From the IMG/VR virus record IMGVR_UViG_2643221865_000002: 64,000 bases of DNA; one strand, written 5' to 3'. Both the position numbers and the translations under genes were made by a program. The stretch comes from a virus. This document shows positions 1 to 64,000 of the stretch, one piece after another. The stretch's first letter is position 1. Each line of letters opens with the position of its first letter. Under the pieces are notes generated by a model, which was given only the letters and a program-made list of their open reading frames with translations, searched no databases and was not told where the DNA came from.

Positions 1-98
1 CCGCTGTCATCAGGGCTCCCCTCGCGCCGTCTGATGCGTGGAAGTATGCGCCTGCCGGGCCGCTGTTGTCTAGCGTGCGGTTGCGGCACCCGGGAAGG

Positions 99-553
99 TC
101 ACCAGCGGAGTTCGTCCGCGGCGCGTCGCTCGAGCCGGCTGGTGAGGTCCACATTGGCGGCTTCCAGCTCCTTGATCCGCTGCTGAAGCGCGTCGGTGTG
201 ATCGCCGTCCCAGATGTCCTCGGTGAGTTCGGAGAGGCGGTCCACCATCCACCCGAGGTCCGGCTCCGGGTTGCCGAGCTGCCAGCTGAGCTCCTCACGG
301 ATGACGGTGCGGGCGCGGAGACGGTGCGCCGACAAAATGTCCCACGCTTCGCCGTCCAGGTAGCATTCCGGGTCGATGCTGTGACCGTATTCCGCCCAGT
401 CGTCGATGACCGCAGCCAAGGCTGTGTCCGGTGTGGGGTAGACGCCGTACCGTTCGCTGGCCGGCGGTCGGATGTCGTCGGAAGCGAACCCCATGACCGG
501 TGTGAACTGGCCGGGGCTGAGCTTCCGAACGAGGTAGAAGTTGTCTGAGGACA
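99..553 (-). CDS. hypothetical protein (acidic, coiled-coil C-terminus); gene begins upstream of the window edge? no - ends at 99; start uncertain (GTG about 553 just after upstream stop, or ATG 494)
   Basis: ORF 99..683 gives a clean coding C-terminal 130 aa (MGFASDD...). The N-terminal part of the ORF overlaps the upstream gene stop at 560 and is Arg/His-rich junk. Confidence 0.45.
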
Positions 554-559
554 CGGTTG

Positions 560-2290
560 CTACCGTCCGATCGAGGTGTAAGCGGTGAATGGGGTGGTGC
601 TGCTGGGGACGGTGACCGCTGTCGGCAGGTTCACTGCGGCGGTTGAGTTGACGCCGGCCTGCCCGTTGGTGTTCTTCCCCCACGAGTACAGGCGGCCTTT
701 CCAGTCGAACGCGAGGACGCCGTTGGGGCCGGCGGTGACGTCAGCGAACTTCACCTTCCCGGACGCCGTGGACAGGGCCGCATCGGTGGGGACGTTCTGG
801 TTGGCGGTGAGGTTGTTGCCGATGGTTCCGTTTGCGCCGTTGCCCCAGCAGTACACGTACCGGTACTTGTCGACGGCGCAGTTGAACGTGTCGCCGACAG
901 TCAGAGTGGTGAAGGTGCGGCTGCTGCTGACTGTGGTGCCGCCGACGACGGTGTTGTTGGCGCCGTTGCCGATCTGTCCGTTCGTTCCGAGGCCCCAGCA
1001 GGTGACGTTGGCGGTGGCGTTCGTGGTGAGCCCGCAGGCGGTGCCGGCGTTCACCTGGAGGCTGGTGAACTTGTAGGAGCCGGTGACCATCGCCAGGCGC
1101 GCGGCGCTGCTCAGTGCGGTCGCGGAACCGAAGGTGGTCTGCTTCGGGCCCTTGCACCAGACGTCCTTGTTGGTGTCGAGGATGCAGACGTTCCCGAGGG
1201 CGTCCATGTCGGCGGACACGACCTTGTTCGGGGCGGTGAGCGCGCTGGTCAGAACCGGGGTGATCGAGCTGCCCCACTCGTTGTACCCCCAGCAGAACAG
1301 GGCGTCGGGGGTGGTGTCAGCAGGAGTGGTGACGCCGCAAGTGGTGCCGCCGGTGGTCTCCAGCCAGCGGTACTTGTGGCTGTCGGCCACCGCCTGCGGG
1401 GTGGTCTGGTCGGTGCTCCCGCCGTTGCCGACCGCGCCGGCGCTGGTGCCGGAGTTCACACCCCAGCAGTACGCACTGTTGTCCGCGGCGCTGATGCCGC
1501 AGGTGGTTCCGGATCCCTTGGTGATGCTTGTCCAGGTGAACCCGGGGATGGCGGTCGGGATGAGGAGCGGGTCGATTGCCGACCCGACGCCGAGGATCGA
1601 GGCGGGGTTCGGACCCCAGCAGTAAGCAACGGCGGTGGTGGTGATGGCGCAGGTGCCGCCCAGGGTGCTGTTCTGGCGGTCGGTGACGACCTTCGCCACA
1701 GTGAGCGCGACGGTCGGCGCCGCGGGTGCCGCGACGACGATCTTCTTGGGGGTGGCGGATTGGGCGTTGCTGTTGTCCCCGAGACCGTTCTTCCCCCACG
1801 CCCACAGGTTGCTGGTGCCGTCCAGGTTTCCGGCTGCGTCGATCGCGAACGTCCGGTCCTGGCTTGCGGAGTAGGAGTCGACGGTGGCCGCGGTCTTGAA
1901 CCGGGTTTCTGTCACCTTGCTGGCGGTGCCCCAGACGGGAGCGCCGATGGAGTCGTACCCGACGATGTGGGTGTTGACACCCGAGGTGAGGTCGCGGTTC
2001 TCGGTCTTCGTGACAGCGCCGTAGGTCGCGGTGACAGCGATCGGGGTGTGCCCAGCGGCGGTGGTGCCGACGGTGATGGCGGCGGTGACTCCGTTGTAGG
2101 TTCGGGCGTCGGTCGTGGCGGTTCCGGCGCCGGCGAGCTCAGCGACGTAGGCGTCGTACCGTGTCTCCAGCGCGTTGTTGACAATGTAGGCGGTGTCAGC
2201 GGTCTTGTAGGTGGCTACGGTGTTGATGCCTGAGGTGGCGAGGCCGACGGAGATGACACCTGCCATGAGGACGAACGCGGCGGATGCCAT
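560..2290 (-). CDS. secreted RCC1-repeat (beta-propeller) protein with N-terminal signal/TM (MASAAFVLMAGVISVGLA)
   Basis: Seven or more repeats of the form xYCWG...G.LG (AYCWGPNPASILGVGS, AYCWGVNSGTSAG, VTCWGLGTNGQIGNG, VYCWGNGANGTIGNN, LYSWGKNTNGQAGVN) are typical of RCC1/ATS1 repeats. The ORF-track N-terminal 94 aa are Arg/His junk. An internal ATG at 2288-2290 is followed by a signal peptide. Confidence 0.7.
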   Translation of the reverse strand: MASAAFVLMAGVISVGLATSGINTVATYKTADTAYIVNNALETRYDAYVAELAGAGTATTDARTYNGVTAAITVGTTAAGHTPIAVTATYGAVTKTENRDLTSGVNTHIVGYDSIGAPVWGTASKVTETRFKTAATVDSYSASQDRTFAIDAAGNLDGTSNLWAWGKNGLGDNSNAQSATPKKIVVAAPAAPTVALTVAKVVTDRQNSTLGGTCAITTTAVAYCWGPNPASILGVGSAIDPLLIPTAIPGFTWTSITKGSGTTCGISAADNSAYCWGVNSGTSAGAVGNGGSTDQTTPQAVADSHKYRWLETTGGTTCGVTTPADTTPDALFCWGYNEWGSSITPVLTSALTAPNKVVSADMDALGNVCILDTNKDVWCKGPKQTTFGSATALSSAARLAMVTGSYKFTSLQVNAGTACGLTTNATANVTCWGLGTNGQIGNGANNTVVGGTTVSSSRTFTTLTVGDTFNCAVDKYRYVYCWGNGANGTIGNNLTANQNVPTDAALSTASGKVKFADVTAGPNGVLAFDWKGRLYSWGKNTNGQAGVNSTAAVNLPTAVTVPSSTTPFTAYTSIGR

Positions 2291-2355
2291 GGCGGATCCG
2301 CGCTGGTTGCGGCGCAGCGACCGGAACGGGTTTCTGATTGTCACGTGCAGGGTCC

Positions 2356-3039
2356 TTAGTTTCCGACGAACTTCGTGGTGGCGCTGGTGGTGCCGTTGAG
2401 GATGGAGACGCGGTTCGCGACCTGGTCTGCGGTCACTGTGACCGGGCGGGCGGTGCTGGTGTTGATGGTGGTGTTGAGGACGGCGGACTTGTACGCAGTG
2501 CTCTCCCACTTCACCTCGGAGACCTGGAGGTCTCGTGTCTTCGCTTCCAGCACCAGGTTGGCGCCGCTCCACTGGAACAGGCGGCCGCCGGCGTTCCGGT
2601 AGCTGAACGGGTCAGCTGCGCCGGAGTCGGGGATGACAGTCTCGGTGGCGTGGCTGGTTTCGGTGCCGAGGCATCCGGTCACGCCGATGCCGGATCCGGC
2701 GGGGAAGTTCGTCTGGGTGACGGTGATGTTCTTCTTCGCGACCAACGCCCAAGTGCTCGTGACGCAGGTGTTGTCGGTGCGGACGTAGGAGAACTTCACC
2801 TGCTCTACTGCGGGGATGATGACGGTGGCGTGGTCGACGTCGTTCCGCCACCGTGTCTGCGCCGCAGCGATCTGCTGTTGGGTGTTGGCGGTGACGTCGA
2901 CGGACAGTTTCGCGTAGTTGGCGGCGATGGTCCCGCCGACGATCGCGGTCATGCAGAGCGCGGAGACGATGACGGCGACGATGGTGTCGGGGAGGGAGAA
3001 TCCGCGCTGGTCGTTGCGGAGGCGGGTGAGGAGAGTCAC
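2356..3039 (-). CDS. TadE/pilin-like N-terminal domain secreted protein (pseudopilin-like)
   Basis: GTG start with RBS AAGGGAG. N-terminus LRNDQRGFSLPDTIVAVIVSALCMTAIVGG matches a class-III/TadE-like signal (charged, then G-F-S-L, then a hydrophobic helix). Its stop at 3043 abuts the next gene. Confidence 0.5.
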   Translation of the reverse strand: MTLLTRLRNDQRGFSLPDTIVAVIVSALCMTAIVGGTIAANYAKLSVDVTANTQQQIAAAQTRWRNDVDHATVIIPAVEQVKFSYVRTDNTCVTSTWALVAKKNITVTQTNFPAGSGIGVTGCLGTETSHATETVIPDSGAADPFSYRNAGGRLFQWSGANLVLEAKTRDLQVSEVKWESTAYKSAVLNTTINTSTARPVTVTADQVANRVSILNGTTSATTKFVGN

Positions 3040-3042
3040 GGG

Positions 3043-3804
3043 TCAGGCTCCCTTGTAGACGTTGAACCGGGACAGCTTGACTGTGCCGCCGTTGATGGGC
3101 GCGAAGTTGACGGTGATGGTGGTGCCGGCGGGTGCGAACACCGACCCGTAAAAGTAGGAGTTGTCGGTGTCGTCGAACTGGATCGATTCGAGCTTCGTGG
3201 CGCCGTTCATGAAGTCGATCGACCCCGGGCCGGAGGCGGTTGTGGCATTGATGTTGAGGACATAGCGGACCTCAGTGGCGCCGACTGGCACCTGGAACGT
3301 TCCGACAGCCCCGGCGGATACGGTGGCCGGTGCGGTAGTAGGTCCGGACACCGCGGTGCCCTTCCAGGACGGGTTCGCGTCGACGATCTGAATGCCGGGC
3401 TCTGCGATGGGGACTGAGACCGTCGTGGTGAGGCACGTGGCTTCCAGAGCTGCCGGGTTGGTGCATCCGGTCGCCCCGGTTTTCGGGACTGCGACATGGA
3501 TGACAGCCACACCGGGCTTGTCCTCACGCCAGGTGGTGACGCTTGTCGTTCCGGCGCCGGTGTTGACGTTGGCGCTGACCGGGGTTGTCAGGACGGCTGT
3601 GGGGTTGCCGACTTTGCCGTGGGCGATGTTCTGGATGACGGTGAGCCGGGTCGCCTGGTCGCGGGTGGCGTCGACGACGTCGGTGGTGGTGACGGCGACG
3701 CTGACGAGGGCGGTCATCGTCAGGGCGGTGATGACGACACCGAACATGGCGTCGATCAGCGCTGAACCGCGTTCATTCGCAAGTCTGCGGCGCAGCTTGT
3801 TCAT
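3043..3804 (-). CDS. TadE/TadG-like N-terminal domain secreted protein
   Basis: N-terminus RRRLANERGSALIDAMFGVVITALTMTALV matches the TadE-like pattern (ERG-x-AAVEFALV). RBS GAAGGAG lies 8 nt before the ATG. It is a tandem paralog of the previous gene. Confidence 0.5.
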   Translation of the reverse strand: MNKLRRRLANERGSALIDAMFGVVITALTMTALVSVAVTTTDVVDATRDQATRLTVIQNIAHGKVGNPTAVLTTPVSANVNTGAGTTSVTTWREDKPGVAVIHVAVPKTGATGCTNPAALEATCLTTTVSVPIAEPGIQIVDANPSWKGTAVSGPTTAPATVSAGAVGTFQVPVGATEVRYVLNINATTASGPGSIDFMNGATKLESIQFDDTDNSYFYGSVFAPAGTTITVNFAPINGGTVKLSRFNVYKGA

Positions 3805-3925
3805 GGGCGGGGCTCCTTCGGGGACGGGGTGGTCGGGATGACTTCATGCCTGACTATCGGCAGTGCCGGCGGTGTCCGTCACCGTCGGCCGGCACCTCTT
3901 TGCGGTCCGGCTGATGTCGCGGATG

Positions 3926-3944
3926 CCTCCTTCATGCGCGGATC
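3926..3944 (-). promoter_or_regulatory. gene-proximal conserved motif copy (plus-strand text cctccttcatgcgcggatc)
   Basis: Matches the consensus. It sits in the 227-bp gap upstream of gene 3043..3804. Confidence 0.5.
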
Positions 3945-3980
3945 TCGGCGGTTTCGGATCTACTCGCACCGGGGCGCGCA

Positions 3981-4016
3981 GAAGCCCCGCCGCGGCTGTT
4001 CGCCGGGCGGGGCTTC
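3981..4016 (-). terminator. GC-rich hairpin (11-bp perfect stem GAAGCCCCGCC / GGCGGGGCTTC) after membrane-protein gene 4032..5576
   Basis: Inverted repeat seen directly. There is no U-tract. Confidence 0.45.
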
Positions 4017-4031
4017 CGAGTGGTGCTGGTG

Positions 4032-5576
4032 CTACTTGGTGGCGCGGCGTGCGAGCTCGTCGAGGATGCGGCCGGCGAGGTCGTGCAGCTGCGCGGGGGT
4101 CATGGCGGCAAGGTCGCCGTCCACCTCGACAGGCTCGGAGGTCGAGCCGTCATCGCCAGGCTGGGTGCCGGTGCGGGTGACCTCGTCGCCATTCTTGTCG
4201 TAGAGGATGGCGTCACCGTCCTGCTCGATCACAGCGCGGTAGACGATGTTCTGGCTCTTGCCGATGGAGGCGACCCAGTTTCCGTCCTCACCGGGGACGA
4301 CCTCGAACACCTCCAGGCCGGTAGCCCAGTCAGGCATCCAGGAGTACTGCGTCTCGATCTCCTGGGCGATGGACGAGTTCGCGGAGCGAGTGTGACCCTT
4401 GGCGTACTTGTGGACGGAGAGCGTGTTCAGCTTCCCGGACGTCGACTCGGTGGCGTCGATGTTGGCGATGGCGACCACCGAGGTGGAGGATCCGCGCGGG
4501 GACAGCGGGGTGGAGTATCCGGCGTCGGAGTCTCCGGCGTAGCGGAGGGTGAACTCGGACCCGTTGAAGGAGCCGGTGTCGTTGGCGTTCTCGAACCCGT
4601 TGCGGTTCTGGACATGGTCCTCCCAGGTGCCGACCTTCCCGTCCTTGTTGAGGGCGTCGAGGGCCTGGCGCTGGATGGCGGCGAGGGACTGCGGGTAGAC
4701 GGGGCCGGGGATGTCGGAGGTGTCCGTGAACACGGTCACCTGGCCGGTCTTGCCGTCGTACACGGCGGCGCCGAACACGTTCCACTTTGTGATCCAGAAC
4801 CCGTCGTGGGACTTCAACGGGACGACGACCTTCGGGGTGTCACCGTCGCAGTAGCCGTACACGTCGCCGCTGTCGAAGGTGACGTTCACCGGGGTCTGCG
4901 CGTTGACCATCAGGTCGAGGGACTCATGCGGGAGGACTCCGCCGAGGCGCTGCTCGGCAGCGTTGACGTCGAAGTTGCAGTTCTTCACGTTGGAGGCGTC
5001 GGCAGCACCGAACATGGGAATGTCGATCGTCTGCACCGACTCGTAGCCGACCTGCCAGCCGTTCCGCTCAACGAGGGTGGTCCACAGGCCGGACTTGCCC
5101 TGGTCGATGAGCACCTTCGAGTTCAGTTCGGTGCCGGTGGTGTCACCCATCAGCTTGTGCGCTGATGATGCTGCCACGTCGTACGGGGCGCGGGGTGCGT
5201 AGTCCGGTGCGGGGTCGGTGACGACCTTCACACTGGACACGTACTGGGCGTGGGTGTCGAACGTTGTCCGGACAGCGGTGATGATGCTGAGGACGAGCAG
5301 CAGCAGGATGCCCAGGACGGCGATAGTGCCGATGGCAGCCCCCGGGCCGTTTCCTGCGGAGAAAGCGATGACAGCCACGACGAACAGGGCGACGATCGCA
5401 CCGATGAAGATGAAGACGGGCGCGGCGGAGATGAACACGTCAGCCCAGCCGTGAGCGAGGGATGGGCCCCAGACCAGCCACGGCCACCCGAGGACGGCGA
5501 CGGCAGCGATGGCCATGATGATGTAACCGGTGATGCTGCCGGATTCGGATCGGGACGAGTTGTAGTTGTAGCTCAT
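4032..5576 (-). CDS. integral membrane protein with large extracytoplasmic domain (hypothetical)
   Basis: ATG at 5576 with RBS AGGAAG. There are four N-terminal TM helices, then a 380-aa hydrophilic domain. Codon usage is clean. Confidence 0.7.
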   Translation of the reverse strand: MSYNYNSSRSESGSITGYIIMAIAAVAVLGWPWLVWGPSLAHGWADVFISAAPVFIFIGAIVALFVVAVIAFSAGNGPGAAIGTIAVLGILLLLVLSIITAVRTTFDTHAQYVSSVKVVTDPAPDYAPRAPYDVAASSAHKLMGDTTGTELNSKVLIDQGKSGLWTTLVERNGWQVGYESVQTIDIPMFGAADASNVKNCNFDVNAAEQRLGGVLPHESLDLMVNAQTPVNVTFDSGDVYGYCDGDTPKVVVPLKSHDGFWITKWNVFGAAVYDGKTGQVTVFTDTSDIPGPVYPQSLAAIQRQALDALNKDGKVGTWEDHVQNRNGFENANDTGSFNGSEFTLRYAGDSDAGYSTPLSPRGSSTSVVAIANIDATESTSGKLNTLSVHKYAKGHTRSANSSIAQEIETQYSWMPDWATGLEVFEVVPGEDGNWVASIGKSQNIVYRAVIEQDGDAILYDKNGDEVTRTGTQPGDDGSTSEPVEVDGDLAAMTPAQLHDLAGRILDELARRATK

Positions 5577-5623
5577 GCGGGGTGTTCTTCCTGGGCGGCG
5601 GCACTGTGCTCGCCTGCTCGTTA

Positions 5624-5638
5624 CCTACATGGGCGGAG
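5624..5638 (-). promoter_or_regulatory. conserved motif copy (variant CCGCCCATGTAGGT) upstream of 4032..5576
   Basis: Sequence match, about 50 nt before the start. Confidence 0.5.
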
Positions 5639-5685
5639 ATTCCCGTTTCTGTGCGCGCACGCTGTTTCCAGCTGTTTCGTTCCGG

Positions 5686-5701
5686 TCCGCGCATGGAGGT
5701 G
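5686..5701 (+). promoter_or_regulatory. conserved motif copy in plus orientation (TCCGCGCATGGAGGTG) upstream of plus-strand gene 5749..6114
   Basis: Sequence match. Its orientation follows the gene strand. Confidence 0.5.
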
Positions 5702-5748
5702 GAGAAGAAGAACCTCAACGCCGCAGAAGCGGCAGAACGGATACAACC

Positions 5749-6114
5749 TTGATCGACGGAATCTCCACCATCCACTTCGGGCTCAGCATCGACGACCTCG
5801 CGGAGGTCCCCGAGGTGTGGGGTGCGACCGTGGACGGCGACGGCTGGAACGCATGGGGCGACAAGCCTGGCGTCGACGTCAACGACGCCGACACGCTCCA
5901 CCTGTCCATCACCCGCCACAACGAAGCCATCGACGGCACCGTCCGTACGGTGATCGCCCGCCTCGCGGACAAGCTCGTACAGATGGGCGGCTACGACAGC
6001 CAGGCCGGCATCGTCCTCGTCGTCACCGACTCGGCCGACTGGTCCGAGCAGAAGAAGTCGCTGAAGAAGGGCGAGCCGTGGATTGGCGCCTCCAAGGCGT
6101 TCGTCGCCGCGTAA
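5749..6114 (+). CDS. hypothetical protein (about 121 aa; TTG start guess)
   Basis: The C-terminal 120 aa of ORF 5575..6114 look protein-like (LIDGISTIHFGLSIDDLAEV...). A sense-orientation motif copy lies at 5686-5701 and a strong hairpin terminator at 6132-6170. The N-terminal ORF part is antisense junk. Confidence 0.4.
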   Translation: MIDGISTIHFGLSIDDLAEVPEVWGATVDGDGWNAWGDKPGVDVNDADTLHLSITRHNEAIDGTVRTVIARLADKLVQMGGYDSQAGIVLVVTDSADWSEQKKSLKKGEPWIGASKAFVAA

Positions 6115-6131
6115 CCCCGGCCGCAATCACG

Positions 6132-6170
6132 AAGCCCCGCAACTCCTCGGAGGTGCGGGGCTTTCGTCAT
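6132..6170 (+). terminator. hairpin terminator (10-bp stem AAGCCCCGCA/TGCGGGGCTT, 12-nt loop, TTTCGTC tail)
   Basis: Located 17 nt after the stop of 5749..6114 (+), between convergent genes. Confidence 0.6.
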
Positions 6171-6247
6171 AGCGCCGGCAGAGGTGACGCCCGTGTGGTG
6201 TTGCTGCCGGACGGCGCGTGCGCTGGTCAACGCCGCCCGGCAGGTTG

Positions 6248-6871
6248 TTACTCCGAGACGGTGATGACAGTGTTCAACCGAACGCTGTTCTGCAACGTCT
6301 TGGCGAGCTCGTCGTCGTCCTGGCAGGTGACGTTCACCGTCACCCCGGTGTGGGTGCGGGTGCTGGCACGCATCGTGGTGAACGACACACCGTTCTCCAC
6401 GGTGAGGGTGTCGACGGTGCGGCCGGAGGTCTGCGTCTTGAACGCCGCCCACTGCTCCTGCTTGGTCTCGTTCGGCGCGGAGTCGGAGAACACGGAGTCC
6501 ATCCACTTCTGGGTGGCTTCGCGGTCCTCCCCCAGGTCGGTGATGGCGTCGCCGAGCTCGGACGTCCAGATGTCGGCGGTGCACCACGGCTCGTCGCCGC
6601 CGTCCACGGACTCGAAGCTGGCCCAGTTGAGGGTGGAGGGGTCGGAAGTGCTGACGTCCGCCTTCTTCCACAGGGTGTCGTGGTCGAGGTTGGTGGCGAA
6701 GTCCAGCTGCGAGTTGATGTCCAGGATCCCGCCGCTGGCGAAGTCGAGGTTGGAGATCGACTCCGGCTTCGTCGGCATCCCGTATGACAGGGTCGCGGGG
6801 ACGAGGACGGCGAGAGCTGCAGCGGACGCGACGAAGAAGCCGATGACGCGTTTCGTGTTGGTGGTGGGCAT
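6248..6871 (-). CDS. secreted protein/lipoprotein (hypothetical)
   Basis: The internal ATG (6869-6871) gives MPTTNTKRVIGFFVASAAALAVLVPATLSYG, a signal peptide. A motif copy lies 60 nt upstream. Confidence 0.65.
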   Translation of the reverse strand: MPTTNTKRVIGFFVASAAALAVLVPATLSYGMPTKPESISNLDFASGGILDINSQLDFATNLDHDTLWKKADVSTSDPSTLNWASFESVDGGDEPWCTADIWTSELGDAITDLGEDREATQKWMDSVFSDSAPNETKQEQWAAFKTQTSGRTVDTLTVENGVSFTTMRASTRTHTGVTVNVTCQDDDELAKTLQNSVRLNTVITVSE

Positions 6872-6926
6872 GAGGAGCGGGGGTTCCTTTGCTTGACGTG
6901 GCAGCCCGGTGTTCCGGGCATCATCA

Positions 6927-6940
6927 AGACATGTGGCAAG
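6927..6940 (-). promoter_or_regulatory. conserved motif copy (class 2: TTGCCACATGTCT)
   Basis: Upstream of 6248..6871. Confidence 0.5.
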
Positions 6941-7023
6941 TCCTCGACTGGTCGCCGAACCGCCCTGCGAACCACATCTGGGCAGCACGAAGCCGCCCTT
7001 CCTCCCGTTTGCCCGACGTATGC

Positions 7024-7377
7024 CTAGGAGCCCGGCGTCCAGACCGTCTGGCGGTACCGGTCGACAATCTCAACCTGCCGTTCGCGGGCACGGCTCAACC
7101 GTCGGTACGCCCTCATGCTCAGCACCATGAGGTACACGCCGGCGAGCGTCGCGACAGAGCCGGGGATGCTCACCAGCCGGAGGAAGGACAGCCCGGCGAG
7201 CGACGCGCACAACGACACGACCGTCAAAGTGACAGCCGTCAGAAGCACCCACCGTGCCGACCGGTTCAACATCAGGAACCGGGTGCGGGAAGCCTTCAGC
7301 TCCTCCTCGGCGAGGAACCGCTCCCGCTCAGCAGCGACAACCGCGTCGCCTTCAGCTAAACGCGACAGGTCCGACAT
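7024..7377 (-). CDS. small 2-TM membrane protein
   Basis: 117 aa with a cytoplasmic N-terminus, two hydrophobic helices and a basic C-terminus. Confidence 0.6.
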   Translation of the reverse strand: MSDLSRLAEGDAVVAAERERFLAEEELKASRTRFLMLNRSARWVLLTAVTLTVVSLCASLAGLSFLRLVSIPGSVATLAGVYLMVLSMRAYRRLSRARERQVEIVDRYRQTVWTPGS

Positions 7378-7406
7378 GGCCGCTCCCCCGTTCGATGAGA
7401 GCGAGC

Positions 7407-7757
7407 CTAGCTGCGCCGGCCGCCGAGCGCATCCGGGTACTGCAGTTCGTACTCAGCGAGACGACGGATCGACCTCTGCAGATCCACCCGGTCGGAGTAA
7501 CCGGACGACGCGAAGAACGTGGCGACCACCGCGACGATCGACAGGATCAGGGTGAGCAGACCGTTGAACGGGAACACAGCACCGCTGAGAGACAGGACGA
7601 TGATGGCGACGCCGGCGACAGAGGCCGACACAGCCACCGCGGTCCCTCGGGCGAACAGCTTCTTCGCGACCTGGCGTTCATGGTCAGCGACGGACTTCCG
7701 GGCGAACGTGACGAGCAGCTCCCCGTCAGGCGTGGAGGTGCTCAACTGTTCACCCAC
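7407..7757 (-). CDS. small 2-TM membrane protein (tandem paralog-like of 7024..7377)
   Basis: 116 aa with the same architecture, and the two genes are adjacent. Confidence 0.6.
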   Translation of the reverse strand: MGEQLSTSTPDGELLVTFARKSVADHERQVAKKLFARGTAVAVSASVAGVAIIVLSLSGAVFPFNGLLTLILSIVAVVATFFASSGYSDRVDLQRSIRRLAEYELQYPDALGGRRS

Positions 7758-8227
7758 CAGTTCGACTCGACACGCTCGTGGAACTGCTCCAACGCCTCAG
7801 CGTCGCCGGGGATCCACGCCTCCACCTCCACACGGATGTGCTGCCCGTCCTCCATCTGCGACGGCGGAGTGTACGGGACAGGCTTCGAGTCGGTGTCGGC
7901 TGGAGCCTCGCCGGGTCGGTAGAACTTCGCTGCCTTCAGCCAGCCGGTGAACGAGAACATGTTCTCGTCGCAGCTGCGGAACGTCAGGTCGGTGATCTCG
8001 TAGTGAGCGAGGTACGCACGGTCGCCTTCATCGTCACGTCCGGTGGGGAACTTCATCTCCACCACCCCGTAACCGTTCTGGTCGAGACGCACGTGCGCGC
8101 CGTGCAGAACCGCCACCTTCCGGTCCGTGAACCGAGGCGGACGAGCCGTTGAGGCGATGACCACCTCGGAGGTTCCTCCGTTGGTGGCGTGGTGGAACAG
8201 CGGGTGGGGCTTCACATTGGTCTCCAT
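7742..8227 (-). CDS. hypothetical protein
   Basis: Internal ATG 8225-8227 (METNVKPHP...). A motif copy ends exactly 8 nt upstream of this ATG. Confidence 0.6.
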   Translation of the reverse strand: METNVKPHPLFHHATNGGTSEVVIASTARPPRFTDRKVAVLHGAHVRLDQNGYGVVEMKFPTGRDDEGDRAYLAHYEITDLTFRSCDENMFSFTGWLKAAKFYRPGEAPADTDSKPVPYTPPSQMEDGQHIRVEVEAWIPGDAEALEQFHERVESNWWVNS

Positions 8228-8232
8228 GGCAC

Positions 8233-8247
8233 CAACATGTGCGGATA
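8233..8247 (-). promoter_or_regulatory. conserved motif copy, CACATG-N8-ATG
   Basis: Upstream of 7742..8227 with no RBS; leaderless-like. Confidence 0.55.
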
Positions 8248-8400
8248 CGCGCATTCCTGCTGTCGGAGTACGGGAAGAAGACCGGCGCGATCATCTGGAC
8301 GCTCCCCCATCGGCGACGGTCGTCGCGGCAGCCGAAGCATCTCAAAGGCGAGGCGGCGCCGGAGGCGACGCCGGTCAGGTGCGGGCGCTGACCTGGGCTG

Positions 8401-8967
8401 TCAGGTGTTCGGGTTCCCGGGTATTGGAAGCGGGAGTTCGATGATCGTCGTCCGGATGTCGTGGAGGTCGGTCAGCGGCACGTCGCCGTACCAGGGGTCG
8501 TTCAGTCCGCGCGGGTCCTGGGAGGTGAAGATGCCTTGGCTGCGGATCCAGTCGAGGTCGTCGCCCATGTATGTGACGCCAGCCTTGTACCCGGTGGCGT
8601 CCTGCTCGACCGGCCAGCGGACGTACTGGCCGTGGTCGTCGATGACGAGGCCGAGGTTGAACGGTTGACCGCCGATCGTGCAGACAGTCTCCGTTTTGAG
8701 GTTCCGTTCCACCCAGTCGAGCGGGACGTCGAAGAGGGTGCTGCCCGGGAACCGGTACCGGTTCCTGTCCAGGTAGGGAGCTGCGGCGCGTTCGGTCACC
8801 CAGCCGAGCTCTGCGGCTTGGGCGGGGCTGGCGACAAGGGCGAGGGTGACGTCCGGCCAGGTCCAGAACATCTGCATGTCCACGTAGAACCAGTGGCCAC
8901 GGACGAGCGCGTAGGTACCGCTGGGCACGACGTCGGCGCCGGGCCAGATCTCCGAGATGTCGGTCAT
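8401..8967 (-). CDS. hypothetical protein
   Basis: ATG at 8965-8967 (MTDISEIW...). Coding looks clean. Confidence 0.55.
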   Translation of the reverse strand: MTDISEIWPGADVVPSGTYALVRGHWFYVDMQMFWTWPDVTLALVASPAQAAELGWVTERAAAPYLDRNRYRFPGSTLFDVPLDWVERNLKTETVCTIGGQPFNLGLVIDDHGQYVRWPVEQDATGYKAGVTYMGDDLDWIRSQGIFTSQDPRGLNDPWYGDVPLTDLHDIRTTIIELPLPIPGNPNT

Positions 8968-9491
8968 CCAGCCGACACCGTGTTGGCCGCCTTGTGTGCG
9001 TATGCTGCGAGCCACCGGGATCCGAGGATCCGGTAGGCGATGTCGGAGGCGTCGCCGCGGAGGGTGAGGTTCTCGTGTTCCGCAGCCCAGAGGACGTGGA
9101 TGAGGCCGGTGTGGTCGTCCTCCCAGTCGTTGAAGGGCGGCATCACACCGAACTGGAGTGTGTCCGGGTCGTAGTCGAGCTTCACGTTCGATCCGAGGTT
9201 CAGCTTCAGGCTGGCTTCGGTGACCTGCTGGGTGAGCTCGCCGATGCTTCTCGCCTGGGCGAAGCCGCCTTCGCGTAGGCTGCGGACGTCCTCGTTGGCC
9301 TGGTCGAGCAGGGCGGTGACGGTCGCCAGCTTCTCTGTGAGCGCGGCGTTGTCGGCACGGAGTCTCGTGTTCTCCTGAGCGGCGGCGAACCCGCCCTCTC
9401 GAAGCGTCTGGACGTCCTCGTTGGCGCCTTCCAGGAGTGCGTTGGCGTGGTCGAGTGACTTCTGGAGCTTCTTCTCGTCGGCTGCCGTCAT
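8964..9491 (-). CDS. coiled-coil protein with internal duplicated segment (ANEDVQTLREGGFA x2) and conserved C-terminal domain
   Basis: ATG 9489-9491 overlaps the upstream stop (ATGA). Its C-terminal domain is shared with the upstream paralog. Confidence 0.55.
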   Translation of the reverse strand: MTAADEKKLQKSLDHANALLEGANEDVQTLREGGFAAAQENTRLRADNAALTEKLATVTALLDQANEDVRSLREGGFAQARSIGELTQQVTEASLKLNLGSNVKLDYDPDTLQFGVMPPFNDWEDDHTGLIHVLWAAEHENLTLRGDASDIAYRILGSRWLAAYAHKAANTVSAG

Positions 9492-10177
9492 CGGGCTGCT
9501 CCGTTCTCGGCGGCGTCGTGTCGTTGGGCGGCGAGCCAGCGGGAGTGGTTGATGGTGGTGGCGATCTCGTCGAAGTCGTCGAATAGGTTCAGGCCGCGGT
9601 GGCGGACATCCCAGAGGATGTGCACCAGGGAGGTGTGATCCTTCTCCCACGGGTCGAACGGCGGCTCGAACCCCTTCTCGGCGGCGGCCCGGTCTCCGCT
9701 GGTGGTGTTGCCTGGCTTTCCGCGTTCGGCGGTGCCGAGCTTCTTGTCGGCTTCGGCGAGACGTTCGGTGAGGTCCGCGATCTGCTGTTCCATGTCGGCG
9801 ATGCGGCGCGCCGGTGCGAGGTGGTCGGTGCCAGCTGTCGGCTGCTGTGTCTCGTCGGTGACGAGGATGGAGGCTTCGCTGTTCACGAGCTGGCTCGGTT
9901 GGATGACGTTCTTGTCGAGGAGCACCGCGAGGGTCGCCTCGGCGATCGCCGAAGCTGTGGCGGGTGAAGCGGGAACCAGTGTGCTGGCTGTGGTGGTCAG
10001 GCGGTCACGGAGCCACTCCAGAGGCTGGAAGGAGATGCGGGCGGCAGCCAGCGCATCGCCGGAGAACCAGACGGCATCGTCATCGGACGGGCGTGCCGTC
10101 ACGTGGAGGGTCTGTCGGTGGAACGCTGCGACGATCCTCATGCGGATCATCTCGTCTGATTCGGTGAGGGTGTTCAT
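9488..10177 (-). CDS. hypothetical protein, paralog of 8964..9491 (shared C-terminal domain PPF(D/N)xWExDHT(G/S)L(I/V)H(I/V)LW...SRWLAA)
   Basis: ATG 10175-10177 with ATGA overlaps at both ends. The C-terminal 60 aa align to the downstream gene. Confidence 0.55.
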   Translation of the reverse strand: MNTLTESDEMIRMRIVAAFHRQTLHVTARPSDDDAVWFSGDALAAARISFQPLEWLRDRLTTTASTLVPASPATASAIAEATLAVLLDKNVIQPSQLVNSEASILVTDETQQPTAGTDHLAPARRIADMEQQIADLTERLAEADKKLGTAERGKPGNTTSGDRAAAEKGFEPPFDPWEKDHTSLVHILWDVRHRGLNLFDDFDEIATTINHSRWLAAQRHDAAENGAAR

Positions 10178-10392
10178 GCTGCTCCGATTGTGGTTGTGCC
10201 GGTCAGGCAGTCGCGGCATACGAGGGACTGCGGGACGGTTTCGGTGTTGCTGCCGAGGAGGATGCCTCCGCCGCACTTGACGGGCTGGAAGTCCGACTCG
10301 GCCGGCCCTGCCAGCAGGTGGTAGATGTGGGCGTCCGGTTCCGGGTACTTGGGTACCCGCTCCGCGATCACGCGTCGCATGCGTTCAGCCAT
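10174..10392 (-). CDS. small Cys-containing protein (possible zinc ribbon)
   Basis: 72 aa with RBS GAAGGAG 4 nt before the ATG. A motif copy lies at 10415-10430. Confidence 0.5.
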   Translation of the reverse strand: MAERMRRVIAERVPKYPEPDAHIYHLLAGPAESDFQPVKCGGGILLGSNTETVPQSLVCRDCLTGTTTIGAA

Positions 10393-10414
10393 CGTCGACT
10401 CCTTCTTCTCGCAC

Positions 10415-10430
10415 CCTACATGCGCGGTTG
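10415..10430 (-). promoter_or_regulatory. conserved motif copy (CCGCGCATGTAGGGTG) preceded by CCGAAAC
   Basis: Upstream of 10174..10392. Confidence 0.55.
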
Positions 10431-10450
10431 AGCGAAGTTTCGGGCGACGA

Positions 10451-11056
10451 TCAGTCTGTCTTGACGGATACGTGGGTGACCAGGTCGGCGAAGGCTACGT
10501 CGAAGTTGCCGCCTGCGGCGCAGGTCAGGTCGGTGAAGAACGCGTAGCCGGACGTGGAGAACACACGGGCGCTTGTCACCCATTTGGCGCCGTCGTCAGC
10601 CGCGCCCTGCAATGACCGGATGTCGGCTTTCTCGTTCCCGTACACGTAGGTGGCGTTCTTACCGATCTGGTTCACTGTCGCTTCCGGCGCCCCGTACAGC
10701 TTCGCGAGGTACCGGTCGGTGGCCTTCTTGTCGTCGCCGTCGGTGGCGACGTCCGACGGTTTCGGGCCGGAGTGGATGGTGGCGACGCAGGACCCGTTCG
10801 AGTCCTTGTAGCTGCGCTCACCGATCCGTTCGTCTTTCAGGTCCCAGCCGGCATCCTCGAGGGTGTTCTCCAGCACCGGCTCAACCGTCTCCGGGAGCTT
10901 CTCCGCACCGGACCAGGTGAGGTCCAGCACGGTTCCTTTCGGGACTGCGGTGGCTTTCACTTCGTCTGGCATCTGCACTTGGACGCAACCGGAACAGGCG
11001 ATCGCCACGGCGGCGGCCGCAGCAGCGAAAGCCGCGATGGTCGATGGTGCGCGCAT
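10451..11056 (-). CDS. lipoprotein (hypothetical)
   Basis: Signal peptide with lipobox AIACSGC. A motif copy lies 40 nt upstream. Confidence 0.7.
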   Translation of the reverse strand: MRAPSTIAAFAAAAAAVAIACSGCVQVQMPDEVKATAVPKGTVLDLTWSGAEKLPETVEPVLENTLEDAGWDLKDERIGERSYKDSNGSCVATIHSGPKPSDVATDGDDKKATDRYLAKLYGAPEATVNQIGKNATYVYGNEKADIRSLQGAADDGAKWVTSARVFSTSGYAFFTDLTCAAGGNFDVAFADLVTHVSVKTD

Positions 11057-11094
11057 GGCGTGGTGGCCCCTGACTTGTCGGTGATCTGTCGTCA

Positions 11095-11110
11095 GGACAT
11101 GTGGCGGATC
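11095..11110 (-). promoter_or_regulatory. conserved motif copy (class 2)
   Basis: Upstream of 10451..11056. Confidence 0.5.
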
Positions 11111-11606
11111 AGCGCTTGGCGAGAGTTCCGGCGGGGAGTTTCGGGGACGGTCCAGGCCAGGTTCCCAGCTTGTCCATGCTGTTCAGCTGGTCAGGCGCGA
11201 TGAAGATGACCAGCGGGTCCGGGTCCTTGGCCGGTTCGACCCATCCTCCGTCGGCGAGAGCGTCGGCGATGTTGAAGTCACCGTCGGCTCCGGGGACGAC
11301 TGTGAGGATCAGCCCCTGGTCGGGCTTCGTGTCGTCGACGGACCATGCGAGCTTCAACAGGTACTCGGCGAACTGTTCAGGCTTCTGGACGGTGTACCCG
11401 TCTTCGATGAATGCTGTGACAGCGATGTCGTGCCCGTCACCGAATGTTTCCACGTCCACTGATGTGGATCTGAGACCGGCGATGCCTGCGAGTGCGTCGC
11501 CGGCCGCGACTGCTGTCCCGTTCGACCCGGATGGCGTACATCCCGTCAGCGCGATCAGCAGGGCTGCACCTGCAACGGCTGCCGCGATTCTGCCGGCGGA
11601 TCTCAT
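11109..11606 (-). CDS. lipoprotein (hypothetical)
   Basis: Internal ATG 11604-11606 gives MRSAGRIAAAVAGAALLIALTGC (lipobox LTGC). ATGA overlap with the upstream gene. Confidence 0.65.
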   Translation of the reverse strand: MRSAGRIAAAVAGAALLIALTGCTPSGSNGTAVAAGDALAGIAGLRSTSVDVETFGDGHDIAVTAFIEDGYTVQKPEQFAEYLLKLAWSVDDTKPDQGLILTVVPGADGDFNIADALADGGWVEPAKDPDPLVIFIAPDQLNSMDKLGTWPGPSPKLPAGTLAKR

Positions 11607-12019
11607 GCCGCCGCCTTCGAGATGCTTCGAGGGCCCCACCCGAGCCTGCTGATTTCGTCTGCTGCTGCCAGGAAGATGCTGTCTGGTGCGGCGCTGGCGC
11701 CGACCGTGGAGGTCGCCAGCAACGACGATGTGAGCGAGCCGGCCAGATCATCCCGCGCCTGCGGCGTGGTGACGATCCGGGTGGGTGACCTCCCCCAGCC
11801 TGCGGCACTGACGGCGCCGGCGATCCGGCGGAACTGGCGTCGCTCATGCTCCGGGATGTCGATCCATTCCAGTTCGCCGCCCTGGGATGAGTGCAGCTGC
11901 ACAGCGAGCTCCTCCATCTGTTCGATGGTGGGTTCGGCGATGTCTGGCGTGGCGGTGAACAGGGCGATGATCTCGTCGATCGGGTCGTCGAGGTCTGAGA
12001 GGTCGGCTACGGAAGTCAT
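11603..12019 (-). CDS. hypothetical acidic protein
   Basis: 138 aa. A motif copy ends exactly 8 nt before the ATG. Confidence 0.6.
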   Translation of the reverse strand: MTSVADLSDLDDPIDEIIALFTATPDIAEPTIEQMEELAVQLHSSQGGELEWIDIPEHERRQFRRIAGAVSAAGWGRSPTRIVTTPQARDDLAGSLTSSLLATSTVGASAAPDSIFLAAADEISRLGWGPRSISKAAA

Positions 12020-12023
12020 GAAG

Positions 12024-12040
12024 CTCTCATGTGCGGACTG
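12024..12040 (-). promoter_or_regulatory. conserved motif copy, N8 before ATG
   Basis: Upstream of 11603..12019. Confidence 0.55.
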
Positions 12041-12055
12041 ATGAGGATTCGTCTG

Positions 12056-12250
12056 TCACCGCTCGAGCGCGGTGGCGAGAGCTGCAGCGGCGATGCGTCG
12101 TCCTTCCACGCGCTGCAGGTACCGTTTCCGCTGCCAACCGCGGGGTGTGCGGAACTCCATCGTCTTCACCGCTCGGGTCAGGGCCCGGTTCGCGTTCCTG
12201 TGGGCGTTGTCGACGGCGGGGTCGCCGGTCTTCTCATCGAGAAGCTTCAT
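12056..12250 (-). CDS. small basic protein (hypothetical)
   Basis: 64 aa with a strong RBS GGAAGGAAC 9 nt before the ATG. Confidence 0.5.
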   Translation of the reverse strand: MKLLDEKTGDPAVDNAHRNANRALTRAVKTMEFRTPRGWQRKRYLQRVEGRRIAAAALATALER

Positions 12251-12351
12251 GGGTGGTCAGGTTCCTTCCGGGCGGTCCCCGGGCGGGGCGGTAAGCCTCC
12301 GCCTCGGGTCAGCAGGAACTATCGGCTGTCGCGGCCGGGGTGTCAGCGGAA

Positions 12352-15300
12352 TCAGGCAGCGGCCAGCTGCCTTTCTGCTGCGTCGTTGATCGCCGCTTCC
12401 ACGGTGGCGAGAGCCAGCTCGGCTGCGAGGAGTTCGTCCTCCTTCTCGAACACCGCTGCGGCTGCGATCTGCGCGGCGTCGGCTGCTGCGACCGTGTCGG
12501 CGGCAGCCTGGGCACGGAACCGGGCTGCGGCGTCGGCGAGGCTGTCGAGCCAGGCGGTCAGGCGCGTTTCCAGGATCGCGGCGATCTTGTCGTGGTCGCG
12601 GCGGAGTTCCGCCTTCGTGAATGTGATCGTGTGGGCTGTGCTGTACGCGCTGTACCCGACGATGACGCGCGGGTCCTCGTTCCAACGCTTCTCCGCACGG
12701 ACCCGCAAGCCACGCCATCCGGTCGCTCCGATGAAGTCGGAGAACATCTGACGGACCACCGACTGCAGACGGGCGTTGTCGGCCGTGTTGGGTGGTGTGA
12801 CAGCGGCGAGGATGTCCTCGGCGTCGTTCGCCATCCGGGTTCGCTCCCGCGCTTCACGGGTGGCGCGCTCAGCTTCCTGGCGGAGAGCGTTGACGCCTCG
12901 GAGCCAAACAGCACGGACGGTGCGGAGCCGGCGGACCTCGCCGGCGAGTTCGGCTTGGCGCATCAGTTCCGGGTTGCCGGCGGCGATCGCCGTCACTTCA
13001 GCGAAGTTCAGCACCGCTTCGGACACGTCGTCGATCTCGCGGCTGGTGGCTCCGGCGATCATCTGGGAGATGAACCGCTGCTTCCGGGTGAGCGCCTGCC
13101 AGATGTACGAGTCGAAGGACCCTTCGGTGATGTACCGGTAGATCTCCACCTGCCGGGACAGGTTCTTCGGGCGGAGGGCGCGGCCTTCACGCTGCTCGAT
13201 GTCGCTGGGGCGCCACGGAGCGTCAGCGTGGTGGAGGTAGGCGAGGCGGGTCTGGATGTTCGTTCCGACTCCGACCTTCTCGGTGGATCCGATGAGGACG
13301 GACACGGCACCTTCTCGGCACTGTGCGAACAGGTGGGCGCGGGCCTTGTCGGTGGCGGCTTCGTGGATGAAGCGGACCTTGTCGGCGGGGACGCCGCGCA
13401 TGGCGAGCATCAGCCGGAGACGGCCGTAGGACTGGTTCTCGTTCGGGCGGGGCGTTCCGAGGTCGCACAGCACCAGCTGGAACGCTCCGGTGACGGGCGA
13501 GTTGCCGAAAGTCCGGTCCTTGTCGCGGTGGTGGAGCCGGGCGACGTTGTCGGCGATCGCGGTCAGTTTCGTGGAGTCTTCGTCGAGGTTGACGAGGCGG
13601 GGGTCGAGGGCGACTTTCCGGCCGTCGTTGCAGACCATCAGCATGTTGTCGAACACACTGCCGATCTGACGCTTCACTCCGTTGCGGATGTCGTCGGAGC
13701 GTTCCGCGAGCTCGCGGACGAACGCAGCCTGGTTGTCCGACTGCAGCGAGACGATGTTCTCCCAGGTGGCGTCCGGGCGTTCCAGGCCGATCTTGTCGGC
13801 GGTGAGCAGGTCAGCGGACTCGGCGAGCATCGTGGAGAGCTCCGGGACGTTCTGCATGACGGAGGGACGGCGGTACATCCGGAACGAGGACCCGTCGGGG
13901 GTGACCTCCACACGGGTTTCGTAGCGGACGAACGTGGCAGCCCACTCATCGAACGATGCGACGCCCGCCTCTTCCAGACGGTTAGGTTGGAGGTACTTCT
14001 GCCAGACGTACGTCTCCGCGAGGGTGTTCGTCCACGGGGTGCCGGTGAACAACGCGACGATCGGCTTGCCGGGGTACCGGTTCGCGAGGGTGTCGATCTT
14101 CAGCAGCAGGTCGGTGGCGCGCTTCGATGAGCCGAGGGAGAACCCTTCAGCGCGGGTGGCGACAGCCAGACGCTTCGCGTAGTGGGCTTCGTCGTAGCTG
14201 ATGTGGTCCACGCCGAGCAGCTCGAAGGTGATCTGGTCCCGGTCGGTGACCTTGTCGCGGAGCTCAGCAACACGGTTGCCGAGCTTCCGGATCTGCGCGG
14301 CGACGTTCTTCGCGCCGGCTGCGGAGCTGTTCTTCTCCATCAGGTGCCAACGGAGGTCAGCCTGCTGTCCGGCGACCCAGTCCTCTTCCACCTGCGGGTC
14401 GACACCGATGGAGGTGAACGCCTGGTGGGTCATGACCACGGCGTCCCAATCGCCGGTGGCGCAGCGTGCAGCGAACAGACGGCGTGCGTCTTTCGCGAGG
14501 TCGTCCTTGGATGCGATCAGGAACCGGGCGGCAGGGTACGCCTGCTGCGCTTCGCGGGTGATCTGGTCCAGCAGGTGGTTGGGGACGACGATCATCGGCT
14601 TGTTGGCGAGGCCGAGGCGGCGAAGGGTGAGGGCCCCACCGATCATTGAGAGCGTCTTGCCGGAACCGACGGGGTGGCCGACGAGGACACGGTCCTGCGA
14701 CACGACACGGTCGATCGCGTCCCGCTGCCACGACCACAGCTCGATGCTGTCGTCCATGCCGGGGAACGTCAGGTAGGAACCGTCGCCGCGGCGGACGACG
14801 TGGGAGTTGAACCGACGGTTGTACTCGGCGACGATCCGGTCGGATCGTTCCTGGTCCTCCCACACCCAGGTGGCGAAGTGCTCCTGGATCTTGCGGAGCT
14901 TCTCCTCGGCGGCGAGCGTCTCCACCTGGTTCCGGATGCGCTTCGTCCCGTTGACGGTCACCTTGTCGTCGTAGACGACCGGGGACTTGCCGTTCAGGCC
15001 GCATTCCAGCAGGCGGGTCGCCTGAACGCGGGTGGTTCCGTACTCCAGGGCAGCCTGGTAGTTGACGCCGCCGTCCACTTCCCACAGCGCCGCTGCGGGG
15101 GTGTGGGTGACGGTCGCCCAGCCGTGGAACAGGTACTTCGCGAAAGCTTCGACGTCGGAGGCGGGGATCCATGTGACGCCCAGCTGGACGCGGATGTCGA
15201 ACGGGCCGAGCACGGCGGGAACGACCTCGGTGAGAGCGTCGACGTTCCTCTGGAACACCGGGTCTGTCTCCGCTGCAGTGCGGGCGGCGGCGAGCTTGTC

Positions 15301-17153
15301 GCGGACGTTGCCGGTCAGGTAGTCGCGGGCGGTGACATATGCGCCGGCGGTGGGGTCGTTGAAGATCAGGCCGGCGAGAGCGCTGACCGCTTCAGCTGCC
15401 GAGGGAAGGCCGAGCAGCTCGGCGGTGCGGTCCAGATCCACCCGGCCGGTCTCGCCGAGGGTGACAGCGAGAGCTTCCTGGGGTGTGGCTGCCGTCTCCG
15501 TCTTCACGGGGCGGTGGGTGACCCGGCGGAGCAGGATCGGGGCAGGCGCAGCCTCGCCGGTGTCCTGGTCGAACCGTTCCAGCGCGAACGCGACTGCGGC
15601 GTCCGGGTCTCGGCGGAACCCGCCCATGGTGGGACGGACCCACGTCTGGGAGAACTCGCCGGTTTCCGGGTCGACCGCTCCGATGCGGAGCTCGCCGCGG
15701 TTCAACGGTCCGAACGCAGCACGGTAGGACTCGTACAGATCAAGGGTGCGGCTGCGAGTGTCGGCGATGGCCTCGTCGGGAAGGTCGAGGTTCGCTTCCA
15801 TGCTGATGAGGTCGAGGGCAGCGTCGCGGAGGCCGATCAGGTGGGTGAGCTCCGCTGCAGCCCGTGCGACGGGGGTCGCGGCGCCGTTGATGACACGGTG
15901 CACCTTCCCGTCGATCAGGTGGAAGGAGCCCTCCTTGCGGCCGACAGGGTCGGTGAGCACCACATCGTCGAGCGGGTCGGTGATCTCCACGACCGGCTCA
16001 ACGGTGATCATCTGGCGGGCTGCGTTCCCGGCTGCGACGATGGCGGTGTCGATGTCGTCGGCGCGGACGTCCAGCGGGACCTGCGACCAGTTGGTTGCGG
16101 TCAGGGTTCCGGCGACGCAGCCGGGGTTCTCCTTCCAGAAGGAGGAGATGTCGACGCTGTGGAATCCGGTGCGGACGGTGTAGGAGTCGTCGCCCCAGAA
16201 GTCCTGGTTGTAGAGGCTGCCGCGGTTCACCTTGGCGGGCTTCCAGCCGGTGACGGTTCGGGCGCCGCCGCGGCGTCGGAGGACGATGATGTCGGCGACA
16301 ACCTTCGTGCCGGTGAACGCTCCGCTGGGGAGACGGATGGCGGTGACGAGGTCGGCGTTCTGCTGGAGGAGTTCCAGGTTGGCGGGGGTGTCGAGGACGT
16401 GGCGGCTGGTGGCGGCGATGACGTATCCGCCGGGTTTGACGGCGTCGAGGGCGCGGACCAGGAAGTAGGAGTGCAGGTTGGGTGCGTCGTAGGTGGGGTC
16501 GAAGACGCCGGTGTGGGAGAACGGGACGTTCCCGATGACGGCGTCGAACCCGCCGGCCTTGAAGACCACCTTCTCCAACGGCTTGTTGATGATCGTGGCG
16601 TCCGGGTTCAGCGCGGCGGCGATGCGTGACGCGACCGGGTCGATCTCCACACCGGTCCAGTCGACATCCCAGGAGGTCGGGATGGCGGACATGAAAGCAC
16701 CCGATCCGCAGCCGGGTTCCAGGATCCGGCCGCCGGTGAATCCGGTGGCGGCGAGGAGGGAGAAGACGGTGTCGGCGACCAACGAACCGGTGTAGAAGGA
16801 CGTGTCGACGACGGTGCGGACGACGTCCAGTTCAGCTTCGGGGACGAACACGTCGATCAGGTCGGCCACTTTCGCCCAGCCGCCTTCCGGTCGCATCGCG
16901 AGAGCCGGAGAGAGCGGGCCCCAGCCGGGCCAGGCTGACAGAGCGGCGCGCTGCTCCTCGGTCGGGTTTCCTTCCAGAGTCGACAAGGCATGGAGCGCGT
17001 CGATAGCGATCTTGGGAAGGGAGGCGCTGGTCACAAGCTGTCCGATCTGGAAGGTGGGGTTCGCAGGGTCACAGCTGCGATTTGATTCCCCTCCTACATG
17101 CGCGGACGGCCTCGGATCTGCCGAGTGTCGCGGAATCAGTTCGGAGGCGTACA
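12352..17153 (-). CDS. N6-adenine DNA methyltransferase fused to SNF2/DEAH-type helicase (about 1600 aa; mobile-element type anti-restriction methylase-helicase)
   Basis: MTase motif I LEPGCGSGAFM and motif IV-like VIGNVPFS. N-terminal NPTEEQRAALSAWPGWGPL segment is typical of this family. Helicase Walker A VGHPVGSGKTL, DEAH box ISYDEAHY, and C-terminal motif VI QREGRALR. The start is uncertain (ATG about 17153 or a later GTG); the ORF-track N-terminal 65 aa are probably not coding. Confidence 0.85.
17093..17109 (-). promoter_or_regulatory. conserved motif copy followed by AGGAGGGG
   Basis: Lies inside the ORF-track N-terminal region of the methylase-helicase gene. This suggests the true start is downstream of 17090. 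Confidence 0.45.
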
Positions 17154-17190
17154 TGTTGTACAGGACGTACACGACGATTAGGATCGAGTC

Positions 17191-17616
17191 ATGCCCAACG
17201 CCTCCCCTGTCCAGCGATATGACACGGCATCCGCCGCGCGCGCAGCCTTCAAAGACGTCCTCGACGTCGCCCAGATCGGCGCGTTGGTGACTGTCAGGCG
17301 GGAAGACTTCAGCGCCGCGGTCGTCCCTGCTCAGCAGTTCCGCGTTCACCTGGCTGGGACGGTCAATCCCGATGTGCGGGTAGCTCAGGAAGACAACGGC
17401 AGGTGGTCGGCGATCATGGACGGCCGCGGATTCGCCTCCGACGGCGCCACCCTCGACGCTGCGCTAGACGACCTCGCCGACTCGCTCCGGGAATACGAAG
17501 CCGAATGGACTCAGCACTGGGCTTCCGCGCCGAACCATCAGCAGAACTGGGCTCTGGTGCAACTGGTCGGCCTGTCCACCGATGCGCAGCTGCGGGAGTG
17601 GCTGGACCCGAGTTGA
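17191..17616 (+). CDS. hypothetical protein
   Basis: 141 aa with RBS AGGA before the ATG. Divergent from the methylase-helicase gene. Confidence 0.6.
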   Translation: MPNASPVQRYDTASAARAAFKDVLDVAQIGALVTVRREDFSAAVVPAQQFRVHLAGTVNPDVRVAQEDNGRWSAIMDGRGFASDGATLDAALDDLADSLREYEAEWTQHWASAPNHQQNWALVQLVGLSTDAQLREWLDPS

Positions 17617-17690
17617 GCCGATGGCCGGCGGCGAACCGTCAGCATCACGACACGTTCTGCGTCACAGAGAAGTGGCAGGTGGTGAACGAC

Positions 17691-18050
17691 GCCACCGGTA
17701 AGGCTGTTGGCCATCACCTCACCTACAAACTTCCTCTCGACGACGGCCGCGTCCTCCGCACAAGGATCAGCACCCCAGTCGACAAGAGCACCTACGGGGA
17801 CAGCCTCTGGTCGGCGATCCTCCGAGACCAGCTCGAGGTGACCGCTGATGTGTTCTGGGGCTGCGTGAACGATGGGACTCTTCCTGTCCGGAGCGCCCCC
17901 AAAGCGGCCCCGACGAAGGCGCTCCCCTTGGGGCTCATCCGACAGCTGCAGAAGACTGGGCTGAGCGCAGAGGACGCCGCGAAGCTGAGCGTGGAGCAGG
18001 CTGGGGTCGTCATCGCCGCGTACTGGGAAGGGGTTGCCGGTGCCGAGTAA
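17691..18050 (+). CDS. hypothetical protein (GTG start guess)
   Basis: The C-terminal 119 aa of ORF 17403..18050 are protein-like. The upstream part overlaps the previous gene and is Arg-rich junk. Confidence 0.45.
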   Translation, partial: ATGKAVGHHLTYKLPLDDGRVLRTRISTPVDKSTYGDSLWSAILRDQLEVTADVFWGCVNDGTLPVRSAPKAAPTKALPLGLIRQLQKTGLSAEDAAKLSVEQAGVVIAAYWEGVAGAE

Positions 18051-18828
18051 ATGTCTCGCTCTCGCACTCGTCTCGTTCGCTGCGCTCGGGGCATTGGTCC
18101 TGTCCGGATGCTCGGCACCTGAGAAGGCTGCCGGCGGCTGCGCGCTGACGGCAGGGAGCAACGACTGGGCATCACTGGTTCCGGAAGCCCGCCCGTACAC
18201 GGACCGGTATCTGGAGGACAACGACGTAGCCAAGGACCAGGTGTACCAGCCGGAGTTCTCATCCGGCGCGCCAGTCGAGGCTGTGCTCCAGCAGATGAGG
18301 TGCGACGTTGACGACCCGTACTTCAAAACCGCGGTGCGTGCGGCGTTCACGGAGAGTTTCGCTGACATGGACACAGGGCCCACTGCAACGGAATCAAAGG
18401 ATACGAGCGGGCAGGTGGAGGGGTGCCCGCTGATCTGGGATCCGGAAGCTGCTGTACATGAGGCTGCTGAGCCGGCGGTGCCATACGTGCAGGGGTGGTT
18501 CGAGGGTCACGGCACCGACCTGACGGCCCGGGAGCAGCAGTACCGCGACGCCGCCTGGTACGACAAGTACGGAGACGACGGAACAGCAACCAAGGAGATT
18601 GTCTCCGAGATGGGTTGCACGACACAGGAATACTCCGACCTGATCGTCGCCGAGGCGATCACGCAGGTGCTCTTCGCCGCGCAGCAGGCTGCATACGAAG
18701 CGACCAAGGCGCCGAGCTCAGGCGGTGAGGGCGGTGGCGACATCCCTGATGTGGATGTACCCGACGTGAACCCGTTCTACTGTTCCTGGTCGTTCCGGGG
18801 TGGGTTCAACTGCGGGGTGCACGGATAG
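18034..18828 (+). CDS. lipoprotein (hypothetical)
   Basis: Signal peptide ALALVSFAALGALVLSGCSAPEK (lipobox LSGC), followed by acidic and Gly-rich regions. Confidence 0.65.
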   Translation: MPVPSKCLALALVSFAALGALVLSGCSAPEKAAGGCALTAGSNDWASLVPEARPYTDRYLEDNDVAKDQVYQPEFSSGAPVEAVLQQMRCDVDDPYFKTAVRAAFTESFADMDTGPTATESKDTSGQVEGCPLIWDPEAAVHEAAEPAVPYVQGWFEGHGTDLTAREQQYRDAAWYDKYGDDGTATKEIVSEMGCTTQEYSDLIVAEAITQVLFAAQQAAYEATKAPSSGGEGGGDIPDVDVPDVNPFYCSWSFRGGFNCGVHG

Positions 18829-18849
18829 TGCGAGCGGGCTGCCGCGAGC

Positions 18850-19371
18850 TCAGTACCCGCCGAACGGGACCCGGTTCGCTTTCGCACCGTAACCGTCCGC
18901 GCTGAGGTCTTCCAACCATTCTTCGACCGTGCCGACGTACGGGAAGTCCTTCACACCGAATTGGCTGGCGGTGAAGTCGACCACCCATTCCTTGTCACCG
19001 CGGCGGCAGAGGACGGCGCAGTGCTGGGTGAACCACACCTGCGATTCGATCGGTTCGGTCTCGTCGGCGCCGAGCTCTTCCGGGGTGAACTGGTGGATGA
19101 GGGCTTGGGATACACGGAAGCAGTTGTTCCTGGCGTGGGACTTCACCTTCATCTTGGACAGCGGAAGGTGCACCGGGGTGCTCGCGTATCCGCTGGCGTT
19201 GTTCCGGTTCCTGATCATCAACGTGTCAGCGTGATCGGCAAGGAACTGCTGCGCGGCTTCCAACGGTGTGCCGGCGTCGCGGGTGAGGACCAGCTCTGCA
19301 TGGTGGGCGGCGCGGCCTTCGAACCGGCCGGTGGTGTCCGAGTGGAGGTTGCCGGTGCCGTCTGTGCTCAT
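18850..19371 (-). CDS. hypothetical protein, possible papain-like Cys/His fold
   Basis: Internal ATG 19369-19371 (MSTDGTG...). It has conserved Cys (NNCFRV) and His (TQHCAV). The upstream motif variant GCCACACACCTACAAGGC directly precedes the ATG. Confidence 0.45.
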   Translation of the reverse strand: MSTDGTGNLHSDTTGRFEGRAAHHAELVLTRDAGTPLEAAQQFLADHADTLMIRNRNNASGYASTPVHLPLSKMKVKSHARNNCFRVSQALIHQFTPEELGADETEPIESQVWFTQHCAVLCRRGDKEWVVDFTASQFGVKDFPYVGTVEEWLEDLSADGYGAKANRVPFGGY

Positions 19372-19393
19372 GCCTTGTAGGTGTGTGGCCCGG

Positions 19394-19951
19394 CTAGCGG
19401 ATGCGGCGGTCTCCGAACACCCACGGGAGAAGGGCGACGATGTTGCAGCTGTCGTCGATACCGCGGTGGGCGGTTCCTTGGAATGTGAGTTCGGCACGCC
19501 GGACGGCTCCGCCCAACCCGAGACGGCGGACACCCTGTGCGTCGGAGAACGCCTGCTTGAGGTTGATGTGAGGTTGCGGGAGCGGGTTCGGCACCCGGTG
19601 GAACTGTACGTCCTTCGTCAGCTGGTTCCGGTCGTAGTCACCCCAGGAACCCCACCATTGGACGTCATACTGCGCCACGAACTCAGCGACCGCCGCAGCC
19701 ACCTCCGGGAACGTCGGCGCTGTGTCGACCTCAGCCTGCCGGATGGTGGTCAACTCCCGGCAGAAGTCAGTCAGTACCGGGTTCCGGATCGGACGGACGA
19801 ACGAGGAGAACTCGGCCACGACGTTCAGGTCGGGGCCGACAACGATGCCGGGGAACTCGATGATCTCATTCTGCTCCCGCGGGAACTCGTTGATATTCGA
19901 GCAGGTGGCCTCGAAGTCGACGATGAGACCGTTGCCGGTCGGTGCGTGCAT
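19394..19951 (-). CDS. DEDDh 3'-5' exonuclease (KapD/ERI-1-like)
   Basis: Exo I LIVDFEATC, Exo II SWGDYDRNQL and Exo III GTAHRGIDDSCN motifs. Confidence 0.8.
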   Translation of the reverse strand: MHAPTGNGLIVDFEATCSNINEFPREQNEIIEFPGIVVGPDLNVVAEFSSFVRPIRNPVLTDFCRELTTIRQAEVDTAPTFPEVAAAVAEFVAQYDVQWWGSWGDYDRNQLTKDVQFHRVPNPLPQPHINLKQAFSDAQGVRRLGLGGAVRRAELTFQGTAHRGIDDSCNIVALLPWVFGDRRIR

Positions 19952-19955
19952 CAGT

Positions 19956-20492
19956 TCAACGCTCCTGGTTGTACACGTCGCCGTCGTTCACAGCGATCCG
20001 CAGGCGCGGCCCGTGGTCCTTCTCGAGGGTCTCGCCCGTGTCGATGCCGATGAGCGGAAGGCCAGGGGTGGTGCTGGACCAACCGGCCCAGATGTTGATC
20101 GGGACGGCGTCACCTTCGGCTGTGCGGTAGGTGACGTAGCCGTCCTCGACAACCGGGATGAACATGCCACCCTCACCGTCGACTGCGTCCTGCTGACTGG
20201 GCGTGAGGCCCGACTCCGGGTCAGCCGGCGCCGGCACAGTGGAGGGTGCGACGGGAAGCTGCTCGCGGAGCAGGTCAGCGAGGACACCGACCAGGTCGGT
20301 CATCGCGTCCTCGTGCGTCTCGAACGACTCCTGCTCGTTGTCGTAGTCGTTCAGCTCCTCCATCTCGGCGACCTCAGCGGTGCGAGTCGCTTCGACCTGG
20401 TCGAACGTGGCGAGGATCGCGCGGGCGCGGACCTCCCAATTGCCTGTGATGGTCTCGCCGGTGACGGGGTTGGGCAGGATGTTCTTGGTCAT
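19956..20492 (-). CDS. hypothetical acidic protein
   Basis: 178 aa with RBS GAAGGAG. A motif copy lies 26 nt upstream. Confidence 0.6.
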   Translation of the reverse strand: MTKNILPNPVTGETITGNWEVRARAILATFDQVEATRTAEVAEMEELNDYDNEQESFETHEDAMTDLVGVLADLLREQLPVAPSTVPAPADPESGLTPSQQDAVDGEGGMFIPVVEDGYVTYRTAEGDAVPINIWAGWSSTTPGLPLIGIDTGETLEKDHGPRLRIAVNDGDVYNQER

Positions 20493-20516
20493 GGGTGATG
20501 CTCCTTCTTCTCATCA

Positions 20517-20532
20517 CCAACATGTGCGGACC
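20517..20532 (-). promoter_or_regulatory. conserved motif copy
   Basis: 26 nt upstream of 19956..20492. Confidence 0.55.
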
Positions 20533-20569
20533 AGATGGCTTCTGGACGCCGAGTTGGATGACCCGTGTA

Positions 20570-23500
20570 TCAGCGCAGCTCGAACTCGAACCGGATCAGC
20601 GGGTTGACGTTGGCGCTCACGCCGATGGCGTATTTCCCGTTCTGGGAGATGACGAGCCTGTAGAAGATCACCGGCACAGCCGTTACGTGGTCAGTTCCAG
20701 ACACGCCGCTGTCGATGGAAGTCCACACCTTCCCGTCAGGGCCCGCTGCGATGATCCTCTTACCATCGCCGGACACGGCGATCGATTTCCACAGCCGGGG
20801 GCCGCCAGCATCCAGCGAGGTCCAGTTCGCGCCGTCGTCGGTGGACTTGTAGATGTTCTCGGTGAGGCTGGACACCGCGACGATGGTCGACCCGTCGGCG
20901 GAGAGCCGAGCGTCCACCCAGGACTTCGACGCACCGATCGTGGTCCAGGCTCCGTTCTTCCACAGGTACAGCTGGGCGGTGCCAGAGGCGCGAGCCAGGA
21001 TCTTCGTGCCGTCCGCCGAGACGGAGAGGCCCTGGTACGTCTTCGACGGAGGGCTCAGTTGCGTCCAGGTGCGGCCGCGGTCGTCGGAGTAGTTGATGGC
21101 GGTGCTCGCAGCGACCACGATCCGTCCGGTGTCGGCGGCGACCGCGACATCTCTCGGGCTCGAGGATGCCGAGCCGGTGTACTCGTAAGTGGCGAACTTG
21201 TCCGTGGTGACTTTCACGTTCGATGCCCCGAACCCGTAGAAGGTGCCGCCATCAGGTGCGACGGCGATCTGGTCCCAGGCGTAGCCGGCGCCGCTGGAGA
21301 AGCTGCGTTCCGACCAGGTGAGGCCGTGGTCGGTGGAGTACAGCAGCGGACCGGTGCCCGTCGGGTCGGCGAGGATCGTCTCTCCGTCCTTGGAGAACGC
21401 GATGTTGTCCCAGGTGCGGGCGGGGACGCCGGTGCTGCCGAAGTTCTTCCCGCCGTCGGTGGAGACCTTGATCATCGTGGATGCGTCAGACGCGACCAGC
21501 GAAGCGATGGAACCGTCCTTGGAAAACGACCCGCGGATCCAGTCATGGTTGGAGCTGTTCGATACGGACCAGGTCGCACCGCCATCCTCGGACAGGTATG
21601 CGAGCTGACCGCCGCGGTCCAGCGCCATCTGCTTGGAGCCGTCACCGTTCGCGGTGAGGGCGTAGAAGTACGTGGACCCGGGCAGTGTGTTCGTCCAGGT
21701 GACGAACCCATCGGAGGACTTGTACACCTTGTTGACGAGGCTGGCCATGGTGACCTTCCCGTCCCGGGAGATGCCGACGGAGTCGAACGACAGCCCACCG
21801 CCGGATGCCAGCTGCCGTTCATCCCAGGTGCGTCCGTAGTCGACGGAGTAGTACAGCGGGCTGGTGCTGGTCTTGTCGGCGATGAGGGTCTTCCCATCGT
21901 CGGATGCGACAACGTTCGTCCAGGTACGAGCGCCGGACCCGCCGGTAATGTGGGCGACGCTGTCTGCGGTGCGGAACACCGGGTCGGCAGCGGTGGCTGT
22001 GGCGAAGTTCCCACGGACGCCGTCACCGGACAGCGCGACCCGCCGCCAGGACTTCTCGAACCCGGCGAACAGCGTCCAGTTCGTGCCACCGTCGACGGTC
22101 TGCACAACCGAACCGCCGTTCACCATCACGACGGAGTTGCCGGTGGTCGACGAGGCGATCGAGTAGACACCCGTCGCGTTCGTGGTGGTGCGGATGTTGG
22201 TGGAAAACTGATTGTCGGACTTGTAGAAGTAGATGGACGCGGCCGCGAACACGTACGTCCCGTCGCGGGAGATGCCGACGGCGTCGAAGCTGGTGGACCC
22301 GGTGAACCGTTGGGTCCAGGTGTGGCCGTAGTCGATGGAGGTGTACAGGTACCCGGTCGATGAGTGGTCGGCGATCAGCTTGGAGCCGTCGTCTGATGCG
22401 GAGATCCCAGTCCAGGTCTTAACGAGCGACCCGGTGCTGGTCAGCCAGGATGCCCCGTGGTTGTCGGTGTAGGTGAGAGCGGAGGCAGCTTTGGCTGCGG
22501 TGAGGTGCTGCCCGTCGTTGGCGACGGTCATGCCTCCCCAGGTTGTGGCGGTGCCGGCTCCCGAGTCAGGCCAGGTAGCCCCGCCGTCGTCGGAGAGCAG
22601 GAGGCCGCCCGCGGCGATGGCCGCCGCCATGTGGTCGCCGTTGCCGGAGATCGCCACTCGGGTCCAGGCCTGAGAGGTGCCGCGTTGGGTCCAGGTTTCC
22701 CCGCCGTCAGTGGAGGAGTACAGGAATCCTGGGTTCGACGCTGCAAGGACTTTCAGTCCGTCGGCGGAGACGGCAATATCGGAGTAGCTGGCGAGCGGCC
22801 CGCCGACGGTCCAGGTGACCCCTCCGTCAGATGATGCGGTGATGCTCGCGCCGGTGGCTGTTGCGGTCATGTGCAGTCCGTCGTCGGCGATCGTCACGGC
22901 TGACCAGGTGCCAGTGAGTGCGCCGGGCCGTGCTGTCCAGACGACGCCGTCGTCGGAGGTGTAGACGGTGTCGGCGGTGGCAGCGGCGATGAAGTGTTTC
23001 CCGTTGCCGGAGATGCCGACCTTCGTCCAGGGCTTCGGAGCACCTGCCACGGCCGCCCAGGTAGCGCCCTTGTTGGTGGAGATGAACAGCTGCCCGGTCG
23101 CGGTTCCTGTCGCCGCGATGATGGTCTTCCCGTCGGCTGACATGGCGGAGTCCGTCCAGGTTCTGGTGCCGGACCCTTCCAGGGCGTACGACGCCAACGT
23201 GGCGACCTTCGGTGGGGCTGGCGGGCCCTCGGGGACCTCGACACCGCCCAGCTCGTCGAGGATGGCCACGTATTCGATGTCGGTGACGCAGCCCGGTGAC
23301 GCCGTCTCAGATGTCGGTGTGAAGATGGTTGTGTTGCCGCTGACGGTCGCGAACACCCCTGAGCCTGACGCTGACTTCACCACGGCGAGGTAGCAGGCCC
23401 CTGCACTGTCGGTGTCGACGGTCAGGTTGGGTGTGTTGTCGGAGTTGTGGTGGCCGGCGTCGGCGGCGTCCGGTTCGAGCAGCTTGGCTGTGACCAGCCC

Positions 23501-23728
23501 AGCAAGATCCGTGTACCTGTCTTCGGGGCCAGCCTGCATGGATGCTTCCGCGACCTGGACCTGACGGAGGTTCTGCCGGGCTGCTTCATCCTGTGCCCAT
23601 GGGATCGCGGCGAAGACGGTGCCTCCGATGATCCCGCCAACGAGCGCGATGACGAGGACGCCGACCATGACGGAGGCAAGGTCGATCGCCGCCCGCGGGT
23701 TGCGGATCGTGTGGATGGCTCGGAGCAC
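20570..23728 (-). CDS. giant BNR/Asp-box repeat protein (sialidase-like beta-propellers) with pilin-like N-terminal anchor module
   Basis: Fourteen or more S-x-D-x-G-x-T-W repeats (STDGGETW, SDDGGATW, SIDYGHTW, SVDYGRTW...). N-terminus LRAIHTIRNPRAAIDLASVMVGVLVIALVGGIIGGTVFAAIPWAQDEAARQN is shared with 26141..27964. The GTG start at about 23728 aligns with the paralog; the ORF-track TTG is at 23743. Confidence 0.7.
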   Translation of the reverse strand: MLRAIHTIRNPRAAIDLASVMVGVLVIALVGGIIGGTVFAAIPWAQDEAARQNLRQVQVAEASMQAGPEDRYTDLAGLVTAKLLEPDAADAGHHNSDNTPNLTVDTDSAGACYLAVVKSASGSGVFATVSGNTTIFTPTSETASPGCVTDIEYVAILDELGGVEVPEGPPAPPKVATLASYALEGSGTRTWTDSAMSADGKTIIAATGTATGQLFISTNKGATWAAVAGAPKPWTKVGISGNGKHFIAAATADTVYTSDDGVVWTARPGALTGTWSAVTIADDGLHMTATATGASITASSDGGVTWTVGGPLASYSDIAVSADGLKVLAASNPGFLYSSTDGGETWTQRGTSQAWTRVAISGNGDHMAAAIAAGGLLLSDDGGATWPDSGAGTATTWGGMTVANDGQHLTAAKAASALTYTDNHGASWLTSTGSLVKTWTGISASDDGSKLIADHSSTGYLYTSIDYGHTWTQRFTGSTSFDAVGISRDGTYVFAAASIYFYKSDNQFSTNIRTTTNATGVYSIASSTTGNSVVMVNGGSVVQTVDGGTNWTLFAGFEKSWRRVALSGDGVRGNFATATAADPVFRTADSVAHITGGSGARTWTNVVASDDGKTLIADKTSTSPLYYSVDYGRTWDERQLASGGGLSFDSVGISRDGKVTMASLVNKVYKSSDGFVTWTNTLPGSTYFYALTANGDGSKQMALDRGGQLAYLSEDGGATWSVSNSSNHDWIRGSFSKDGSIASLVASDASTMIKVSTDGGKNFGSTGVPARTWDNIAFSKDGETILADPTGTGPLLYSTDHGLTWSERSFSSGAGYAWDQIAVAPDGGTFYGFGASNVKVTTDKFATYEYTGSASSSPRDVAVAADTGRIVVAASTAINYSDDRGRTWTQLSPPSKTYQGLSVSADGTKILARASGTAQLYLWKNGAWTTIGASKSWVDARLSADGSTIVAVSSLTENIYKSTDDGANWTSLDAGGPRLWKSIAVSGDGKRIIAAGPDGKVWTSIDSGVSGTDHVTAVPVIFYRLVISQNGKYAIGVSANVNPLIRFEFELR

Positions 23729-23764
23729 CTTGTGGCCTTTCAAACTTCTTCGGTTCTCCGTGAA

Positions 23765-23780
23765 GTCATGTGGCGGACGG
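23765..23780 (-). promoter_or_regulatory. conserved motif copy (class 2)
   Basis: Upstream of the BNR gene. Confidence 0.5.
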
Positions 23781-23785
23781 ACGTC

Positions 23786-24673
23786 TCAGCGGCTGGGGAA
23801 GGACCTCGCCAAACCGTCGGCCGTCGGTCTGTACCCGAGCAGCTCTGTCGCCGGCTCGATGTCGAAGGTGCGGTCATGCCCGAATTGGAGGAGGGAGTAG
23901 TACGACAGCTGCGCTTTCAGCGGCAGCTTCGACGTGATAGCCGACACAGCCAGCGCCGCATCGACAGGGATGTTCAGCACCCGGTGCGGGCCGAGCGCCG
24001 AGAGTGCCGCTTCCCGGACAGTGATCGCTTCAGGGTCGGTGATGTTGAACGTGTTCACGCCGGGGAGGGCCGCATCTACGGCGCAGAGGATCGCATGGAC
24101 GAGGTTCCCGACCCAGGTGAACTGATGGACGGCGTGGCCGCCGTTCGGCAGGGGAAGGACGCCGAACCGTCCGAGCCGGCGGAGCGTTGGAGCGAAGCTG
24201 GCGTCCCCCGCTCCGTACACCGCGTGTGGCCTGAGGATGGCGGCGTTCCGTCGGAGACCGGTGATCAACCCTTCGGCGGCGAGCTTTGACGGGCCGTACG
24301 AGTTGAGGAACGGGTAGAAGAACGATGCGTCTTCCGTCTTCGTGTTCACCGACGGTTCGGACATGTTGTAGACGGCGGCGGAGGACAGGTGGATGAAATG
24401 CCCGTCGGAGAGTTCGAGGGCCGCTTGGGTGAGGCGGATGTTGGCTTCCTCGATCTCTTCCGACCAGCCGTCGCGGGTGTCAGCGGCGCAGTGGATGACG
24501 GTGGCGTCACCGAACCACGGCATCTTCCCGAGCTCGAAGTCGGTGCGGTAGAACTGCACATCCGACCCGGACCTGCGCCCCACCTCGGTGACGTTGTGGC
24601 CGGCGTTCCGGAGCGCAGCCACGGTTCGTGAGCCCACGAACCCGCTGCCTCCGGTGACGACGACGTCTGCCAT
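23786..24673 (-). CDS. NAD-dependent epimerase/dehydratase (SDR family)
   Basis: Rossmann motif VVTGGSGFVGS and catalytic YGPSK. Confidence 0.8.
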   Translation of the reverse strand: MADVVVTGGSGFVGSRTVAALRNAGHNVTEVGRRSGSDVQFYRTDFELGKMPWFGDATVIHCAADTRDGWSEEIEEANIRLTQAALELSDGHFIHLSSAAVYNMSEPSVNTKTEDASFFYPFLNSYGPSKLAAEGLITGLRRNAAILRPHAVYGAGDASFAPTLRRLGRFGVLPLPNGGHAVHQFTWVGNLVHAILCAVDAALPGVNTFNITDPEAITVREAALSALGPHRVLNIPVDAALAVSAITSKLPLKAQLSYYSLLQFGHDRTFDIEPATELLGYRPTADGLARSFPSR

Positions 24674-25422
24674 CAGGCCGCCCGGAACAGGGCTTCGATC
24701 GCGGACCGGACCTGACCGTCGGAGTCGTAGCGGAGCTTGTCCGCGGCGAGGATTCCGATGTTCGGGTTAGATGCGACGGCCCGGCGGACCGTGACGGTGG
24801 TGTCGCCGGCGAGGACCAGGAGCAGATCACTGGGGGTGGCCGGGTTCGCAGCGACCGCACGGCGAACACCGTCGTCGCTGTCAGCTGCTGCGTTGGTGAG
24901 CAGCTCGACGGTCAGCTGCGAGTTCTCCGCTGCGTTCTGGCGGACGTACGCGTCAGGGTGATCGATGAGCGCTTCGAGGACGTCGACCGGTGTGTGCGGG
25001 TTCTCCGCGATGGTGGCGAGTGGGATCTCTGCATGCCCGGACTCGACCATCTCCCGCAGCTTCGCCGGGCTGGTCTTCAACGAGCGGGCGAGGGCGCGGA
25101 TGACGTCGTGGGTTTCGTCGTCGTACAGGTCAGCGATCACAGCGGCCGGGGTGGCGGAGTTCGCGACGACGGCGGCGCGGACGTCCGGGTCGTCATCGTG
25201 GGAGAGGACGGTGAGCAGGTCGGTGCCGGCGGTTTCGTTCGTGGCGACCGCGACTCGGAGACGCTCGTCGGCGGAGTGGGCGAGCACCTCCAACAGCTCG
25301 AGCGGGGTGTCATACGAGTCAGCGACCCGAAGCCAGTACTCGATGCCGACAGCTTCGATCAGGTCCGACACGGTGAGCTCGTCAAGGTCGAAGTGGGCGT
25401 CGTTGGTGGAAGGGGTCGTCAT
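24673..25422 (-). CDS. leucine-rich repeat variant (LRV)/HEAT-like repeat protein
   Basis: Repeats of the form ..L..L..D.D..VR.AVA.NP.TP. The internal ATG (MTTPSTND...) is chosen because the ORF-track N-terminus overlaps the HAD gene region. Confidence 0.5.
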   Translation of the reverse strand: MTTPSTNDAHFDLDELTVSDLIEAVGIEYWLRVADSYDTPLELLEVLAHSADERLRVAVATNETAGTDLLTVLSHDDDPDVRAAVVANSATPAAVIADLYDDETHDVIRALARSLKTSPAKLREMVESGHAEIPLATIAENPHTPVDVLEALIDHPDAYVRQNAAENSQLTVELLTNAAADSDDGVRRAVAANPATPSDLLLVLAGDTTVTVRRAVASNPNIGILAADKLRYDSDGQVRSAIEALFRAA

Positions 25423-25430
25423 GCCGGAAA

Positions 25431-25447
25431 GCCATGTGGCGGAATGG
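25431..25447 (-). promoter_or_regulatory. conserved motif copy (class 2, N10 before ATG of LRV gene)
   Basis: In the divergent region with the HAD gene. Confidence 0.5.
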
Positions 25448-25458
25448 TGCACGGCCCT

Positions 25459-25475
25459 CCCCGCCACATGTCTCC
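25459..25475 (+). promoter_or_regulatory. conserved motif copy in plus orientation (CCCGCCACATGTCTCC, N10 before ATG 25481)
   Basis: Its orientation follows the plus-strand HAD gene. Confidence 0.5.
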
Positions 25476-25480
25476 CGGCC

Positions 25481-26116
25481 ATGCACGCCCGCGCCACCTG
25501 GACTGACTCCATCGCCCGCCAGATGACCATCGCCGCAGCCGCCGGCAGGAACGTCATCTGGGATTTCGACGGGACCATCGCCGACACTGAACATCTGCAC
25601 GAGGAGTCATTCCGGGCGGTGCTTGCCGTCCGAGGGTTCCACGTCCCCGACGACTACTTCGAGGTGAACTTCGGCGGGTCAGAGGAAGCGATCTGGCTTA
25701 CCCTCCGCGACGTGCACGGTGCGCCGATCGACGAGATCGCAGACGTCGTGGCCGAACGGAAAGACGTGTACGCGACCCTCGCTCAGCAGGTCGAACCCGG
25801 CTGGCTTGTTGAAGACCTCGCACCGGCATTCGAGCAAGTCGGTGCGGTCCAGTACGTGATCTCCAACGGTCAGCACGACACCAACGCCGACCTGATCCGG
25901 CGGTTCGGGTTCCACGACCTCCTCCGCAGCGTCAACCGGGGCACCCGGGACAAGTCCGACTTCTACCCGGAGCTGCGGCCTGCTGTCATCCTCGACGACC
26001 GCAGCCACTACCTCGGCCGCGGGAGGACGCTCGGCGCCCTCACCGTGGGTGTGCACAACAACCGGAATCGCGGAGCGCAGCTCGGCGCCGACGTCACTGT
26101 GGACATCGCCGCCTGA
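25481..26116 (+). CDS. HAD-superfamily hydrolase
   Basis: Motif I VIWDFDGTIADTE. The start at 25481 is preferred because a sense-orientation class-2 motif copy lies 10 nt upstream; an alternative ATG is at 25525. Confidence 0.7.
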   Translation: MHARATWTDSIARQMTIAAAAGRNVIWDFDGTIADTEHLHEESFRAVLAVRGFHVPDDYFEVNFGGSEEAIWLTLRDVHGAPIDEIADVVAERKDVYATLAQQVEPGWLVEDLAPAFEQVGAVQYVISNGQHDTNADLIRRFGFHDLLRSVNRGTRDKSDFYPELRPAVILDDRSHYLGRGRTLGALTVGVHNNRNRGAQLGADVTVDIAA

Positions 26117-26140
26117 GCTGCTCCCCGCTTTGTCGGTGTC

Positions 26141-27964
26141 CTACTGAGGCGGGATGATCGCCGGCGCCGTCATGCCAGCCCTTCCCCACATCCACACGTT
26201 CCCGCTGGTGTCCAGAGCTGTGACCCTGTACCCGCTGACGTCCACAGACGCGAACGTTGTCGTTCCGACGGTGTCCAGCAGCCTCGGCGTGCCCTGAGTG
26301 AGAGGAGAAGCCCCGAACCCGAGAGACAGACCAGAGCTGTTGTTCGTGCCCCACGTGTAGATGTGTCCGTCTTCGTCGAGGGCTGCGGCAGCTGAGGAGC
26401 CTACTGAGAACTGCTTGAACTTCGCCGATGGGTACGCGCCGAGGTTAGCGGCAACGGGCGTGGCGGAAGTGACGGATGCCACTCCGGTCCCTGCCTTGCT
26501 GAGGCCGGCGATGCCCCACGTATAGAGCTTGCCGTCTGTTCCGATGGCGATGGCCTGGTACCCGTAGATCTCCACCGACTTAAAGGTGGTGGTCCCAAAC
26601 ATCTGTGTGGGCACGGAGAGGGTCACGACTCCAGATCCGCCGAGAACGCTCCCCTGGTCGGACTTGCCCCACATCCAGATGTGGTCGTCGACGTCGAGGC
26701 CGATCCCGACTGCTCCGGTTGCGTATGTCTGAGTGGCGCTGATGTGCTTGAACTTGACCGATGTGGGGATCTTTGTCGGCTTTACTGTGTCCGAGGCGGC
26801 GCTACCCAGAAGGTTTCCTGTGCTGGAGCCCCACGAGTAGATGTCGCCGTCCTGGGACAACGCGATCGCAGCGCTGGTGGCAGCAGCTACTTCCTTCCAC
26901 TTCACGCCGGCGCCGATCTGCGCGGTCCGGGACGCCGGTGTGTTCACAGGTTGTCCGTCGCCGAGGGCGGTTCCACCCTGGCCCCACATGTCTCCCTGGC
27001 CGTCAATGATGTAGGTCCTGCCGGCTCCGTTGGTGGAGATCGCAACGGCCGGCTTCGTGAAGTTCGTCAGCTGGGTGATCACGTCGGTGGTCCCCGACTT
27101 CACGTACTGGTAGATCCGGCCGCCCTGATCGCTGACGATCTCAACGTCGGTGTTGTTTCCGGCGAACACCGGGTCGGTGGTGATGATGATCTGGCCGGCG
27201 ACCGGGGAGCTCGTCCCGCCGTCGTTCGTGGCGGTGAGGGTGAAGTTGGAGACGCCGATCTGGTTCGGGGTCCCAGAGATGACGCCCGTGCTCGCGTCGA
27301 GTGCGAGTCCGAGCTTCGACAGGCCGTCAGCCGGCTGGACCGCGAATGTGAACACGGTCGGGCGGCCTGTCGCGGAGATCGTGACCGGACCCCAGACCTG
27401 CCCGACCTTCCCTGCGGGCAGAGTCGGGACCGTGAGAGTCGGGGCGATCGGGAGGACGGGCGGCGGGGGCGGCGGGGTGAAGTCGTCGCCAGGTAGCGCG
27501 ATTCCTGCGATGACGTCCTTCAGCGGACGGAGCAGTGGAGCGCAGAAGTCTGCGTGGGTGCTGTCGGCTTCGGACTTGTAGTCGCGAACCGTGGGGCTCT
27601 GGGAGGTGGTGTAGAAGAAGCTGCCGTCCCCTGACCTGATCGCTGCGACCCAGCAGGTGCCGTCCGTGTCGGTGGTGACGTCGAGGGTTGTCTTGTGCTC
27701 GATCAGGTCGACCGGCGCGGTTGACAGGATCCCGTACTCCAGATACTTCCCGCCAGCTTCCGGCAGCATCTTGGCGAGGGACTCAGCGACCCGCACGGTG
27801 GCGAGGTCCTGCTTCGCGGCTTCGCGCTGCGACCAGGGAATCACACCGAACACGGTTGCGGAGATGATTGACCCGACGAGAGCGATGACGATGACGCCGA
27901 CCATGATCGATGCGAGATCGATCGCAGCTCGGGGGTTCCGGAGGAGTCGGAGAAGGCGAAGCAC
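26141..27964 (-). CDS. RCC1-repeat beta-propeller protein with pilin-like N-terminal anchor module (paralogous N-terminus to 20570..23728)
   Basis: GTG start. N-terminus MLRLLRLLRNPRAAIDLASIMVGVIVIALVGSIISATVFGVIPWSQREAAKQ. C-terminal repeats DIYSWG, HIWMWGKSDQGSVLGG, KLYTWG, HIYTWGTNNSSGL and NVWMWGRAG. Confidence 0.7.
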   Translation of the reverse strand: MLRLLRLLRNPRAAIDLASIMVGVIVIALVGSIISATVFGVIPWSQREAAKQDLATVRVAESLAKMLPEAGGKYLEYGILSTAPVDLIEHKTTLDVTTDTDGTCWVAAIRSGDGSFFYTTSQSPTVRDYKSEADSTHADFCAPLLRPLKDVIAGIALPGDDFTPPPPPPVLPIAPTLTVPTLPAGKVGQVWGPVTISATGRPTVFTFAVQPADGLSKLGLALDASTGVISGTPNQIGVSNFTLTATNDGGTSSPVAGQIIITTDPVFAGNNTDVEIVSDQGGRIYQYVKSGTTDVITQLTNFTKPAVAISTNGAGRTYIIDGQGDMWGQGGTALGDGQPVNTPASRTAQIGAGVKWKEVAAATSAAIALSQDGDIYSWGSSTGNLLGSAASDTVKPTKIPTSVKFKHISATQTYATGAVGIGLDVDDHIWMWGKSDQGSVLGGSGVVTLSVPTQMFGTTTFKSVEIYGYQAIAIGTDGKLYTWGIAGLSKAGTGVASVTSATPVAANLGAYPSAKFKQFSVGSSAAAALDEDGHIYTWGTNNSSGLSLGFGASPLTQGTPRLLDTVGTTTFASVDVSGYRVTALDTSGNVWMWGRAGMTAPAIIPPQ

Positions 27965-27982
27965 AGAGATGACACGTCCTAA

Positions 27983-27999
27983 CGGCTGACGGTCAGCCG
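27983..27999. promoter_or_regulatory. perfect 17-bp palindrome cggctgac-g-gtcagccg between motif and start of 26141..27964
   Basis: 8-bp arms with a 1-nt centre. This looks like an operator for a dimeric regulator, or a tight hairpin. Confidence 0.35.
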
Positions 28000-28003
28000 G
28001 CTC

Positions 28004-28019
28004 TCAGACATGTGGCAAG
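28004..28019 (-). promoter_or_regulatory. conserved motif copy (class 2)
   Basis: Upstream of the RCC1 pilin-like gene. Confidence 0.5.
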
Positions 28020-28051
28020 TGCCCCACCGAGCCGGCGCCCTCGGTCCGGTT

Positions 28052-28684
28052 CTACGAGCCTGCTTTCTGTTCGTCGTACTGGGCGATGACCGTGACGATC
28101 CCCCACAGTGCCCACAGGAATCGGTGGGTGTAGACGGTGAAGTCGTTCTCCCAGACGTCGTAGAACCGGCAGTCTCCGAACTGGAACTGGTCGATGGCGC
28201 GTCGGAGTTCGGAGTCGTCGTCGGCGTAGCAGGCGAGCTCCTGCGCGACAGCGTCTTGGAGATCCTGCTTCCAGGCGTCGTCGGCGTCTGCGTTCTCGTC
28301 GAGCCAGTCGGTGACGGTGTCGTCGAGGAACTCCATGACGGCGTCGACTGAGTGCTCCTTGAAGTCGGAACTGGCTGTCATCTTCTCGCCCCAGTAGTGC
28401 GGGTTGATGCCGCGCTTGCCGCGGAAGAACTCGAACATGTCGTCGAGGCGTTCGAAGACGTAGGTGCCGGTGTCGCCGTACACGGTGAGGGCGCCGGGTG
28501 TGGTGATCACGTTGAACGAACCCCAGCCGGTGCCGGGCGCGCCGTAGTACAGGTGCCGGTACACGCCGTCGTCGCGGACGATGGTGAGCCGGTGGTTCTT
28601 CGTGTCGTCGAGGAAGGCTTCGCGAACTTTCAGATCGCGGGCGGCTGCGGTGCTGAGGGTCGGCTCAGCTGTGGTGGCGGTCAT
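28052..28684 (-). CDS. hypothetical acidic protein
   Basis: 210 aa of clean coding. ATGA-type overlap with the upstream gene. Confidence 0.6.
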   Translation of the reverse strand: MTATTAEPTLSTAAARDLKVREAFLDDTKNHRLTIVRDDGVYRHLYYGAPGTGWGSFNVITTPGALTVYGDTGTYVFERLDDMFEFFRGKRGINPHYWGEKMTASSDFKEHSVDAVMEFLDDTVTDWLDENADADDAWKQDLQDAVAQELACYADDDSELRRAIDQFQFGDCRFYDVWENDFTVYTHRFLWALWGIVTVIAQYDEQKAGS

Positions 28685-29052
28685 CGGAGGACCAGGCCGT
28701 AGAACGGGCCGGGACGATTCGGCTCCTCGAAGTTGGCGAACTCCAGCGCCCAGTCGAGGCGCTTCATCAGGACAGCGAACTCGAAGTCGGTGAACTGGGG
28801 ATACGCGCGCTTGTTCGGCCTCAGGAACTCAGGGTTCCACTTCGGAGCCGCCTCGTGGAATAGCGACACCTTCGCGTGGCTGTAGATGTGGAGGTGGATC
28901 TGACCGCCCAGGAGGTACATGTGGAAGGAGTCTCGCTCCGGCGTGTACCCGTACACCAGGGTGCGCTCCGACTGGTCGTGCAGGTCGGTGACGCTGAGCC
29001 GGTCGGGCTCGTTGGCGAGCAAGCCCAGTTGGGCGAGTTGATCGGTGTTCAC
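28681..29052 (-). CDS. hypothetical protein (GTG start with RBS GAAGGAG)
   Basis: The C-terminal 124 aa of ORF 28681..29430 are coding; the N-terminal part is Ser/Thr/Arg junk. A motif copy lies at 29106-29120. Confidence 0.5.
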   Translation of the reverse strand: MNTDQLAQLGLLANEPDRLSVTDLHDQSERTLVYGYTPERDSFHMYLLGGQIHLHIYSHAKVSLFHEAAPKWNPEFLRPNKRAYPQFTDFEFAVLMKRLDWALEFANFEEPNRPGPFYGLVLR

Positions 29053-29105
29053 GTGATGCTCCTTCAGGATGCGTGCCGGCAGGTGTGGCCTGGCTACTTC
29101 ACAGC

Positions 29106-29120
29106 CCTCATGTGCGGAGC
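29106..29120 (-). promoter_or_regulatory. conserved motif copy
   Basis: Upstream of 28681..29052. Confidence 0.5.
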
Positions 29121-29155
29121 TGTAGAGAACTGTCGGTACCCGGCCCGGTGGATAA

Positions 29156-29656
29156 TCAGAACAGGTCGACGAACGCCCCGGCGGCCATGATGAGCCCCCG
29201 GTACCGGCGCTGGAACGTCTCCTCGTCCCGGAGTTTCCTCTCCGACGTGGCGAGGTACTGCTCGTCACGAATGACCCAGTCCTCCACTTTCTCCACCCAT
29301 GCTTCGGCTCGGTCGAGTGCGTTGAACCGGTCTGTGATGTTGGTGCGGTCGTTGGCGTACCAGCCGATGAAAACGGATCCGACGGCGGCGACGAGGATGC
29401 CGAGCCCGACGTAGCTGATCGGGAGGACATGCACGAGGATCAGGACGAGTAGTGCGATGAACGCACCGAAGATCGCAACGCCGAGGATCAGCTTCCAGGT
29501 TCCGGGCTTGCCGGGGTTCTCGGCGTATTCGGCTGCGGCGTCGCGTTCGCGGATCGCCGACTTCAGGTTCTGCTGGCTTTTTCGAAGGATCTCCTTGGCG
29601 ATGCCGACTGAATAGTGCAGATTGTCGAGCTTCCGCTGGCTGTACCAGGTGTTCAT
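29156..29656 (-). CDS. 2-TM membrane protein
   Basis: 166 aa with two adjacent TM helices flanked by charged regions. Confidence 0.6.
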   Translation of the reverse strand: MNTWYSQRKLDNLHYSVGIAKEILRKSQQNLKSAIRERDAAAEYAENPGKPGTWKLILGVAIFGAFIALLVLILVHVLPISYVGLGILVAAVGSVFIGWYANDRTNITDRFNALDRAEAWVEKVEDWVIRDEQYLATSERKLRDEETFQRRYRGLIMAAGAFVDLF

Positions 29657-30186
29657 GCGTGTGATCCTGTCGGGTTGGTGAGCGCTGCGATCGACGCTTC
29701 GGACAGGTCACCGTCGGTGATGCGGCGCCGGAACGCTGCCTGGAACTCTGCCTCTGCGACCTCTTCCGCGTGGGCGGCGCTCAGGGCGCGGGCTGCCACC
29801 TCATACTCGGCGTTGAGGGCAGCCACTCGTCCTTCGTAGTGGGTGATGTCATCGGCGATCTTGGGGTGTCGACCGAGATCTCCGATGAGGTCCAGGATGG
29901 CGAGGAGCGCATCGATCAGGAAGATGACGGTGAAGACGATCCCGAGGATGCGACCCAGCTGGCTGAGCCCGCCGAGCATGTCGAAGCCGGCGAGGATGCC
30001 GATGACGCCGAACACCAGCAGGCCGACGACAGAAATCGTTGCTCGGATCACGCGGGGACGCGCGTACCGCCAGGCGGTCATCTGCTGCTGACGACGGAGG
30101 GTGGTCAGGGTCGCCTCCACAGAGTTGACCTGGTAGCCGGTGGTGTTGAGTCGCCTCTGGTGCGACTTGATCAGTTCGGAGTTCAT
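29653..30186 (-). CDS. membrane protein (2-3 TM)
   Basis: ATGA overlap with the downstream gene. Confidence 0.6.
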   Translation of the reverse strand: MNSELIKSHQRRLNTTGYQVNSVEATLTTLRRQQQMTAWRYARPRVIRATISVVGLLVFGVIGILAGFDMLGGLSQLGRILGIVFTVIFLIDALLAILDLIGDLGRHPKIADDITHYEGRVAALNAEYEVAARALSAAHAEEVAEAEFQAAFRRRITDGDLSEASIAALTNPTGSHA

Positions 30187-30200
30187 GCTGTCCTTCCGGG

Positions 30201-30947
30201 TTACGCGGCGGCCGGCTGGGTGACGGCGAGGTTCGACTGGGCCAGCCGGTTCGCGGTGAGGATGCGGCGCATCTCAGCCGCGTCGCTGGTGAGCAGCGTC
30301 TTGAAGTTCGGAGTGAAGAGCCCGACCCCGGCCACGGCGATGACTGCGATGCCTGCTTGGCCGAGCAGTCCGAGGTTTCCACCGGCCTGACTTGCGAAGA
30401 TGGTGCCGCCGACGGCGAACACGGCCGACCCGAACAGCAGGAACGTGTTGCCAGCGATGGTTCGGGTGACGACTTTCGCTTGACGCTTTGCGTGGGCGGC
30501 TTCGTATAGCCAGATGCCGCGGAGGATCTCCATGTCGCCGGATCGGTTCACGTCGGGTGCGAGTTCAGCGAGGGCAGCATCTGCTCTCGCCGCAGCGTCC
30601 TGGTACTCGGCGACGCTGGCGTCGAAATCTCCGCGGTGCCGAGCGTTGACGACCAGGGTGTGGACGCTGCGGATCACAGCGACGATGAGTGCGACGGCGG
30701 CGACGGAGCCGAACAGTAGGACCGCTGTGGCGGCGGCATGTTCCGGTTCGGTGACCTCTCCCCGGCCGCCAGCTGTGACAAGCCACGCCTGAGTGGCGCC
30801 GTACAAGGCGACGAACCCGGCGACGAGAAGGACCGTGAAGGTGGTCTCCCAAGGCCGTGACGCGTAGGTGGCTGCTCGGTTCATGTCTCGCTCTGCGGCT
30901 CTGGCTTCCTTGCGCAGGTCGAGGGCGATTCGGTACTTCTCAATCAT
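30201..30947 (-). CDS. membrane protein (about 5 TM)
   Basis: 248 aa with RBS GGAGA. A degenerate motif copy (TCCGCACAACCACC) lies upstream. Confidence 0.6.
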   Translation of the reverse strand: MIEKYRIALDLRKEARAAERDMNRAATYASRPWETTFTVLLVAGFVALYGATQAWLVTAGGRGEVTEPEHAAATAVLLFGSVAAVALIVAVIRSVHTLVVNARHRGDFDASVAEYQDAAARADAALAELAPDVNRSGDMEILRGIWLYEAAHAKRQAKVVTRTIAGNTFLLFGSAVFAVGGTIFASQAGGNLGLLGQAGIAVIAVAGVGLFTPNFKTLLTSDAAEMRRILTANRLAQSNLAVTQPAAA

Positions 30948-31088
30948 GGTGTCTCCGTATCTCAGGTCAGATGGTGGTTGTGCGGATGTGCTCGTGCAGG
31001 ATCTCGCGGAACTTCAGTTCTTCAGCGGCTTCGTCTTCGGCTCGGGTGCGTGCAGCCTCCGAGGTGCGTCTGAGCCAGCCCAGCAGTG

Positions 31089-31757
31089 TCACGAGCTCAC
31101 AGTGACAGCGGCGTATGACTTGTGCGCTGCCCGGAGCTGGGCGATGACGTCTTCCGACCAGTTGTGCTTCGCGGCGACCTCGTCGAAGTCGGTGTGGCCG
31201 TGGACGATCGCGTACAGGCGGGCGTCGGCGTCGTCGGCGGTCCAGTCCCGGTCGGTGGTGTCGACGACGGTGCTGATGGACCCGATCACCTTGGGGAGCT
31301 GGTTGACGGTCTGGATGAACTGGGCCCGCTCCACTTGACGGGCAAGCGCTCCATCCAGGAGCTCCTGGTACTCCTCGCGGTAGTCAGCCCACCGCGAGGC
31401 GGAATTGTCGCTGTCAGCGGCTTCCCTCTTCCAAGAGAAGAGGTCGTGGACGCGTGAGCACACCACCAGGAAGAAGACGCCTGCGGCGATGGCTGCCAGC
31501 ACCCCGAGAGGTCCCACCCGGTCGCCGAGGTCCTTCGGGACGGAGAACCCGAACCAGAGCAGAGCCGCGGCGAGCAGCGCCAGCCCGACCGCCCAGGTGA
31601 GGGGCTTCCAGATGTGAGCGAACGGGTGCGCAGCCCCGATCCGGCGCCACTCGGCGGCTTCCTTCTCCGCTGCCCTGATCCTGAACTCGCAGGTGGAGAT
31701 CGAGCTGCGGTGCGAGTGGACGTCGCGGTCCACGTTGTCGTTCCAGAGGGAGTTCAA
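31089..31757 (-). CDS. membrane protein (TTG start after RBS GAAGGA)
   Basis: The ORF-track GTG start lies inside the motif. The TTG at 31755-31757, with a 6-nt spacer after the RBS, is preferred. Confidence 0.5.
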   Translation of the reverse strand: MNSLWNDNVDRDVHSHRSSISTCEFRIRAAEKEAAEWRRIGAAHPFAHIWKPLTWAVGLALLAAALLWFGFSVPKDLGDRVGPLGVLAAIAAGVFFLVVCSRVHDLFSWKREAADSDNSASRWADYREEYQELLDGALARQVERAQFIQTVNQLPKVIGSISTVVDTTDRDWTADDADARLYAIVHGHTDFDEVAAKHNWSEDVIAQLRAAHKSYAAVTVSS

Positions 31758-31790
31758 AGCGGTCCTTCGTGTGTGGGAGTGTTCTTCTCC

Positions 31791-31809
31791 CACTCACATG
31801 TGCGGACTG
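31791..31809 (-). promoter_or_regulatory. conserved motif copy preceded by CTAAACC
   Basis: Upstream of 31089..31757. Confidence 0.55.
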
Positions 31810-31851
31810 CTCCGGTTTAGTGCGCCCGGCCAGGCCGACCGCGTTGGAGCG

Positions 31852-32598
31852 TCAGACCTGTTCGATCTTCCCGCCGCGGCTGGCGTGCCACAGTGCGACG
31901 TACCACCAGGAGAGGACCATGAAGATGAGGGTGACGATCGGTACCCATCCGCCTTCGCGGTGCATCGGCATCATGTCGAAGATCAGGGACAGCAGCCCCC
32001 AGATTGCGAGGACGCCGCCGAGGAAGAAGGCGGGAACGGCGAGGATCATCCGGTTGTTGTTCCAGCCGGCGAACGGGACGGCGATGACTCCGATCCAGAC
32101 AATCATCTGGGCGATTGACGAGCCGGCCATCAACGCGTCCCGGGTGGCGTCCTGGACCGGGTTCAGCAGCAGTTGGTAGTAGTACAGTCCGGCGCTGGAC
32201 AGGATGCCGGCGAAGAAGAACGCGGCGGCGATCGTCAGGTCGCGGGCTGACCCGGGTGGGAAGTTCCGCTGCTTCCACGAGGGGCGGGTGGCCGCCGGCA
32301 CCTGCTGCGAGGCCTGAGGTGCAGACTGCGCCGGCTGGTAACTGGGTGCCGAGGTGCGATCCGGGACGGGCTGACCTGTACGAGCTCGGCGGGCGAGACC
32401 GCGGTCGTACACCTTCCGGGCGTCCACGTCCCGCAGGATCGTGTACGCCTCGTTCACCTTCTGGCTCATCGTCGCACCGGCCTCACCGGCGCGGTCCGGG
32501 TGGTAGTGCCGGATCAAGGTGCGGTACGCGTCGACGATCTCACCATCGGTGGCGGTGTCGGCGACGCCCAGCGTCTCGTAATGGGTTGCTGCACTCAT
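31852..32598 (-). CDS. J-domain (DnaJ-like) membrane protein, 4 TM
   Basis: YETLGVADTATDGEIVDAYRTLIRHYHPDRAG...KVNEAYTILRD is a J-domain with an HPD motif. It is followed by four TM helices. Confidence 0.75.
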   Translation of the reverse strand: MSAATHYETLGVADTATDGEIVDAYRTLIRHYHPDRAGEAGATMSQKVNEAYTILRDVDARKVYDRGLARRARTGQPVPDRTSAPSYQPAQSAPQASQQVPAATRPSWKQRNFPPGSARDLTIAAAFFFAGILSSAGLYYYQLLLNPVQDATRDALMAGSSIAQMIVWIGVIAVPFAGWNNNRMILAVPAFFLGGVLAIWGLLSLIFDMMPMHREGGWVPIVTLIFMVLSWWYVALWHASRGGKIEQV

Positions 32599-32647
32599 TA
32601 GGCTTCCTTCCGGTCCGGATTGTTCCGCACTTGCGGGGTGGGCAGGA

Positions 32648-33745
32648 TTAGCGGCCGGCTCGGGCTTCGGTCTTCTTCCAGTCGTTGGCGGTACCGGCTG
32701 CGACCTTCAGGAGCACCTGACCGTCTTCTGCCAAGACGAGGATCTCGTCGGTTGATGCTTTGGCCTCGCCGGGGAAGCGGAATCGATCGCCGGTGGACCA
32801 GTGCTCGACAACGTCGACCTTTCCGAAGTCACGGCACTTCACAACCTTGTAGGGGCCGTAGCCTCCACCGGTGCTGCCGAGGCGGAGTGCGTTTGCGAAC
32901 TCCCAGCTGCCGACAACACGGTGACGAGCAGTGTGGTAGCTGAGAGCTGCCATGCTCACGAGGAACCAGACGACAAGTGCAGCGAACACCAGGTGATACG
33001 CGCCTCCACCGAGACCCCACGCCCCGAACACGCCGGTGAACCAGATAAACCCGTAAACGAGGACGCCGCCGGCGCCGACGAGGACGGCGAACATCTGCAG
33101 ACAGCTGCTCATCCGCGTCCCGACGACGAACGCCATCGGGAGAATGAACACGGAAGACCAGGCGGCGAAGCCGGCGGCGTTGTGCCAGGACTCACCGATC
33201 TCGTCCGCGGGCAGGAGAAGGAAGAGGCCCCACGCGGCTGCGACCCCGGCAACGGCGAGGATGATCGAGATCAGGAGTCCCGGGATCCCGCGGGCAGGAA
33301 GGATGCCAGCGAGCAGCGACGGCTTCGGTCCGGCATCCGGGTAGATGGTGCCGGCACGCTTGACAGCCCACGGGTAGATGGGCTTCTCCGGCTCCGGGGC
33401 CGGCTTCGGCTTCTCCTGCTTCGGTGGCGACTGCTGGTAGTTGGGCTGCTCGTATCGGGGCTGCTCGTACCGCGGCTGCTCACGCTCCTGCTCGCGCTGC
33501 TGCTGCTCGTAACGCTCGTTCTCTTCCGCGATGACGAGCTTCCCGTCGTACTCTCGACGGCGGGCGTCATCTCGCAGGATGTCGTATGCGTGGTTTACCT
33601 TCGCGGCCATCGCTGCGCCGCCGGGGCCGGCGATGTCGGGGTGGTAGATCTTCACCAGTCGTTTGTATGACCTGATGATGTCCTCGGTGGACGCGTCGGC
33701 GGTGACGCCGAGGACGGTGTAGTGGGTCATCGTGTCAGTGGGCAA
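32648..33745 (-). CDS. J-domain membrane protein (HPD motif) with C-terminal small beta-rich domain
   Basis: HYTVLGVTADASTEDIIRSYKRLVKIYHPDIAG. A Q/E-rich linker is followed by TM helices. Start is TTG (MPTDTM) or the ATG 15 nt later. Confidence 0.75.
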   Translation of the reverse strand: MPTDTMTHYTVLGVTADASTEDIIRSYKRLVKIYHPDIAGPGGAAMAAKVNHAYDILRDDARRREYDGKLVIAEENERYEQQQREQEREQPRYEQPRYEQPNYQQSPPKQEKPKPAPEPEKPIYPWAVKRAGTIYPDAGPKPSLLAGILPARGIPGLLISIILAVAGVAAAWGLFLLLPADEIGESWHNAAGFAAWSSVFILPMAFVVGTRMSSCLQMFAVLVGAGGVLVYGFIWFTGVFGAWGLGGGAYHLVFAALVVWFLVSMAALSYHTARHRVVGSWEFANALRLGSTGGGYGPYKVVKCRDFGKVDVVEHWSTGDRFRFPGEAKASTDEILVLAEDGQVLLKVAAGTANDWKKTEARAGR

Positions 33746-33863
33746 AGCGTTCCTCCAGAGCGGTGCGGATCGATACGTTACGGCCGGTTCAGGTCCGGGG
33801 TGATGCGATGGTTCGGCGAGTGTGTCCGTAAGCCCCGGAATGGGGTGGGTCCTGCTTCGTCGT

Positions 33864-33880
33864 CACCTTCATGTGCGGCG
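33864..33880 (-). promoter_or_regulatory. conserved motif copy (CCGCACATGAAGGTGAC)
   Basis: 120 nt upstream of J-domain gene 32648..33745. Confidence 0.5.
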
Positions 33881-33957
33881 CAGCCGAAGAATGTCCCTGA
33901 ACACAGAAAGAGCCGGACGCCTGCGCAATGCAGACATCCGGCTCAGGCCGCCTGTTT

Positions 33958-35646
33958 CTAGCGGGCTTCTGCTTCGTCCTCGGTGACACCAGCAGCGAAG
34001 TCGTAGATCCAGGCGATGTTCTTCGCGTCGAGGTGGCGCATCGCACGGGTGACGGCGACGTACATGAGGCGCGCCTCCTCCGCCTTCAACGGCTTGAACT
34101 CGCCGGTCTCCTTGTCGATCTTCGGGTAGGGGAAGTCAGCGCCGATGCGGACGTGGCGCCACTCGAGCCCCTTCGACACGTGGGCGGTGGAGATGCTGAT
34201 GTCAGCCTGGTCAGCGGGGACGCAGGAGTCGATCGCGGCGATCACGTCGACGGCGCCGACCCGGACGATGGTGTTGATCATCGAGGCCAGGTTGGTGTTC
34301 TCGTCTGCGTCCTCGGAGGCGACGGAGTCGAGGACGTCCTGCCACTTCCGAAACCCGGCGAAGTCGGGGTGGCTGGTCCACCCGTTCTTGTCCAGGTCGA
34401 TCGCAGCCTGGGCGATGGAGCGGAGCTCGGCAGCCTTCTTCTCACCGGCGATGTTGACGTTCAGGCCCTGCTTCAGGAAGAAGAGCACTTCGTTCATCGC
34501 GCCACCGTTTGTGCGACAAATCACGGCATCCGGACGTCGGTCGGAGTGGCGGTCGGTGTGCACGGAGGCGCGCTTGCCCTCGGTTCCGCGAACACGGAGA
34601 TCCGCGCCGAGGGTCTCCAGGAACACGTTGGCGAAGTCGGCGATCTCCTCACCGAAACGGAACGACTGAGTGAGGGCGATCTTCTCCCCCTCGAACCCGT
34701 CGAGGGCGTCGACCGCGCCACGCCATTTGTAGATCGCCTGGTGCCGGTCGCCGACGACGATGACCTGTGCACCCTTCTGGGCGAGGACGACGCTGGTGGT
34801 GACAGGGTCGGAGTCCTGCGCCTCGTCGTACATGATGTAGTCGAACGGCAGCTGCGGCTTGGACAGCGCCCACATCTTCAGGTAGTGGGAGTGGGTGACG
34901 GGGAGCACACCGCTGGCCATGCGAACCTCGGCGTACGGGTCGGCGGGGATCTCGAACCCGTTCTCGTCGTACTCGACGACGACACCGCCGCCGTCGACGA
35001 CCAGCAGGTCCTGCCAGTAGATCTTCGCCCAGCGGACGACCTCGTCGATCAGCTGCTGGGTGGCGTTGTCCTCGACCTCCTCGGCATTGGCGAGCTGGAC
35101 GACGTCGTTGCCGATGATCGCCTTCGCCTTGTCGGACACCGAGAACAGGAATCGGGCGGGCAGCTGAACGTGCTGACGGCCGATCTCCTCATCCGCTGTG
35201 GTGCAGAACCGGTTGACGGTGTCGATAACGATCTTCATGGCAGAGTTCGCGGCGACCTTGTGGACCATCTTGTAGCCGGGGATGTCGATGCGGTCCATCT
35301 CCAGCGCCTTGGCGCTGTCGGTGGCGTTGAGTCGCTTGTCCAGGCGTCCTCGGCGGGGTGCGCCGTGGGTGGCGTAGGCGAGCGAGTGAGCGGTGCGGGC
35401 GTCCACGTTGGTGCCCTTGAACTTCTCCGCTGCTTCCAGTGCGATCGCGCGGTTGAACGCCAGGTAGAGGCCGCGACGCTCGGGGCGTCGGCGGGCGATC
35501 ATCTGCAGGGTGGTGGTCTTGCCTGTGCCTGCGAGGGCGATGATGACGAAGTTCTCGTTCGTGTCGGCCAGGTCCAGAGCGATCTGCTGCTCGGGGGTGG
35601 GCTGACGCTCTCCGGTGAGAAGCGGCGCGGGTGCGGTGATGGTCAT
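33958..35646 (-). CDS. UvrD/Rep/PcrA-like superfamily I DNA helicase
   Basis: Walker A LAGTGKTT, motif II IMYDEAQD, motif III VGDRHQAIYKWRGA, motif V STAHVSKGLEW and motif VI VAVTRA. The ATG is 8 nt after a motif copy; the ORF-track GTG start lies inside the motif. Confidence 0.8.
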   Translation of the reverse strand: MTITAPAPLLTGERQPTPEQQIALDLADTNENFVIIALAGTGKTTTLQMIARRRPERRGLYLAFNRAIALEAAEKFKGTNVDARTAHSLAYATHGAPRRGRLDKRLNATDSAKALEMDRIDIPGYKMVHKVAANSAMKIVIDTVNRFCTTADEEIGRQHVQLPARFLFSVSDKAKAIIGNDVVQLANAEEVEDNATQQLIDEVVRWAKIYWQDLLVVDGGGVVVEYDENGFEIPADPYAEVRMASGVLPVTHSHYLKMWALSKPQLPFDYIMYDEAQDSDPVTTSVVLAQKGAQVIVVGDRHQAIYKWRGAVDALDGFEGEKIALTQSFRFGEEIADFANVFLETLGADLRVRGTEGKRASVHTDRHSDRRPDAVICRTNGGAMNEVLFFLKQGLNVNIAGEKKAAELRSIAQAAIDLDKNGWTSHPDFAGFRKWQDVLDSVASEDADENTNLASMINTIVRVGAVDVIAAIDSCVPADQADISISTAHVSKGLEWRHVRIGADFPYPKIDKETGEFKPLKAEEARLMYVAVTRAMRHLDAKNIAWIYDFAAGVTEDEAEAR

Positions 35647-35650
35647 AAAC

Positions 35651-35664
35651 ACCACATGTGCGGA
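35651..35664 (-). promoter_or_regulatory. conserved motif copy, N8 before helicase ATG, preceded by CGAAACC
   Basis: Sequence match. Confidence 0.55.
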
Positions 35665-35683
35665 TCGCTCGGGTTTCGCGGCC

Positions 35684-36682
35684 TCAGCGTGCTCGGAAAA
35701 GATCCTTCAGTTCCGACCAGGTGACCGTCGCTGTCGCTGGGACAGAGGAGAGCACTTTCCCGAACTTGTTCAGCAGCACCCACATTCCGGGTTCCACCTT
35801 GGCCATGATCATCTTCAGGTTGAAGCGAGCGCCGTTCTCGGGATGCTCGGCGAGCCAGTAGTCGCCGCCGGCGTGTTCGAGAACCTTCCACGGCCCGGTC
35901 CCGTCCCGAACACCTTCGAACATCAGCCGTTCCAGCTTCTGAGCGTCGGTGGCTCGGGCCCGGTACAGCGACCATCGCCACCCGAACAGGTACCCGGCTG
36001 CGAGGAGGGCCCCTTCCACGGGGATGACCCAGGCGGCGCTGCTCAGGTAGAACGCTCCGAACAGCAGGGACAGCGGGACTGTGACCCAGGCGACGACGTA
36101 GATGGCCAGCGCAGCGTACCGGGTGATGAGGCCGAGCCATCCGCGTCCGGCCAGAAGGATCGCCGGCGCCCCGAACACCCACATGTAGCAAGCCCAGGCG
36201 GTTGCGGAGATGTACGCGTCCCGACGGAAGTCAAGGTCGGTGTCGACGGCGGATTCGTACCAGCGGAAACCCCATGCGAAGATGCCGGCCACGGCGACGA
36301 AGGCGACTGCTGCGAGGAAGTACTTCCCGGATCCGGGCGGGACCAGGCGGACGCGAAGCGGGAGCCGCCGCCAGGTGCCGGTCATGTCCGGGCGCGGCGC
36401 CGGCGCCGCAGGTTGGGGTGCCTGTTCCGGGCGTGGTTCAGGCGCGGCGCTCGTGGTGCTGGATGCGGGACCCTGCACACGGTCACGGTCGTAGAGACGT
36501 CTGGTGTCGGGGTCGCGAAGCACCGCGTACGCTTCGTTGAGCTTCTGGGACATCGAAGCGCCCGTCGTGCCGGCGCGGTCGGGGTGGTAGTGCCGGATCA
36601 GGGACCGGTACGCCTTCCCGATTGTGTCGTCGTCGGCGTCCTCGGGGATCCCGAGGAGTTCGTAGTGTGTGGTTGCGCTCAT
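35684..36682 (-). CDS. J-domain membrane protein (HPD motif), multi-TM, C-terminal small domain
   Basis: HYELLGIPEDADDDTIGKAYRSLIRHYHPDRAG. Confidence 0.75.
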   Translation of the reverse strand: MSATTHYELLGIPEDADDDTIGKAYRSLIRHYHPDRAGTTGASMSQKLNEAYAVLRDPDTRRLYDRDRVQGPASSTTSAAPEPRPEQAPQPAAPAPRPDMTGTWRRLPLRVRLVPPGSGKYFLAAVAFVAVAGIFAWGFRWYESAVDTDLDFRRDAYISATAWACYMWVFGAPAILLAGRGWLGLITRYAALAIYVVAWVTVPLSLLFGAFYLSSAAWVIPVEGALLAAGYLFGWRWSLYRARATDAQKLERLMFEGVRDGTGPWKVLEHAGGDYWLAEHPENGARFNLKMIMAKVEPGMWVLLNKFGKVLSSVPATATVTWSELKDLFRAR

Positions 36683-36694
36683 CCGGAGGAAACC

Positions 36695-37819
36695 TTATCT
36701 CGCGGGCGTGTCCTCTGCAGAATCCCGGCGTTTCCGGGTGCCTGCATTCTCTTCACGTCGGCGGTTGTTCACCCATGCTGTGGAGCTGCGGCCGGGTGCG
36801 GTCGCGACGATCACTGCTTCGCTGTTCAGCACCACCCACGTGTTCCTTTGAGCTCTCCCCCACGTGTCGATGCTGAACTCGCGGCCGTCGGTGGATTGCA
36901 CCAACGCGGAGGTTCCGTCGATCGCTGTGACGAGGAACGGCCCTCCGTTTTCTGCTGCGGCAGCGGAGGCTTTCAGCAGCTCCCATCGGTGCACCAGACC
37001 GCGGTCGGTCGAGAGGGCCCTCCACGATCTGATGCCAGCGCCGGCGAGGAACCATCCGGCGACCGCGGCGATGGTGGCAGCCGCGGCGGAGGGGGAGACG
37101 ACGTCGATCACCCCGACCAGTGAGAGGACGGCGCCGGCGACAGGCGCGAGTTGGGCGAGGGCTGCCCACAGCTTCAACCGCCGTTGTGCGGCGCCGATGA
37201 TTCCGATGATCGCAGCGAGCACGACCAAGGTGGTGTCATCCGGTGCGGGGAGGGTCGCAACGAACACGGATGAGCCGAGAATGACGGTTGCTGCTCCCGC
37301 GAGCACGTATCCCCTGTTCGCCCATCCGGCTGGGAAGAGTCGCTGGGTGCGGGTCGGAGGTTCAGGCATCTGAGGTGCCGCAGGTTCTGCTGCGACCGGT
37401 CGGTGCAGTGGGATGGGGGCCCACGCCGGCTGGGCTGGGCCTGTCAGCTGGGGTTCAGCGGCGGCCGGCTGACGCGACAGAGGGATCGTCGACCATGGCG
37501 ACGAAGGGCGTGGGGTTGTCTCGGCTGCGGCGTCGGTTCGATCCAACCGCCATTCCGGTGCGACCTTCACAGCGGGCGCGTGATTCGCCGGCGGTTCGAC
37601 CGACTCGACAGGCGCAGCGTTCGCCTGTGCGGGGAGGATCTTCGAGTCGTAGTCGTGGCGGCGTTCTGAGTTGCTGAGGACGTCGTAAGCGAACTCGACC
37701 ATGCGGGCATGCTCGTCTTCGCGGAACCCGCCCTGGCGCAGCAGGTCGCGCGCAGCGGTCAGGTCCGCGGCGGTGGCGTCACGGTGGACGCCGAGGATGT
37801 CGTACAGGGTCTCAGCCAT
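36695..37819 (-). CDS. degenerate J-like domain membrane protein (HPD lost)
   Basis: The N-terminus LYDILGVHRDATAADLTAARDLLRQ is J-like but lacks HPD. It has a Pro/Ala-rich linker, 4 TM and a C-terminal domain. RBS GAAAGG. Confidence 0.6.
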   Translation of the reverse strand: MAETLYDILGVHRDATAADLTAARDLLRQGGFREDEHARMVEFAYDVLSNSERRHDYDSKILPAQANAAPVESVEPPANHAPAVKVAPEWRLDRTDAAAETTPRPSSPWSTIPLSRQPAAAEPQLTGPAQPAWAPIPLHRPVAAEPAAPQMPEPPTRTQRLFPAGWANRGYVLAGAATVILGSSVFVATLPAPDDTTLVVLAAIIGIIGAAQRRLKLWAALAQLAPVAGAVLSLVGVIDVVSPSAAAATIAAVAGWFLAGAGIRSWRALSTDRGLVHRWELLKASAAAAENGGPFLVTAIDGTSALVQSTDGREFSIDTWGRAQRNTWVVLNSEAVIVATAPGRSSTAWVNNRRREENAGTRKRRDSAEDTPAR

Positions 37820-37846
37820 CAGAGCCTTTCAGCTATCGGTGCTGGG

Positions 37847-38503
37847 TCACGCGTTCGTGAAGTAGGTCCCTGTGACGGCGATGTCAGCCTCGGCGACCAC
37901 GTCGGCGACGTCAGCGACGCTGAGGATCACCTCAGCGAAAGCCAGGTGACCTGCTCCGGTGCGGCGGCCGGGGACGAGACGCGGTGCGGGCTGCCGCACT
38001 GCAGAGGAGTCCTCCTTCAGCTCGGTCAGCGACAGTCCACTCACCGGGCTGTACAGCAGGGCTGCGTACGCTTCAGCGTTGCTGTGGGCGAGCATGACAG
38101 CGTCGGCTCGGGCGACGCCGAGCGCGGCAGCAGCCACCACTGCGGAAGCGTGCGGAGTCAGGGTTGCCTCGACGACGGTGACGTCGTCCGAGTCGAACAC
38201 CCCGTTCTCCTCCAGCCAGCGCACGGCGGCTTCGATGTCAGCGGTCTCCACGTTCAGGGTGACGTCAGCGGTCCAAGTGCGGCCGAACTCCTCACGGAAC
38301 TTCGGGTCGGACAGCACCGGAGCGCGAACCAGCGAAGGCACGGACAGGGCGTCGTCGGTGAGGGAGTCGATGAAACCTCCCAGCTCCGCCTCGAGCTCCA
38401 GCTCGGACGGGCGCCCCGGGAAGCTCAGCCCGATCTGCAACGTCCACCGGTCGGCGTCGACGGTTGTGCGAGCGGAAGCGGAAACGATGATGTTGGTGCT
38501 CAT
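37847..38503 (-). CDS. hypothetical protein (possibly SIMPL/DUF541-like)
   Basis: Internal ATG 38501-38503 with RBS GGAGAA. The ORF-track N-terminal 48 aa are junk. Confidence 0.5.
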   Translation of the reverse strand: MSTNIIVSASARTTVDADRWTLQIGLSFPGRPSELELEAELGGFIDSLTDDALSVPSLVRAPVLSDPKFREEFGRTWTADVTLNVETADIEAAVRWLEENGVFDSDDVTVVEATLTPHASAVVAAAALGVARADAVMLAHSNAEAYAALLYSPVSGLSLTELKEDSSAVRQPAPRLVPGRRTGAGHLAFAEVILSVADVADVVAEADIAVTGTYFTNA

Positions 38504-38565
38504 GGGGTGGTTCTCCAAGATGGGGTTCTGCGGCTGGCAGCGTCTGCTGAGCCCGGACCCTGGAA

Positions 38566-38580
38566 GGACATGTGGCGAAG
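38566..38580 (-). promoter_or_regulatory. conserved motif copy (class 2)
   Basis: Upstream of 37847..38503. Confidence 0.5.
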
Positions 38581-38623
38581 CGCGGCCGGGCCGCGACCCC
38601 GGAACTGTGCAGAAGCGCCGACA

Positions 38624-38640
38624 TCCGCGCATGGAGGAGG
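38624..38640 (+). promoter_or_regulatory. conserved motif copy in plus orientation, N8 (=GGAGGAGG) before ATG 38642
   Basis: Sequence match. Confidence 0.55.
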
Positions 38641-38641
38641 T

Positions 38642-39562
38642 ATGCACGACTCCGCCGACCCCACGCTCACCCTCCAGCAGGAGACCGGACGACCTTCAGA
38701 CAGGTTGGTCCGGTGGCTGCTGTGGCCGGTCGCGCTCACCCTCGTCGTCATCATCGCGAACGCGTTCGTGATCTCGTTCCAGTCCCAGGTTGACCTGGCG
38801 ATCCTCGCCCGCATCCACAAGGACGTCGCCTTCGGCTGGCCGATCATCGTGGACGGCACCATCGTCGTGTCCACGTTCGCGGCGTTCATGCTGCACCGCC
38901 ACGGCGTCCGGGTGTCCTGGTACCCGTGGGCGATCCTGATCCTGTTCGGGGCCGTGTCCATTTGGGCGAACGGCATCCACGCCACCGGAGCGGACGTGTC
39001 CCTGCCGGAGCTGTTCCTCGTCGGCGCCGTCCCCGCGGTCGGCATCCTGCTGTCCGTCCACCTGTTCGTGATCGTCATCGCACACCACAACCGGCCCGAC
39101 CCGGTCCGGCCGCAGAAGGCGTCACCCGCCGCCGAGCTGCCTGCCGCGGCCGCTCCGGCGCACCGCGCCCCGCAGGCTGTCGTCACCGACGCAGCATTCA
39201 CAGACGCGGCCGTCACTGAGCTTCCCAAACCTCCCCGTCCAGTCGCCGTGGAGCTGCCTGCCGCGCCGGCGCCGGAACTGGCTGCCAGCAACGCACACCC
39301 AACCTGGGTGCCCGAGACGGTCCTCCCGAAAGCTGCACCGTCTCCGCAGCCTGCCTCGAAGCCGGCTCCGAAGGAGACGAAGAAGGCTGCAGCCCCTCGC
39401 ACCACCACGAAGCCGATGACCCGCGCTGAAGCTGGCGCGAAAGTCCGGGAGCTCGAAACCGCAGGGACCCAGGTCACCGCGGATGACATCAGCTCCTGGA
39501 TGAACGTGTCACCGGCTCGTGCCGCAACGATCCTCACTCAGATCCGGCAGGAAGCCGTCTGA
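38642..39562 (+). CDS. 4-TM membrane protein with Pro/Ala-rich linker and C-terminal HTH-like domain
   Basis: RBS GGAGGAGG. A sense-orientation motif copy is spaced exactly 8 nt before the ATG. The C-terminal segment RAEAGAKVRELETAGTQVTADDISSWMNVSPARAATIL is HTH-like. Confidence 0.65.
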   Translation: MHDSADPTLTLQQETGRPSDRLVRWLLWPVALTLVVIIANAFVISFQSQVDLAILARIHKDVAFGWPIIVDGTIVVSTFAAFMLHRHGVRVSWYPWAILILFGAVSIWANGIHATGADVSLPELFLVGAVPAVGILLSVHLFVIVIAHHNRPDPVRPQKASPAAELPAAAAPAHRAPQAVVTDAAFTDAAVTELPKPPRPVAVELPAAPAPELAASNAHPTWVPETVLPKAAPSPQPASKPAPKETKKAAAPRTTTKPMTRAEAGAKVRELETAGTQVTADDISSWMNVSPARAATILTQIRQEAV

Positions 39563-39606
39563 ACCGCCCCGAGGAGCAGGACGCTCGCTCGACAGAAGGG
39601 CTGACC

Positions 39607-40485
39607 TTGTCAGATCCCCGCACCACACCTGCACACCAGAAGACCTCGTCGTACCACCCGACCGGAGGCTGGAACGAGAAACGAACACACTCGGACGGCC
39701 ACTCCTACTGGCGTGACGGGAAGCTGCACCGGGAGGACGGCTACGCCGTCGACCGCCGCAGCAACCGGCAGGTGTGGATCGGCGGGAAGCTGATCCCCGC
39801 ACCGGAGACGAAGCAGGATGTTCGGCTGACCTTCACCGGTGTCACGAAAGCCGGGTACCTCCACTGGGAGGACCAGGACGGCATGATCCGCGTCCGGGCC
39901 CACCTGAACGCCCGCAACGCCTACGAGATGCGCTACTTCGACGTCGAAGGTGAGCCGGAGCCGCACTGGGCCGGCGGATACACCCTCGTCGTCCACTACG
40001 ACGACGGTGAGCGACGCTACTTCCGTCAGGACTACGACCACGGCGTCCCGAAGCTGCACCGGCTCGACGGGCCAGCCATCCAGCTTCCCGTCACCACCAG
40101 GAACCACGCCGCGAAGTCGAAATGGCTGGAAGACGGGCAACGAGTTGACGGCCCTGTCGAGCTGTTCATCCGTCACCGGATGAAGATGAAGGCGCAGCCG
40201 GATGACTGGTCGCCGCCGGTGATCACGGACCGTGAAGCTGCCCGACTCCGCGCTGTGGTGATCGCCGACCCGGAGTCGCCGATCGCACTGGATGTGGCGT
40301 TCACCTACTCGAACGAGTACTCAGAAGCGATCTGCCACATCGATGGGCTCCCCGCCCCGCAGCATCACAGTGTCGCCGATGAAGCCGCCGCCTGGCTGGC
40401 CGCCCTCACCGGAGAAGACGACGATGACACAGCGGGCGATGAGTTCATCACCGGCCCGGACGACACGGACGAAACCGGGAACTGA
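39607..40485 (+). CDS. hypothetical protein (TTG start)
   Basis: 292 aa of clean coding with RBS GAAGGG. Confidence 0.55.
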   Translation: MSDPRTTPAHQKTSSYHPTGGWNEKRTHSDGHSYWRDGKLHREDGYAVDRRSNRQVWIGGKLIPAPETKQDVRLTFTGVTKAGYLHWEDQDGMIRVRAHLNARNAYEMRYFDVEGEPEPHWAGGYTLVVHYDDGERRYFRQDYDHGVPKLHRLDGPAIQLPVTTRNHAAKSKWLEDGQRVDGPVELFIRHRMKMKAQPDDWSPPVITDREAARLRAVVIADPESPIALDVAFTYSNEYSEAICHIDGLPAPQHHSVADEAAAWLAALTGEDDDDTAGDEFITGPDDTDETGN

Positions 40486-40505
40486 ACCCCGCACAGCTCA
40501 AGCTA

Positions 40506-40519
40506 AACTCACATGCCCC
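40506..40519 (+). promoter_or_regulatory. motif-like copy (AACTCACATGCCCC) upstream of small ORF 40557
   Basis: Partial match. Confidence 0.35.
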
Positions 40520-40556
40520 GACAAGCCTGCCGGGGCCGTAACCCCCTGGAGAAGAC

Positions 40557-40682
40557 ATGACACGCGACAGGTACGAACCCCTCCTCGACGTCGCGCCGGA
40601 GCGGGAATACGAAGAGCAGATGCGGCTCTGGCAGGAACTTGCCGGACCGCCCGCCGAAGAGACCATCAGAGAAGACCAGTAA
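40557..40682 (+). CDS. small acidic protein (41 aa), not in ORF track
   Basis: RBS GGAGAAG precedes ATG 40557. A sense motif copy lies at 40506-40519 and a strong terminator at 40698-40727. Confidence 0.45.
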   Translation: MTRDRYEPLLDVAPEREYEEQMRLWQELAGPPAEETIREDQ

Positions 40683-40697
40683 CCAGAGACGGCAGAA

Positions 40698-40727
40698 GCC
40701 GGCACCCCAGGCGGGTGCCGGCTTTCT
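40698..40727. terminator. strong hairpin terminator GCCGGCACCC-aggc-GGGTGCCGGC + TTTCTC
   Basis: Between convergent genes 40557..40682 (+) and 40769..41086 (-). Confidence 0.7.
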
Positions 40728-40768
40728 CATGCCTTCACGAGGTTTGCTCGCGGGAGCTCAGATGATGC

Positions 40769-41086
40769 TCACCAGTCCGCTGATACGTCCCCGCCGCTGA
40801 AGTAGTCACCGACGCGGGCGCCGTCGTAGGTGTGCTCGCTGACGATCACCCAGCCGTCCTTGCCGCCCCGGGTGATGTCGAGGCGGTATTCGTCGTCGAC
40901 GTAGTTGGTGAGCGGCATCGTCACGCTGCAGTTGCCTTTGCTGTCGTAGGCGGCACATGTGGTCGACACGTACGTGTACGCCGGTTCGTAGTGCTTCCCG
41001 GTGATGGTCCCGGAGGAGATCGGGGAGCAGGCGGCGAGGGCCGCGACGGCCAGGGCAGATGCGACGACGGTGAGGATCTTCTTCAT
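40769..41086 (-). CDS. lipoprotein (hypothetical)
   Basis: MKKILTVVASALAVAALAACS contains a lipobox. RBS GAGGGAGG. A motif copy is spaced 8 nt before the ATG. Confidence 0.65.
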   Translation of the reverse strand: MKKILTVVASALAVAALAACSPISSGTITGKHYEPAYTYVSTTCAAYDSKGNCSVTMPLTNYVDDEYRLDITRGGKDGWVIVSEHTYDGARVGDYFSGGDVSADW

Positions 41087-41092
41087 GCCTCC

Positions 41093-41106
41093 CTCATGTG
41101 CGGACC
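41093..41106 (-). promoter_or_regulatory. conserved motif copy, N8 before ATG
   Basis: Upstream of 40769..41086. Confidence 0.55.
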
Positions 41107-41133
41107 GGAGCTGTCCTGCGACGAGAGAGGGGG

Positions 41134-41388
41134 CTAGTCGATGATGTCGCCGACGTTGGCGAAGTGCCACACCGTCTCGGTGACGTACACCCAGCCGCGG
41201 CGGCCGTGGAAGTCGACGTCGAGGCGGTACTTCGGGCGGCGGGTGCCGTTGAACTCCACCACCTTCGTCAGGATCCGGCCGCGGCGTGTGCGAGGTGCGT
41301 GGAAGACGGTGTGAAACGCGCCGGCGATGAAGGTGATCGAAACGGCTGCGACCAAGGCTGTAACGGTGTTCTGGCGTGGGGTGCTCAT
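41134..41388 (-). CDS. small membrane-anchored protein, paralog of 40769..41086 C-terminus
   Basis: Shared C-terminal region YRLD...GWV.V.E..........GD. Confidence 0.5.
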   Translation of the reverse strand: MSTPRQNTVTALVAAVSITFIAGAFHTVFHAPRTRRGRILTKVVEFNGTRRPKYRLDVDFHGRRGWVYVTETVWHFANVGDIID

Positions 41389-41395
41389 GCTGTCA

Positions 41396-41410
41396 AGACA
41401 TGTGGCGTTT
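41396..41410 (-). promoter_or_regulatory. conserved motif copy (class 2, N10)
   Basis: Upstream of 41134..41388. Confidence 0.5.
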
Positions 41411-41700
41411 CACGCTGCGCGGCGGCGGTGCTGTGAGTACCGGACCGGCTTCCGAGGCTGCATCCACGCCTGAACGACGGGGCCGCGGACGTACGCCTGC
41501 TCCTCGACTGCGCGGATACCGGTGACGATCGATGACAGGGTGATCACCCCGGTGGCTTCCACCTTCAGGGTGGTCTCCTCATCCCATGCGTCGTCCGTCT
41601 TCCGAGCTGCCTGCGTCGCAGGGTCGCCGAGATGCTCGGCGATGTCCTTGTCGGACCAGCCGCGAACCCAGAGACGGGATCGGGTGACGGTGGCGTGCAT
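41410..41700 (-). CDS. hypothetical protein (96 aa; ATG after RBS AAGGAGAA)
   Basis: The ORF-track upstream starts lie within or before the motif. Confidence 0.5.
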   Translation of the reverse strand: MHATVTRSRLWVRGWSDKDIAEHLGDPATQAARKTDDAWDEETTLKVEATGVITLSSIVTGIRAVEEQAYVRGPVVQAWMQPRKPVRYSQHRRRAA

Positions 41701-41724
41701 GGGTGGGTTCTCCTTGTGTGTCAT

Positions 41725-41743
41725 CACCTCCATGTGCGGTCTG
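41725..41743 (-). promoter_or_regulatory. conserved motif copy
   Basis: Upstream of 41410..41700. Confidence 0.5.
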
Positions 41744-41826
41744 ACGCCGTTCTGTTCCAGCACCCGTGTCTGCCACCGCCGATACGATCGAGCCGGCACC
41801 CCGCCACCAACCGGAAGGCTTCAGCT

Positions 41827-42207
41827 GTGACTTCGATCAACGACACCATGCGCCGCTTCACCGAAGGCCTCCTCGAGGACGCGATGGAGGACGCCAGGCA
41901 GAAGGTTCGGGACGACCGGGATGACCGGAAGCTGCGGAAGAAGGTGGAGCGTGAGGTGGAGTTCATGGTGTTCCACATGTTCTCCGCCGCCGCGATCGGC
42001 CGAGCCGCCGGGCAGGTGGGTGGCGGCCGCCGGCAAGCTGTCGGGGTCCTCCTCGCCGCGCTCGGAGCGGATCCGATTCCGGGCGCACCCCGCGACCAGG
42101 TGTGCGGGGAGTGCGGCCGCGACGACGTTGTGGGGCTCGCCGGGTTCGACACCCGACCGCAGAAGACGATCTGCCAGGACTGCGGAGCGGTGGACGTGAA
42201 GCCGTAA
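41827..42207 (+). CDS. hypothetical protein with C-terminal zinc ribbon (CGECG...CQDCG)
   Basis: GTG start 9 nt after RBS GGAAGG. Confidence 0.5.
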   Translation: MTSINDTMRRFTEGLLEDAMEDARQKVRDDRDDRKLRKKVEREVEFMVFHMFSAAAIGRAAGQVGGGRRQAVGVLLAALGADPIPGAPRDQVCGECGRDDVVGLAGFDTRPQKTICQDCGAVDVKP

Positions 42208-42244
42208 GCCTGCGGTGGAAGGCGCGAGCCGGCGGGCAAACGAA

Positions 42245-42290
42245 AAGGCGGCTGCCGCACGGGTGTGAACCCGGCAGCAGCCGCCTTCGT
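42245..42290. terminator. hairpin terminator (13-bp stem with a 3-nt bulge) with T-rich tail on the minus strand (TTTTCGTTTG)
   Basis: Between convergent 41827..42207 (+) and flotillin 42302..43744 (-). Confidence 0.55.
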
Positions 42291-42301
42291 GTTGAGCTGA
42301 A

Positions 42302-43744
42302 CTACTCGGCCGTGTTGCCGACCTTCACGTCGATGGACGCGGGAAGCTCCACCTTCGGGAGGGTGACGGTGGCGGCTGCGGAGTGACCGGCAGCCTTGCC
42401 GGCTGCGGTTCCGCCGATGACGGAGCCGAGCAGGTCCTTCAGGCCGATGCCCATGGTGGAGGACAGCATCGAGTCGACCTCGGTCATGCCGGACACGACG
42501 TTCTTCGCCAGCTGACCGGCGCCGTCGGTGGAGATGACGGTGAGGTTGTCGATGTTGGACATCGGAGCGGCGAGCTCACGGGCGATCAGCGGGAGCGCCT
42601 CGATGACCTTCAGCTGGAGCAGCGCCTCGGACTGCTGGGCGACAGCCTCAGCTGCAGCCTTCGTCGACTCGGCCTCAGCCTGACCCTTCGCGTAGATGGC
42701 CTTCGCCTCAGCCTCACCCTCAGCCTCAAGGGCTGCAGCGGCAGCCATGCGGGAGTCGCGCTCAGCGTGGGCGGCGATGAGGTTCTCGTCAGCCTTCGCC
42801 TGGGCGATCTTCGTCACACGGTACGCCTCAGCGTCAGCGACGGCGCGGACCTCGGACTCCAGCTCAGCGGCACGCAGCGAAGCGCGCTTTTGGGCGGTGA
42901 TCTCCTGCTGGGCGACGACGGCCTGCTGCGACTGCGCCTCGGCGAGCGGGCGAGCGGCTGCAGCCTCAGCGGCAGCCTTGTCGGTTGCCTTCTGCAGGTC
43001 AGCCTTGCGGAGAGCGAGGGCGTTCTCAGCCTCGGCGATGGACTGCTCAGCGGAGACGGCAGCCTCGCGGGCCTCCTTCTTCGCGATCGACTCGGCGATC
43101 TCGGCGGTCTTGCGGACCTTCGCCTGCTCGGCGCGGCCGAGGTCCTCGATGTAGCCGTTGTTGTCGCTGATGCCCTTGATCTCGAACGAGTCGACGTCCA
43201 GGCCCTGGTTCTCCAGCGACTGGCGGGCGATGTCGAGCACCGCAGCGGACAGCTCGTCACGCTTCGTGATGATGGTGAGGACGTCGGTGGCGCCGACGGA
43301 CGAGCGAAGCGAACCGGACAGCACCTCCAGGGCGAACCCGTCGATGTTCTTGTCCTGGCCGAGGAAGCGCTGCGCGGCGGCGCGGATCGCGGTCTCGGTG
43401 GATCCGACCTTGACGATGGCGACAGCGTCGACGTTCATCGTGATGCCGTTGTTCGTCTGAGCTACCGCCTGGATGTCGATCGCGCGGGAGCGGAGGGAGA
43501 TCTTGTGCGCCTTCTGGAAGAACGGCATGATCCAGACGCCCTGGCCGTGGACGACACGCTGGCCGGACTGCTCCGCCTCGATGCCGTTGACGAGCTTGCG
43601 CTTGGAGCGCTTGCCGGTGACGACGATCGCCTCGTCGGGCGAGACGTTGCGGTACAGGACCTTGGCGTAGATGAAGATGATGACGCCGATGACGACAAGG
43701 GCGAAGATGATGCCGAAAGCGGGGCCGAACAGGAAGTCGAGCAA
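42302..43744 (-). CDS. flotillin-like SPFH/band-7 protein
   Basis: N-terminal TM, SPFH domain and a long Ala/Glu-rich coiled coil. TTG start with RBS AAAGGAGAA. Confidence 0.75.
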   Translation of the reverse strand: MLDFLFGPAFGIIFALVVIGVIIFIYAKVLYRNVSPDEAIVVTGKRSKRKLVNGIEAEQSGQRVVHGQGVWIMPFFQKAHKISLRSRAIDIQAVAQTNNGITMNVDAVAIVKVGSTETAIRAAAQRFLGQDKNIDGFALEVLSGSLRSSVGATDVLTIITKRDELSAAVLDIARQSLENQGLDVDSFEIKGISDNNGYIEDLGRAEQAKVRKTAEIAESIAKKEAREAAVSAEQSIAEAENALALRKADLQKATDKAAAEAAAARPLAEAQSQQAVVAQQEITAQKRASLRAAELESEVRAVADAEAYRVTKIAQAKADENLIAAHAERDSRMAAAAALEAEGEAEAKAIYAKGQAEAESTKAAAEAVAQQSEALLQLKVIEALPLIARELAAPMSNIDNLTVISTDGAGQLAKNVVSGMTEVDSMLSSTMGIGLKDLLGSVIGGTAAGKAAGHSAAATVTLPKVELPASIDVKVGNTAE

Positions 43745-43808
43745 GCGACTTCTCCTTTCAAGAGGGAACGTGCGAGTGGGTCACACCGGGCGGTGTGGCA
43801 TGCGGGTG

Positions 43809-43837
43809 GCATGTGGCGGTACCTTCATGTGCGGCAT
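43809..43837 (-). promoter_or_regulatory. two adjacent motif copies (gcatgtggcggt and cttcatgtgcggcat)
   Basis: Upstream of the flotillin gene. Confidence 0.5.
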
Positions 43838-43931
43838 CCGGTGGATTCGCTGGCGTGAGCCTCCGACGGCCGGGGCGCGCGAAAATCTCTAGTTGGGTGC
43901 TGCGAAAATCCCAGGTAGCGAGCTGGGAAGC

Positions 43932-44465
43932 CTAGCTCGACGTCGTGGGTTCCAGTCCGCGCGCTCCGCGGAGCTCGGCGAGTTCCGCCTCGAGCTCAGC
44001 AACACGGGTTTCAGCGGCGATCGCTCGCCCTTCCGCTTCCAGTCGCGCTGCGTGCGGAGTGATGCCGGTCTTCCGCTGGACGGTGAAGGTGTACAGGGAC
44101 TCATCGTCCGGGTAGATGATGTCGGTTTCGACGTAGTTGGTGCCGCCGACGATCCTGAACCAGCGGTGGATGAGCTCCGCGAGGACGAGGGTGGCGCCTT
44201 GGGTGTCTTCGAGGGTGACTTCGATCTCCCCGTCCCTGATCGACTGGCGATGCAGGATCATGTCCTCACGGCTGATCTGGTTCGCCTTCCGGCGGCCGGT
44301 GACGATGGGTCCAAACCCACCCTCCGGGGCGATGACTCGGATGGTGTCGCCGTCGGCGGCCATCATCGTCTCGCCGGTGCCATAGATGCGTTCGATGGCG
44401 CGGCCGATCTCCTCCATCGCAGTCATCGGCATGGGGAGGCTGAATGCGGCTACGGGCTTGCCCAT
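43932..44465 (-). CDS. hypothetical protein; possible NfeD-like OB-fold partner of flotillin
   Basis: Internal ATG with RBS GGAAAG. It lies immediately upstream of the flotillin gene. The ORF-track N-terminal extension (MSGPPPPPPPP) is read through a C20 tract from the motif ATG. Confidence 0.45.
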   Translation of the reverse strand: MGKPVAAFSLPMPMTAMEEIGRAIERIYGTGETMMAADGDTIRVIAPEGGFGPIVTGRRKANQISREDMILHRQSIRDGEIEVTLEDTQGATLVLAELIHRWFRIVGGTNYVETDIIYPDDESLYTFTVQRKTGITPHAARLEAEGRAIAAETRVAELEAELAELRGARGLEPTTSS

Positions 44466-44493
44466 CTCTGCTTTCCAATCGGTTCGGTGTGGC

Positions 44494-44513
44494 GGGGGGG
44501 GGGGGGGGGGGGG
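44494..44513. repeat. homopolymeric G20 tract (C20 in gene sense) between motif and RBS/start of 43932..44465
   Basis: Counted directly: ggc + 20 g + tcc. Confidence 0.8.
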
Positions 44514-44514
44514 T

Positions 44515-44530
44515 CCAGACATGTGGCAGC
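44515..44530 (-). promoter_or_regulatory. conserved motif copy (class 2) immediately followed (gene-sense) by the C20 tract
   Basis: Upstream of 43932..44465. Confidence 0.5.
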
Positions 44531-44544
44531 GGTTCCCCGCAGGG

Positions 44545-45303
44545 TCAGTCGAAGAAGACGCCTACGGTGCGGGCGATGGTGTCGAGCTTCTGCTCGTCGG
44601 TTCGACGGTGGTCGCGGACTGCTTTCTGGATCTTCGTCAACTTCTTCGCGTCCGCGGTGGCGCGGCGTTCATGCGATTCGAGCCAGTCGCCGTCGACGAC
44701 AACGTCGTCAGGTCCGTAGTACGTGGCGTCAGCTCCGGGCTGTTTCCGGCCGAGGTAGGTGGAGGGGCGCTCGTCCCTGCCGGCCAGCCACTCCTTGCGC
44801 TCTACTCGCTCCTTAGCGAACTCGGCGGTGCGGGCCTCCTCCGCTTCAAGGTCACGGGCGCGGTGGCGGGCGAGCTCTGCGGTGAGGGTGGCGATGGTGT
44901 CGGCTGCGTTCAGGGCGAGGGCTTTCGCGTCTCCGTCGAGGTTGAGGTCACGCAGCCCGGTGACGATGGGGGCGATGTCCTCCTCGGTGCGGGCAGGGCC
45001 GGGCTTGATGTGTGCCCGGAATCCGATGAGGTCGCGGTCGATGGCGAAGTACTCGGCCACCTGGTCGAGGATCTCGGCGCCGTCCGTTGAGGAGATCCGA
45101 GCACGGAGAGCTGCGATCTTGTCTGTCCATCCGTCGACGACGGGGAGTTCCGGGGCGGTCGGGTCGATGTAGGCGCGGAGCTTCGCGATGGTTTCGTCGC
45201 GGCGGCGGATGACGTCCACCGCTGCCAGGAGCAGGTCAGCTTCGGGGACTGTTTCGCCGAGCTGCAGGCGGGTGATGGTTCGGCTGACGATGCGGTCTGT
45301 CAT
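44545..45303 (-). CDS. hypothetical protein
   Basis: 252 aa of clean coding. Confidence 0.55.
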   Translation of the reverse strand: MTDRIVSRTITRLQLGETVPEADLLLAAVDVIRRRDETIAKLRAYIDPTAPELPVVDGWTDKIAALRARISSTDGAEILDQVAEYFAIDRDLIGFRAHIKPGPARTEEDIAPIVTGLRDLNLDGDAKALALNAADTIATLTAELARHRARDLEAEEARTAEFAKERVERKEWLAGRDERPSTYLGRKQPGADATYYGPDDVVVDGDWLESHERRATADAKKLTKIQKAVRDHRRTDEQKLDTIARTVGVFFD

Positions 45304-45349
45304 GCGGCGCTCCTGATGGGTGAGGGGAAGTGCGTGGGTGCGGGTGGGT

Positions 45350-45865
45350 TCACAGGACGGCTGAGGCCGGCTCGTAGAAGTTCAGGGGGTTGCTGATCCG
45401 GTCCAGGTGAGCTTCCGCCGTTCGTGACAGGTGGGGGCGGAGGATGCTGGAAGCTCGGAATGACTGGAACAGCGAACCGAGGACTGCGGCGGTGGCGGCT
45501 GGGATGCCGAGCACGAGGATGACTTTGCTGGTGTCGTCGGCGAGGGCAGTGATGGATGGCGCTTCGAACACTCCGGCGTACACGGCTGCGAAGTCGGCGA
45601 CGATCCCGACGGCCACTCCGACGGCCCAGCCGAGGTTCCGGTCGACCCGTTGCAGGTGCGTCTCCACGTCGTTGCGGCTGGCGAGCTGCATCCACCGTGC
45701 GGGCGCCCAGTATTCCTGGGTGAGGTCGTCGAGGGTGACGGCGAGAGTTCCATGCTGGAACCGTTCGACGTTGACAACTTCCCGGACTCGTCCGTCGCGG
45801 ACGACGAGGGTGCCGGCGGCCAGTTCAACGGGGACGGTCGGTGCAGTCGGGTCGTACGCGGTCAT
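45350..45865 (-). CDS. membrane protein (hypothetical)
   Basis: ATG 45863-45865 lies exactly 8 nt after a motif copy. The ORF-track N-terminus is His/Arg junk. Confidence 0.55.
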   Translation of the reverse strand: MTAYDPTAPTVPVELAAGTLVVRDGRVREVVNVERFQHGTLAVTLDDLTQEYWAPARWMQLASRNDVETHLQRVDRNLGWAVGVAVGIVADFAAVYAGVFEAPSITALADDTSKVILVLGIPAATAAVLGSLFQSFRASSILRPHLSRTAEAHLDRISNPLNFYEPASAVL

Positions 45866-45870
45866 GAGGC

Positions 45871-45885
45871 CTTCATGTGCGGTCG
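45871..45885 (-). promoter_or_regulatory. conserved motif copy, N8 before ATG, preceded by CCGAAACC
   Basis: Upstream of 45350..45865. Confidence 0.55.
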
Positions 45886-45909
45886 GAACCGGTTTCGGGG
45901 CGGGCTCGG

Positions 45910-46338
45910 TCACGAGAGGGAATGGACGGTTTCGATGCGACCGGCGAGGACCTGGATGTCGTCGATGGTTCCGGTGTGCCGTTTCGGTCCGAGCACCAGC
46001 GACCAGGAGGTGCCGATGACGGTGACGTGCATGGGCGGGGTGGTGTCCGGCCATGAGAGATGCCAGGCGCCGGAAGGGTCGTCGGCGACGTCAGCTGCGT
46101 CGAACACGTCTGCGTCGAGGAGGGCGACGAGGGCCCTGGCGGTGTCTTCGGAGGTGACGGCGACGTCGGTGCTGGCAGGAGCCTGCACGGAGTTTGCGGC
46201 GGCTTCAGCGATCGCAGCTTCGACTTCGGCGGCGGCGGTTGCTGCACGGCGTTCCCGCCATCCGTCGATCTTCTCCCGGTTCCAGTGGTACACGGTCATG
46301 CCGATGGCTACGAAGATGAGTAGGGCTGAGATCTCCAC
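45910..46338 (-). CDS. N-terminally membrane-anchored protein
   Basis: GTG start with RBS GGAAGG. A motif copy lies at 46378-46390. Confidence 0.5.
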   Translation of the reverse strand: MEISALLIFVAIGMTVYHWNREKIDGWRERRAATAAAEVEAAIAEAAANSVQAPASTDVAVTSEDTARALVALLDADVFDAADVADDPSGAWHLSWPDTTPPMHVTVIGTSWSLVLGPKRHTGTIDDIQVLAGRIETVHSLS

Positions 46339-46377
46339 CCGTGCTGCCTTCCGATCGGTGTTGCTGGTCGGGGAGGA

Positions 46378-46390
46378 GGCATGTGGCGGG
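46378..46390 (-). promoter_or_regulatory. conserved motif copy (class 2)
   Basis: Upstream of 45910..46338. Confidence 0.45.
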
Positions 46391-46402
46391 CGCCGGCCGG
46401 GG

Positions 46403-46807
46403 TCAGTCTTCAGGTGGGGTGTGCAGGTCGATCAGGTGCCGGCGGACATGCAGGTCCGGTTCGGTAAGGATCTCCGCCCGGATGTCCCGTTTCGCGACAG
46501 ACACGGTGACATCTTCGTCGAGGACGAACGAGGTGCCGTCGATGACGACCTGCTTCATCCCGAACACATCGCGGACGGATTCGAGGACGCCGCCGGTCGG
46601 TGGAGCGGACTTGAAGTGGATGGTGACGTCATCACCGACGTTGGCGCTGTCGAGCTCGGCAGCGGCCATGAACTCGGCGGTGCCGAACACCGCTTCGTGG
46701 GTCAGGAACGCATCCGAGGCCGGCTGCAGCTTCGTCGGAAAGTGCCCTGTCCTCTTCTCGTAGGTGTGCCCGGAGGAGGTGACGGATACCGGCTTCGTGT
46801 AGTTCAT
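46403..46807 (-). CDS. hypothetical protein co-transcribed with macrodomain gene
   Basis: Internal ATG (MNYTKPVSV...). The ORF-track N-terminal 107 aa are Arg/Pro junk. It lies 20 nt downstream of the macro gene stop. Confidence 0.5.
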   Translation of the reverse strand: MNYTKPVSVTSSGHTYEKRTGHFPTKLQPASDAFLTHEAVFGTAEFMAAAELDSANVGDDVTIHFKSAPPTGGVLESVRDVFGMKQVVIDGTSFVLDEDVTVSVAKRDIRAEILTEPDLHVRRHLIDLHTPPED

Positions 46808-46827
46808 GCCGTCGTAGGTGTGCGGGG

Positions 46828-47280
46828 CTATCCCTCGTAGGTCCACAGTTCCAGGTCGCAGCGGTACTCCGCAGCCACCTTCTCCAGCACCGGGAGGGCG
46901 TCCTCCCAGACGAGGCCGCCGATACCGCAGCCGATCTGCGGCAGGGCGATGCGGGTGATGCCGTTCTGGTCGGCGTGCTGCAGTGCGGCGCGTGTGCCGG
47001 TCTCCAGCCAGTCGAGGGAGGCGTTCGGGCCTGTCTGGTCCTGGGAGGCGATGTTGTACACCGCGGGGAGCTCCTCGGTTGCCGGCCAGAAGAACATCCC
47101 ACCGGGGATGAGGGCGCCGGAGCGGCACACCTTCGCGTACGCGTCGAACATGCCGGCGAACCGGAGACGGAACACGTTCGCGATGCCGGCGTGCATGGCG
47201 CCGACAACGTTCACCCCCTGCCCGAGTGCGGGTGCGTCAGAGGTGAAAAGGTCGCCGGACTTGTGGGTCACTGTGGTCAT
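46828..47280 (-). CDS. macrodomain protein (ADP-ribose binding/hydrolase-like)
   Basis: GQGVNVVGAMHAGIA and IALPQIGCGIGGLVWEDAL resemble the macro motifs (VNAAN..GGGV and IAFP.ISTG.YG). The ATG is 8 nt after a motif copy. Confidence 0.55.
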   Translation of the reverse strand: MTTVTHKSGDLFTSDAPALGQGVNVVGAMHAGIANVFRLRFAGMFDAYAKVCRSGALIPGGMFFWPATEELPAVYNIASQDQTGPNASLDWLETGTRAALQHADQNGITRIALPQIGCGIGGLVWEDALPVLEKVAAEYRCDLELWTYEG

Positions 47281-47284
47281 GACA

Positions 47285-47299
47285 CCTACATGTGCGGAC
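47285..47299 (-). promoter_or_regulatory. conserved motif copy, N8 before macro gene ATG
   Basis: Sequence match. Confidence 0.55.
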
Positions 47300-47361
47300 A
47301 ACCTCGGATCCGGCCGGTCGACATCGATACGAGGTTCGCCATCCTGGAACCGAGGAACCGT

Positions 47362-48000
47362 TTAGAGGTTCGCTCTGTCAGGCCAAGTCGTACGTCTGTC
47401 GCGCAGGAATGCGGTGAGAGCAGCGGAGGTGGCACGCCCGTCAGCAGGTCGAGTCAGCCACCTCGTGTCGTACCGCCTCTCCCACTCTTCGGCTTCCAGG
47501 CGTCGAGGGATCTGCACGGACTTCCAGTACCCGCGGTTGTCTCGAGCCCATCCTGTTCGGTCGAACCTGGACCAGTCGGAGGTCCATCGGTTGAAGTCGG
47601 AGAACTCGAGTGGATTTCCCTTCCGAACGACAGCCACCGAGTCGTCACCGGTGGCGATGAGCTGCCCGTCGACGGTCAGCAGCAATCCACCGCCGCGGTA
47701 ATAGAACAGCGGGAAGGGTTCATCTTTCGCTGTCCACCAAGTTCGGTATCCCTCGCTGATTGATACGGAGATCACCCAGAACGGGTACGTCACGTTCCAG
47801 GTTGGCAGCTGCGAGTACGTGGGGACACCGTCCTCATGAAGCAGGCGGGCCACCTTGTGTGCGTACCTGTCCAACCTGTGCTGCCAGTCCTCGACCGGTT
47901 GAACACGTGCGGGCGGAACGTAGAGGAGATCAGGTGCTGGTGACCGCGGGCTTGCAGATTTTGAGGTTCGTGCTCCCAACAAGCGTGAGAAGAAGCCCAT
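47362..48000 (-). CDS. hypothetical protein
   Basis: 212 aa of clean coding, Trp-rich. Confidence 0.55.
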   Translation of the reverse strand: MGFFSRLLGARTSKSASPRSPAPDLLYVPPARVQPVEDWQHRLDRYAHKVARLLHEDGVPTYSQLPTWNVTYPFWVISVSISEGYRTWWTAKDEPFPLFYYRGGGLLLTVDGQLIATGDDSVAVVRKGNPLEFSDFNRWTSDWSRFDRTGWARDNRGYWKSVQIPRRLEAEEWERRYDTRWLTRPADGRATSAALTAFLRDRRTTWPDRANL

Positions 48001-48012
48001 CGAAGGCGTTCC

Positions 48013-48132
48013 TCAGCTGATCTTGATGCCGCAGACGGGACATTTCTGGAAGCTGCTCGGCGATGCGATTTCAGTGCCGCATCCCCGGCAGACGTAAGCA
48101 GCTCGGTGGGGTGTTTGCATCAGACCACTCAT
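48013..48132 (-). CDS. small zinc-ribbon protein (about 39 aa)
   Basis: YVCRGCGTEIASPSSFQKCPVCG with RBS GGGAG. The upstream ORF-track part is Arg/Cys junk. Confidence 0.35.
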   Translation of the reverse strand: MSGLMQTPHRAAYVCRGCGTEIASPSSFQKCPVCGIKIS

Positions 48133-48247
48133 AGCTTTTGCTCCCATCTGGGAGGGCGCAGCGCGCCCCCTGATGGTGGAGACAGTACCGCAATGGCGGC
48201 ATCCGCGGCCGACCAAAGTTCTGCCCCGATGCCACCGCCGGCGACGG

Positions 48248-49066
48248 TCAGCGGATCTTGTCGACGAACGCGATGAGCAGTCGCCGCCACAACGGGAGCG
48301 GTTCCGGCTTCCGGGCGCCGGAACGTGCTCCCCCGATTGAGTATCCCCGTCGCGCTGCACCTCCTGGTATCAGTTGCAGTTTCGGGAAGATCTGCGCCGC
48401 GTGCTTCCCCGGGTACTTCATGGTCAGCTGCTCGTATTCGGCACGGGATGTCGCAACCCCGCCGATGAAGTCCGCTGCTCGCTTCGCCGTGTGCGCGTCA
48501 TGGATTTCGTCGACGATGATGAACCCGAGCTCTGCGGCTTTGCGTGCCTCGTCGCCGTCGATCAGAACACCGTGGTACCGGTTGGGGCGGTCGGGATGCC
48601 ACCGGTCTACGATCGCGGCCACCTGATCCTTGTAAGTCTGGCCTTCCTCGCCTTTCATGGATGCCGGCTTCTGGAGAGCAGCGACGTCGCTGGCGATCCG
48701 CGCGTTCACCCGGTCGAAGTACGCGGCCTCCCAGGAACGCCCCTGCCGGGTCCGGGCTTCGAGGCGATGGAAGACGCCGGTCGGTTCGCCGTTCTGAGGG
48801 GCATCCGGTGTAGGTTCCGGCTGGACAGGGATCGGGGTGGTCGCGGGCGCCTCCGTTGCAGGCTGGACAGGCTCAGACATGGGCGCCTCAGCCGCAGGCT
48901 GCACGACGACCGGAGCGGTCGGTGTCGTGTCCACGGTCAGCTGCGGGAGCCCGGCATCCGGGTTCAGTACCTGGCAGTTTTCGCCGTCCCAGTGGAATCG
49001 CTCCACCGTGCATGCTGAAGGGTTCGGGCAGATGACTGCCTTCGACCTGTACGACGTGACCTGCAT
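48248..49066 (-). CDS. hypothetical protein with N-terminal Cys cluster and Pro/Thr-rich linker
   Basis: 272 aa of clean coding. Confidence 0.55.
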   Translation of the reverse strand: MQVTSYRSKAVICPNPSACTVERFHWDGENCQVLNPDAGLPQLTVDTTPTAPVVVQPAAEAPMSEPVQPATEAPATTPIPVQPEPTPDAPQNGEPTGVFHRLEARTRQGRSWEAAYFDRVNARIASDVAALQKPASMKGEEGQTYKDQVAAIVDRWHPDRPNRYHGVLIDGDEARKAAELGFIIVDEIHDAHTAKRAADFIGGVATSRAEYEQLTMKYPGKHAAQIFPKLQLIPGGAARRGYSIGGARSGARKPEPLPLWRRLLIAFVDKIR

Positions 49067-49222
49067 GCGGGTGCTCCTCTCAGCGCCGCGAACCGCGGAC
49101 AGAGCGTAGGTGTGCGGCAGAGCCTCCGTTCACCTCGCTGTCCCTGGCGTCCCCATCCAACGAGAAACCCCGTCAACCGGTGTGGTTGGCGGGGCTCCTA
49201 TGGGTGCTGTCAGGTGTGCGGT

Positions 49223-51424
49223 TTACTCCGCTGCCACCTTGCGGCGGCGGACCATGAGGGCTGCGCCGCCGAGGAGCATCAGAGCGGCAACACCGAGGAA
49301 CGGTGCGCCCTCGAAGCCGAGGCCGGGGATGACATCGGTGCTGTCACCGGCTGCGGCGACTGTGATCTCGGAGATGAGGTACTCGACACCGTCCTCGTCC
49401 ACGAAGTACAGGTGGTGCGTACCAGCGGGGGTGTTGAGGGGAATCGTCACACTGGCCTCGACCTTGCCGTCGGAGTCGGCGGTGAACGAACCTAGGGTGA
49501 CCGGGTTGGACCTGAGGACGACGGTGACATCCGAATCGGGCGCGAAGCCGCTTCCGCTGACGGTGATCGTCGCGCCGGCGTTTGTCGTCCCCTCTTCCAT
49601 CCCTCCGGGCGGGTTGACGGACACTGGCGGCCTCACAGCGACCCCAAACCGCTTCGCCATGGAGCCCTCATCGTTGAACGCGGTGACTGTGAAGTCGTAC
49701 AGTCCGTACTTGGTGGGCGTGCCGGACAGTACACCGGACTTGCTGAGGGTGATACCGGCGGGCAGGTCGCCGGAGCTGACCTCCCACTGGACGTCCTTGT
49801 CAGAAGTCAGCTGCTTCGAGTAGGGGACACCCTGCTGCATCTTGCCGAGATCCCTAGTGGTAGTGGTGATCACCGGGTTGCTCTTGCCGCCGTCGTGGTG
49901 ACGGGTGACTGTTCCGCGGTAGACCTGCTCGTCGGTGTCGTCGGTCTTCTCCTGGCTGCCGATGACAGCGAAGTCGTAGTATCCGCCGTACGCCTCGTCA
50001 CCGTACTCAACGGTGCCGGACAGGGTTGCCGTTTCACGGTTGAAGGTCAGACCTGCGGGCAGGGTGCCGTCCGTCTGCCAGAAGTCCACGTTGGTGCCGG
50101 TGAACGTGTGGTTGATCTTCTGTCCGGCGGTCAGGTTGCCGAGAGCGTAGCCGTCGACGACGGGCTTGCCCTTCTTGACGTTGATGGAGAAACCGTTGAA
50201 CACGCGGGTCTCACCGGCGGCCGGGTACCGCGTGTTGGACGCGATGACGTTGAAGCTGACGTTCCCGACCTTCGTCGGGGTGCCAGTGATCATGCCGACG
50301 CCGTGCTTGTACTTGAAGGTCAGACCGGCGGGAAGGGTGCCTTCCAGGGTGAGCGTCTCCTCGTAGTTCGCGACGATCGCGGCCGAGTACTCCTCGCCGA
50401 CGCGGGCGGTACCAGTGAACTCGGTCTGCTCGCGCGGGAAGTTCGGCAGGCCCTGCAGGGCAGTGCCGTAGAGAGTCTTCTCGTACTGCTGACCGCCGAC
50501 CGTTGCGTTCAGGGTGATGCCCCAACCGCCGTAGGTCGTGAACAGACCGTCGAGGTAGAACTTGCCGCCCTGCTTGACGATGGACAGGTCGTAAGTGTCG
50601 GAATCGCTGCCGAACGTGACGTTGGTGGCTCCGGGAACGTTGATCAGTTCATGGGCCTGCGCGCCCTGCTCGAAGGTGAACGTCTCGCTCATCCACGGGT
50701 CTTCCGGCTGCGCCTCAGCGATGTGGATGGTGAACGTGTGGGGGGTTCGGAGAGTCCAATCCGGTCCGACCGCCACCAGGGTGAACGTGTAGTCGCCCGC
50801 CTTGGTTGGGGTGCCGAAGATGGCTTTCCGTTCAACGTCGAGGTTGAGTCCGGGCGGGAAGTTGAAGCTACCGTCGTTCTCTTCGACCGACATGGAGCCG
50901 TTCCAGTTCGTCGCTTCGAGCTGGAAGTAGTACGGGGAGCCGACCGTTCCGGACGGTTCTGTGAGGGAGAGCCACACCGGGTGGTAGTCGGGAGCCTCGA
51001 CCCTGGTGACGGTGCCGGTGAACGTCTGGTCGGACGTCCCCTCAGCGCCGTCGGAGGCGGTGACGGTGAACGCGTACGCGCCGGGGACGTCGGCGACGGT
51101 GCCGGTGAGGTGGCCGGTGCTGTCGACGTTCAGGCCGAGGTCTGCGACGCTGGCGTCCGCGGCGGCGTAGGAGACGGCGCCGGCCGCCATCAGGTAAGAG
51201 TCGACGGTGTCGCCGACAGTCAGGTCGCCGACGGCGTTGGGCTGGGACATCCACGTGATGCCGGTGCCGCTACCGGGGCCGCCGGGGAGGCCACCGGGGC
51301 CGCCGGGGAGGCCACCGGGGCCGGAGGCCATTGCGGGAGTGGCCGCGAAGATCGTGGTCGCAGCGACGGCTGCTGCGGCGAGGGCGGCGCCGAAACGGCG
51401 ACCGCGGGTCAGAGTGCTACTCAA
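49223..51424 (-). CDS. cell-surface protein with putative Ig (He_PIG-like) repeats, Tat-like signal and C-terminal TM anchor
   Basis: TTG start after RBS GGAAGGA. TRGRRFGAAL is a twin-arginine-like signal. Repeats GTPTK(A/V)G.Y.F.(V/L). The C-terminus LGVAALMLLGGAALMVRRRK is a TM anchor. Confidence 0.55.
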   Translation of the reverse strand: MSSTLTRGRRFGAALAAAAVAATTIFAATPAMASGPGGLPGGPGGLPGGPGSGTGITWMSQPNAVGDLTVGDTVDSYLMAAGAVSYAAADASVADLGLNVDSTGHLTGTVADVPGAYAFTVTASDGAEGTSDQTFTGTVTRVEAPDYHPVWLSLTEPSGTVGSPYYFQLEATNWNGSMSVEENDGSFNFPPGLNLDVERKAIFGTPTKAGDYTFTLVAVGPDWTLRTPHTFTIHIAEAQPEDPWMSETFTFEQGAQAHELINVPGATNVTFGSDSDTYDLSIVKQGGKFYLDGLFTTYGGWGITLNATVGGQQYEKTLYGTALQGLPNFPREQTEFTGTARVGEEYSAAIVANYEETLTLEGTLPAGLTFKYKHGVGMITGTPTKVGNVSFNVIASNTRYPAAGETRVFNGFSINVKKGKPVVDGYALGNLTAGQKINHTFTGTNVDFWQTDGTLPAGLTFNRETATLSGTVEYGDEAYGGYYDFAVIGSQEKTDDTDEQVYRGTVTRHHDGGKSNPVITTTTRDLGKMQQGVPYSKQLTSDKDVQWEVSSGDLPAGITLSKSGVLSGTPTKYGLYDFTVTAFNDEGSMAKRFGVAVRPPVSVNPPGGMEEGTTNAGATITVSGSGFAPDSDVTVVLRSNPVTLGSFTADSDGKVEASVTIPLNTPAGTHHLYFVDEDGVEYLISEITVAAAGDSTDVIPGLGFEGAPFLGVAALMLLGGAALMVRRRKVAAE

Positions 51425-51622
51425 AGGTGGATCCTTCCAGATAGGTGGGGTGGTGCATGTTGGGCGGTGATCCGCCGATGGCTTCATTCGCAGTGCAGCG
51501 CAGCACCAGGCAAATCCGGCGCTCCGACATTGCCACGTCGGTCATCTAGGTGTGCGGTGACGCACAGACCGTGCCGTGCACTGGGGGTGCGAGTGCGGCC
51601 TCCAGACGGTGGGCCTCGGCGA

Positions 51623-51940
51623 TCATCCGGAGATGGCGGCGCCGATCATCGACAGGATGTCGGAGGCGTCCAGAGCTCTGGCGTCCAGCAGCTCCTGCAG
51701 GATCTCCTCCGCCGTGCGCGGGTTGTCGTCCTCGTCTGCGTAGTTGGCTGCGACGACCGCTTCCGCGACAGCTGCAGGGTCGACCGGCGCCTTCTCGCCA
51801 CGAGCGACCTGGATGGCGTCGGCGACGTGATGCGTCAGGGTGTCCAGAAGGTCGTCGGTCTCATCGCTTGACGGGACATCGAACTGCTGGAACAGGGCGG
51901 TGAGCTGGTCGTTGATCGAGTAGAAATCGTTGGTCTTCAT
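51623..51940 (-). CDS. hypothetical acidic protein
   Basis: RBS AAGGAG. A motif copy lies at 51968-51982. Confidence 0.55.
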   Translation of the reverse strand: MKTNDFYSINDQLTALFQQFDVPSSDETDDLLDTLTHHVADAIQVARGEKAPVDPAAVAEAVVAANYADEDDNPRTAEEILQELLDARALDASDILSMIGAAISG

Positions 51941-51967
51941 GAGGGTGATGCTCCTTCTTTGTCACTA

Positions 51968-51982
51968 CCCACATGCGCGGAT
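51968..51982 (-). promoter_or_regulatory. conserved motif copy (CGCGCATGTGGGTAGTGAC)
   Basis: Upstream of 51623..51940. Confidence 0.5.
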
Positions 51983-52031
51983 TTCCGCGGTTCTGAAGCT
52001 GATCTGGCGACTGTTCAGAGTGCGCGATAGT

Positions 52032-52385
52032 TCACTGGCGGCCGCGGAGCGCGCTGTTCCTGTGCACGGAGAGGATGAGGTCGTGCAGGCGGATCTTGTC
52101 GACGGAAGCGAGCTCCTCGTCTGTGAGGCCGAGCTCGGCGGTGGTCAGGGTGACACCCCGATCGGCGAGAACGGTCAGCACCTTGCTGATGCCGGCGGCG
52201 AAGCCGCGCTCGTACTTGGACGTCAGCTCCTCGTCGAGGGCCCGGTCGATCTCGGCGACGGCATCGTTCAGTTCGGGCGCGGCGATGAGCTCACGGATGG
52301 GGCGGAGGACGTTGCCCAGCGCGAGACCGGACTTGTAACCGCCCTGATCGTCCAGAGTGGTGTCGGAGATAGTTGCGATGGCCAT
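52032..52385 (-). CDS. hypothetical protein
   Basis: Internal ATG with RBS GAAGGA. The ORF-track N-terminus is Arg-rich junk. Confidence 0.5.
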   Translation of the reverse strand: MAIATISDTTLDDQGGYKSGLALGNVLRPIRELIAAPELNDAVAEIDRALDEELTSKYERGFAAGISKVLTVLADRGVTLTTAELGLTDEELASVDKIRLHDLILSVHRNSALRGRQ

Positions 52386-52423
52386 GGTGTCCTTCGGTAG
52401 GTGGAGTGGATCGGAGTGGTGGG

Positions 52424-52897
52424 TCACTTGCGGGGGCCGATGCCGAAACGGCGTTGGGTCCACACTTCGACGTCGCACTGGTGCGATTGGGCGAGCGCGG
52501 CAACGACAGGTTCGACGTCGGCCCAGTCGAGCCCGCCGACACCGCATCCGATGCGTGGCATGGCGACGGTCTTGAAGTGGATCTCGTCGGCGTGGTCCAA
52601 AGCTTTCCGGAGCGACTCCTCCAGCCATTCGAGGCGGGCGTTCGCGCCGCGGCGGTCCTGGGAGGCGAGGTTGAACACGGCGGTGCGGTTCTCGATCGGA
52701 GGCCAGTAGAAGAACTGCCCCGGCTTGAACGTCTGGTTGGCGCAGATGCGGAGGTACATGTCGTGCATCATCGGGAACCGGTCACGGAACGTCGGGGCGA
52801 TGCCGGACCACATCTGACCGTCCACGTTGACCCCTTGCATCAGGGCAGGGGCAGTCGAGGTGAACAGGTCACCGGTCTTCAGGATGAGGGCGCCCAT
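52424..52897 (-). CDS. macrodomain protein (paralog of 46828..47280)
   Basis: GDLFTSTAPALMQGVNVDGQMWSGIA and VAMPRIGCGVGGLDWADVEPV. RBS GAAAGGA. A motif copy lies at 52926-52940. Confidence 0.55.
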   Translation of the reverse strand: MGALILKTGDLFTSTAPALMQGVNVDGQMWSGIAPTFRDRFPMMHDMYLRICANQTFKPGQFFYWPPIENRTAVFNLASQDRRGANARLEWLEESLRKALDHADEIHFKTVAMPRIGCGVGGLDWADVEPVVAALAQSHQCDVEVWTQRRFGIGPRK

Positions 52898-52925
52898 CGA
52901 CAGTCCTTTCTCGAGGTGCGCCTCC

Positions 52926-52940
52926 ACCATGTGCGGAGCA
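52926..52940 (-). promoter_or_regulatory. conserved motif copy
   Basis: Upstream of the second macro gene. Confidence 0.5.
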
Positions 52941-53025
52941 GGAGGAAAACACCTGCCGGAGGTCGAACCGCGGCATCCGGGCGCCCCGGGCCGAGCGATT
53001 TCGCTGCATCGTCGGCGGCGCATGG

Positions 53026-53527
53026 CACGATGGCCGGCATGGGATTCCTCGACAAGCTCCGCAGCAAGAAGAACGAACCGACGGTGGTCGCTACCGTCAC
53101 GATCAACCAGTCCGACCTGCGGGCGGCTGGAACCTCCGTGGAGGCGAAGCTCGTCGACTATGAAGCACTGCAGAAAGCGGAGGACCAGGCGTCGAAGGTC
53201 CGCGGAAAGCACTACACCGAATGGGGCGATGACCTCGATCGGCTTCGGAAGGACGGACCTGAAGACGAGTACCTGGCGTTGGTTCTCGACTGCGTCGACG
53301 GCGCCGAACGCGCAGCGAAGGTGAACGGACGCGAACCGGCTCCCGCCTACACGGAACGGGCCGCAGTGGTCTACCGACGTCGGAAGGACTACGCCGCAGA
53401 GGTGGCTGTGCTCCAGCGCTGGGAGGATGTCTGCCCTCCGGAGCGACGAGGTCCCGGCGCGACACAGCCGAAGCTGCTGGTGAGGAAGGCGAAAGCGTTG
53501 GAGCTGCTGGCCTCAACCGGCAGCTGA
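53026..53527 (+). CDS. hypothetical protein
   Basis: The C-terminal 166 aa of ORF 52373..53527 are coding; the upstream part is antisense to the macro gene. Confidence 0.5.
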
Positions 53528-53546
53528 TCCGCCAACCTGATTCGGG

Positions 53547-54114
53547 TCAGGCGGCCTTTCGCTGCTCCGGGAACTCGTGCAGGTACCCGCGGGTTTCCGC
53601 CCGGCGGAGGACAGTGGAGTGGTGCACGTCGATGGTGCGGGCGTACTCGGTGACACCCATCGCCCAGACGCCGGCGATGACGTCGGCTTTGTCGGGGTCA
53701 GGTCGGTCATCAGTGCGGCCGGCGGTGTGCAGGATGCAGGTCAGGTGCAGGGCGCTGCGGAGCTTCGTGCCGCACCAGCAGGCGTACTGCTTCGCAGTCC
53801 TCGACTTCGGGAGCGGATCCACACCACGGCGAGTCAGCTCCTTACGGCAGGCGTTGCCCGAGACACCGCAGACACGGGACAGCTCCTCCCAGGAGTCGTA
53901 CTCGACGATGTCGAGCATCTCCGCGGTGGACGGGTAGTTCGCCTTCTCGCGGCGGCCTGCGGTCTCGTATTCGGTGATGTCCCGGCGGGCGAGCTCCTTG
54001 CGGACACTGGTCGCGGAGACGCCGACACGGCGGCCCATCTCAGCGACTCCGTGCTCGGCGATGATCGCGAGCATGATCTTGGTGTCCGGGTAGGCGGTTT
54101 TCTTCTGCGGCATG
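53547..54114 (-). CDS. DNA-binding protein with two HTH-like repeats (transposase/sigma region-4-like)
   Basis: LAIIAEHGVAEMGRRVGVSATSVRKELARR and MLDIVEYDSWEELSRVCGVSGNACRKELTRR. RBS GAAGGAG 8 nt before the ATG. Confidence 0.5.
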
Positions 54115-54138
54115 ATGCTGCTCCTTCTTCTCGGAGCA

Positions 54139-54152
54139 TTCATGCGCGGAGC
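54139..54152 (-). promoter_or_regulatory. conserved motif copy
   Basis: 27 nt upstream of the HTH gene ATG. Confidence 0.5.
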
Positions 54153-54228
54153 TGGCGATTAATGCTGGAGCGTGGGAATCCGCTGGGTGTACCTTGTGGA
54201 CACAACGCGATGAAGCGGAGACCCGACC

Positions 54229-54690
54229 ATGAGCGCTTTCGGTATTGCTACAGGCAGCCCGACCTCCCCCGGCGGTCCCATCGAAATCAACGCCAGCGCC
54301 AAGGACAAGACGATCAACGCGCTCGGCGCGCTCGTGAAATGGATCCCCGCCGATGTGGTCGCCGGCTACGGCATCGCCACCACCCTGAAAGTCGCGAACA
54401 ACAAGGACGCAGACCCGGACTGGGTGGCGTGGTGGATTTTCCTGATCATCGCGCCGATCTTCGTGGCGGTCGTCGCATGGGCAACGAAAGAGACCAAAGA
54501 CTTGGCGTGGAAGGTGATCCTCGTCGTCCCAGCATTCATCCTGTGGTCATCCACGATCCCGGCATCCGTGTGGAACACGTTCTCCTGGTTCAAGGATGCG
54601 ACAGCCCTCACCTACGGGGTGCTGTTCATCATCGCCGTGTTGTTCACGATCGTCGCACAAAGACTGGCACCGCCATCGGACGGTGCATAA
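54229..54690 (+). CDS. membrane protein (3-4 TM)
   Basis: RBS GGAG. 153 aa. Confidence 0.6.
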   Translation: MSAFGIATGSPTSPGGPIEINASAKDKTINALGALVKWIPADVVAGYGIATTLKVANNKDADPDWVAWWIFLIIAPIFVAVVAWATKETKDLAWKVILVVPAFILWSSTIPASVWNTFSWFKDATALTYGVLFIIAVLFTIVAQRLAPPSDGA

Positions 54691-54693
54691 CCC

Positions 54694-55248
54694 CTACCTC
54701 TGGGCGGCAGCCTTCCGCGCCTGCCTGGCAAGCCTGTCCGCTCGTTCGTTCAGCGGATCACCTGAGTGACCCTTCACCCGGACGAACACCACCGTGCGTT
54801 CCGACATGAACGCGTCGATGTACGCCATCTCGGCATCCGCGCCGCGCTTCACCCAGGCGTTACGGCGTTCCCCGGACTGGTACATGCGGATCGCTTGGAG
54901 CGCCTCCTTGCAGTCGCAGAACACCGTGATCCGCTCGTACAGGGCATGCGCTTCCAACGCTTTCGCGATCGCCCGGAGCTCCGCACCGAACGACGACTCG
55001 GACGCCGGTCCGGAACCCTGCCCGCCGATGCTGGACACCCACCCGTAGCCACCGCGCCCGTACCCGCCTTGATCGGGCTCCCCGGAACCGTCAGTGGCGA
55101 CGGTGATGGACAGGCGAGGGATCGGGCGGCCAGCGATCGGCTGGTCAGGGCCGACAGCAGGTTCAGGGCGGGCCCAACGGGTCCGCGGAACGTAGGTGGA
55201 CGCGATCGACGGCAACGGGGCGGCTGGTGGGCGCGGGATTGTCACCAC
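54694..55248 (-). CDS. rnhA: ribonuclease HI with Pro-rich N-terminal extension
   Basis: TDGSG, ELRAI, FCDCKEA and KGHSGDPLNERADRLA motifs. Confidence 0.8.
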   Translation of the reverse strand: MVTIPRPPAAPLPSIASTYVPRTRWARPEPAVGPDQPIAGRPIPRLSITVATDGSGEPDQGGYGRGGYGWVSSIGGQGSGPASESSFGAELRAIAKALEAHALYERITVFCDCKEALQAIRMYQSGERRNAWVKRGADAEMAYIDAFMSERTVVFVRVKGHSGDPLNERADRLARQARKAAAQR

Positions 55249-55478
55249 GGCAGGGGCGGCACGCCGACGAAGATGACCGTGTAGCCGTCCTCGGCGAGTG
55301 ACTCAGCGACGTACTCGGGGCTCACCTCGCGGCAGTCACCGCAGTCGTTCTCGAACCAGCGGCCGTCCTGCTTCACCAACGTGGTCAGATCGGGGTCGGT
55401 GAGGTGGCCGACGAAGGCGTTCTCGTAGAGGTCGCCGAGGTAGGCGACGATCGCTTCGTGGCTGGTGAGGGTGGGCAT
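55242..55478 (-). CDS. small hypothetical protein
   Basis: 78 aa with RBS GAAGGA 7 nt before an ATG that coincides with a CCGCACATG copy. It overlaps rnhA by 7 nt. Confidence 0.55.
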   Translation of the reverse strand: MPTLTSHEAIVAYLGDLYENAFVGHLTDPDLTTLVKQDGRWFENDCGDCREVSPEYVAESLAEDGYTVIFVGVPPLPW

Positions 55479-55516
55479 GTGCGGTCCTTCAGGTTGGCTT
55501 ATCCGTCACCTTCATG

Positions 55517-55533
55517 CGCGGAGTTGCCCGGAA
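55517..55533 (-). promoter_or_regulatory. conserved motif copy (TCCGCGCATGAAGGTGAC)
   Basis: Upstream of 55242..55478. A second CCGCACATG overlaps that start codon. Confidence 0.5.
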
Positions 55534-55543
55534 TCACCCAACC

Positions 55544-56515
55544 TCAGCTGTTCCCCTTGATGACGTTGCACCACCAGTGGGCTGCCTGCAGGTTCTCTGC
55601 GGTGTGGCCTCCGTCGACGGTGACGGCTTGGATGTGGTCGAGGGTGACGGACCACGGGTCCGGATGCTGGAGTGTCTTGTCGATCTCGGTGCCGCAGATC
55701 CCGCACATCCAGTCGCATGCTTCGTACACGGCTTGCGGGTCGACGTAGTCGGCTTGCGGGTCGATGTGCCCAGCGGCGCGGGCTCTGGCCAGGTAGGCGC
55801 TGCGTGCGCGGGCGGCCCTGGATAGGGAGTGGCGGGCTGGCGTCCACAGGGACTGCGGCTGCACTGGGGAGAACACGTACGCTTCCCAGCGGTAGTCGTT
55901 GCCGTGCTCGTCGACGTCGGAGATGAGCTCCCGGGCGAACCACGTCTCCGGGTCGTCGAGGAATGCGGTGCGGTGCGGCAGCTCGAACAGGTCGGCGCCG
56001 ACTCCGATCACCGGGAGGGTCAGCATGCTGGGCCGGTAGTCAGGGCCGACGGCGACGAGGCCCCACATGTCGGTGCCGATGAGGTCTGCCACCATGACGG
56101 TGTCCGGGGAGGCCATGCCGGTCAGGTACCCGGCGGCGGCTGCGTGCCCGTGATGCTCCGGTTCCAGCAGCGCGTATGAGGTGATGAGCCCGTGCCGTTC
56201 GACGGCGTCGCCGGGTTTCGGCCACCGGCCATGCTCGTACGGGAACTCAGCATCCATGTTCGTGCGGAAGAACTGCGGTCCACGGGCCGACTCTTCAGCG
56301 CGCGCTTGAACCTTCTCCGGCCGAGGTGCAGGAATCACGGTCCCTGGCCTGTCGAGGGTTCTGCTGATGCTGCGGCGCAGGTTCGCGTTGCACCGTGGGG
56401 AGCAGACATGCCGGTCCCGCTGCTTCCAGTGCGCCTTGGCGGGGATCGGGTTGCCGCACTTCACGCACGGTTCGCCGCCTTTCGCCCGGGTCGGCTGCTT
56501 CAGCATGTCGTCCAT
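55544..56515 (-). CDS. HNH endonuclease domain protein with N-terminal zinc ribbon
   Basis: The C-terminus CGICGTEID...LDHIQAVTVDGGHTAENLQAAHWWCNVIKGN is an HNH motif. Confidence 0.7.
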   Translation of the reverse strand: MDDMLKQPTRAKGGEPCVKCGNPIPAKAHWKQRDRHVCSPRCNANLRRSISRTLDRPGTVIPAPRPEKVQARAEESARGPQFFRTNMDAEFPYEHGRWPKPGDAVERHGLITSYALLEPEHHGHAAAAGYLTGMASPDTVMVADLIGTDMWGLVAVGPDYRPSMLTLPVIGVGADLFELPHRTAFLDDPETWFARELISDVDEHGNDYRWEAYVFSPVQPQSLWTPARHSLSRAARARSAYLARARAAGHIDPQADYVDPQAVYEACDWMCGICGTEIDKTLQHPDPWSVTLDHIQAVTVDGGHTAENLQAAHWWCNVIKGNS

Positions 56516-56582
56516 GGCGTCGAAGTAGTCGTCAGCGTCGATCGTGCATCTCCTCAGTCGGTCGGGATATTCTCTCGCGGTT

Positions 56583-57911
56583 CTAGGCGTCGAACTCGCA
56601 GAGGTAGCGGACGCGGACCTGGTTCGTATCGAAAACGATGGCTTCGTGGTTCCGCACTCCAGCGGTCCCCGGCTTCACGTTGATGGAGTTCCACGGCTTA
56701 CCGAACTTGTTGACCGTGGAGTGGGCTTTCGGCCAGTCGGAGTAGTGAGAGGGACGGTACTCGGATCCCATCGCTACGTCGTTGAGGAGCATGAAGCAGT
56801 TGTTGTCTCGGCCGCCGGAGGTCCAGTAGCCATTCGAGTAGTTGAGGCTCTTCGTAGAGTCGAGCGAAAGATACAGACCGTCGCCGAACATGCGCCCGGC
56901 GATCTGGATACCTGAACCTGACCGCGGCGGGACGAACAGCCCCTTCTGGAGGATGGAGAGCAAGTTTGCGGCGCGGGTCCCGTGCCACATCTGCTGCTCG
57001 TTTCGGATCTCCGCAGCGATCCTCTTGTAGGTGGCGGCTCCGACCGGATCGACAAGCTCGAAGACATGCTTCAGGTTCAACTTGGCTGACGTGTGCATGC
57101 CGTTCTTCGTCTTCGCATACCGCTCTTCGATCCGCTTGAAGACGGCCCCGCCGTCGGCGACGGCGCGAACCTTGTACTTGAAGAGGTTGTCGTATTCGTT
57201 GCCGTCGACGTCGTCGATCGCTGCGGTGGTGGCAGCGGCGAGCTGGGTGTTGAAGAACTGGACGGAGTCGCGGAGGGAGTCGAGCAGCTCGTGCTGCTTC
57301 TGGAAGGTGTTGTCGCGGTTGAAGAATGTGGATGCCCATCCGGCGTTGCGGCCGATGTTCTGGGGGACGAGGGTGAGGTAGTCCTCCAGCAGCCGGGTGC
57401 TGGAGGTGTCTTTGACGCCGCCGGCCTGTTCGATCTGCGTGAGGAGGCCGCGGGCTTCGCTGATGGAGTAGTTGGTGATCAGGCCGAGCGGAGTCTTCAC
57501 CTGGCCGCTGGTGTCGACGGTGATCTTTCCGCCGGAGAGGGTGGCGATGTCGTGGGCGTTCACACGACAAATACGCTCGATCAGGTCAGCGACTCGGGTG
57601 TCGGTGCGGGCCTTCCCCTTCGTCAGGGCAGTCTTCGCGATCGTGGTGATCTGCGTGTTCGCGGCCACTGACGTGGTCGCTGTGGGCGGGGCTGCGATCG
57701 CGACCTTCTTGTAGCCCTTCCGCTCCTTCGCGTAGACGGCGTTGTCGAAACCGAGCCGTCCGGTCTTCTCAATAGACATCTGACCGTCGGCGCCGACACG
57801 ACCCCAACGCTTCGTCACGGTGATCCCATCCGAGGACAATTTCACCTCGTAGAACTTGTTGTTGTTCGCTTGGGAATCCACGTAAATCAGCATCGTTGTC
57901 GTCTCATTCAT
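56583..57911 (-). CDS. poly(ADP-ribose) polymerase homolog: WGR domain + helical domain + PARP catalytic domain
   Basis: WGR: KFYEVKLSSDGITVTKRWGRVG. Catalytic: MWHGTRAANLLSILQKGLFVPP, GRMFGDGLYLSLDSTKSLNYS, HEAIVFDTNQVRVRYLCEF (the H-G-S/T...Y...E signature of PARP1). The ATG is 8 nt after a motif copy. Confidence 0.8.
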   Translation of the reverse strand: MNETTTMLIYVDSQANNNKFYEVKLSSDGITVTKRWGRVGADGQMSIEKTGRLGFDNAVYAKERKGYKKVAIAAPPTATTSVAANTQITTIAKTALTKGKARTDTRVADLIERICRVNAHDIATLSGGKITVDTSGQVKTPLGLITNYSISEARGLLTQIEQAGGVKDTSSTRLLEDYLTLVPQNIGRNAGWASTFFNRDNTFQKQHELLDSLRDSVQFFNTQLAAATTAAIDDVDGNEYDNLFKYKVRAVADGGAVFKRIEERYAKTKNGMHTSAKLNLKHVFELVDPVGAATYKRIAAEIRNEQQMWHGTRAANLLSILQKGLFVPPRSGSGIQIAGRMFGDGLYLSLDSTKSLNYSNGYWTSGGRDNNCFMLLNDVAMGSEYRPSHYSDWPKAHSTVNKFGKPWNSINVKPGTAGVRNHEAIVFDTNQVRVRYLCEFDA

Positions 57912-57913
57912 GT

Positions 57914-57930
57914 CACCTACATGTGCGGAC
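57914..57930 (-). promoter_or_regulatory. conserved motif copy, N8 before PARP ATG, preceded by CCGAAAAC
   Basis: Sequence match. Confidence 0.55.
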
Positions 57931-57963
57931 TGGGACGTTTTCGGCCGGACAGAACCCCGAGAA

Positions 57964-57977
57964 TCCGCTCATGTCAG
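57964..57977 (+). promoter_or_regulatory. motif-like copy in plus orientation (TCCGCTCATGTCAG)
   Basis: Upstream of plus-strand gene 58020. Confidence 0.4.
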
Positions 57978-58019
57978 TGGTGAAGAAGACCACCAACTGA
58001 GAGAGTTCGAGACCACCGC

Positions 58020-58481
58020 ATGCCCATCCGCCACAAGCTCACGATCGCCGCTCCCGGCATCGGAAACACCTTCACCGTCGACTCGTTCAACAAGGCCATG
58101 GAAGACGTCGACATCTGGCTGAACTGGTCCACCGACCTCGACGCGTCCGCCTTCCTCACCATCAACGACGACGAGGTGACCGCGTACTGGGAATCCAACT
58201 ACGGCGACTGGGCCGAAGCTGAGGTGTACGCCATCGAGCAAACCGACGCGAACGACGAACTCACCGTCACCCTCGACTCGTACGACACCGACAACGACGC
58301 CCGCGCCGACATCCGCGTCTACCGCGGCGGGCAGGAGACCATCGAGGACGGCAAGGTGACGGCCGTCGTCCCCGCGGTGTTCGGTCGACTGATGGCGGAC
58401 CTGCGCGACGCTCTCGAGAGCGGTGGCGACGCAGATGTGGTCGCAGCATCCCGAGCACTTTCGGAAGCGTTCCCCCGGTAG
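58020..58481 (+). CDS. hypothetical acidic protein
   Basis: 153 aa. A sense motif-like copy lies at 57964-57977. Confidence 0.55.
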   Translation: MPIRHKLTIAAPGIGNTFTVDSFNKAMEDVDIWLNWSTDLDASAFLTINDDEVTAYWESNYGDWAEAEVYAIEQTDANDELTVTLDSYDTDNDARADIRVYRGGQETIEDGKVTAVVPAVFGRLMADLRDALESGGDADVVAASRALSEAFPR

Positions 58482-58527
58482 GCTTCCGCACGTGTCAGAG
58501 TCGGAGCAAGGTTCGGACGCCTGGGGC

Positions 58528-58971
58528 ATGGTCCTGGTCGCCGGTCTCGTCGTTTTCGTCATTGCGACAGCCGTGACCCTCTGGTACATCACACTGCCCG
58601 CCCTCGCGCTCGGCATCTACCTCCTGGTCCTCCGGGGAAGACGGAGAAAAGCCAAGCGGGACAAACGCGTCATCGAGCTGGCCAGCCGCATCGAACACTT
58701 CAAGACGCCGACGCCCGCCTACACAGCATTGGTGGAAGCTCTCTGGGCGATCGCCGACACCGATGAAGCGCCGACCTCCACGCTGCTGCAACGTCGCGTC
58801 GGATACTCGAAGGTTTCAGCTGACCAGGCATTGGACCTGTTCGAATGGGCGGGCATCATCAGCCCACGCGTCGACAACCGCCGTCGAACGGTGATCGTGG
58901 ATCGCAGCGAGCTCTGGGACGCCGCCGTGCAGCTCCGGAGCACAGCCGCCCTCACCGACGCAGAGAACTAA
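58528..58971 (+). CDS. 2-TM membrane protein with C-terminal FtsK-gamma-like winged helix
   Basis: TSTLLQRRVGYSKVSADQALDLFEWAGIISP...RRTVIV matches the FtsK gamma domain pattern. Start is uncertain (ATG 58528 or GTG 58492). Confidence 0.5.
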   Translation: MVLVAGLVVFVIATAVTLWYITLPALALGIYLLVLRGRRRKAKRDKRVIELASRIEHFKTPTPAYTALVEALWAIADTDEAPTSTLLQRRVGYSKVSADQALDLFEWAGIISPRVDNRRRTVIVDRSELWDAAVQLRSTAALTDAEN

Positions 58972-58993
58972 GGCGCCGCAGGTTCTCCACATA

Positions 58994-59017
58994 CCTCAGG
59001 GGAAACACCCCTTGAGG
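58994..59017 (+). terminator. hairpin CTCAGGGG-aaaca-CCCCTTGAG after 58528..58971
   Basis: Inverted repeat, 8-9 bp. Confidence 0.35.
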
Positions 59018-59024
59018 AGAACCT

Positions 59025-59771
59025 GTGACCCCCGCCACACGACGCCTCGGCATCACCATTGCCGGCGCAACCCTCGCCGGAGCGCTCGCTCTCGGCGCCG
59101 GAATCCTGACCGCCGACCAGCCGAACACAGTGCCGGCCGCCGCCCCAACCCCGTCAGCGCCGCATGCCGTCGCTAAGCCAGCGCGGCCCGTCCCCTCGTC
59201 AACCCAGGCCGCTGTCCCTGTCCAGCTGCCGCCGGCATCGGCCGCCCCTGAACCAGCCCCCGCTCCGGCACCTGCACCGGCGCCCGCCCCTGCCCCGGCA
59301 GAGACCGGCGTTGCCGCGCAACTGGCGTGGGTCGCCGATAACGCTTGGGTGAAGTCGTACACCTGGGGTCACCCGTACATCCCCAACGAGGACTGCGCCA
59401 ACTTCACCTCCCACTCACTGGTGGTCCGCGGTCTGCCGGACAGTGTGTTGAACATCTCCTCCACCAGCCTCCGCAACTACCTGACAGGGAACGGGTATGC
59501 AGAAACCGCGGACTCCCCCGACGCCCGCCGCAACGTGAAGCTCGGCGACGTCATCCAGTTCGACTGGCAGCCCACCGATGAGAACCCCGGCGACCGCGAC
59601 CACACCGGAGTCGTCACCGGCCTCACCACCAACCCGGACGGCACCGTGCAGGTGCTGTACACCGCCCACACCGACCCCGGCGACGACCCGAAGATGGACC
59701 ACACCATCGAAGCGTCCCTCGCAGACGCCGGCCACGACATCAACGGACGGGTGTACTTCATCAGCATCTGA
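59025..59771 (+). CDS. secreted CHAP/NlpC-P60-like amidase (cell-wall hydrolase) with PA-repeat linker
   Basis: Signal peptide, a (PA)n linker, then Cys (NEDCANFTSH) and His (GDRDHTGVV) of a Cys-His hydrolase. GTG start with RBS GAGGAGAA. Confidence 0.55.
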   Translation: MTPATRRLGITIAGATLAGALALGAGILTADQPNTVPAAAPTPSAPHAVAKPARPVPSSTQAAVPVQLPPASAAPEPAPAPAPAPAPAPAPAETGVAAQLAWVADNAWVKSYTWGHPYIPNEDCANFTSHSLVVRGLPDSVLNISSTSLRNYLTGNGYAETADSPDARRNVKLGDVIQFDWQPTDENPGDRDHTGVVTGLTTNPDGTVQVLYTAHTDPGDDPKMDHTIEASLADAGHDINGRVYFISI

Positions 59772-59777
59772 GATCTG

Positions 59778-59793
59778 GTCGCCACATGACTTC
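59778..59793 (+). promoter_or_regulatory. conserved motif copy in plus orientation (class 2)
   Basis: 13 nt before ATG 59802. Confidence 0.5.
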
Positions 59794-59801
59794 TCCCCGG
59801 T

Positions 59802-60368
59802 ATGAACCACACCACCGAGAAAGGCTTCCCCTTGTCTGATTTCAAGCCCACCTTCGCCCCGTTCGCCTGGGAGCCGCGCCGCGTCATCATCTACGCCCTC
59901 GCCGCAGCGTTCGGTGTCACCGCCGCCTACGCCGGAGTGTCCGCCTACCAGGACGACGTCCGCAGCGCCGAGAACACCCTCGCCGGCAGCATCCACGAAG
60001 CCCACGACCGCGCTGACCTCCTCGCCCTGAAGGCTGAGACCGGCCGGGCCTACGTGGAGGAAGCGAACCGGTACGCAGCACAGAACACCGACAGCGTCGA
60101 CAAGCGCACCGTCACCGCCCTGTACGACGCGATCGACGCTGCCGCCTTCCGGATCGACTTCGCCGACAAGGCTGCAGCCGCGACGGACATCGCAGCGGAC
60201 AACGCCGCCGGCATCACCGGGAACCCCGCCGGGATCCGCGACGCAGCGAAGAACCTCGACAAGCTGATCTCGGACGACCCGAAAGTCACGGGCGCCATCG
60301 ACGCTGTGAAGACCGCCGTGCAGGCAGTCAACCTCGCCAACATGGCGGGGGTCAGCGCTCACCGCTGA
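59802..60368 (+). CDS. membrane-anchored hypothetical protein
   Basis: A sense class-2 motif copy lies at 59778-59793, and a terminator hairpin follows at 60381-60432. Confidence 0.55.
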   Translation: MNHTTEKGFPLSDFKPTFAPFAWEPRRVIIYALAAAFGVTAAYAGVSAYQDDVRSAENTLAGSIHEAHDRADLLALKAETGRAYVEEANRYAAQNTDSVDKRTVTALYDAIDAAAFRIDFADKAAAATDIAADNAAGITGNPAGIRDAAKNLDKLISDDPKVTGAIDAVKTAVQAVNLANMAGVSAHR

Positions 60369-60380
60369 CCAGCAACAACA

Positions 60381-60432
60381 GACGCCGGCCTTGGCATCAC
60401 CTCATGGTGGTCATGGCCGGCGTTCTGTTTGT
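60381..60432 (+). terminator. hairpin (9-bp stem ACGCCGGCC/GGCCGGCGT, 24-nt loop) + TCTGTTTGTGGTG tail
   Basis: After 59802..60368, between convergent genes. Confidence 0.5.
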
Positions 60433-60452
60433 GGTGATGCCGTTCTAGTCGA

Positions 60453-60956
60453 CTAGACGGAGCGGATGTAAACCCGCGCAGCACATCCGCATGGGTTCCC
60501 GTCCTCCGGGCAGGAGTACTGCTCGACAACCGAGTCGGCACGCCAGAACCCGGGGATGGTGACGACCGGCCGGAGACCGTTCGCGGTGTTCGCTGACCCT
60601 GCCGGTGCGCGTCCGCCGCGCACCCAAGCGCACGCTGCCACCTGCACGCCCGGGTGAGCTTCGACGACAGCGCCGACGAGCGCGGTTCCGACCCCTTCAC
60701 CGCGTGCCGAGGGGATGACGACAAGCGATTTGACGAACACAGCATCATCGCTGACGAGTTTCGACACAGATCCCCACTGGGCAGGCGGCACAGCTTCGGG
60801 CAGCGCAGCGCTGGTGACCGCGCCGACCATCACCCAGCCGTCGAACGCAGCGAACCCCTCCAGACGTTCAGGGGCGTGGCTGCTGAGCTCGGACTGGAAC
60901 AGGGTCTCGACGGCGGCTCGGTCATCTTCGACAAGCGCTCTGAACGTGATTGGCAT
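60453..60956 (-). CDS. GNAT family N-acetyltransferase
   Basis: Motif A VIPSARGEGVGTALVGAVVEA. Internal ATG (MPITFRAL...). A motif copy lies 10 nt upstream. Confidence 0.55.
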   Translation of the reverse strand: MPITFRALVEDDRAAVETLFQSELSSHAPERLEGFAAFDGWVMVGAVTSAALPEAVPPAQWGSVSKLVSDDAVFVKSLVVIPSARGEGVGTALVGAVVEAHPGVQVAACAWVRGGRAPAGSANTANGLRPVVTIPGFWRADSVVEQYSCPEDGNPCGCAARVYIRSV

Positions 60957-60964
60957 ACCGGGTA

Positions 60965-60980
60965 GGCATGTGGCGGCACC
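60965..60980 (-). promoter_or_regulatory. conserved motif copy (class 2, N10 before GNAT ATG)
   Basis: Sequence match. Confidence 0.5.
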
Positions 60981-61006
60981 TCGAATGCGACCCGATCGGG
61001 GATTCC

Positions 61007-61023
61007 TGTGCGGTCCGCACATG
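61007..61023. promoter_or_regulatory. palindromic head-to-head motif pair TGTGCGG-T-CCGCACA, with the plus-orientation copy upstream of the collagen gene
   Basis: Seen directly. It sits in the divergent region between 60956(-) and 61091(+). Confidence 0.5.
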
Positions 61024-61090
61024 AAAGTAAGGAAGCAAGCCGCGACTGCGCGGACCCCCACCCCTCCCCCACTGAACGGACAGCACAGCT

Positions 61091-63520
61091 ATGCAACGCC
61101 GTACCAAGATCACCCTTGCGTCCATCTCGGCCGCGATCATCATCGCCGGAGTCTCCTACGGCATCGTCGCGAACGCCGTCACCTTCGACGAGCTGACCGG
61201 CGGAACCGCCTCCCCCACCCACACCGCATCAGCCCCGGCCGACACGTCAAGCTCCCCGCGCGACGCCGCAGCCATCGTCGCAGGACCCGCCGGCAAGCAG
61301 GGCGAGCCCGGAATCGACGGTGTCGACGGTTCCGACGGGCGGAGCATCACCGGGCCTGCCGGGAAGGACGGCGCCGCAGGCGCTACCGGCACCAAGGGCA
61401 GCGCTGGCAAGGCGGGAACAAACGGCCTCGACGGCGCTGACGGTGCGGAAGGCGTGACTGGAGACACGGGCGAGACGGGAGCGCAGGGCGCGACCGGAAC
61501 CAACGGAGTCGACGGCCAGACCGGTGCCACCGGCGCCACCGGTGCCACGGGTGCCGCAGGAGCCGCGGGCAAGGACGGCGCGACTGGGGCTGCTGGTGCA
61601 GATGGCGCCACGGGTGCCGCAGGCCGCGATGGTGTTGATGGCGCTACCGGTGCCACCGGCGCAGCAGGCAAGGACGGCGCCGCGGGTGCTTCTGGTTCTG
61701 CAGGCCGCGATGGCAGCGACGGCAAGACCGGCGCTACCGGCGCAGCGGGCAGGGACGGCGCCGATGGCGGCCGAGGATTCCAGGGCATCCAAGGACTCAT
61801 CGGGTTCACCGGTGAGCGCGGCGTGCAGGGCATCCCCGGACTCAACGGAGCGGCAGGCGAGAAGGGCGACACCGGAGCGGCCGGCAACGACGGACGCGAT
61901 GGCATCAACGGCGTCAACGGTCGCGACGGAACGAACGGAGTCGACGGAGCCACGGGAGACCGAGGCAACGACGGAACAGACGGCCTCAACGGTATCGACG
62001 GCACGAATGGCGTCGACGGCGCACAGGGGCTGACCGGCCTCACCGGAGCAGCGGGCACCGACGGAACGGACGGCGCAGCCGGTCGCGACGGCGTGAACGG
62101 CATCGACGGAACGAACGGCACGAACGGCACGAACGGTGCCGACGGTACCAACGGGCTCGACGGAACGAACGGCACAGACGGCGCTACCGGCGCCACCGGC
62201 GCCACGGGCGAGCGCGGGTTCCAGGGCCTCATCGGCCTCACCGGAGCTCAGGGGATCCCTGGCCTTCCTGGCATCGACGGGAAGGACGGCAAGTCCGGCG
62301 CCAAGGGCGACGCTGGCGCAGCCGGCATCGACGGCCGCGACGGAGCCGCAGGAGCCGCAGGACGCGACGGTGTCGACGGCACCGATGGCGCGGCGGGAGC
62401 AAAGGGCGACCGCGGCCTGACGGGACTCGACGGCACGAACGGAATCGACGGAGCCGCAGGCGTCAACGGGCGCGACGGCGCTCGAGGCATCCGCGGCCTG
62501 CAGGGCATCCAGGGTCTGACCGGCCACACCGGAGCAGCCGGCAACGACGGCATCAACGGGATTGATGGCGCGACCGGCGCTGCGGGCCGCGACGGCGTCG
62601 ACGGGATTGATGGCGCGACCGGCGCTGCGGGCCGCGACGGCGTCGACGGTGCTGCTGGCGCGACGGGTGCTGCTGGCCGCGACGGCGTCGACGGCGCAAC
62701 CGGTGCAACCGGTGCAACCGGTGAGCGCGGCTTCCAGGGCATCCAGGGCCTCATCGGCTTCACCGGCGCGAAGGGTGAGCAGGGCATCCCCGGCCTCCCC
62801 GGATTCAACGGCAAGGACGGCATCTCGATCACCGGCGCGAAGGGCGACAAGGGAGACCCCGGAACCGCCGGCACCGCCGGACGTGACGGAGCGAACGGGG
62901 CCAACGGCCAGACCGGAGCAACCGGCCCCGCCGGACAGCCCGGCACCGCCGGACGCGACGGCCAGAACGGCGCCAACGGATTCACCGGCATGAAGGGCGA
63001 CAAGGGAGAGAAGGGTGACACCGGCGCGACCGGAGCCGCCGGCAAGGACGGCTCCGCCGTCTGGAAGGGCGACAAGGGCGACCGCGGCGAGAACGGACAG
63101 CCCGGCCAGAACGGACAGAACGGACAGGCCGGACAGAACGGCCAGCGAGGCGACAAGGGCGACACCGGAGCCCAGGGCCAGCAGGGCCCCGCCGGACAGC
63201 CCGGACCCGCGGGACAGCCGGGCCAGAACGGCCGCGACGCGGTCCTCGCCATCCAGGTCGTGAAGAACACCATCACCGTCACCGGTGGAGTGTCCACCCA
63301 GACTGCGCTGTGCCCATCAGGCTTCTATGCAATCTCCGGCGGAGCGAAGATCTCCTCCGACGCACGCGACGTCGTGTTCCTCACCGGGAACGACGCCACC
63401 GACGTGCAGGGCGACAACATCGCCCGCCCCCGCGGCTGGGAGGCATCCGCCGTCCAGTTCAACGGTGCAGCACGCACGTACACGCTGACTGTCACCGCCA
63501 GGTGCACCAACTCCAACTAG
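61091..63520 (+). CDS. collagen-like triple-helix repeat protein with N-terminal TM anchor and C-terminal globular domain
   Basis: About 640 aa of uninterrupted G-X-Y repeats (GPAGKQGEPGIDGVDGSDG...). N-terminal TM ITLASISAAIIIAGVSYGIV. C-terminal 90-aa non-collagenous domain with 2 Cys. Confidence 0.85.
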   Translation: MQRRTKITLASISAAIIIAGVSYGIVANAVTFDELTGGTASPTHTASAPADTSSSPRDAAAIVAGPAGKQGEPGIDGVDGSDGRSITGPAGKDGAAGATGTKGSAGKAGTNGLDGADGAEGVTGDTGETGAQGATGTNGVDGQTGATGATGATGAAGAAGKDGATGAAGADGATGAAGRDGVDGATGATGAAGKDGAAGASGSAGRDGSDGKTGATGAAGRDGADGGRGFQGIQGLIGFTGERGVQGIPGLNGAAGEKGDTGAAGNDGRDGINGVNGRDGTNGVDGATGDRGNDGTDGLNGIDGTNGVDGAQGLTGLTGAAGTDGTDGAAGRDGVNGIDGTNGTNGTNGADGTNGLDGTNGTDGATGATGATGERGFQGLIGLTGAQGIPGLPGIDGKDGKSGAKGDAGAAGIDGRDGAAGAAGRDGVDGTDGAAGAKGDRGLTGLDGTNGIDGAAGVNGRDGARGIRGLQGIQGLTGHTGAAGNDGINGIDGATGAAGRDGVDGIDGATGAAGRDGVDGAAGATGAAGRDGVDGATGATGATGERGFQGIQGLIGFTGAKGEQGIPGLPGFNGKDGISITGAKGDKGDPGTAGTAGRDGANGANGQTGATGPAGQPGTAGRDGQNGANGFTGMKGDKGEKGDTGATGAAGKDGSAVWKGDKGDRGENGQPGQNGQNGQAGQNGQRGDKGDTGAQGQQGPAGQPGPAGQPGQNGRDAVLAIQVVKNTITVTGGVSTQTALCPSGFYAISGGAKISSDARDVVFLTGNDATDVQGDNIARPRGWEASAVQFNGAARTYTLTVTARCTNSN
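62560..62720 (+). repeat. near-identical tandem repeats (about 39-45 bp units encoding GATGAAGRDGVDG(I/A)DGATGAAGRDGVDG) inside the collagen-like gene
   Basis: The string ggcgcgaccggcgctgcgggccgcgacggcgtcgacgg is seen twice in tandem, with further diverged copies. Confidence 0.7.
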
Positions 63521-63533
63521 CGCGGACACGCGA

Positions 63534-63589
63534 GAACGCCGTCCCGGTTGCATCCACTCGGTGCAGGCCGGGGCGGCGTTCTTCATTCC
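63534..63589 (+). terminator. 14-bp stem (1 mismatch) hairpin GAACGCCGTCCCGG...CCGGGGCGGCGTTC followed by TTCTTCATT
   Basis: Located 14 nt after the collagen gene stop. A second 9-bp stem hairpin follows at 63612-63645. Confidence 0.55.
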
Positions 63590-63661
63590 AGTCGAACCCC
63601 TAGACGCAGAAATGCCCCGCCTGTGCCGGAGCACGTGCGGGGCATCTCAAAGGGCGGGACG

Positions 63662-64000
63662 TCAGGCGGCCGACAGGAGGGCCGTAGCGTCAGGAGTCGG
63701 CAGCTCAGCGACGGCTTCGTCGATCGCAGGCTGCAGTACCGACCAGGCGATGTGCTTCTCGTTCGCCAGGTGGGTGCGGATCGCACCTTCGAGCACACCG
63801 TCTCGCCTGACGAACTGGGTGAAAGTGTTCACAGTGGTGCGCCACTGCTCGGTGTCGAAGTCGTATGTGAACCAGATCTTGAACCCGACGACCTGCACGA
63901 GACGGTTGGCCGTAAGGTACCTCGGGCCGTCATCCAGCTCGACGAGGTGGACGACCTGAAGCTCGCGCTTGACGGTCGTGTTGGTGGCGGTGATGCGCAT
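63662..64000 (-). CDS. hypothetical protein, 5' end at or beyond window edge
   Basis: The ORF runs to the last base of the window, so its start is not verifiable. Confidence 0.4.
   Translation of the reverse strand: MRITATNTTVKRELQVVHLVELDDGPRYLTANRLVQVVGFKIWFTYDFDTEQWRTTVNTFTQFVRRDGVLEGAIRTHLANEKHIAWSVLQPAIDEAVAELPTPDATALLSAA

Follow-up and report, generated by a model that had tools for sequence, protein, structure and literature searches.

Several described systems come close to the repeats reported here. In the late promoters of phage T4, one extended -10 element, TATAAATA, is recognised by gp55, a minimal sigma factor. The -10 consensus of the sigma28/FliA/WhiG group is GCCGATAA. RpoH is not known from Actinobacteria. 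Cluster A mycobacteriophages carry stoperators, which are dozens of asymmetric repressor sites placed in short intergenic gaps and oriented with transcription. The extended -10 of E. coli sigma32 is CCCCATNT (PMC6687850). Leaderless genes are frequent in Actinobacteria, where leaderless translation is widespread (PMC5741613), and start-associated sequences (SAS) have been described in mycobacteriophages of cluster K and Microbacterium phages of cluster EF (PMC3203893, PMC7302621).

We consider it quite likely, from the sequence, that the repeats in the window (the whole stretch of 64,000 nt analysed here) are promoters belonging to a large region of mobile-element DNA in Leifsonia sp. Leaf264, which would fix the start at N8 or N10, give leaderless or leadered mRNAs, and probably use a factor dedicated to the element. 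They share with actinobacterial leaderless promoters (-10 TANNNT, +1 at the A or G of the start codon) a start codon at the predicted +1, an A 11 nt upstream, and a Shine-Dalgarno (SD) sequence that is not needed. However, their -10 reads C-A-T-G/A with a GC-rich extension of 5-7 bp, and lacks the T at -12 and at -7 that are the hallmarks of the usual, canonical actinobacterial TANNNT. Whereas housekeeping promoters are normally degenerate, 9-11 bp are here near-invariant within an element. Like the extended -10s of group 3 sigma factors (sigma28/FliA/WhiG, E. coli sigma32), the motif has a long GC-rich -10 ending in (C)AT, a start about 7-8 nt downstream, and an A/T-containing upstream element (GAAA) closer than the sigma70 -35, but it fits neither consensus and its -35 spacing is ~12 nt instead of 13-15.

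The T4 late promoters resemble the elements of the relatives, where a single 9-11 bp element centred near -13 appears sufficient without a conserved -35 and recurs dozens of times in one mobile genome. Yet the sequences bear no relation to each other, neither a gp55-like nor any other sigma gene came to light, and the element of the window also has a weak upstream element. The SAS/ESAS are also conserved motifs directly before many start codons of actinobacterial mobile genomes, but they occupy the position of the ribosome-binding site and are complementary to the 16S rRNA, whereas here the spacing is exactly N8 or N10, the spacer sequence changes from element to element, and only half of the motif copies adjoin a start codon. 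Stoperators, in turn, are repressor sites whose distance to start sites and start codons varies.

Two classes of motif in the window

The earlier note took CACATG as the unit. The bare hexamer is only weakly enriched (43 vs 29), and the real units are two longer motifs (Table 1). Class 1, T-CCGC[AG]CATG, has 25 copies, 24 of which, counting both strands, lie between genes and point towards the next one; the exact form CCGCACATG accounts for 18 copies in the window, 17 of them on the minus strand. Its core spans T-18 CCGC[A/G]CATG -9, with a weaker CGAAAnC element at -32..-26 and a GG at -6/-5. All 13 copies of class 2, GCCACATG(T/C)C(T), are intergenic and co-oriented; in the form GCC[A]CATG(T/C)C(T), it has in common with class 1 a CCRCA block at -17..-13. 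Gene interiors make up ~78% of the window, and the location outside them of 24/25 CCGC[AG]CATG (binomial p ~3e-15) and 13/13 GCCACATG sites (p ~3e-9) is far from random expectation.

The spacing to the start codon is equally skewed. We found 10 C[AG]CATG-N8-ATG matches in the window against 0.64 +/- 0.86 expected (100 dinucleotide shuffles, none reaching 10), and 4 GCCACATG-N10-ATG against 0.03. The eight N8 starts and four N10 starts listed in the earlier note are all present. At 38642, the spacing holds, while the hexamer is CGCATG instead of CACATG and the spacer is GAGGAGGT instead of GGAGGAGG. Two other N8-ATG matches were rejected as gene starts: the one at 6919, at a class-2 site, is not in frame with the gene, and the one at 43799 belongs to a tandem motif. 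The copy at 55476-55484 is fortuitous, its own ATG being the real start, preceded by GAAGGA, with the promoter at 55513. The intragenic copy on the plus strand is probably a chance match. A search of the window revealed no Rfam family, and sigma70-consensus promoters were absent from 20 kb (1.3 expected).

Table 1 Motif copies in the window and the genes that they precede
Position	Strand	Motif	Gene or remark
3933..3941	-	class 1, leadered	
5628..5636	-	one-mismatch variant CCGCCCATG + N8 + G	before gene 4032..5576
5687..5695	+	class 1, leadered (+1 G, GAAGAAGAAC...)	gene 5749..6114
6930..6937	-	class 2, leadered	
8225..8244	-	class 1 CCGCACATG + N8 (TTGGTGCC) + ATG 8227	predicted leaderless, gene 7742..8227
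10419..10427	-	class 1; +1 G opens GAGAAGAAGGAG leader	ATG 10392
11098..11105	-	class 2, leadered	ATG 11056
12017..12036	-	class 1 + N8 (AGAGCTTC) + ATG 12019	predicted leaderless, gene 11603..12019
13394..13402	+	motif copy	inside methyltransferase-helicase gene, opposite strand; probably chance, outside the system
17097..17105	-	class 1	1600-aa methyltransferase-helicase gene
20521..20529	-	class 1; GAGAAGAAGGAG leader	ATG 20492
23767..23774	-	class 2	BNR/sortilin-repeat gene
25420..25483	- and +	divergent class-2 pair 37 bp apart, one GCCACATG per strand	N10 + ATG 25422 (-), 25481 (+)
28009..28016	-	class 2	RCC1-repeat gene
29109..29117	-	class 1, leadered	gene start 29052
31797..31805	-	class 1, leadered	gene 31089..31757
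33870..33878	-	class 1, leadered	directly after strong terminator-like hairpin 33910-33944
35644..35663	-	class 1 + N8 + ATG 35646	predicted leaderless UvrD-type helicase 33958..35646
38569..38576	-	class 2	divergent from DUF2637 class-1 promoter; pairing kept in five close relatives
38625..38644	+	class 1 CCGCGCATG + N8 GAGGAGGT + ATG 38642	predicted leaderless DUF2637 gene 38642..39562
41084..41103	-	class 1 + N8 + ATG 41086	predicted leaderless small secreted-type protein (MKKIL...)
41386..41406	-	class 2 GCCACATGTCT + N10 from CATG + ATG 41388	
41731..41739	-	class 1; leader GACACACAAGGAG...	ATG 41700
43799..43834	-	tandem class 1 (43826-43834) + class 2 (43810-43817) + CCCGCATG	upstream of SPFH/flotillin gene (TTG 43744)
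44494..44527	-	class 2 (44520-44527)	predicted start inside C20 homopolymer (44494-44513), upstream of ATG 44465
45863..45882	-	class 1 + N8 + ATG 45865	alternative: upstream GTG 45913 overlapping previous stop
46380..46387	-	class 2, leadered	GTG 46338
47278..47297	-	class 1 + N8 + ATG 47280	predicted leaderless macro-domain gene 46828..47280
51972..51980	-	class 1; GACAAAGAAGGAG leader	ATG 51940
52928..52936	-	class 1, leadered	ATG 52897, second macro-domain gene
54141..54149	-	class 1; GAGAAGAAGGAG leader	ATG 54113; the 188-aa product has three HTH-like repeats
55513..55521	-	class 1, leadered	ATG 55478
57909..57928	-	class 1 + N8 + ATG 57911	predicted leaderless PARP gene 56583..57911
57965..57973	+	one-mismatch variant CCGCTCATG + N8 + GAAGAAGACC leader	gene ATG 58020
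58486..58494	+	one-mismatch variant CCGCACGTG + N8 + G	gene 58528
59781..59804	+	class 2	predicted +1 G 3 nt before ATG 59802
60954..60974	-	class 2 + N10 + ATG 60956	GNAT acetyltransferase gene
61015..61023	+	class 1, leadered	collagen-repeat gene ATG 61091

Predicted transcription starts, leaders and start codons

We pooled the class-1 sites of the window and of five related elements (n=75 sites over six elements). The nucleotide at N8+1 is a purine in 74 of the 75 and the one at -1 is a pyrimidine in 68; a pyrimidine at -1 followed by a purine at +1 is the usual start-site dinucleotide. This signature and the exact spacing argue for a role of the motif in initiation rather than one of the stoperator type. 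Position +1 is occupied by a start codon at 37 of the pooled sites. Where it is not, a G opens a conserved leader of the GAGAAGAAGGAG type, GA(G/C)AAGAAGGAG, with a well-spaced SD 6-9 nt before the ATG, which agrees with the leaders and ribosome-binding sites attributed earlier to the remaining copies.

The N8 spacers of class 1 in the window are G-rich and SD-like (wwGGTGay), which, taken alone, would allow a short-leader reading. However, their G-runs end 1-3 nt before the ATG, and are unlikely to be functional SDs because this is too close. Pairing with the anti-SD is essentially absent from the N10 spacers of class 2 (between -0.9 and -2.6 kcal/mol for the whole of -20..-1), and the N8 spacers of the relatives are pyrimidine-rich and lack SD complementarity (e.g. 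TCTCTCGC, TTCTGGCC).

Independent start calls were taken from the gene caller used on the Logan contigs (presumably Prodigal). They coincide with the motif-derived starts at 12019, 35646, 38642, 41086, 47280, 25481, and 41388, and differ at 8227 (GTG 8215, with a 12-nt leader), 45865 (GTG 45913, with a GTGA overlap), and 25422 (GTG 25452), such that 3 of the 12 starts regarded as leaderless have plausible alternatives. Starting from ATG 35646, the helicase has 562 aa both in the NCBI-sourced homolog and in the Logan call. The motif of the methyltransferase-helicase gene lies downstream of the Logan start (17172) and of the start in the ORF track (17349), and the orthologs in L007 and L305 start with a GTG at motif+N8. 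The over-extended N-termini that had been reported (44522, 35655, 47301, 31793, and others) are indeed in the ORF list, but they are an artefact of listing and not biology, since the list takes the first ATG/GTG/TTG after a stop. Among the plus-strand ORFs suspected of being spurious products of the motif, those at 28010 (MW) and 11101 do begin in its reverse complement. The others do not: 6889 (LLDV...) begins 40 nt from a motif, and 49110 and 51550 begin in a CCGCACAC variant, not in CACATG.

Conservation in related elements

The five related elements were identified by their helicase homologs (50-71% identity). They have the same architecture at orthologous genes, e.g. CCTGCGCATG-N8-ATG or tGCCGCGCATG-N8-[AG]TG. 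The wording of the motif is CCTGCGCATG and GCCGCATGTCT in L004, tGCCGCGCATG in L005, L007, and L305, CCGCGCATG in L304 (Agromyces), and GCCGCGCATAT and GCCGCCCTTAT-N7 in L306 (Agromyces subbeticus). In the Curtobacterium megaplasmid pS16, it is gCATAg-N7, with a start codon at N8 in 36 of 130 CATA copies (141 kb). Hence, 9-11 bp are near-invariant inside each element and yet differ between elements, even within Agromyces (L304 vs L306).

The promoter and start of the helicase gene are orthologous in the five close relatives, which also keep the DUF2637 promoter (as class 2 in L304). At both the helicase gene and the DUF2637 divergent region, conservation is limited to the motifs, their spacing, and the start codon, the other upstream sequence being unalignable. 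The helicase N-termini (MT[IML]T) fit the motif-defined start in eight of the aligned homologs. The ortholog of the 41086 gene in L004 reads CTGCGCATG-N8-ATGAAGAAGATCCTC. No N8 peak was found at 80 more distant helicase loci, which served as negative controls.

The candidate reader and the proposed mechanism

The intergenic and co-oriented sites, the fixed N8+1, the leaders, the spacers lacking an SD, and the orthologous starts together suggest a -10-like promoter element. The earlier proposal of such an element with the predicted start on the start codon was supported by every sequence-level test that we ran. The same motif could instead be a general promoter of the host, for which Microbacteriaceae would have a sigma factor on the chromosome (a housekeeping one with an unusual -10 preference, or a shared alternative one, e.g. 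of the sigma28/FliA type); the element would then simply be rich in strong copies. In line with this, no sigma or polymerase gene able to read the motif was found in the window, in the 20-kb loci of the relatives, or in 241 kb of pS16. The looser gCATAg-N7 of pS16 also precedes housekeeping-like genes such as fliM, nrdF, and an SPFH gene, these replicons are accompanied by flagellar genes and a fliA-type sigma, and the nearest known -10 shapes are the GC-rich extended ones of sigma28 and sigma32. We nevertheless regard this explanation as unlikely: the motif is nearly invariant per element and changes from one to the next, the candidate sigma28-type sites by the flagellar genes (CCGAGTAG, CCGATAG, GCCCGATAG) are not the element motif, and the N8 peak is absent at L008 of Agromyces Root81, a locus from Microbacteriaceae that falls outside the family.

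It is quite improbable that a regulator encoded by the element binds the motif, with the true promoters elsewhere. Stoperator-like sites would account for numerous near-identical asymmetric copies co-oriented with transcription in short intergenic gaps, and the gene at 53547-54113 encodes a protein in which an HTH-like repeat occurs three times. However, regulator sites do not require an exact distance to a pyrimidine-preceded purine or to a start codon, a rule that persists across elements with altered wording; the short gaps hold no other promoter-like sequence, and the HTH-repeat protein has no homolog in the loci of the relatives. We give even less credit to a signal in the 5' leader that aids translation initiation as SAS motifs may do, with the G-rich N8 as the ribosome-binding site. 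The N8 of the window is often AGGTG, GGAGG, or GGTG, complementary to the 16S 3' end, and phages that infect Microbacteriaceae are known to carry SAS motifs (PMC7302621; PMC3203893). Yet the relatives keep an identical spacing with their pyrimidine-rich N8, functional SDs in the same window stand at 6-9 nt from the ATG and not at 1-3 nt, the same GGTG follows the motif even where there is no start codon (10419, 20521, 41731), and class 2 has no SD at all.

Returning to the promoter reading, we infer that transcription starts at N8+1 or N10+1 and that a sigma-type specificity factor reads the motif. The -10-like element, C-12 A-11 T-10 G/A-9 with its GC-rich extension, would set the start of transcription, and the RNA polymerase would open the DNA at C-12 A-11 T-10. 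The distance from CATG to the start purine would be exactly 8 nt in class 1 and 10 nt in class 2. When this purine is the A of the ATG (in the relatives also the G of a GTG), the mRNA would be leaderless and its translation free of SD; elsewhere, the transcript would open with the conserved GAGAAGAAGGAG-type leader that supplies one. Around 40 such promoters may serve the ~72 genes of the window. Since 9-11 bp hardly vary inside an element but differ from one element to another, the factor that reads them is probably specific to the element rather than a housekeeping sigma.

Two motif classes and their distance to the predicted start

The motif consists of two related words. Class 1 is CCGC[AG]CATG preceded by a T, with a predicted +1 after eight nucleotides (N8, counted from the end of CATG), and class 2 is GCCACATG, with a predicted +1 after ten (N10). 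This +1 is either the start codon of a putative leaderless gene or the opening of a leader. The bare hexamer CACATG is mildly enriched in the window (43 copies vs. 29 expected). There are 18 copies of the exact word CCGCACATG (17 on the minus strand), 25 of class 1, and 13 of class 2. Nearly all lie outside gene interiors and point to the next gene, on both strands: 24/25 for class 1 and 13/13 for class 2 (intergenic placement, binomial p ~3e-15 and ~3e-9, respectively). The five plus-strand copies are likewise intergenic and aimed at the next gene. CRCATG-N8-ATG was found 10 times, when shuffles predict 0.64, and GCCACATG-N10-ATG four times for 0.03 expected. These shuffles rule out a chance origin of the motif. 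Overall, there are around 40 promoter-like sites for around 72 genes.

The twelve start coordinates that the earlier note had tied to the motif, eight at N8 and four at N10, are all correct. The site at 38642 was misread as CACATG: it is CGCATG, followed by the spacer GAGGAGGT. Two of the ten N8-ATG matches do not begin a gene; the copy at 55476 merely contains the real start codon, which is preceded by a Shine-Dalgarno (SD) sequence, and the one at 13402 (+) is intragenic and probably occurs by chance.

We aligned 23 credible class-1 sites on the motif. They share a T at -18, CCGC[A/G]CATG at -17 to -9, W-A at -8/-7, and GG at -6/-5. The predicted +1 is a purine in 23/23 sites, usually after a pyrimidine at -1. 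There is also an upstream element, C-R-R-W-W-n-C, at -32 to -26, with A or T at -29 in 21 of the 23 sites and at -28 in 22, despite a G+C content of 65%. The N8 is followed by ATG in eight genes. At the other sites it is followed by G or A, the first base of a stereotyped leader (for example, GAGAAGAAGGAG or GACAAAGAAGGAG) in which the start codon lies 6-9 nt past GGAG. The full class-2 word is GCCACATG(T/C)C(T), and its N10 is followed by a purine in 12 of the 13 copies, with ATG in four. Both classes have CCRCA at -17 to -13, at equal distance from +1, and differ at -12 to -8, which is CATGn in class 1 and TGTCT in class 2. The run of 20 C beside one class-2 promoter (table below) could be a length-variable tract affecting expression.

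Features of the window and of neighbouring or related loci, with their coordinates
Feature	Location	Strand	Observation
Terminator-like hairpin	window 33910-33944	-	Strong, 15 pairs and T-rich tail; directly past the helicase stop, 32 nt before the next class-1 promoter
Run of 20 C	window 44494-44513	- (coding; 20 G on +)	Exactly where the class-2 promoter 44520-44527 would initiate; ATG 44465 lies 29 nt downstream; at this homopolymer (44516) there is a break in the same strain's Logan assembly
Tandem trio	window 43799-43834	-	Class 1, class 2, and CCCGCATG in 36 nt, upstream of the SPFH/flotillin gene
CCGCACAC, two intergenic copies	window 49110-49117 and 51550-51557 (+ coordinates)	-	Upstream of genes 48248..49066 and 49223..51487; class-1-like, without CATG
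18-codon ORF	L307 (Leaf264 locus extending left of the window) 18592-18670		The window starts about 6.3 kb to its right; opened by the N8-ATG of a class-1 promoter; stop and the GTG of a 129-aa ORF overlap (GTGA)
Candidate sigma28-type promoter GCCCGATAG	L307 20340-20470		Upstream of Leaf264 flgN
Candidate CTACG-N15-CCGAGTAG	L314 40800-46250		Upstream of flgB and the flagellin gene of pS16
71% nucleotide similarity	window 42523-43686		To a Curtobacterium megaplasmid, the only such stretch; mostly within the flotillin gene
Four consecutive paralogs	window 31852-37819	-	N-terminal J (DnaJ) domain and uncharacterised C-terminal region
PARP	window 56583-57911	-	Full, with WGR, regulatory, and catalytic domains
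Macro-domain proteins	window 46828-47280 and 52424-52897	-	Encoded separately
188-aa protein	window 53547-54113	-	Three similar helix-turn-helix-like repeats (GVxxxxRxxGVSxxxxRKELxRRG); predicted class-1 promoter
tRNA-Val(GAC), ARAGORN	window 5829-5916	-	88 nt; overlaps a + strand coding ORF

Conservation of the geometry in related elements

Starting from homologs of the helicase, we found syntenic loci in which DUF2637 is followed by J-domain genes, the helicase, and the methyltransferase-helicase. Among the five close relatives, L004 (71% helicase identity) has CCTGCGCATG-N8 as class 1 and GCCGCATGTCT with N10 as class 2. L005, L007, and L305 (55-58%) use tGCCGCGCATG-N8 and again GCCGCATGTCT, and the Agromyces sp. 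locus L304 (50%) uses CCGCGCATG-N8 and GCCGCATGTC with N10. We pooled the class-1 sites of the window and these five loci. As a sequence statistic, +1 is a purine in 74 of the 75 sites and -1 a pyrimidine in 68/75, with ATG or GTG at +1 in 37/75. The promoter class is kept gene by gene: in all six elements the helicase is predicted to be class-1 leaderless, DUF2637 is predicted to be leaderless, and the divergent neighbour gene of DUF2637 is class 2 (6/6 each). Alignments of the upstream regions (A3, A4) show that only motifs, spacing, and start codons are conserved, while the flanks diverge.

More distant relatives retain the geometry as the wording drifts. Agromyces subbeticus (46% helicase identity) has GCCGCGCATAT and GCCGCCCTTAT-N7-ATG. 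The Curtobacterium megaplasmid pS16 (42%) has a gCATAg wording, and over 141 kb of it a start codon lies at N8 in 36 of the 130 CATA copies, with C at -1. The N8 peak is absent at 80 helicase loci from Streptomyces, Agromyces Root81, Psychrobacter, and others.

A promoter reading, predicted leaderless starts, and the reader of the motif

The idea that the motif is a -10-like element with transcription starting at the start codon is supported by this comparison, and the motif has the properties expected of a promoter element fixing the start site. This reading is based on intergenic, co-oriented sites at an exact distance from a Y(-1)R(+1) step, with a conserved initial transcribed sequence where +1 is not a start codon, as well as on conservation at orthologous positions and on a terminator hairpin, among the few clear ones in the window, right before one copy. 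If the sites were stoperator-like operators, bound by a repressor of the element and without fixed relation to the start site, the exact spacing and the Y-1/R+1 signature would be left unexplained. An RNA-level start-associated sequence (SAS), known from phages of clusters K and EF (PMC3203893, PMC7302621), would also lie close to start codons. The SAS occupies the position of the ribosome-binding site and is complementary to the 3' end of 16S rRNA, whereas the conserved part of the motif is 9-19 nt upstream of the start. This reading is contradicted by the spacers of the relatives, which are pyrimidine-rich and lack an SD, by the lack of an SD in class 2, and by the half of the copies that are 20-120 nt from any start codon. 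MazF-type processing at ACA is ruled out by CGCATG variants without ACA, and a CATG methylation or restriction site by the bias in strand and orientation, which a palindrome cannot give.

Under the promoter reading, the +1 immediately after N8 would put CATG at -12 to -9, with its A in register with A-11, a base of universal importance in sigma70-family -10 elements. The canonical actinobacterial TANNNT is not matched since T-12 and T-7 are missing: -12 is a C at all sites, -7 is not conserved, and only A-11 is in register. A consensus scan revealed no sigma70-type promoters in 20 kb. TANNNT-N6/7-start gave no peak, in a crude count that was underpowered even in Streptomyces control loci, such that some canonical promoters may be present. 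No Rfam family matched the window.

The motif-less genes of the window carry GGAG- or GAAGGA-type sites, placed 6-9 nt ahead of the start. In class 2, anti-SD pairing of the spacers is close to nil (-0.9 to -2.6 kcal/mol across all of -20 to -1), and the spacers of the relatives are pyrimidine-rich or random. The G-runs of class 1 in the window end 1-3 nt before the ATG, which is too close, and GGTG follows the motif also where there is no start codon, so we assign the G-run to the discriminator region of the promoter and not to a ribosome-binding site. Read from the sequence only, a start codon is at the predicted +1 in 12 genes of the window and at 29 class-1 sites of the relatives. The helicase N-terminus MT[IML]T begins at the motif-defined ATG in eight of the aligned homologs, and DUF2637 orthologs begin at the motif plus N8 or N10. 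Actinobacteria are well known to translate leaderless mRNAs (PMC5741613), making it plausible that the N8-ATG and N10-ATG genes are leaderless. The 18-codon ORF left of the window may act as a leaderless upstream ORF whose translation is coupled to that of the following gene.

What could read the motif? Pfam and NCBIfam scans identified no sigma or polymerase domain in the proteins of the window. We also found no match by tblastn with RpoD, ECF, and FliA queries in around 470 kb of element DNA, the ECF query being a generic, invented sequence. The only sigma factor in the annotation of 341 kb of pS16 is a FliA ortholog inside the flagellar cluster, and in Leifsonia the FliA homologs are on chromosome-sized contigs, one of them of 4.27 Mb. 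The sigma28/FliA/WhiG consensus has a -35 TAAA, a spacer of around 15 nt, and a -10 GCCGATAA. The motif differs from it, with CCGCRCATG or GCCACATG and a CGAAAnC only around 10-12 nt upstream. The candidate sigma28-type sites by flagellar genes (CCGAGTAG, CCGATAG, or GCCCGATAG) resemble the motif in style, as GC-rich extended -10 elements, but differ from it in sequence. The extended -10 of sigma32 is CCCCATNT (PMC6687850). Among known promoters, those of the group-3 sigmas sigma28 and sigma32, with their extended -10 elements, come closest in shape, and we regard them as leads and not as memberships.

An element-specific reader seems somewhat better than an even bet and a host-general one rather improbable, because each element keeps 9-11 bp nearly invariant and these bases change from one element to the next, even inside Agromyces. 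We tentatively propose, as a possibility that we hold to be less likely than not, that a Microbacteriaceae family of large mobile islands and replicons (Leifsonia, Agromyces, Curtobacterium megaplasmids, and uncultured relatives) uses its own promoter code for most genes. It would consist of an extended -10, C-A-T-G/A at -12 to -9, in two classes, read by a sigma-like factor or polymerase without detectable similarity to known sigma families that co-evolves with the motif wording in each element, and around half of the transcripts would lack a leader. Neither leaderless actinobacterial genes nor promoter words specific to an element are new as such. A literature search found no transcription-start study of Microbacteriaceae, and the raw motif strings matched only primers and the like. 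To our knowledge, and from the searches run, this two-class promoter code, conserved across large Microbacteriaceae elements and with its reader missing, is undescribed.

The element and the annotation of its gene starts

A 701-kb NCBI contig of Leifsonia sp. Leaf264 (Microbacteriaceae) encodes a protein identical to the helicase (33958-35646), and the Logan assembly of run ERR1103913 spans positions 1-44516 of the window. Genes are nearly all on the minus strand. They include a UvrD-type helicase, a 1600-aa methyltransferase-helicase, a DUF2637 protein, four J-domain proteins, a PARP, two macro-domain proteins, an SPFH/flotillin, an HNH nuclease, and proteins with Ig, BNR, RCC1, and collagen repeats. 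They look like the cargo and backbone of a large mobile element. PHROG and Pfam scans found no capsid, tail, or terminase genes in the window, and a prophage is unsupported. In phage and plasmid collections, the one megablast match was to a Curtobacterium megaplasmid, at 71%. Peptides of this single helicase gave no match in IMG/VR or in a genome collection, and exact look-ups of the PARP and of the collagen-repeat protein were also negative. The two motif patterns gave isolated single matches in IMG/VR at the level of random background, which is no sign of such elements in the viral set and makes these motif scans uninformative. The region ends around 8 kb left of the window at flgN and flgK. 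This flagellar flank and the position of the Leifsonia FliA ortholog on the 4.27-Mb contig suggest a chromosomal island, a reading weakened by the related Curtobacterium megaplasmids that carry the whole flagellar cluster (complete and including fliA in the 546-kb plasmid pS16).

Several other features of the element deserve mention. One or two J-domain genes adjoin the helicase in every related element. The PARP and both macro-domain genes have class-1 promoters, and their products would form an ADP-ribosylation writer/eraser set. The related loci that we examined contain no homolog of the 188-aa protein with helix-turn-helix-like repeats. The tRNA-Val(GAC) is probably a false positive, since it overlaps a coding ORF and the Rfam gathering scan found no tRNA in the window.

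The motif also bears on the annotation of gene starts. The earlier note described ORFs extended through the motif and plus-strand ORFs born from it. Such starts, in or upstream of the motif, do occur at 44522, 35655, 47301, and 31793, and the plus-strand ORFs at 28010 and 11101, as well as at 12029 and 12031, because the motif contains ATG/GTG and its reverse complement begins with CATGTG. Both are a property of the rule by which ORFs were listed and hold no biology. Compared with the starts of an independent gene caller on Logan contigs, the motif would argue against the extended starts 25452 and 17172, would support 41700 and 52897, and is compatible with either start at 8227/8215 and 45865/45913.

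If our reading is right, it provides a rule that places gene starts and transcription units to a single base in a family of elements from plant-associated Actinobacteria. These elements are poorly annotated, range up to a 546-kb megaplasmid, and have more than 80% hypothetical genes. The rule corrects or questions automatic starts, e.g., those of the methyltransferase-helicase, 25422, and 41700. It would also point to a transcription specificity factor for a promoter other than the standard actinobacterial -10, with no sigma gene found nearby. Leaf264 is a cultured strain. If their activity is confirmed, these sites would be compact candidate promoters of around 20 bp for expressing leaderless genes from defined starts in Microbacteriaceae.

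What the first reader, a model, noticed from the sequence alone, without database searches (positions are those of the whole stretch)
31852..37819. Tandem array of four J-domain multi-TM membrane proteins interrupted by a UvrD-like helicase
Genes 36695..37819, 35684..36682, 32648..33745 and 31852..32598 each start with a DnaJ-type J-domain. Three have HPD (HPDRAG, HPDIAG, HPDRAG) and one is degenerate. Each has a low-complexity linker, 2-5 TM helices and, in three of them, a small C-terminal beta-rich domain. A complete SF1 helicase (33958..35646) lies between them. The array is followed by four more membrane-protein genes (29156..31757). J-domains recruit Hsp70 to specific sites or substrates. 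Four membrane-tethered paralogs in one operon-like run on an accessory element is unusual. It suggests a chaperone-recruiting membrane complex, for example for DNA or protein translocation, or for hijacking host DnaK.
Basis: partly seen in the sequence, partly recalled or inferred. Interest (0 to 1): 0.7.

Follow-up and report, generated by a model that had tools for sequence, protein, structure and literature searches.

The report
Membrane-anchored J-proteins flanking a helicase
A mobile-element region of a leaf-dwelling Leifsonia carries four diverged copies of a rare membrane-anchored Hsp70 co-chaperone around a DNA helicase, and since one or two such genes sit just upstream of this helicase in all seven related elements examined, these elements probably recruit the host chaperone DnaK to the membrane for a still unknown purpose.

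Summary

The helicase does not interrupt the array; it is the conserved partner. Seven related elements (Agromyces genomes and metagenome contigs; helicase 50-71% identical) share one module: DUF2637 protein and a 292-aa partner, divergent from a SIMPL-like gene, then one or two J-TM-OB genes, then the SF1 helicase, usually with a DarB-like antirestriction giant nearby. Only this Leifsonia has four copies.

A strong terminator follows the helicase. J3, J4 and the four membrane genes therefore form a second, lineage-specific unit. The paralogs are old (22-41% identity). The TM+OB module has only about a dozen relatives among 1.84 billion representative proteins. No Hsp70 is encoded nearby.

Best reading: these are class C J-proteins that recruit host DnaK to the membrane. 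The client is unknown, perhaps the helicase-linked DNA-processing machinery. It is a new variant of a known kind, of moderate interest.

The parts
39607..40485 (+). Conserved 292-aa protein of unknown function, downstream of the DUF2637 gene. It belongs to the divergent arm of the module.
   Evidence: 40-48% identical orthologs sit in the same position in L007, L009, L010, L174, L175 and L176. No Pfam or PHROG hit.
38642..39562 (+). DUF2637 membrane protein. Its homologs in phages are annotated as excisionase. It is transcribed divergently from the J-helicase unit.
   Evidence: Pfam PF10935 E 5e-11. phrog_733 'excisionase' E 5e-18. 40-46% identical orthologs lie in the same divergent position in six related loci.
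37847..38503 (-). Gene X, the first gene of unit 1. It is probably a cytoplasmic SIMPL/DUF541-like protein.
   Evidence: Positional orthologs lie upstream of the J gene in L006, L007, L009, L010, L174, L175 and L176 (alignment A8). The L175 ortholog has a precomputed PF04402 SIMPL hit. The L006 ortholog scores E 3.9e-4. The window copy itself has no Pfam hit.
36695..37819 (-). J1: degenerate J-like domain without HPD, a 98-aa Pro/Ala linker, four TM helices, an OB-like barrel and a basic tail.
   Evidence: Pfam DnaJ 23.3 bits, below GA 27.8. Family J-HMM 28.3 bits. Alignment shows deletion of the HPD loop. 28% identity over its full length to the HPD-bearing first J of L007.
35684..36682 (-). 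J2: canonical J-domain (HPDRAG), a 44-aa linker, four TM helices, an OB-like barrel and a C-terminal helix.
   Evidence: Pfam DnaJ 65.4 bits. AlphaFold2: J-domain pLDDT about 90, disordered 72-116, helices 119-260, strands 265-314. NCBI names it 'J domain-containing protein', Leifsonia sp. Leaf264.
35653..35664 (-). Copy of the strand-specific motif TCCGCACATGTG in the gap between J2 and the helicase. It may be an internal promoter or operator.
   Evidence: Ten copies in the window, all on the minus strand, against 0.33 expected from shuffles. Each lies 5-35 nt upstream of a gene start.
33958..35655 (-). UvrD-like SF1 helicase (562 aa from the ATG at 35646). It is the conserved partner of the J genes.
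   Evidence: Pfam UvrD-helicase, AAA_19 and UvrD_C all above threshold. phrog_1967 E 3e-94. SF1 motifs are invariant in alignment A4. 50-71% identical orthologs lie downstream of J genes in seven elements.
33910..33944 (-). Terminator-like hairpin (15 pairs, 10 G-C) with a T-rich tail, 14 nt after the helicase stop. It marks the end of unit 1.
   Evidence: It is followed by a 212-nt gap before J3.
32648..33745 (-). J3: canonical J-domain (HPDIAG), a Gln/Glu/Pro-rich repeat linker, four (possibly five) TM helices and an OB-like barrel. It is the first gene of unit 2.
   Evidence: Pfam DnaJ 56.9 bits. The linker carries 15-nt tandem repeats at 33431-33515. The C-terminal domain aligns with the family.
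31852..32598 (-). J4: canonical J-domain (HPDRAG), a linker and four TM helices, with no C-terminal barrel.
   Evidence: Pfam DnaJ 59.0 bits. 40% identical to J2 over residues 1-179, which is its best match anywhere.
31089..31757 (-). M1: a protein with one TM hairpin and predicted soluble flanks. A copy of the TCCGCACATGTG motif lies upstream at 31795-31806.
   Evidence: Hydropathy. No Pfam, NCBIfam, PADLOC or PHROG family. No plasmid homolog. Motif.
30201..30947 (-). M2: a membrane protein with two TM hairpins.
   Evidence: Hydropathy. Only a sub-threshold 8xMP hit, 19.9 bits against GA 30. No plasmid homolog.
29653..30186 (-). M3: a membrane protein with one TM hairpin.
   Evidence: Hydropathy. 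Weak similarity to M1 (local alignment z 6.4 against shuffles).
29156..29656 (-). M4: a membrane protein with one TM hairpin. Its start overlaps the M3 stop.
   Evidence: Hydropathy. Coordinates.

Best explanation
J1-J4 belong to a rare family of class C (type III) J-domain proteins carried by large mobile elements of Microbacteriaceae.

Architecture: a cytoplasmic N-terminal J-domain, a flexible Pro-rich linker, a four-helix membrane anchor, and (except in J4) a cytoplasmic OB-like barrel.

Proposed mechanism: the anchor and barrel fix the protein, and whatever the barrel binds, at the inner face of the membrane. The J-domain on its long tether then triggers ATP hydrolysis in host DnaK, so that DnaK clamps and remodels that client.

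The ancestral unit is SIMPL-like gene, then one or two J genes, then an SF1 helicase. It is transcribed divergently from a DUF2637 membrane protein and lies in a backbone that also carries a DarB-like antirestriction protein. The most likely client is therefore part of the element's DNA-processing or establishment machinery around the helicase.

In Leifsonia the family grew to four copies by old duplications. J1 has lost HPD and may act as a J-like regulator or partner of J2. J3 and J4 sit in a second, lineage-specific unit with four small membrane proteins.

Shown: the domains, the predicted topology, the conserved synteny, and the absence of a local Hsp70.

Inferred: DnaK binding, the identity of the client, and any link to the helicase's activity.
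For: - J-domains above Pfam threshold with HPD in J2-J4. All nine J genes in the seven related elements keep HPD.
- No DnaJ C-terminal domain, zinc finger or G/F region was found, so these are class C.
- AlphaFold2 of J2 shows a confident J-domain, a disordered linker, four long helices, then a five-strand barrel and a helix.
- Basic clusters lie before TM1 and after TM4 (sequences). With an even TM count, this puts both ends in the cytoplasm.
- The gene order 292-aa gene and DUF2637, then X, J and helicase is conserved in L006, L007, L009, L010, L174, L175 and L176. Gaps between J and helicase are 19-102 nt where they are adjacent. The DUF2637 arm is not seen in L006, where the contig ends upstream.
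- Intergenic gaps are short in the window and a terminator follows the helicase.
- No DnaK or GrpE in the window or in related loci.
- Mobile-element context: DarB-like giant (phrog_10089, E 3e-291). Helicase relatives lie on actinobacterial plasmids next to FtsK/SpoIIIE, ArdC or MobF.
Against: - No experiment or interaction prediction links the J proteins to DnaK, to the helicase or to DNA.
- Insertions between J and helicase are tolerated (DHFR and small genes in L006, L176 and L010). This argues against tight coupling.
- The J proteins evolve much faster than the helicase (24-31% against 71% identity to the closest relative, L174). That fits a host-interaction or conflict role at least as well as a machinery role.
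- The helicase has its own upstream motif copy, so it may be transcribed independently.
- Helicase orthologs at or below 46% identity lack a nearby J gene, so the helicase does not need one.
Confidence: 0.5

Rival explanations
1. Host-manipulation factors with no mechanistic link to the helicase. The membrane J proteins would titrate or relocalise host DnaK soon after the element enters a cell. This could derepress the heat-shock regulon or blunt a DnaK-dependent host response, much as phage RB43 Rki acts through DnaK on sigma32. On this view, the synteny with the helicase only reflects a shared early or establishment operon.
For: - The J proteins are the fastest-evolving genes of the module (24-31% identity where the helicase is 71%). 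Copy number varies between 1, 2 and 4.
- Neighbouring genes are of the antirestriction or host-takeover kind (DarB-like; PARP and Macro).
- A phage-encoded J protein that acts on DnaK and sigma32 is documented (PMC3486835).
- Helicase orthologs work without J genes in most lineages.
Against: Simple titration would not need a conserved four-TM anchor and a conserved OB-like barrel. The position immediately upstream of the helicase is kept in 8 of 8 elements (window included) despite heavy rearrangement elsewhere.
Confidence: 0.2
2. Dedicated biogenesis or quality-control co-chaperones for the element's own membrane proteins. The J-TM proteins would recruit DnaK to help insert or assemble DUF2637, M1-M4, or pilus and transfer components.
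For: - The module always pairs with a DUF2637 membrane protein.
- In Leifsonia the extra copies J3 and J4 are followed directly by four hairpin membrane proteins.
- Hsp70 is known to assist membrane insertion of tail-anchored proteins (review PMC8215388).
Against: M1-M4 are absent from all related elements, so they cannot be the ancestral client. Nothing ties the barrel to membrane-protein recognition.
Confidence: 0.15
3. A defence, exclusion or abortive-infection module. A membrane sensor or effector with a J-domain would work with a GajB-like SF1 helicase against incoming phage or plasmid DNA.
For: The helicase matches PADLOC GajB profiles (best E 9e-18). The region is rich in conflict-type genes (HNH, PARP and Macro, DarB-like). 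The J proteins diverge rapidly.
Against: - The GajB matches are generic SF1 similarity. Most cover only part of the protein, and no GajA or other PADLOC component was found among the ten neighbouring proteins.
- The module occupies a fixed backbone position with conserved flanks in eight elements, not a variable defence island.
- None of the four J proteins matches any PADLOC model.
Confidence: 0.08
4. The extra copies are decaying duplicates with no separate function. Only one J gene would matter, and J1 (no HPD) and J4 (no barrel) would be on the way to loss.
For: Seven related elements manage with one or two copies. J1 lacks HPD and J4 lacks the barrel.
Against: All four ORFs are intact, with coding-type GC3 of 0.75-0.86, although the paralogs have diverged to 22-41% identity. 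Divergence that old without frameshifts or stops implies purifying selection. J-like proteins without HPD have known regulatory roles (Pam16, from general knowledge).
Confidence: 0.07

Closest known systems
DjlA, E. coli class C J-domain protein
   Same: A membrane-anchored J protein whose J-domain faces the cytoplasm and works with DnaK (review PMC8215388).
   Different: DjlA has one N-terminal TM helix and a C-terminal J-domain, and it is chromosomal. Here the J-domain is N-terminal, followed by four TM helices and an OB-like barrel. The NCBIfam DjlA model scores only 19-23 bits against a cut-off of 162, and only over the J-domain.
DjlB/DjlC (YbeS/YbeV), tail-anchored J proteins of E. coli
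   Same: N-terminal J-domain with a C-terminal membrane anchor. There are two paralogs close together on the chromosome (PMC8215388).
   Different: They have a single tail anchor and no barrel. They work with a dedicated Hsp70 (HscC) encoded nearby. No Hsp70 is encoded in this window or in related loci.
Rki (ORF 057w) of T4-like phage RB43
   Same: A J-domain protein encoded by a mobile genetic element that acts through host DnaK (PMC3486835).
   Different: Rki is described there as an ORFan J-domain protein, with no membrane anchor mentioned and no helicase linkage. No sequence relationship beyond the J-domain was tested or seen.
Pam18/Pam16 (Tim14/Tim16) and Sec63, the eukaryotic translocon J proteins
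   Same: Membrane-embedded J proteins that place Hsp70 at one membrane site. Pam16 is an HPD-less J-like partner of Pam18, which parallels the J1-J2 pair. This comparison rests on general knowledge, not on a test here.
   Different: They are eukaryotic organellar systems coupled to protein translocons. No translocon component was identified here, and L007 has two HPD-bearing copies rather than a J plus J-like pair.
Polyomavirus large T antigen, and the DnaK/DnaJ-dependent remodelling of lambda O-P-DnaB, P1 RepA and F RepE
   Same: A J-domain or DnaJ function is coupled to a replicative helicase or initiator of a mobile replicon (PMC8215388; large T antigen from general knowledge).
   Different: In large T antigen the J-domain is fused to an SF3 helicase. 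In lambda, P1 and F the host DnaJ is used. Here a separate, membrane-anchored J protein is encoded next to an SF1 helicase, and no replication role has been shown.
NfeD-like proteins
   Same: A multi-TM anchor followed by a small soluble OB-fold barrel (general knowledge). A flotillin gene lies 4.5 kb away in the window (42302-43744).

Membership tests
J-domain proteins (Pfam PF00226 DnaJ) | Profile match above the curated gathering score (27.8 bits) | tested here: met
   J2 65.4, J3 56.9 and J4 59.0 bits. J1 scores only 23.3 bits, so J1 alone does not meet this criterion.
J-domain proteins (Pfam PF00226 DnaJ) | HPD tripeptide between helices II and III, needed to stimulate Hsp70 ATPase | tested here: met
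   HPD at residue 33 (J2), 35 (J3) and 33 (J4). It is absent in J1 through a deletion of about 5 residues. J1 is a J-like protein, not a functional J-domain by this criterion.
J-domain proteins (Pfam PF00226 DnaJ) | Stimulates the ATPase of a partner Hsp70 | not testable with these tools
   This needs biochemistry. No Hsp70 or GrpE is encoded in the window or in related loci, so the partner would be host DnaK.
Class A/B J-domain proteins (DnaJ, CbpA) | G/F region, DnaJ C-terminal domain (PF01556), and in class A a zinc finger (PF00684) | tested here: not met
   Only the J-domain is matched. NCBIfam DnaJ and CbpA equivalogs score 30-58 bits against cut-offs of 338-619. By default the proteins are class C.
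DjlA | N-terminal TM helix with a C-terminal J-domain, and an equivalog-level match to NF006948 | tested here: not met
   The domain order is reversed. NF006948 scores 19-23 bits against a cut-off of 162.
OB-fold small beta-barrel (C-terminal domain of J1-J3) | Five-strand closed barrel with structural similarity to known OB domains | tested here: met
NfeD | Pfam NfeD match, or a structural match to NfeD C-terminal domains, with an SPFH partner in the operon | tested here: not met
   No Pfam hit at E up to 1. NfeD is not among the listed structural matches. The flotillin gene is 4.5 kb away, and no flotillin is annotated in the related loci.
UvrD/Rep/PcrA-type SF1 helicases | UvrD-helicase and UvrD_C domains with a Walker A motif, DEAQD, and motifs III, V and VI | tested here: met
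   PF00580 57.3 bits, PF13245 44.6 and PF13361 35.4, all above threshold. The motifs are invariant in alignment A4. It is not an ortholog of UvrD, PcrA, Rep or RecB: the equivalogs score 55 bits or less against cut-offs of 696-1168.
Gabija (GajA + GajB) | A GajB helicase together with an adjacent GajA ATPase-nuclease | tested here: not met
   GajB profiles match, mostly over part of the protein (best E 9e-18). None of the nine other neighbouring proteins scanned matches GajA.
SIMPL/DUF541 (gene X) | Pfam PF04402 match | tested here: inconclusive
   The window copy has no hit. The positional ortholog in L175 has a precomputed hit, and the one in L006 scores E 3.9e-4, below threshold. The orthologs align at 20-26% identity.
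Actinobacterial conjugative or plasmid-like mobile element (context) | Hallmark transfer or establishment genes, and relatives on plasmids | tested here: inconclusive
   For: DarB-like antirestriction protein, amidase/CHAP, closest plasmid-collection helicase relatives on Curtobacterium megaplasmids, and more distant helicase relatives next to FtsK/SpoIIIE, ArdC or MobF. Missing: no relaxase, FtsK/TraB, VirB4, integrase or replication initiator was found among the window proteins scanned (not every ORF was). The NCBI contig is 701 kb, and whether it is a plasmid or the chromosome is unknown.

The most novel reading that the evidence does not exclude
The J-4TM-OB proteins form a membrane platform that harnesses host Hsp70 as a motor or remodeller for DNA handling by the element. 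They might load or release the co-transcribed SF1 helicase, or hand over DNA-protein complexes at the membrane during entry, establishment or transfer. J1 would be an HPD-less regulator of J2, as Pam16 is of Pam18. That would be the first dedicated, element-encoded Hsp70-recruiting step in bacterial plasmid or ICE DNA processing.
Probability: 0.15. Interest if true: 0.8.

Novelty: new variant of a known kind. Interest (0 to 1): 0.45.

Why it matters
J-domain proteins decide where and on what Hsp70 acts. Class C members are very diverse and most have no known function. This family has a defined architecture (J-domain, tether, four TM helices, OB-like barrel) and is found so far only on mobile elements. 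It also has a conserved genomic partner, an SF1 helicase that is widespread on plasmids and phages and itself has no assigned role.

If the link is functional, some actinobacterial elements bring their own adaptor to direct the host's main chaperone to a membrane-proximal DNA-processing step. The only mobile-element precedents found here are the soluble phage protein Rki and the use of host DnaJ by lambda, P1 and F.

The Leifsonia locus offers a natural dissection set in one genome: an HPD-less copy, a barrel-less copy and two full copies. If instead these are host-manipulation factors, they would be a plasmid counterpart of Rki.

Tried and rejected
- **DNA similarity.** Megablast of 28-40 kb against the plasmid and phage collections found nothing.
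- **Plasmid J hits.** tblastn of J2 against plasmids matched only the J-domain. The top Rhodococcus and Nocardia hits are canonical dnaK-grpE-cbpA-cbpM-clpB operons and are unrelated.
- **Word-indexed protein searches.** J2 alone and the TM+OB alignment A3 were both swamped by J-domain or TM words, and recovered only self hits and P0031. The exhaustive HMMER search with the TM+OB profile found the family instead.
- **The search for related loci.** With A3 it failed for lack of a conserved stretch. It still served as a negative control for J linkage.
- The afdb50 fold library was not available.
- **PDB profile searches.** Profiles of the barrel and of gene X gave nothing significant.
- **Families rejected.** Gabija (no GajA). 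NfeD (no profile or fold match). DjlA (wrong order, far below cut-off).
- **Paralogy of M1-M4.** Only weak pairwise signals (M1-M3 z 6.4, M2N-M4 z 4.6) that TM composition could explain. M1 and M2 have no plasmid homologs.
- **TtrA lead.** The Streptomyces helicase relatives might be TtrA, the telomere-proximal conjugation helicase (PMC8743542). This was not tested because no TtrA sequence was available.
- **Literature.** Searches found nothing on this family or on DUF2637 function. Barriot et al. 2020 on bacterial and phage J proteins is not held.
- **Repeats.** No iterons or long inverted repeats were found in the module's intergenic regions.

Full report
**Source and observation**

The window comes from Leifsonia sp. 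Leaf264. J2 is 100% identical to an NCBI protein named 'J domain-containing protein', whose longest contig is 701 kb. The same locus is on a 123.5-kb Logan contig.

Pfam DnaJ scores are 65.4 bits (J2, 35684-36682), 56.9 (J3, 32648-33745) and 59.0 (J4, 31852-32598). All three carry HPD. J1 (36695-37819) scores 23.3 bits, below the gathering score of 27.8, and lacks HPD because of a short deletion. A J-domain HMM built from this family still recognises J1 at 28.3 bits, E 5e-7. NCBIfam models match only the J-domain and fall far below every equivalog cut-off. No DnaJ C-terminal domain or zinc finger is found, so the proteins are class C.

**Anatomy of the J proteins**

The linkers are 42-98 residues long and 17-23% proline. 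The J3 linker is a Gln/Glu/Pro-rich repeat encoded by 15-nt tandem repeats.

AlphaFold2 on a nine-sequence family alignment gives for J2:
- a confident J-domain (pLDDT about 90);
- a disordered segment, residues 72-116;
- four long helices, 119-260;
- five strands, 265-314, and a C-terminal helix (pLDDT 83-87).

Hydropathy agrees with four TM segments in each protein, though J3 could have five. Clusters of basic residues lie before TM1 and after TM4 (sequences). With an even number of TM helices, both the J-domain and the C-terminal domain should be cytoplasmic. This is an inference from the positive-inside rule.

**Rarity of the family**

A profile of the TM plus C-terminal module was searched exhaustively against 1.84 billion representative proteins. 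Apart from the four window proteins it found only five with full-length matches. Four of these have the same order of J-domain, linker, an FPPGS-like motif, four TM helices and a barrel with a 'TWVVLN' motif. The fifth starts 20 nt from the end of its 1.3-kb contig, so its N-terminus is probably missing.

**The helicase is the conserved partner**

The contexts of these proteins, and of the closest helicase homologs, show one recurring module. A roughly 290-aa gene and a DUF2637 gene lie on one strand. Divergent from them are gene X, one or two J genes and the UvrD-like helicase.

| Locus | Source | Helicase identity | J copies |
|---|---|---|---|
| L174 | Logan contig | 71% | 1 |
| L009 | metagenome contig | 59% | 1 |
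| L007 | 101-kb metagenome contig | 58% | 2 |
| L175 | 247-kb metagenome contig | 57% | 1 |
| L010 | 193-kb metagenome contig | 55% | 1 |
| L006 | Agromyces humi | 51% | 1 |
| L176 | Agromyces sp. | 50% | 1 |

The DUF2637 arm is present in six of the seven. In L006 the contig ends just upstream of gene X, so it cannot be seen there.

Where J and the helicase are adjacent, the gap is 19-102 nt. In L006 and L176 a DHFR gene and a small gene lie between them, and in L010 two small genes do. All nine J genes in these relatives keep HPD. A giant methyltransferase-helicase lies a few kb downstream in L006, L010, L175 and L176, and about 17 kb downstream in the window (12352-17349). In L175 and L176 it is 49-56% identical to the window protein. 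It is a DarB-like antirestriction protein (phrog_10089, E 3e-291).

The linkage is specific to this clade. Helicase orthologs at 46% (Agromyces subbeticus) and 41% (Microbacterium MAG) identity have no J gene within 10 kb. Among the 80 genome loci fetched with the helicase alignment, about 24 (mostly Streptomyces, plus Nocardia and Micromonospora) carry a full-length helicase at 34-38% identity, and none of these has a J gene. The only J hit in the set is in a Ginsengibacter MAG. Only 1 of 80 IMG/VR loci has a J gene, and that one is unrelated. Curtobacterium megaplasmid pS16 (helicase 42% identical) has a J-plus-TM protein without a barrel, 3.6 kb away on the other strand.

**Structure of the Leifsonia locus**

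- Unit 1 is X, J1, J2 and the helicase, with gaps of 27, 12 and about 30 nt.
- A 15-pair hairpin with a T-rich tail follows the helicase stop. A 212-nt gap comes next.
- Unit 2 is J3, J4, M1-M4 and two further genes.

The closest relative, L174, has He_PIG-domain proteins directly after its helicase and none of J3, J4 or M1-M4. The window's ortholog of the first of these (60% identical) sits about 13.5 kb upstream of the module, at 49223-51487. Unit 2 therefore occupies a rearranged, variable slot.

The paralogs are old. Full-length identity is 22-27%. J2 and J4 are the closest pair, 40% identical over 180 residues, and each matches the other better than any ortholog. J1 aligns over its full length with the HPD-bearing first J of L007 (28%). 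The J-helicase module is conserved. The four-copy state is unique. The duplications are not recent.

Between the window and L174, identity is 71% for the helicase, 48% for the 292-aa protein, 42% for DUF2637, 31% for gene X and 24-31% for the J proteins. The J genes are the fastest-evolving part of the module.

**What it most likely does**

Established knowledge says that a J-domain with HPD stimulates Hsp70 ATPase and so targets Hsp70 to whatever the rest of the protein binds (PMC8215388). No DnaK or GrpE is encoded in the window or in the related loci, so the partner would be host DnaK.

The conserved four-TM anchor and the barrel argue for a specific membrane-proximal client rather than general folding. 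The fixed position upstream of an SF1 helicase, in a backbone with a DUF2637 protein (phrog_733 'excisionase') and a DarB-like protein, makes a DNA-processing or establishment complex the best guess for that client. Precedents for Hsp70 acting on the replication machinery of mobile replicons are lambda O-P-DnaB, P1 RepA and F RepE.

Two weaker hints point the same way:
- Helicase homologs in Nocardia are fused to a DciA domain (DnaB-loader family) (P0107 and P0123).
- The J-linked helicases share a 23-residue insertion that the unlinked ones lack. This could simply be shared ancestry.

None of this shows an interaction. I put about 0.8 on 'functional membrane J proteins that engage host DnaK' and about 0.3 on 'the client is helicase-linked'. 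The rivals are host manipulation, membrane-protein biogenesis, defence, and decaying duplicates. They are listed separately with their evidence.

**Comparison with known systems**

The proteins work like membrane-tethered class C J proteins. They are not members of DjlA: the domain order is reversed and the score is far below cut-off. They are not DjlB/DjlC, which have a single tail anchor and a dedicated HscC. They are not NfeD, since neither profile nor fold matches.

The helicase is a UvrD-like SF1 helicase. It is not an ortholog of UvrD, PcrA, Rep or RecB, and it is not Gabija, because GajA is absent. Its family is common on plasmids: 1908 plasmid records match, 1236 of them typed as conjugative. 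It is also found in phages (phrog_1967; Acinetobacter and Arthrobacter phages).

Rki of phage RB43 is the documented mobile-element J protein (PMC3486835). The HPD-less J1 next to J2 recalls Pam16 and Pam18 (general knowledge, not tested here).

**Verdict**

This is a rare, undescribed architecture of a known protein kind, in a conserved module with a helicase, expanded uniquely in this genome. Its function is unproven. Interest is moderate.

Noticed in passing
window 8234, 12026, 20519, 29107, 31795, 35653, 41093, 47287, 51970, 57918 (12-mers, minus strand): The motif TCCGCACATG(T/A)N occurs 10 times, always on the coding (minus) strand, against 0.33 expected from shuffles. Each copy lies 5-35 nt upstream of a gene start, with a GAAnC-like box about 13-16 nt further upstream. 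It looks like an element-specific promoter (some transcripts would be leaderless) or an operator. It is not seen in this arrangement in the related loci (one isolated 9-mer match in L007).
   Followed up: partly
window 56583-57911 (-), 46828-47301 (-), 52424-53212 (-): A bacterial PARP-like protein (WGR, PARP regulatory and PARP catalytic domains, E 1e-25) sits on the same element as two Macro-domain paralogs that are 51% identical over 147 aa. Together they form an ADP-ribosylation writer-eraser set.
   Followed up: no
window 12352-17349 (-): A 1665-aa methyltransferase-helicase matches DarB-like antirestriction proteins (phrog_10089, E 3e-291). It is 49-56% identical to giants in L175 and L176, and similar giants lie in L006 and L010.
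   Followed up: partly
window 26141-27964 (-) and 20570-23743 (-): An RCC1-repeat protein and a BNR/Asp-box protein share a roughly 160-aa N-terminus (41% identity) that starts with a hydrophobic, pilin-like segment. The same N-terminus resembles a small protein next to a prepilin peptidase and type IV pilus genes on Curtobacterium megaplasmid pS16. These may be pilus-displayed adhesins.
   Followed up: partly
window 61091-63520 (+): An 809-aa protein made largely of collagen triple-helix repeats (Pfam Collagen, E 9e-100). It lies next to an amidase/CHAP cell-wall hydrolase at 59025-59771.
   Followed up: no
window 42302-43744 (-): A flotillin gene (SPFH/Band 7 plus Flot domains) lies 4.5 kb from the J genes. 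I considered it as an NfeD-type partner for the TM plus OB module, but no flotillin is annotated in the related loci.
   Followed up: yes
window 28052-28684 (-): A 210-aa protein at the end of unit 2 matches phrog_4657 strongly (E 3e-48). That family has no known function.
   Followed up: no
window 5829-5916 (-): ARAGORN calls an 88-nt tRNA-Val(GAC), but Rfam finds no tRNA at gathering threshold anywhere in the window. The call is probably a false positive.
   Followed up: yes
P0107 and P0123 (Nocardia homologs of the window helicase): Two Nocardia homologs of this SF1 helicase (36% identical) carry a DciA domain (PF05258, the family of the DnaB-helicase loader). This hints that the helicase family works at replication initiation or restart.
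   Followed up: no
window helicase residues 167-189 (562-aa numbering; about 35080-35148): A 23-residue insertion is present in all seven aligned J-linked helicases (window, L174, L007, L175, L010, L006, L176). It is absent from six unlinked orthologs and from pS16. It may be simple shared ancestry or a clade-specific interaction surface.
   Followed up: partly
L004 8989-10353 (Brachybacterium kimchii linear plasmid) and L001 4665-5375 (Curtobacterium pS16): Other Micrococcales plasmids also encode proteins with an N-terminal J-domain (with HPD), a linker and a multi-TM region, but with different C-termini. The Brachybacterium protein (454 aa) has a roughly 200-aa soluble C-terminal region of unknown family, and the Curtobacterium one has none. 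Membrane J proteins on plasmids may therefore be wider than the family described here.
   Followed up: partly
Streptomyces plasmid hits H33, H36, H40 and loci L012, L013: Streptomyces orthologs of the helicase (35-38% identical) often lie within a few kb of a record or contig end. On pSTS1 the ortholog is next to a MobF relaxase. They may correspond to the telomere-proximal conjugation helicase TtrA, but this was not tested for lack of a TtrA sequence.
   Followed up: no

Follow-up and report, generated by a model that had tools for sequence, protein, structure and literature searches.

Slipped-strand mispairing at the C-stretch of Bordetella fim2 and fim3, and at the tracts of Neisseria porA and opc, alters both tract length and expression. 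The G/C homopolymers of these loci adjoin promoter elements, either between the elements themselves or in the interval from an activator site to the -10 box, where they set promoter geometry. The mycobacterial glpK 7C tract is a coding-region homopolymer that acts as a frameshift switch through reversible slippage. Variable G/C tracts have also been described in Cutibacterium acnes, where 72% of them are intergenic, mostly upstream of genes, and where promoter tracts affect expression; they are mostly ~5-13 nt long, and their variation was documented across 90 genomes with Sanger checks (PMC4746626). In addition, reiterative initiation is known at start-site homopolymers, such as those of pyrBI, codBA, upp and pyrG (PMC8812562); tracts of the pyrBI type are 3-8 nt long and respond to NTP pools.

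Here, we analyzed a poly(C) tract upstream of an orphan gene of Leifsonia sp. Leaf264, contained in a 64-kb window (the whole stretch of DNA under study, 64,000 nt). Like the C. acnes tracts, it is an actinobacterial intergenic G/C run upstream of the 5' end of a gene, in the promoter/5' UTR, for which modulation of expression rather than of reading frame would be expected, and it raises the same worry about sequencing artefacts. Unlike them, it measures at least 20-25 nt, is a singleton, lies on a strain-specific island and comes from one strain. The tract shares with the Bordetella and Neisseria loci a G/C homopolymer adjoining promoter elements, but it is located downstream of the predicted start, and its motif is not a sigma-70 promoter. 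As in the pyrBI-type cases, the homopolymer would lie at the start, running from +2 of the predicted transcript, yet a length of at least 20 nt is outside the described range, and the start is in this instance a predicted one. Finally, the tract resembles glpK 7C in being a C/G run in an actinobacterium without indel repair, but glpK 7C sits inside coding sequence and acts by frameshift, whereas the Leaf264 tract lies outside supported coding sequence.

The tract and its neighborhood

Positions 44494-44513 of the plus strand are exactly 20 G, corresponding to C20 in gene sense on the minus strand, and both the count and the coordinates given in the earlier note are correct for the window. Every other homopolymer in the 64 kb is at most 6 nt long, and TRF reported the tract as the sole period-1 array, with no second simple-sequence locus in the window. 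A first-order Markov model of the window predicted ~53 G/C runs of at least 6 nt against 2 seen, so such runs are avoided by the genome or the island. The same model predicted 1.5e-6 G/C runs of at least 20 nt, and the tract is real and far above chance. With 20 G in the window and no fewer than 25 C in an independent assembly, it is a perfect simple-sequence repeat long enough to exceed the threshold for slippage.

Read in gene sense, the stop codon of a 252-aa gene (44545) is followed by a 17-nt spacer, the motif GCCACATGTC (44527-44518), TGGA, the tract, GCCACACCGAACCGATT, GGAAAG, CAGAG and the ATG at 44465. The tract thus starts 31 nt past the stop codon, 4 nt downstream of the motif, and lies 28 nt upstream of the ATG. 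The 252-aa gene (KQO98311.1; 44545-45303, minus strand) and the 177-aa orphan gene that begins at this ATG (43932-44465, minus strand) carry consecutive GenBank protein ids. The latter is the only gene plausibly affected by the tract; its product, which ends in a C-terminal coiled coil, is identical to KQO98310.1/WP_055905477.1 of Leifsonia sp. Leaf264, encoded on a 701-kb contig.

The start of the 177-aa gene at 44465 is the one annotated by NCBI, and two homologue families (47-48% identity; one from Microbacterium and one from a Logan contig) start 3-5 residues before a conserved AAFSLP motif. GC content at codon positions 1, 2 and 3 of the minus-strand genes ranged from 0.65-0.72, 0.43-0.50 and 0.79-0.89, respectively, which marks these genes as real. 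This coding-type pattern is present from 44465 onward only, the 57-nt "extension" toward an ATG further upstream being non-coding, and the plus-strand ORFs that cross the tract are spurious.

Among 5.8 billion proteins, the 177-aa protein has just two homologue clusters, both of them from prophages, a different setting in which the upstream gap is 17 nt and no tract is present; homologues in Microbacterium lie in prophage early regions that lack flotillin. The protein carries neither an NfeD domain nor any other Pfam domain, and a profile search of the PDB returned nothing. Its AlphaFold model has a mean pLDDT of 60 and was not used for fold search. For the 252-aa protein, no relative was found in genome_contigs, and viral contigs yielded only a 39-residue partial match. 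The right-flank DNA is absent from the metagenome contigs searched, and searches of phage and plasmid DNA detected no relative of the locus, which appears to be unique to the Leaf264 strain. When 185,579 species were scanned for the motif with C14 behind it, 12 matches came back, roughly as many as chance alone would produce, and each was unrelated or junk; the motif-tract architecture is therefore not recurrent.

The surrounding island has a GC content of ~65% throughout the window. Four minus-strand genes encoding N-terminal DnaJ (J) domains (31852-32598, 32648-33745, 35684-36682 and 36695-37819) cluster around a UvrD-like helicase gene (33958-35655), an unusual concentration on one island. 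Large proteins that are probably surface-exposed or secreted are encoded at 61091-63520 (plus strand) and at 49223-51487, 26141-27964, 560-2572 and 20570-23743 (minus strand); they comprise an 809-aa protein with collagen-triple-helix repeats, a He_PIG Ig-domain protein, two RCC1-repeat proteins and one with BNR/sortilin-like repeats. A 1665-aa fusion of a methyltransferase with an SNF2/DEAD helicase (12352-17349, minus strand) and a DUF2637 protein (37709-39562, plus strand) are also present. Methyltransferase-helicase fusions and DUF2637 proteins are both typical features of conjugative elements or large plasmids in actinobacteria, and the island may itself be mobile, either integrated or plasmid-like. 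A bacterial PARP with WGR, PARP_reg and PARP catalytic domains (56583-57911, minus strand) and a Macro-domain protein (46828-47280, minus strand) form a putative writer/eraser pair for ADP-ribosylation; Leaf264 is named in a survey of bacterial PARPs (PMC5966428).

The locus in two assemblies

Two Logan contigs from ERR1103913 match the window with 100% identity over flanks of 5.8 kb and 5.2 kb, and from this identity over ~11 kb we infer that ERR1103913 is Leifsonia sp. Leaf264. Logan is an independent k=31 assembly, built from 31-mers with singleton k-mers dropped and the graph simplified by Minia3 (PMC12424806). In it, the locus is split into two separate contigs, each terminating at the tract. 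The promoter-side contig ends in CACATGTCTGGAC-GGCG-C25, that is, in GCTGCCACATGTCTGGAC followed by GGCG and 25 C (TCTGGAC-GGCG-C25), and the gene-side contig starts with C23-GCCACACC, with the longer flank GCCACACCGAACCG. Counted from the promoter side, after an extra GGCG, the tract accordingly has at least 25 C; counted from the gene side, it has at least 23. These four bases before the tract are missing from the GenBank sequence, so that the window reads TCTGGA-C20-GCC where Logan reads TCTGGACGGCG-Cn-GCC. When positions 5790-5820 of the promoter-side contig (L001) and 1-23 of the gene-side contig (L005) were compared with 44491-44516 of the window, the missing GGCG and the shorter tract were the sole difference between GenBank and Logan.

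Because Logan uses 31-mers, a uniform tract of up to 29 nt would have been bridged. The contig break has one of three causes: a tract longer than ~29 nt, several tract lengths among the reads, or a collapse of read quality within the tract. Whichever of these applies, at least 25 consecutive C were seen repeatedly. The true tract in Leaf264 is probably at least 25 nt long, with a length that varies among reads, and the 20 nt without GGCG in GenBank probably represent an assembly collapse, the deposited Leaf264 sequence being probably wrong at this point; the collapse may have been k-mer-limited.

The two assemblies differ exactly at the tract, and "exactly 20" and "in frame" are therefore properties of one assembly and not robust ones. 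The tract-adjacent flank, the count of 20 and the in-frame relation seen in the window are probably not the true state of the genome. This caution is the main practical value of the comparison, since arguments that rest on either property are untrustworthy. The proposal that the tract is prone to slippage fared better, in part: two assemblies of one strain give different lengths (20 versus at least 25 and 23), with contigs breaking at the tract, but library or sequencing stutter, or a loss of quality, would give the same picture. A slippage-prone leader tract is plausible.

Promoter-like motif, predicted start and leader

That the tract separates a recurrent promoter-like motif from the RBS of the 177-aa gene, as proposed earlier, was borne out. 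The class-2 motif GCCACATGNC occurs in 13 copies in the window versus 0.87 expected, a number reached by no shuffle, and each copy lies upstream of a same-strand ORF. All 13 share a CACATG core with an invariant ATG. Four copies have an ATG that follows the first C of CACATG by exactly 16 nt and is not preceded by a Shine-Dalgarno sequence, and one of these four leaderless starts agrees with an independent gene call. Position-specific preferences recur in the 12 other copies at the same distance: a purine occupies offset 16 in 12/12 and a pyrimidine offset 15 in 10/12, and offsets 13-14 are G-rich. A pyrimidine at -1 followed by a purine at +1 is the usual start-site signature, and the class-2 motif behaves like a genuine, promoter-like element with a predicted start site 16 nt downstream.

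For the copy next to the tract (GCCACATGTC; 44518-44527, minus strand), the predicted start falls on 44509 in the window version; in that of Logan, it falls on the G of GGCG that immediately precedes the tract. The Logan version fits the offset pattern (G13, G14, C15, G16), whereas the window version has C at all four positions, which lends independent support to GGCG being authentic. With the predicted start at offset 16 from the motif, at or just before the tract, we infer that the tract begins at +2 of the predicted transcript; a reiterative promoter has a homopolymer of at least 3 nt at or next to the start, and here the tract would lie at +2 of a start predicted from motif statistics. A consensus scan identified no sigma-70 promoter and no intrinsic terminator, and no -10-like element was found from the tract to ATG 44465.

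Elsewhere in the window, at 25420-25483, two divergent class-2 motifs occupy a 58-nt intergenic region (25423-25480), each 16 nt from its own ATG (25422, minus strand; 25481, plus strand) and neither accompanied by a Shine-Dalgarno sequence. The 58 nt leave no room for anything else, and the region is a putative compact divergent pair of leaderless promoters.

The remaining 5' leader of the 177-aa gene, GCCACACCGAACCGATTGGAAAGCAGAG (44466-44493, minus strand), contains the RBS GGAAAG at 44471-44476 and is paralogous to the leader of a 142-aa gene (46336-46369). The 142-aa gene lies two genes upstream and is preceded by a cassette of class-2 promoter and 34-nt leader that has no tract (46336-46391, minus strand; motif at 46385). 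With the tract removed, the leader of the 177-aa gene measures 32 nt from +1 to the start codon and aligns end to end with this 34-nt leader, at a score reached by 0/2000 and 0/5000 shuffles. The two proteins are unrelated while their leaders align, which argues for reuse of a promoter-leader cassette. The tract looks like a pure insertion of at least 20-25 nt right after +1 in an otherwise matching ~30-nt leader, and the cassette evidently works without it. Leader RNA folding was no better than that of shuffled sequence, with the RNA around the tract predicted to be unstructured, and Rfam returned nothing meaningful.

We also considered whether the tract had expanded from CCTCCTCCCC, a C-rich segment of the paralogous leader. 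This was dropped because the Logan flank and the offset-16 rule place that segment upstream of the start, with the tract inserted after +1.

A second family, the class-1 motif TCCGCRCATGNRGG(TG), has 10 exact copies in the window versus 0.01 expected, and ~25 with looser matching. Its sites lie on the minus strand (e.g., 57916-57929, 47285-47298, 41091-41104 and 17093-17106) and on the plus strand (e.g., 5686-5699, 38624-38637 and 61015-61024), always upstream of same-strand genes; seven have an ATG 14 nt after CACATG. Many copies show a GAAAC-like block ~16 nt upstream of the TG (e.g., at 45882, 35663, 10427 and 3941), an arrangement that resembles an ECF-type bipartite promoter. A search of viral contigs for the exact motif gave 5 single matches, consistent with chance, and the motif probably marks an island-specific regulon. 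The promoter-like motif families of the island are arguably a more interesting lead than the tract.

Possible consequences of tract length

The reading we favor, with modest confidence, is that the tract is a genuine poly(C) run inserted at about +2 of the predicted transcript of one orphan prophage-type gene, right behind an island-specific promoter motif of the leaderless type, that it is slippage-prone, and that any effect is confined to the 5' leader. Replication slippage would have created the tract and would go on changing its length. MutSL is missing from many Actinobacteria, and indels of 1-2 bp are beyond the repair capacity of NucS (PMC11551767). With MutSL generally missing and small indels left by NucS, a run this long would not be kept at a fixed length, and the avoidance of runs elsewhere in the window fits a lack of indel repair. 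Given its place between the predicted start site and the RBS, a longer or shorter tract would alter only the 5' leader of the 177-aa mRNA, and not the reading frame, the promoter spacing or flotillin. RNA polymerase would start on a homopolymeric template prone to reiterative initiation, giving a poly(C) 5' end that could recruit Rho, poly(C) being the best-known Rho activator. The likeliest outcome would be a graded, mostly negative effect on the yield of 177-aa mRNA rather than an ON/OFF switch. Such an effect may have been selected for, or may be a merely tolerated slippage expansion on an accessory island.

The alternative that survives best, although we consider it unlikely, is adaptive phase variation, in which slippage by +/-1 would reversibly switch the 177-aa gene and flotillin through a poly-proline isoform or through the spacing between promoter and RBS. 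A long perfect tract adjoining a promoter-like motif, with lengths that differ between two assemblies, counts in favor of such a switch, and promoter and leader G/C tracts that change expression provide precedents (PMC4746626). In the window version, moreover, ATG 44522 lies 57 nt from ATG 44465 and in frame with the downstream ORF, and from this the earlier note had derived an N-terminally extended isoform toggled by the tract. That frame relation holds in the window but is lost with the C25 of Logan, where the distance becomes 67 nt and ATG 44522 is out of frame. The ATG itself was rejected as a start codon, being the invariant core ATG of the motif and lying upstream of the predicted transcription start. 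The NCBI form and both homologue families start at 44465, and the extension is neither conserved nor annotated and lacks a coding GC pattern; the repeat is thus placed outside the coding sequence, and the poly-proline isoform finds no support in the sequence.

Nor does the tract appear to separate promoter elements. It lies downstream of the start site, which is predicted rather than mapped, and would alter leader length instead of promoter geometry, contrary to the suggestion that it sets promoter spacing. Contingency-locus organisms usually carry many simple-sequence loci, and the absence of a second one in the 64 kb also speaks against a switch of this kind.

The claimed extension of phase variation to flotillin, and of a flotillin partnership to the 177-aa protein, did not hold up either. 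The flotillin gene (Band_7 and Flot domains; 42302-43744, minus strand), which is outside the feature, has a TTG start after GAAAGGAG and begins 187 nt beyond the 177-aa gene. In the intergenic region (43745-43931, minus strand), AUUUUC follows a weak hairpin, and beyond it come two motifs, one of class 1 (43825-43834) and one of class 2 (43808-43817); by virtue of these motifs flotillin appears to have its own promoters. Folding of the region after the 177-aa gene was no better than that of shuffled sequence. A flotillin-NfeD operon pairs flotillin with an NfeD domain in a conserved neighbor, and the 177-aa gene shows neither feature: its product has no NfeD or other Pfam domain, its homologues occur without flotillin, and the nearest flotillin relative, a 71%-identical gene on the Curtobacterium plasmid pCPAA3 and the sole match in the phage and plasmid searches, shares no neighbors with the window and has no such gene beside it. 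An adaptive phase switch is unproven.

The flotillin leader also contains a short tandem repeat at 43790-43817 (minus strand), ATGCCACCCGC / ATGCCACACCGC, reported by TRF with a period of 11. The repeat overlaps the class-2 motif and has GCCACACCG in common with the leader downstream of the tract.

Slightly less credible again is a fixed element that works without mutation, by loading Rho between the 252-aa and 177-aa genes, by forming a G-quadruplex roadblock on the template, or by CTP-sensitive reiterative initiation. The position of the tract 31 nt past the upstream stop codon with no intrinsic terminator between, the predicted lack of RNA structure around it and the standing of poly(C) as the best-known activator of Rho speak for such an element, and start-site homopolymers define the setting in which reiterative initiation occurs (PMC8812562). 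However, the paralogous leader works without a tract, the architecture does not recur in the 185,579 species scanned, where the 12 matches were unrelated or junk, and the tract is far shorter than a typical rut site (60-80 nt).

We give a little less weight still to a selected device, in which a poly(C) of at least 25 nt, placed exactly at +2 of a leaderless-type promoter specific to the mobile element, would drive RNA polymerase into reiterative initiation or leave the mRNA with a poly(C) 5' end, and in which slippage, in an actinobacterium unable to repair indels, would stochastically tune or silence the gene. If true, no longer start-site homopolymer switch would have been described, and it would unite slippage of both kinds, mutational and transcriptional.

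Least probable of all, and by our estimate remote, is a sequencing or assembly artefact, in which poly-G reads or a chimeric de Bruijn join created a long homopolymer that does not exist: the exact run length of 20 is also a common minimum k-mer size (a conjectural link), the two assemblies disagree, and in other draft genomes long poly-C/G runs often turn out to be junk at the end of a contig. Against this, a long C-run appears in both assemblies with one orientation and one pair of unique flanks, these flanks are collinear (stop, motif, tract, leader, RBS, gene) and of normal sequence rather than low-complexity junk, and both adjoining genes have consecutive GenBank protein ids.

To our knowledge, Microbacteriaceae are not noted for contingency loci. 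Should this tract prove variable in vivo and influence expression, the family would gain a leader-borne hypermutable tract of unusual length, and with it a natural test case for the effect on initiation of a start-site homopolymer of at least 20 nt.
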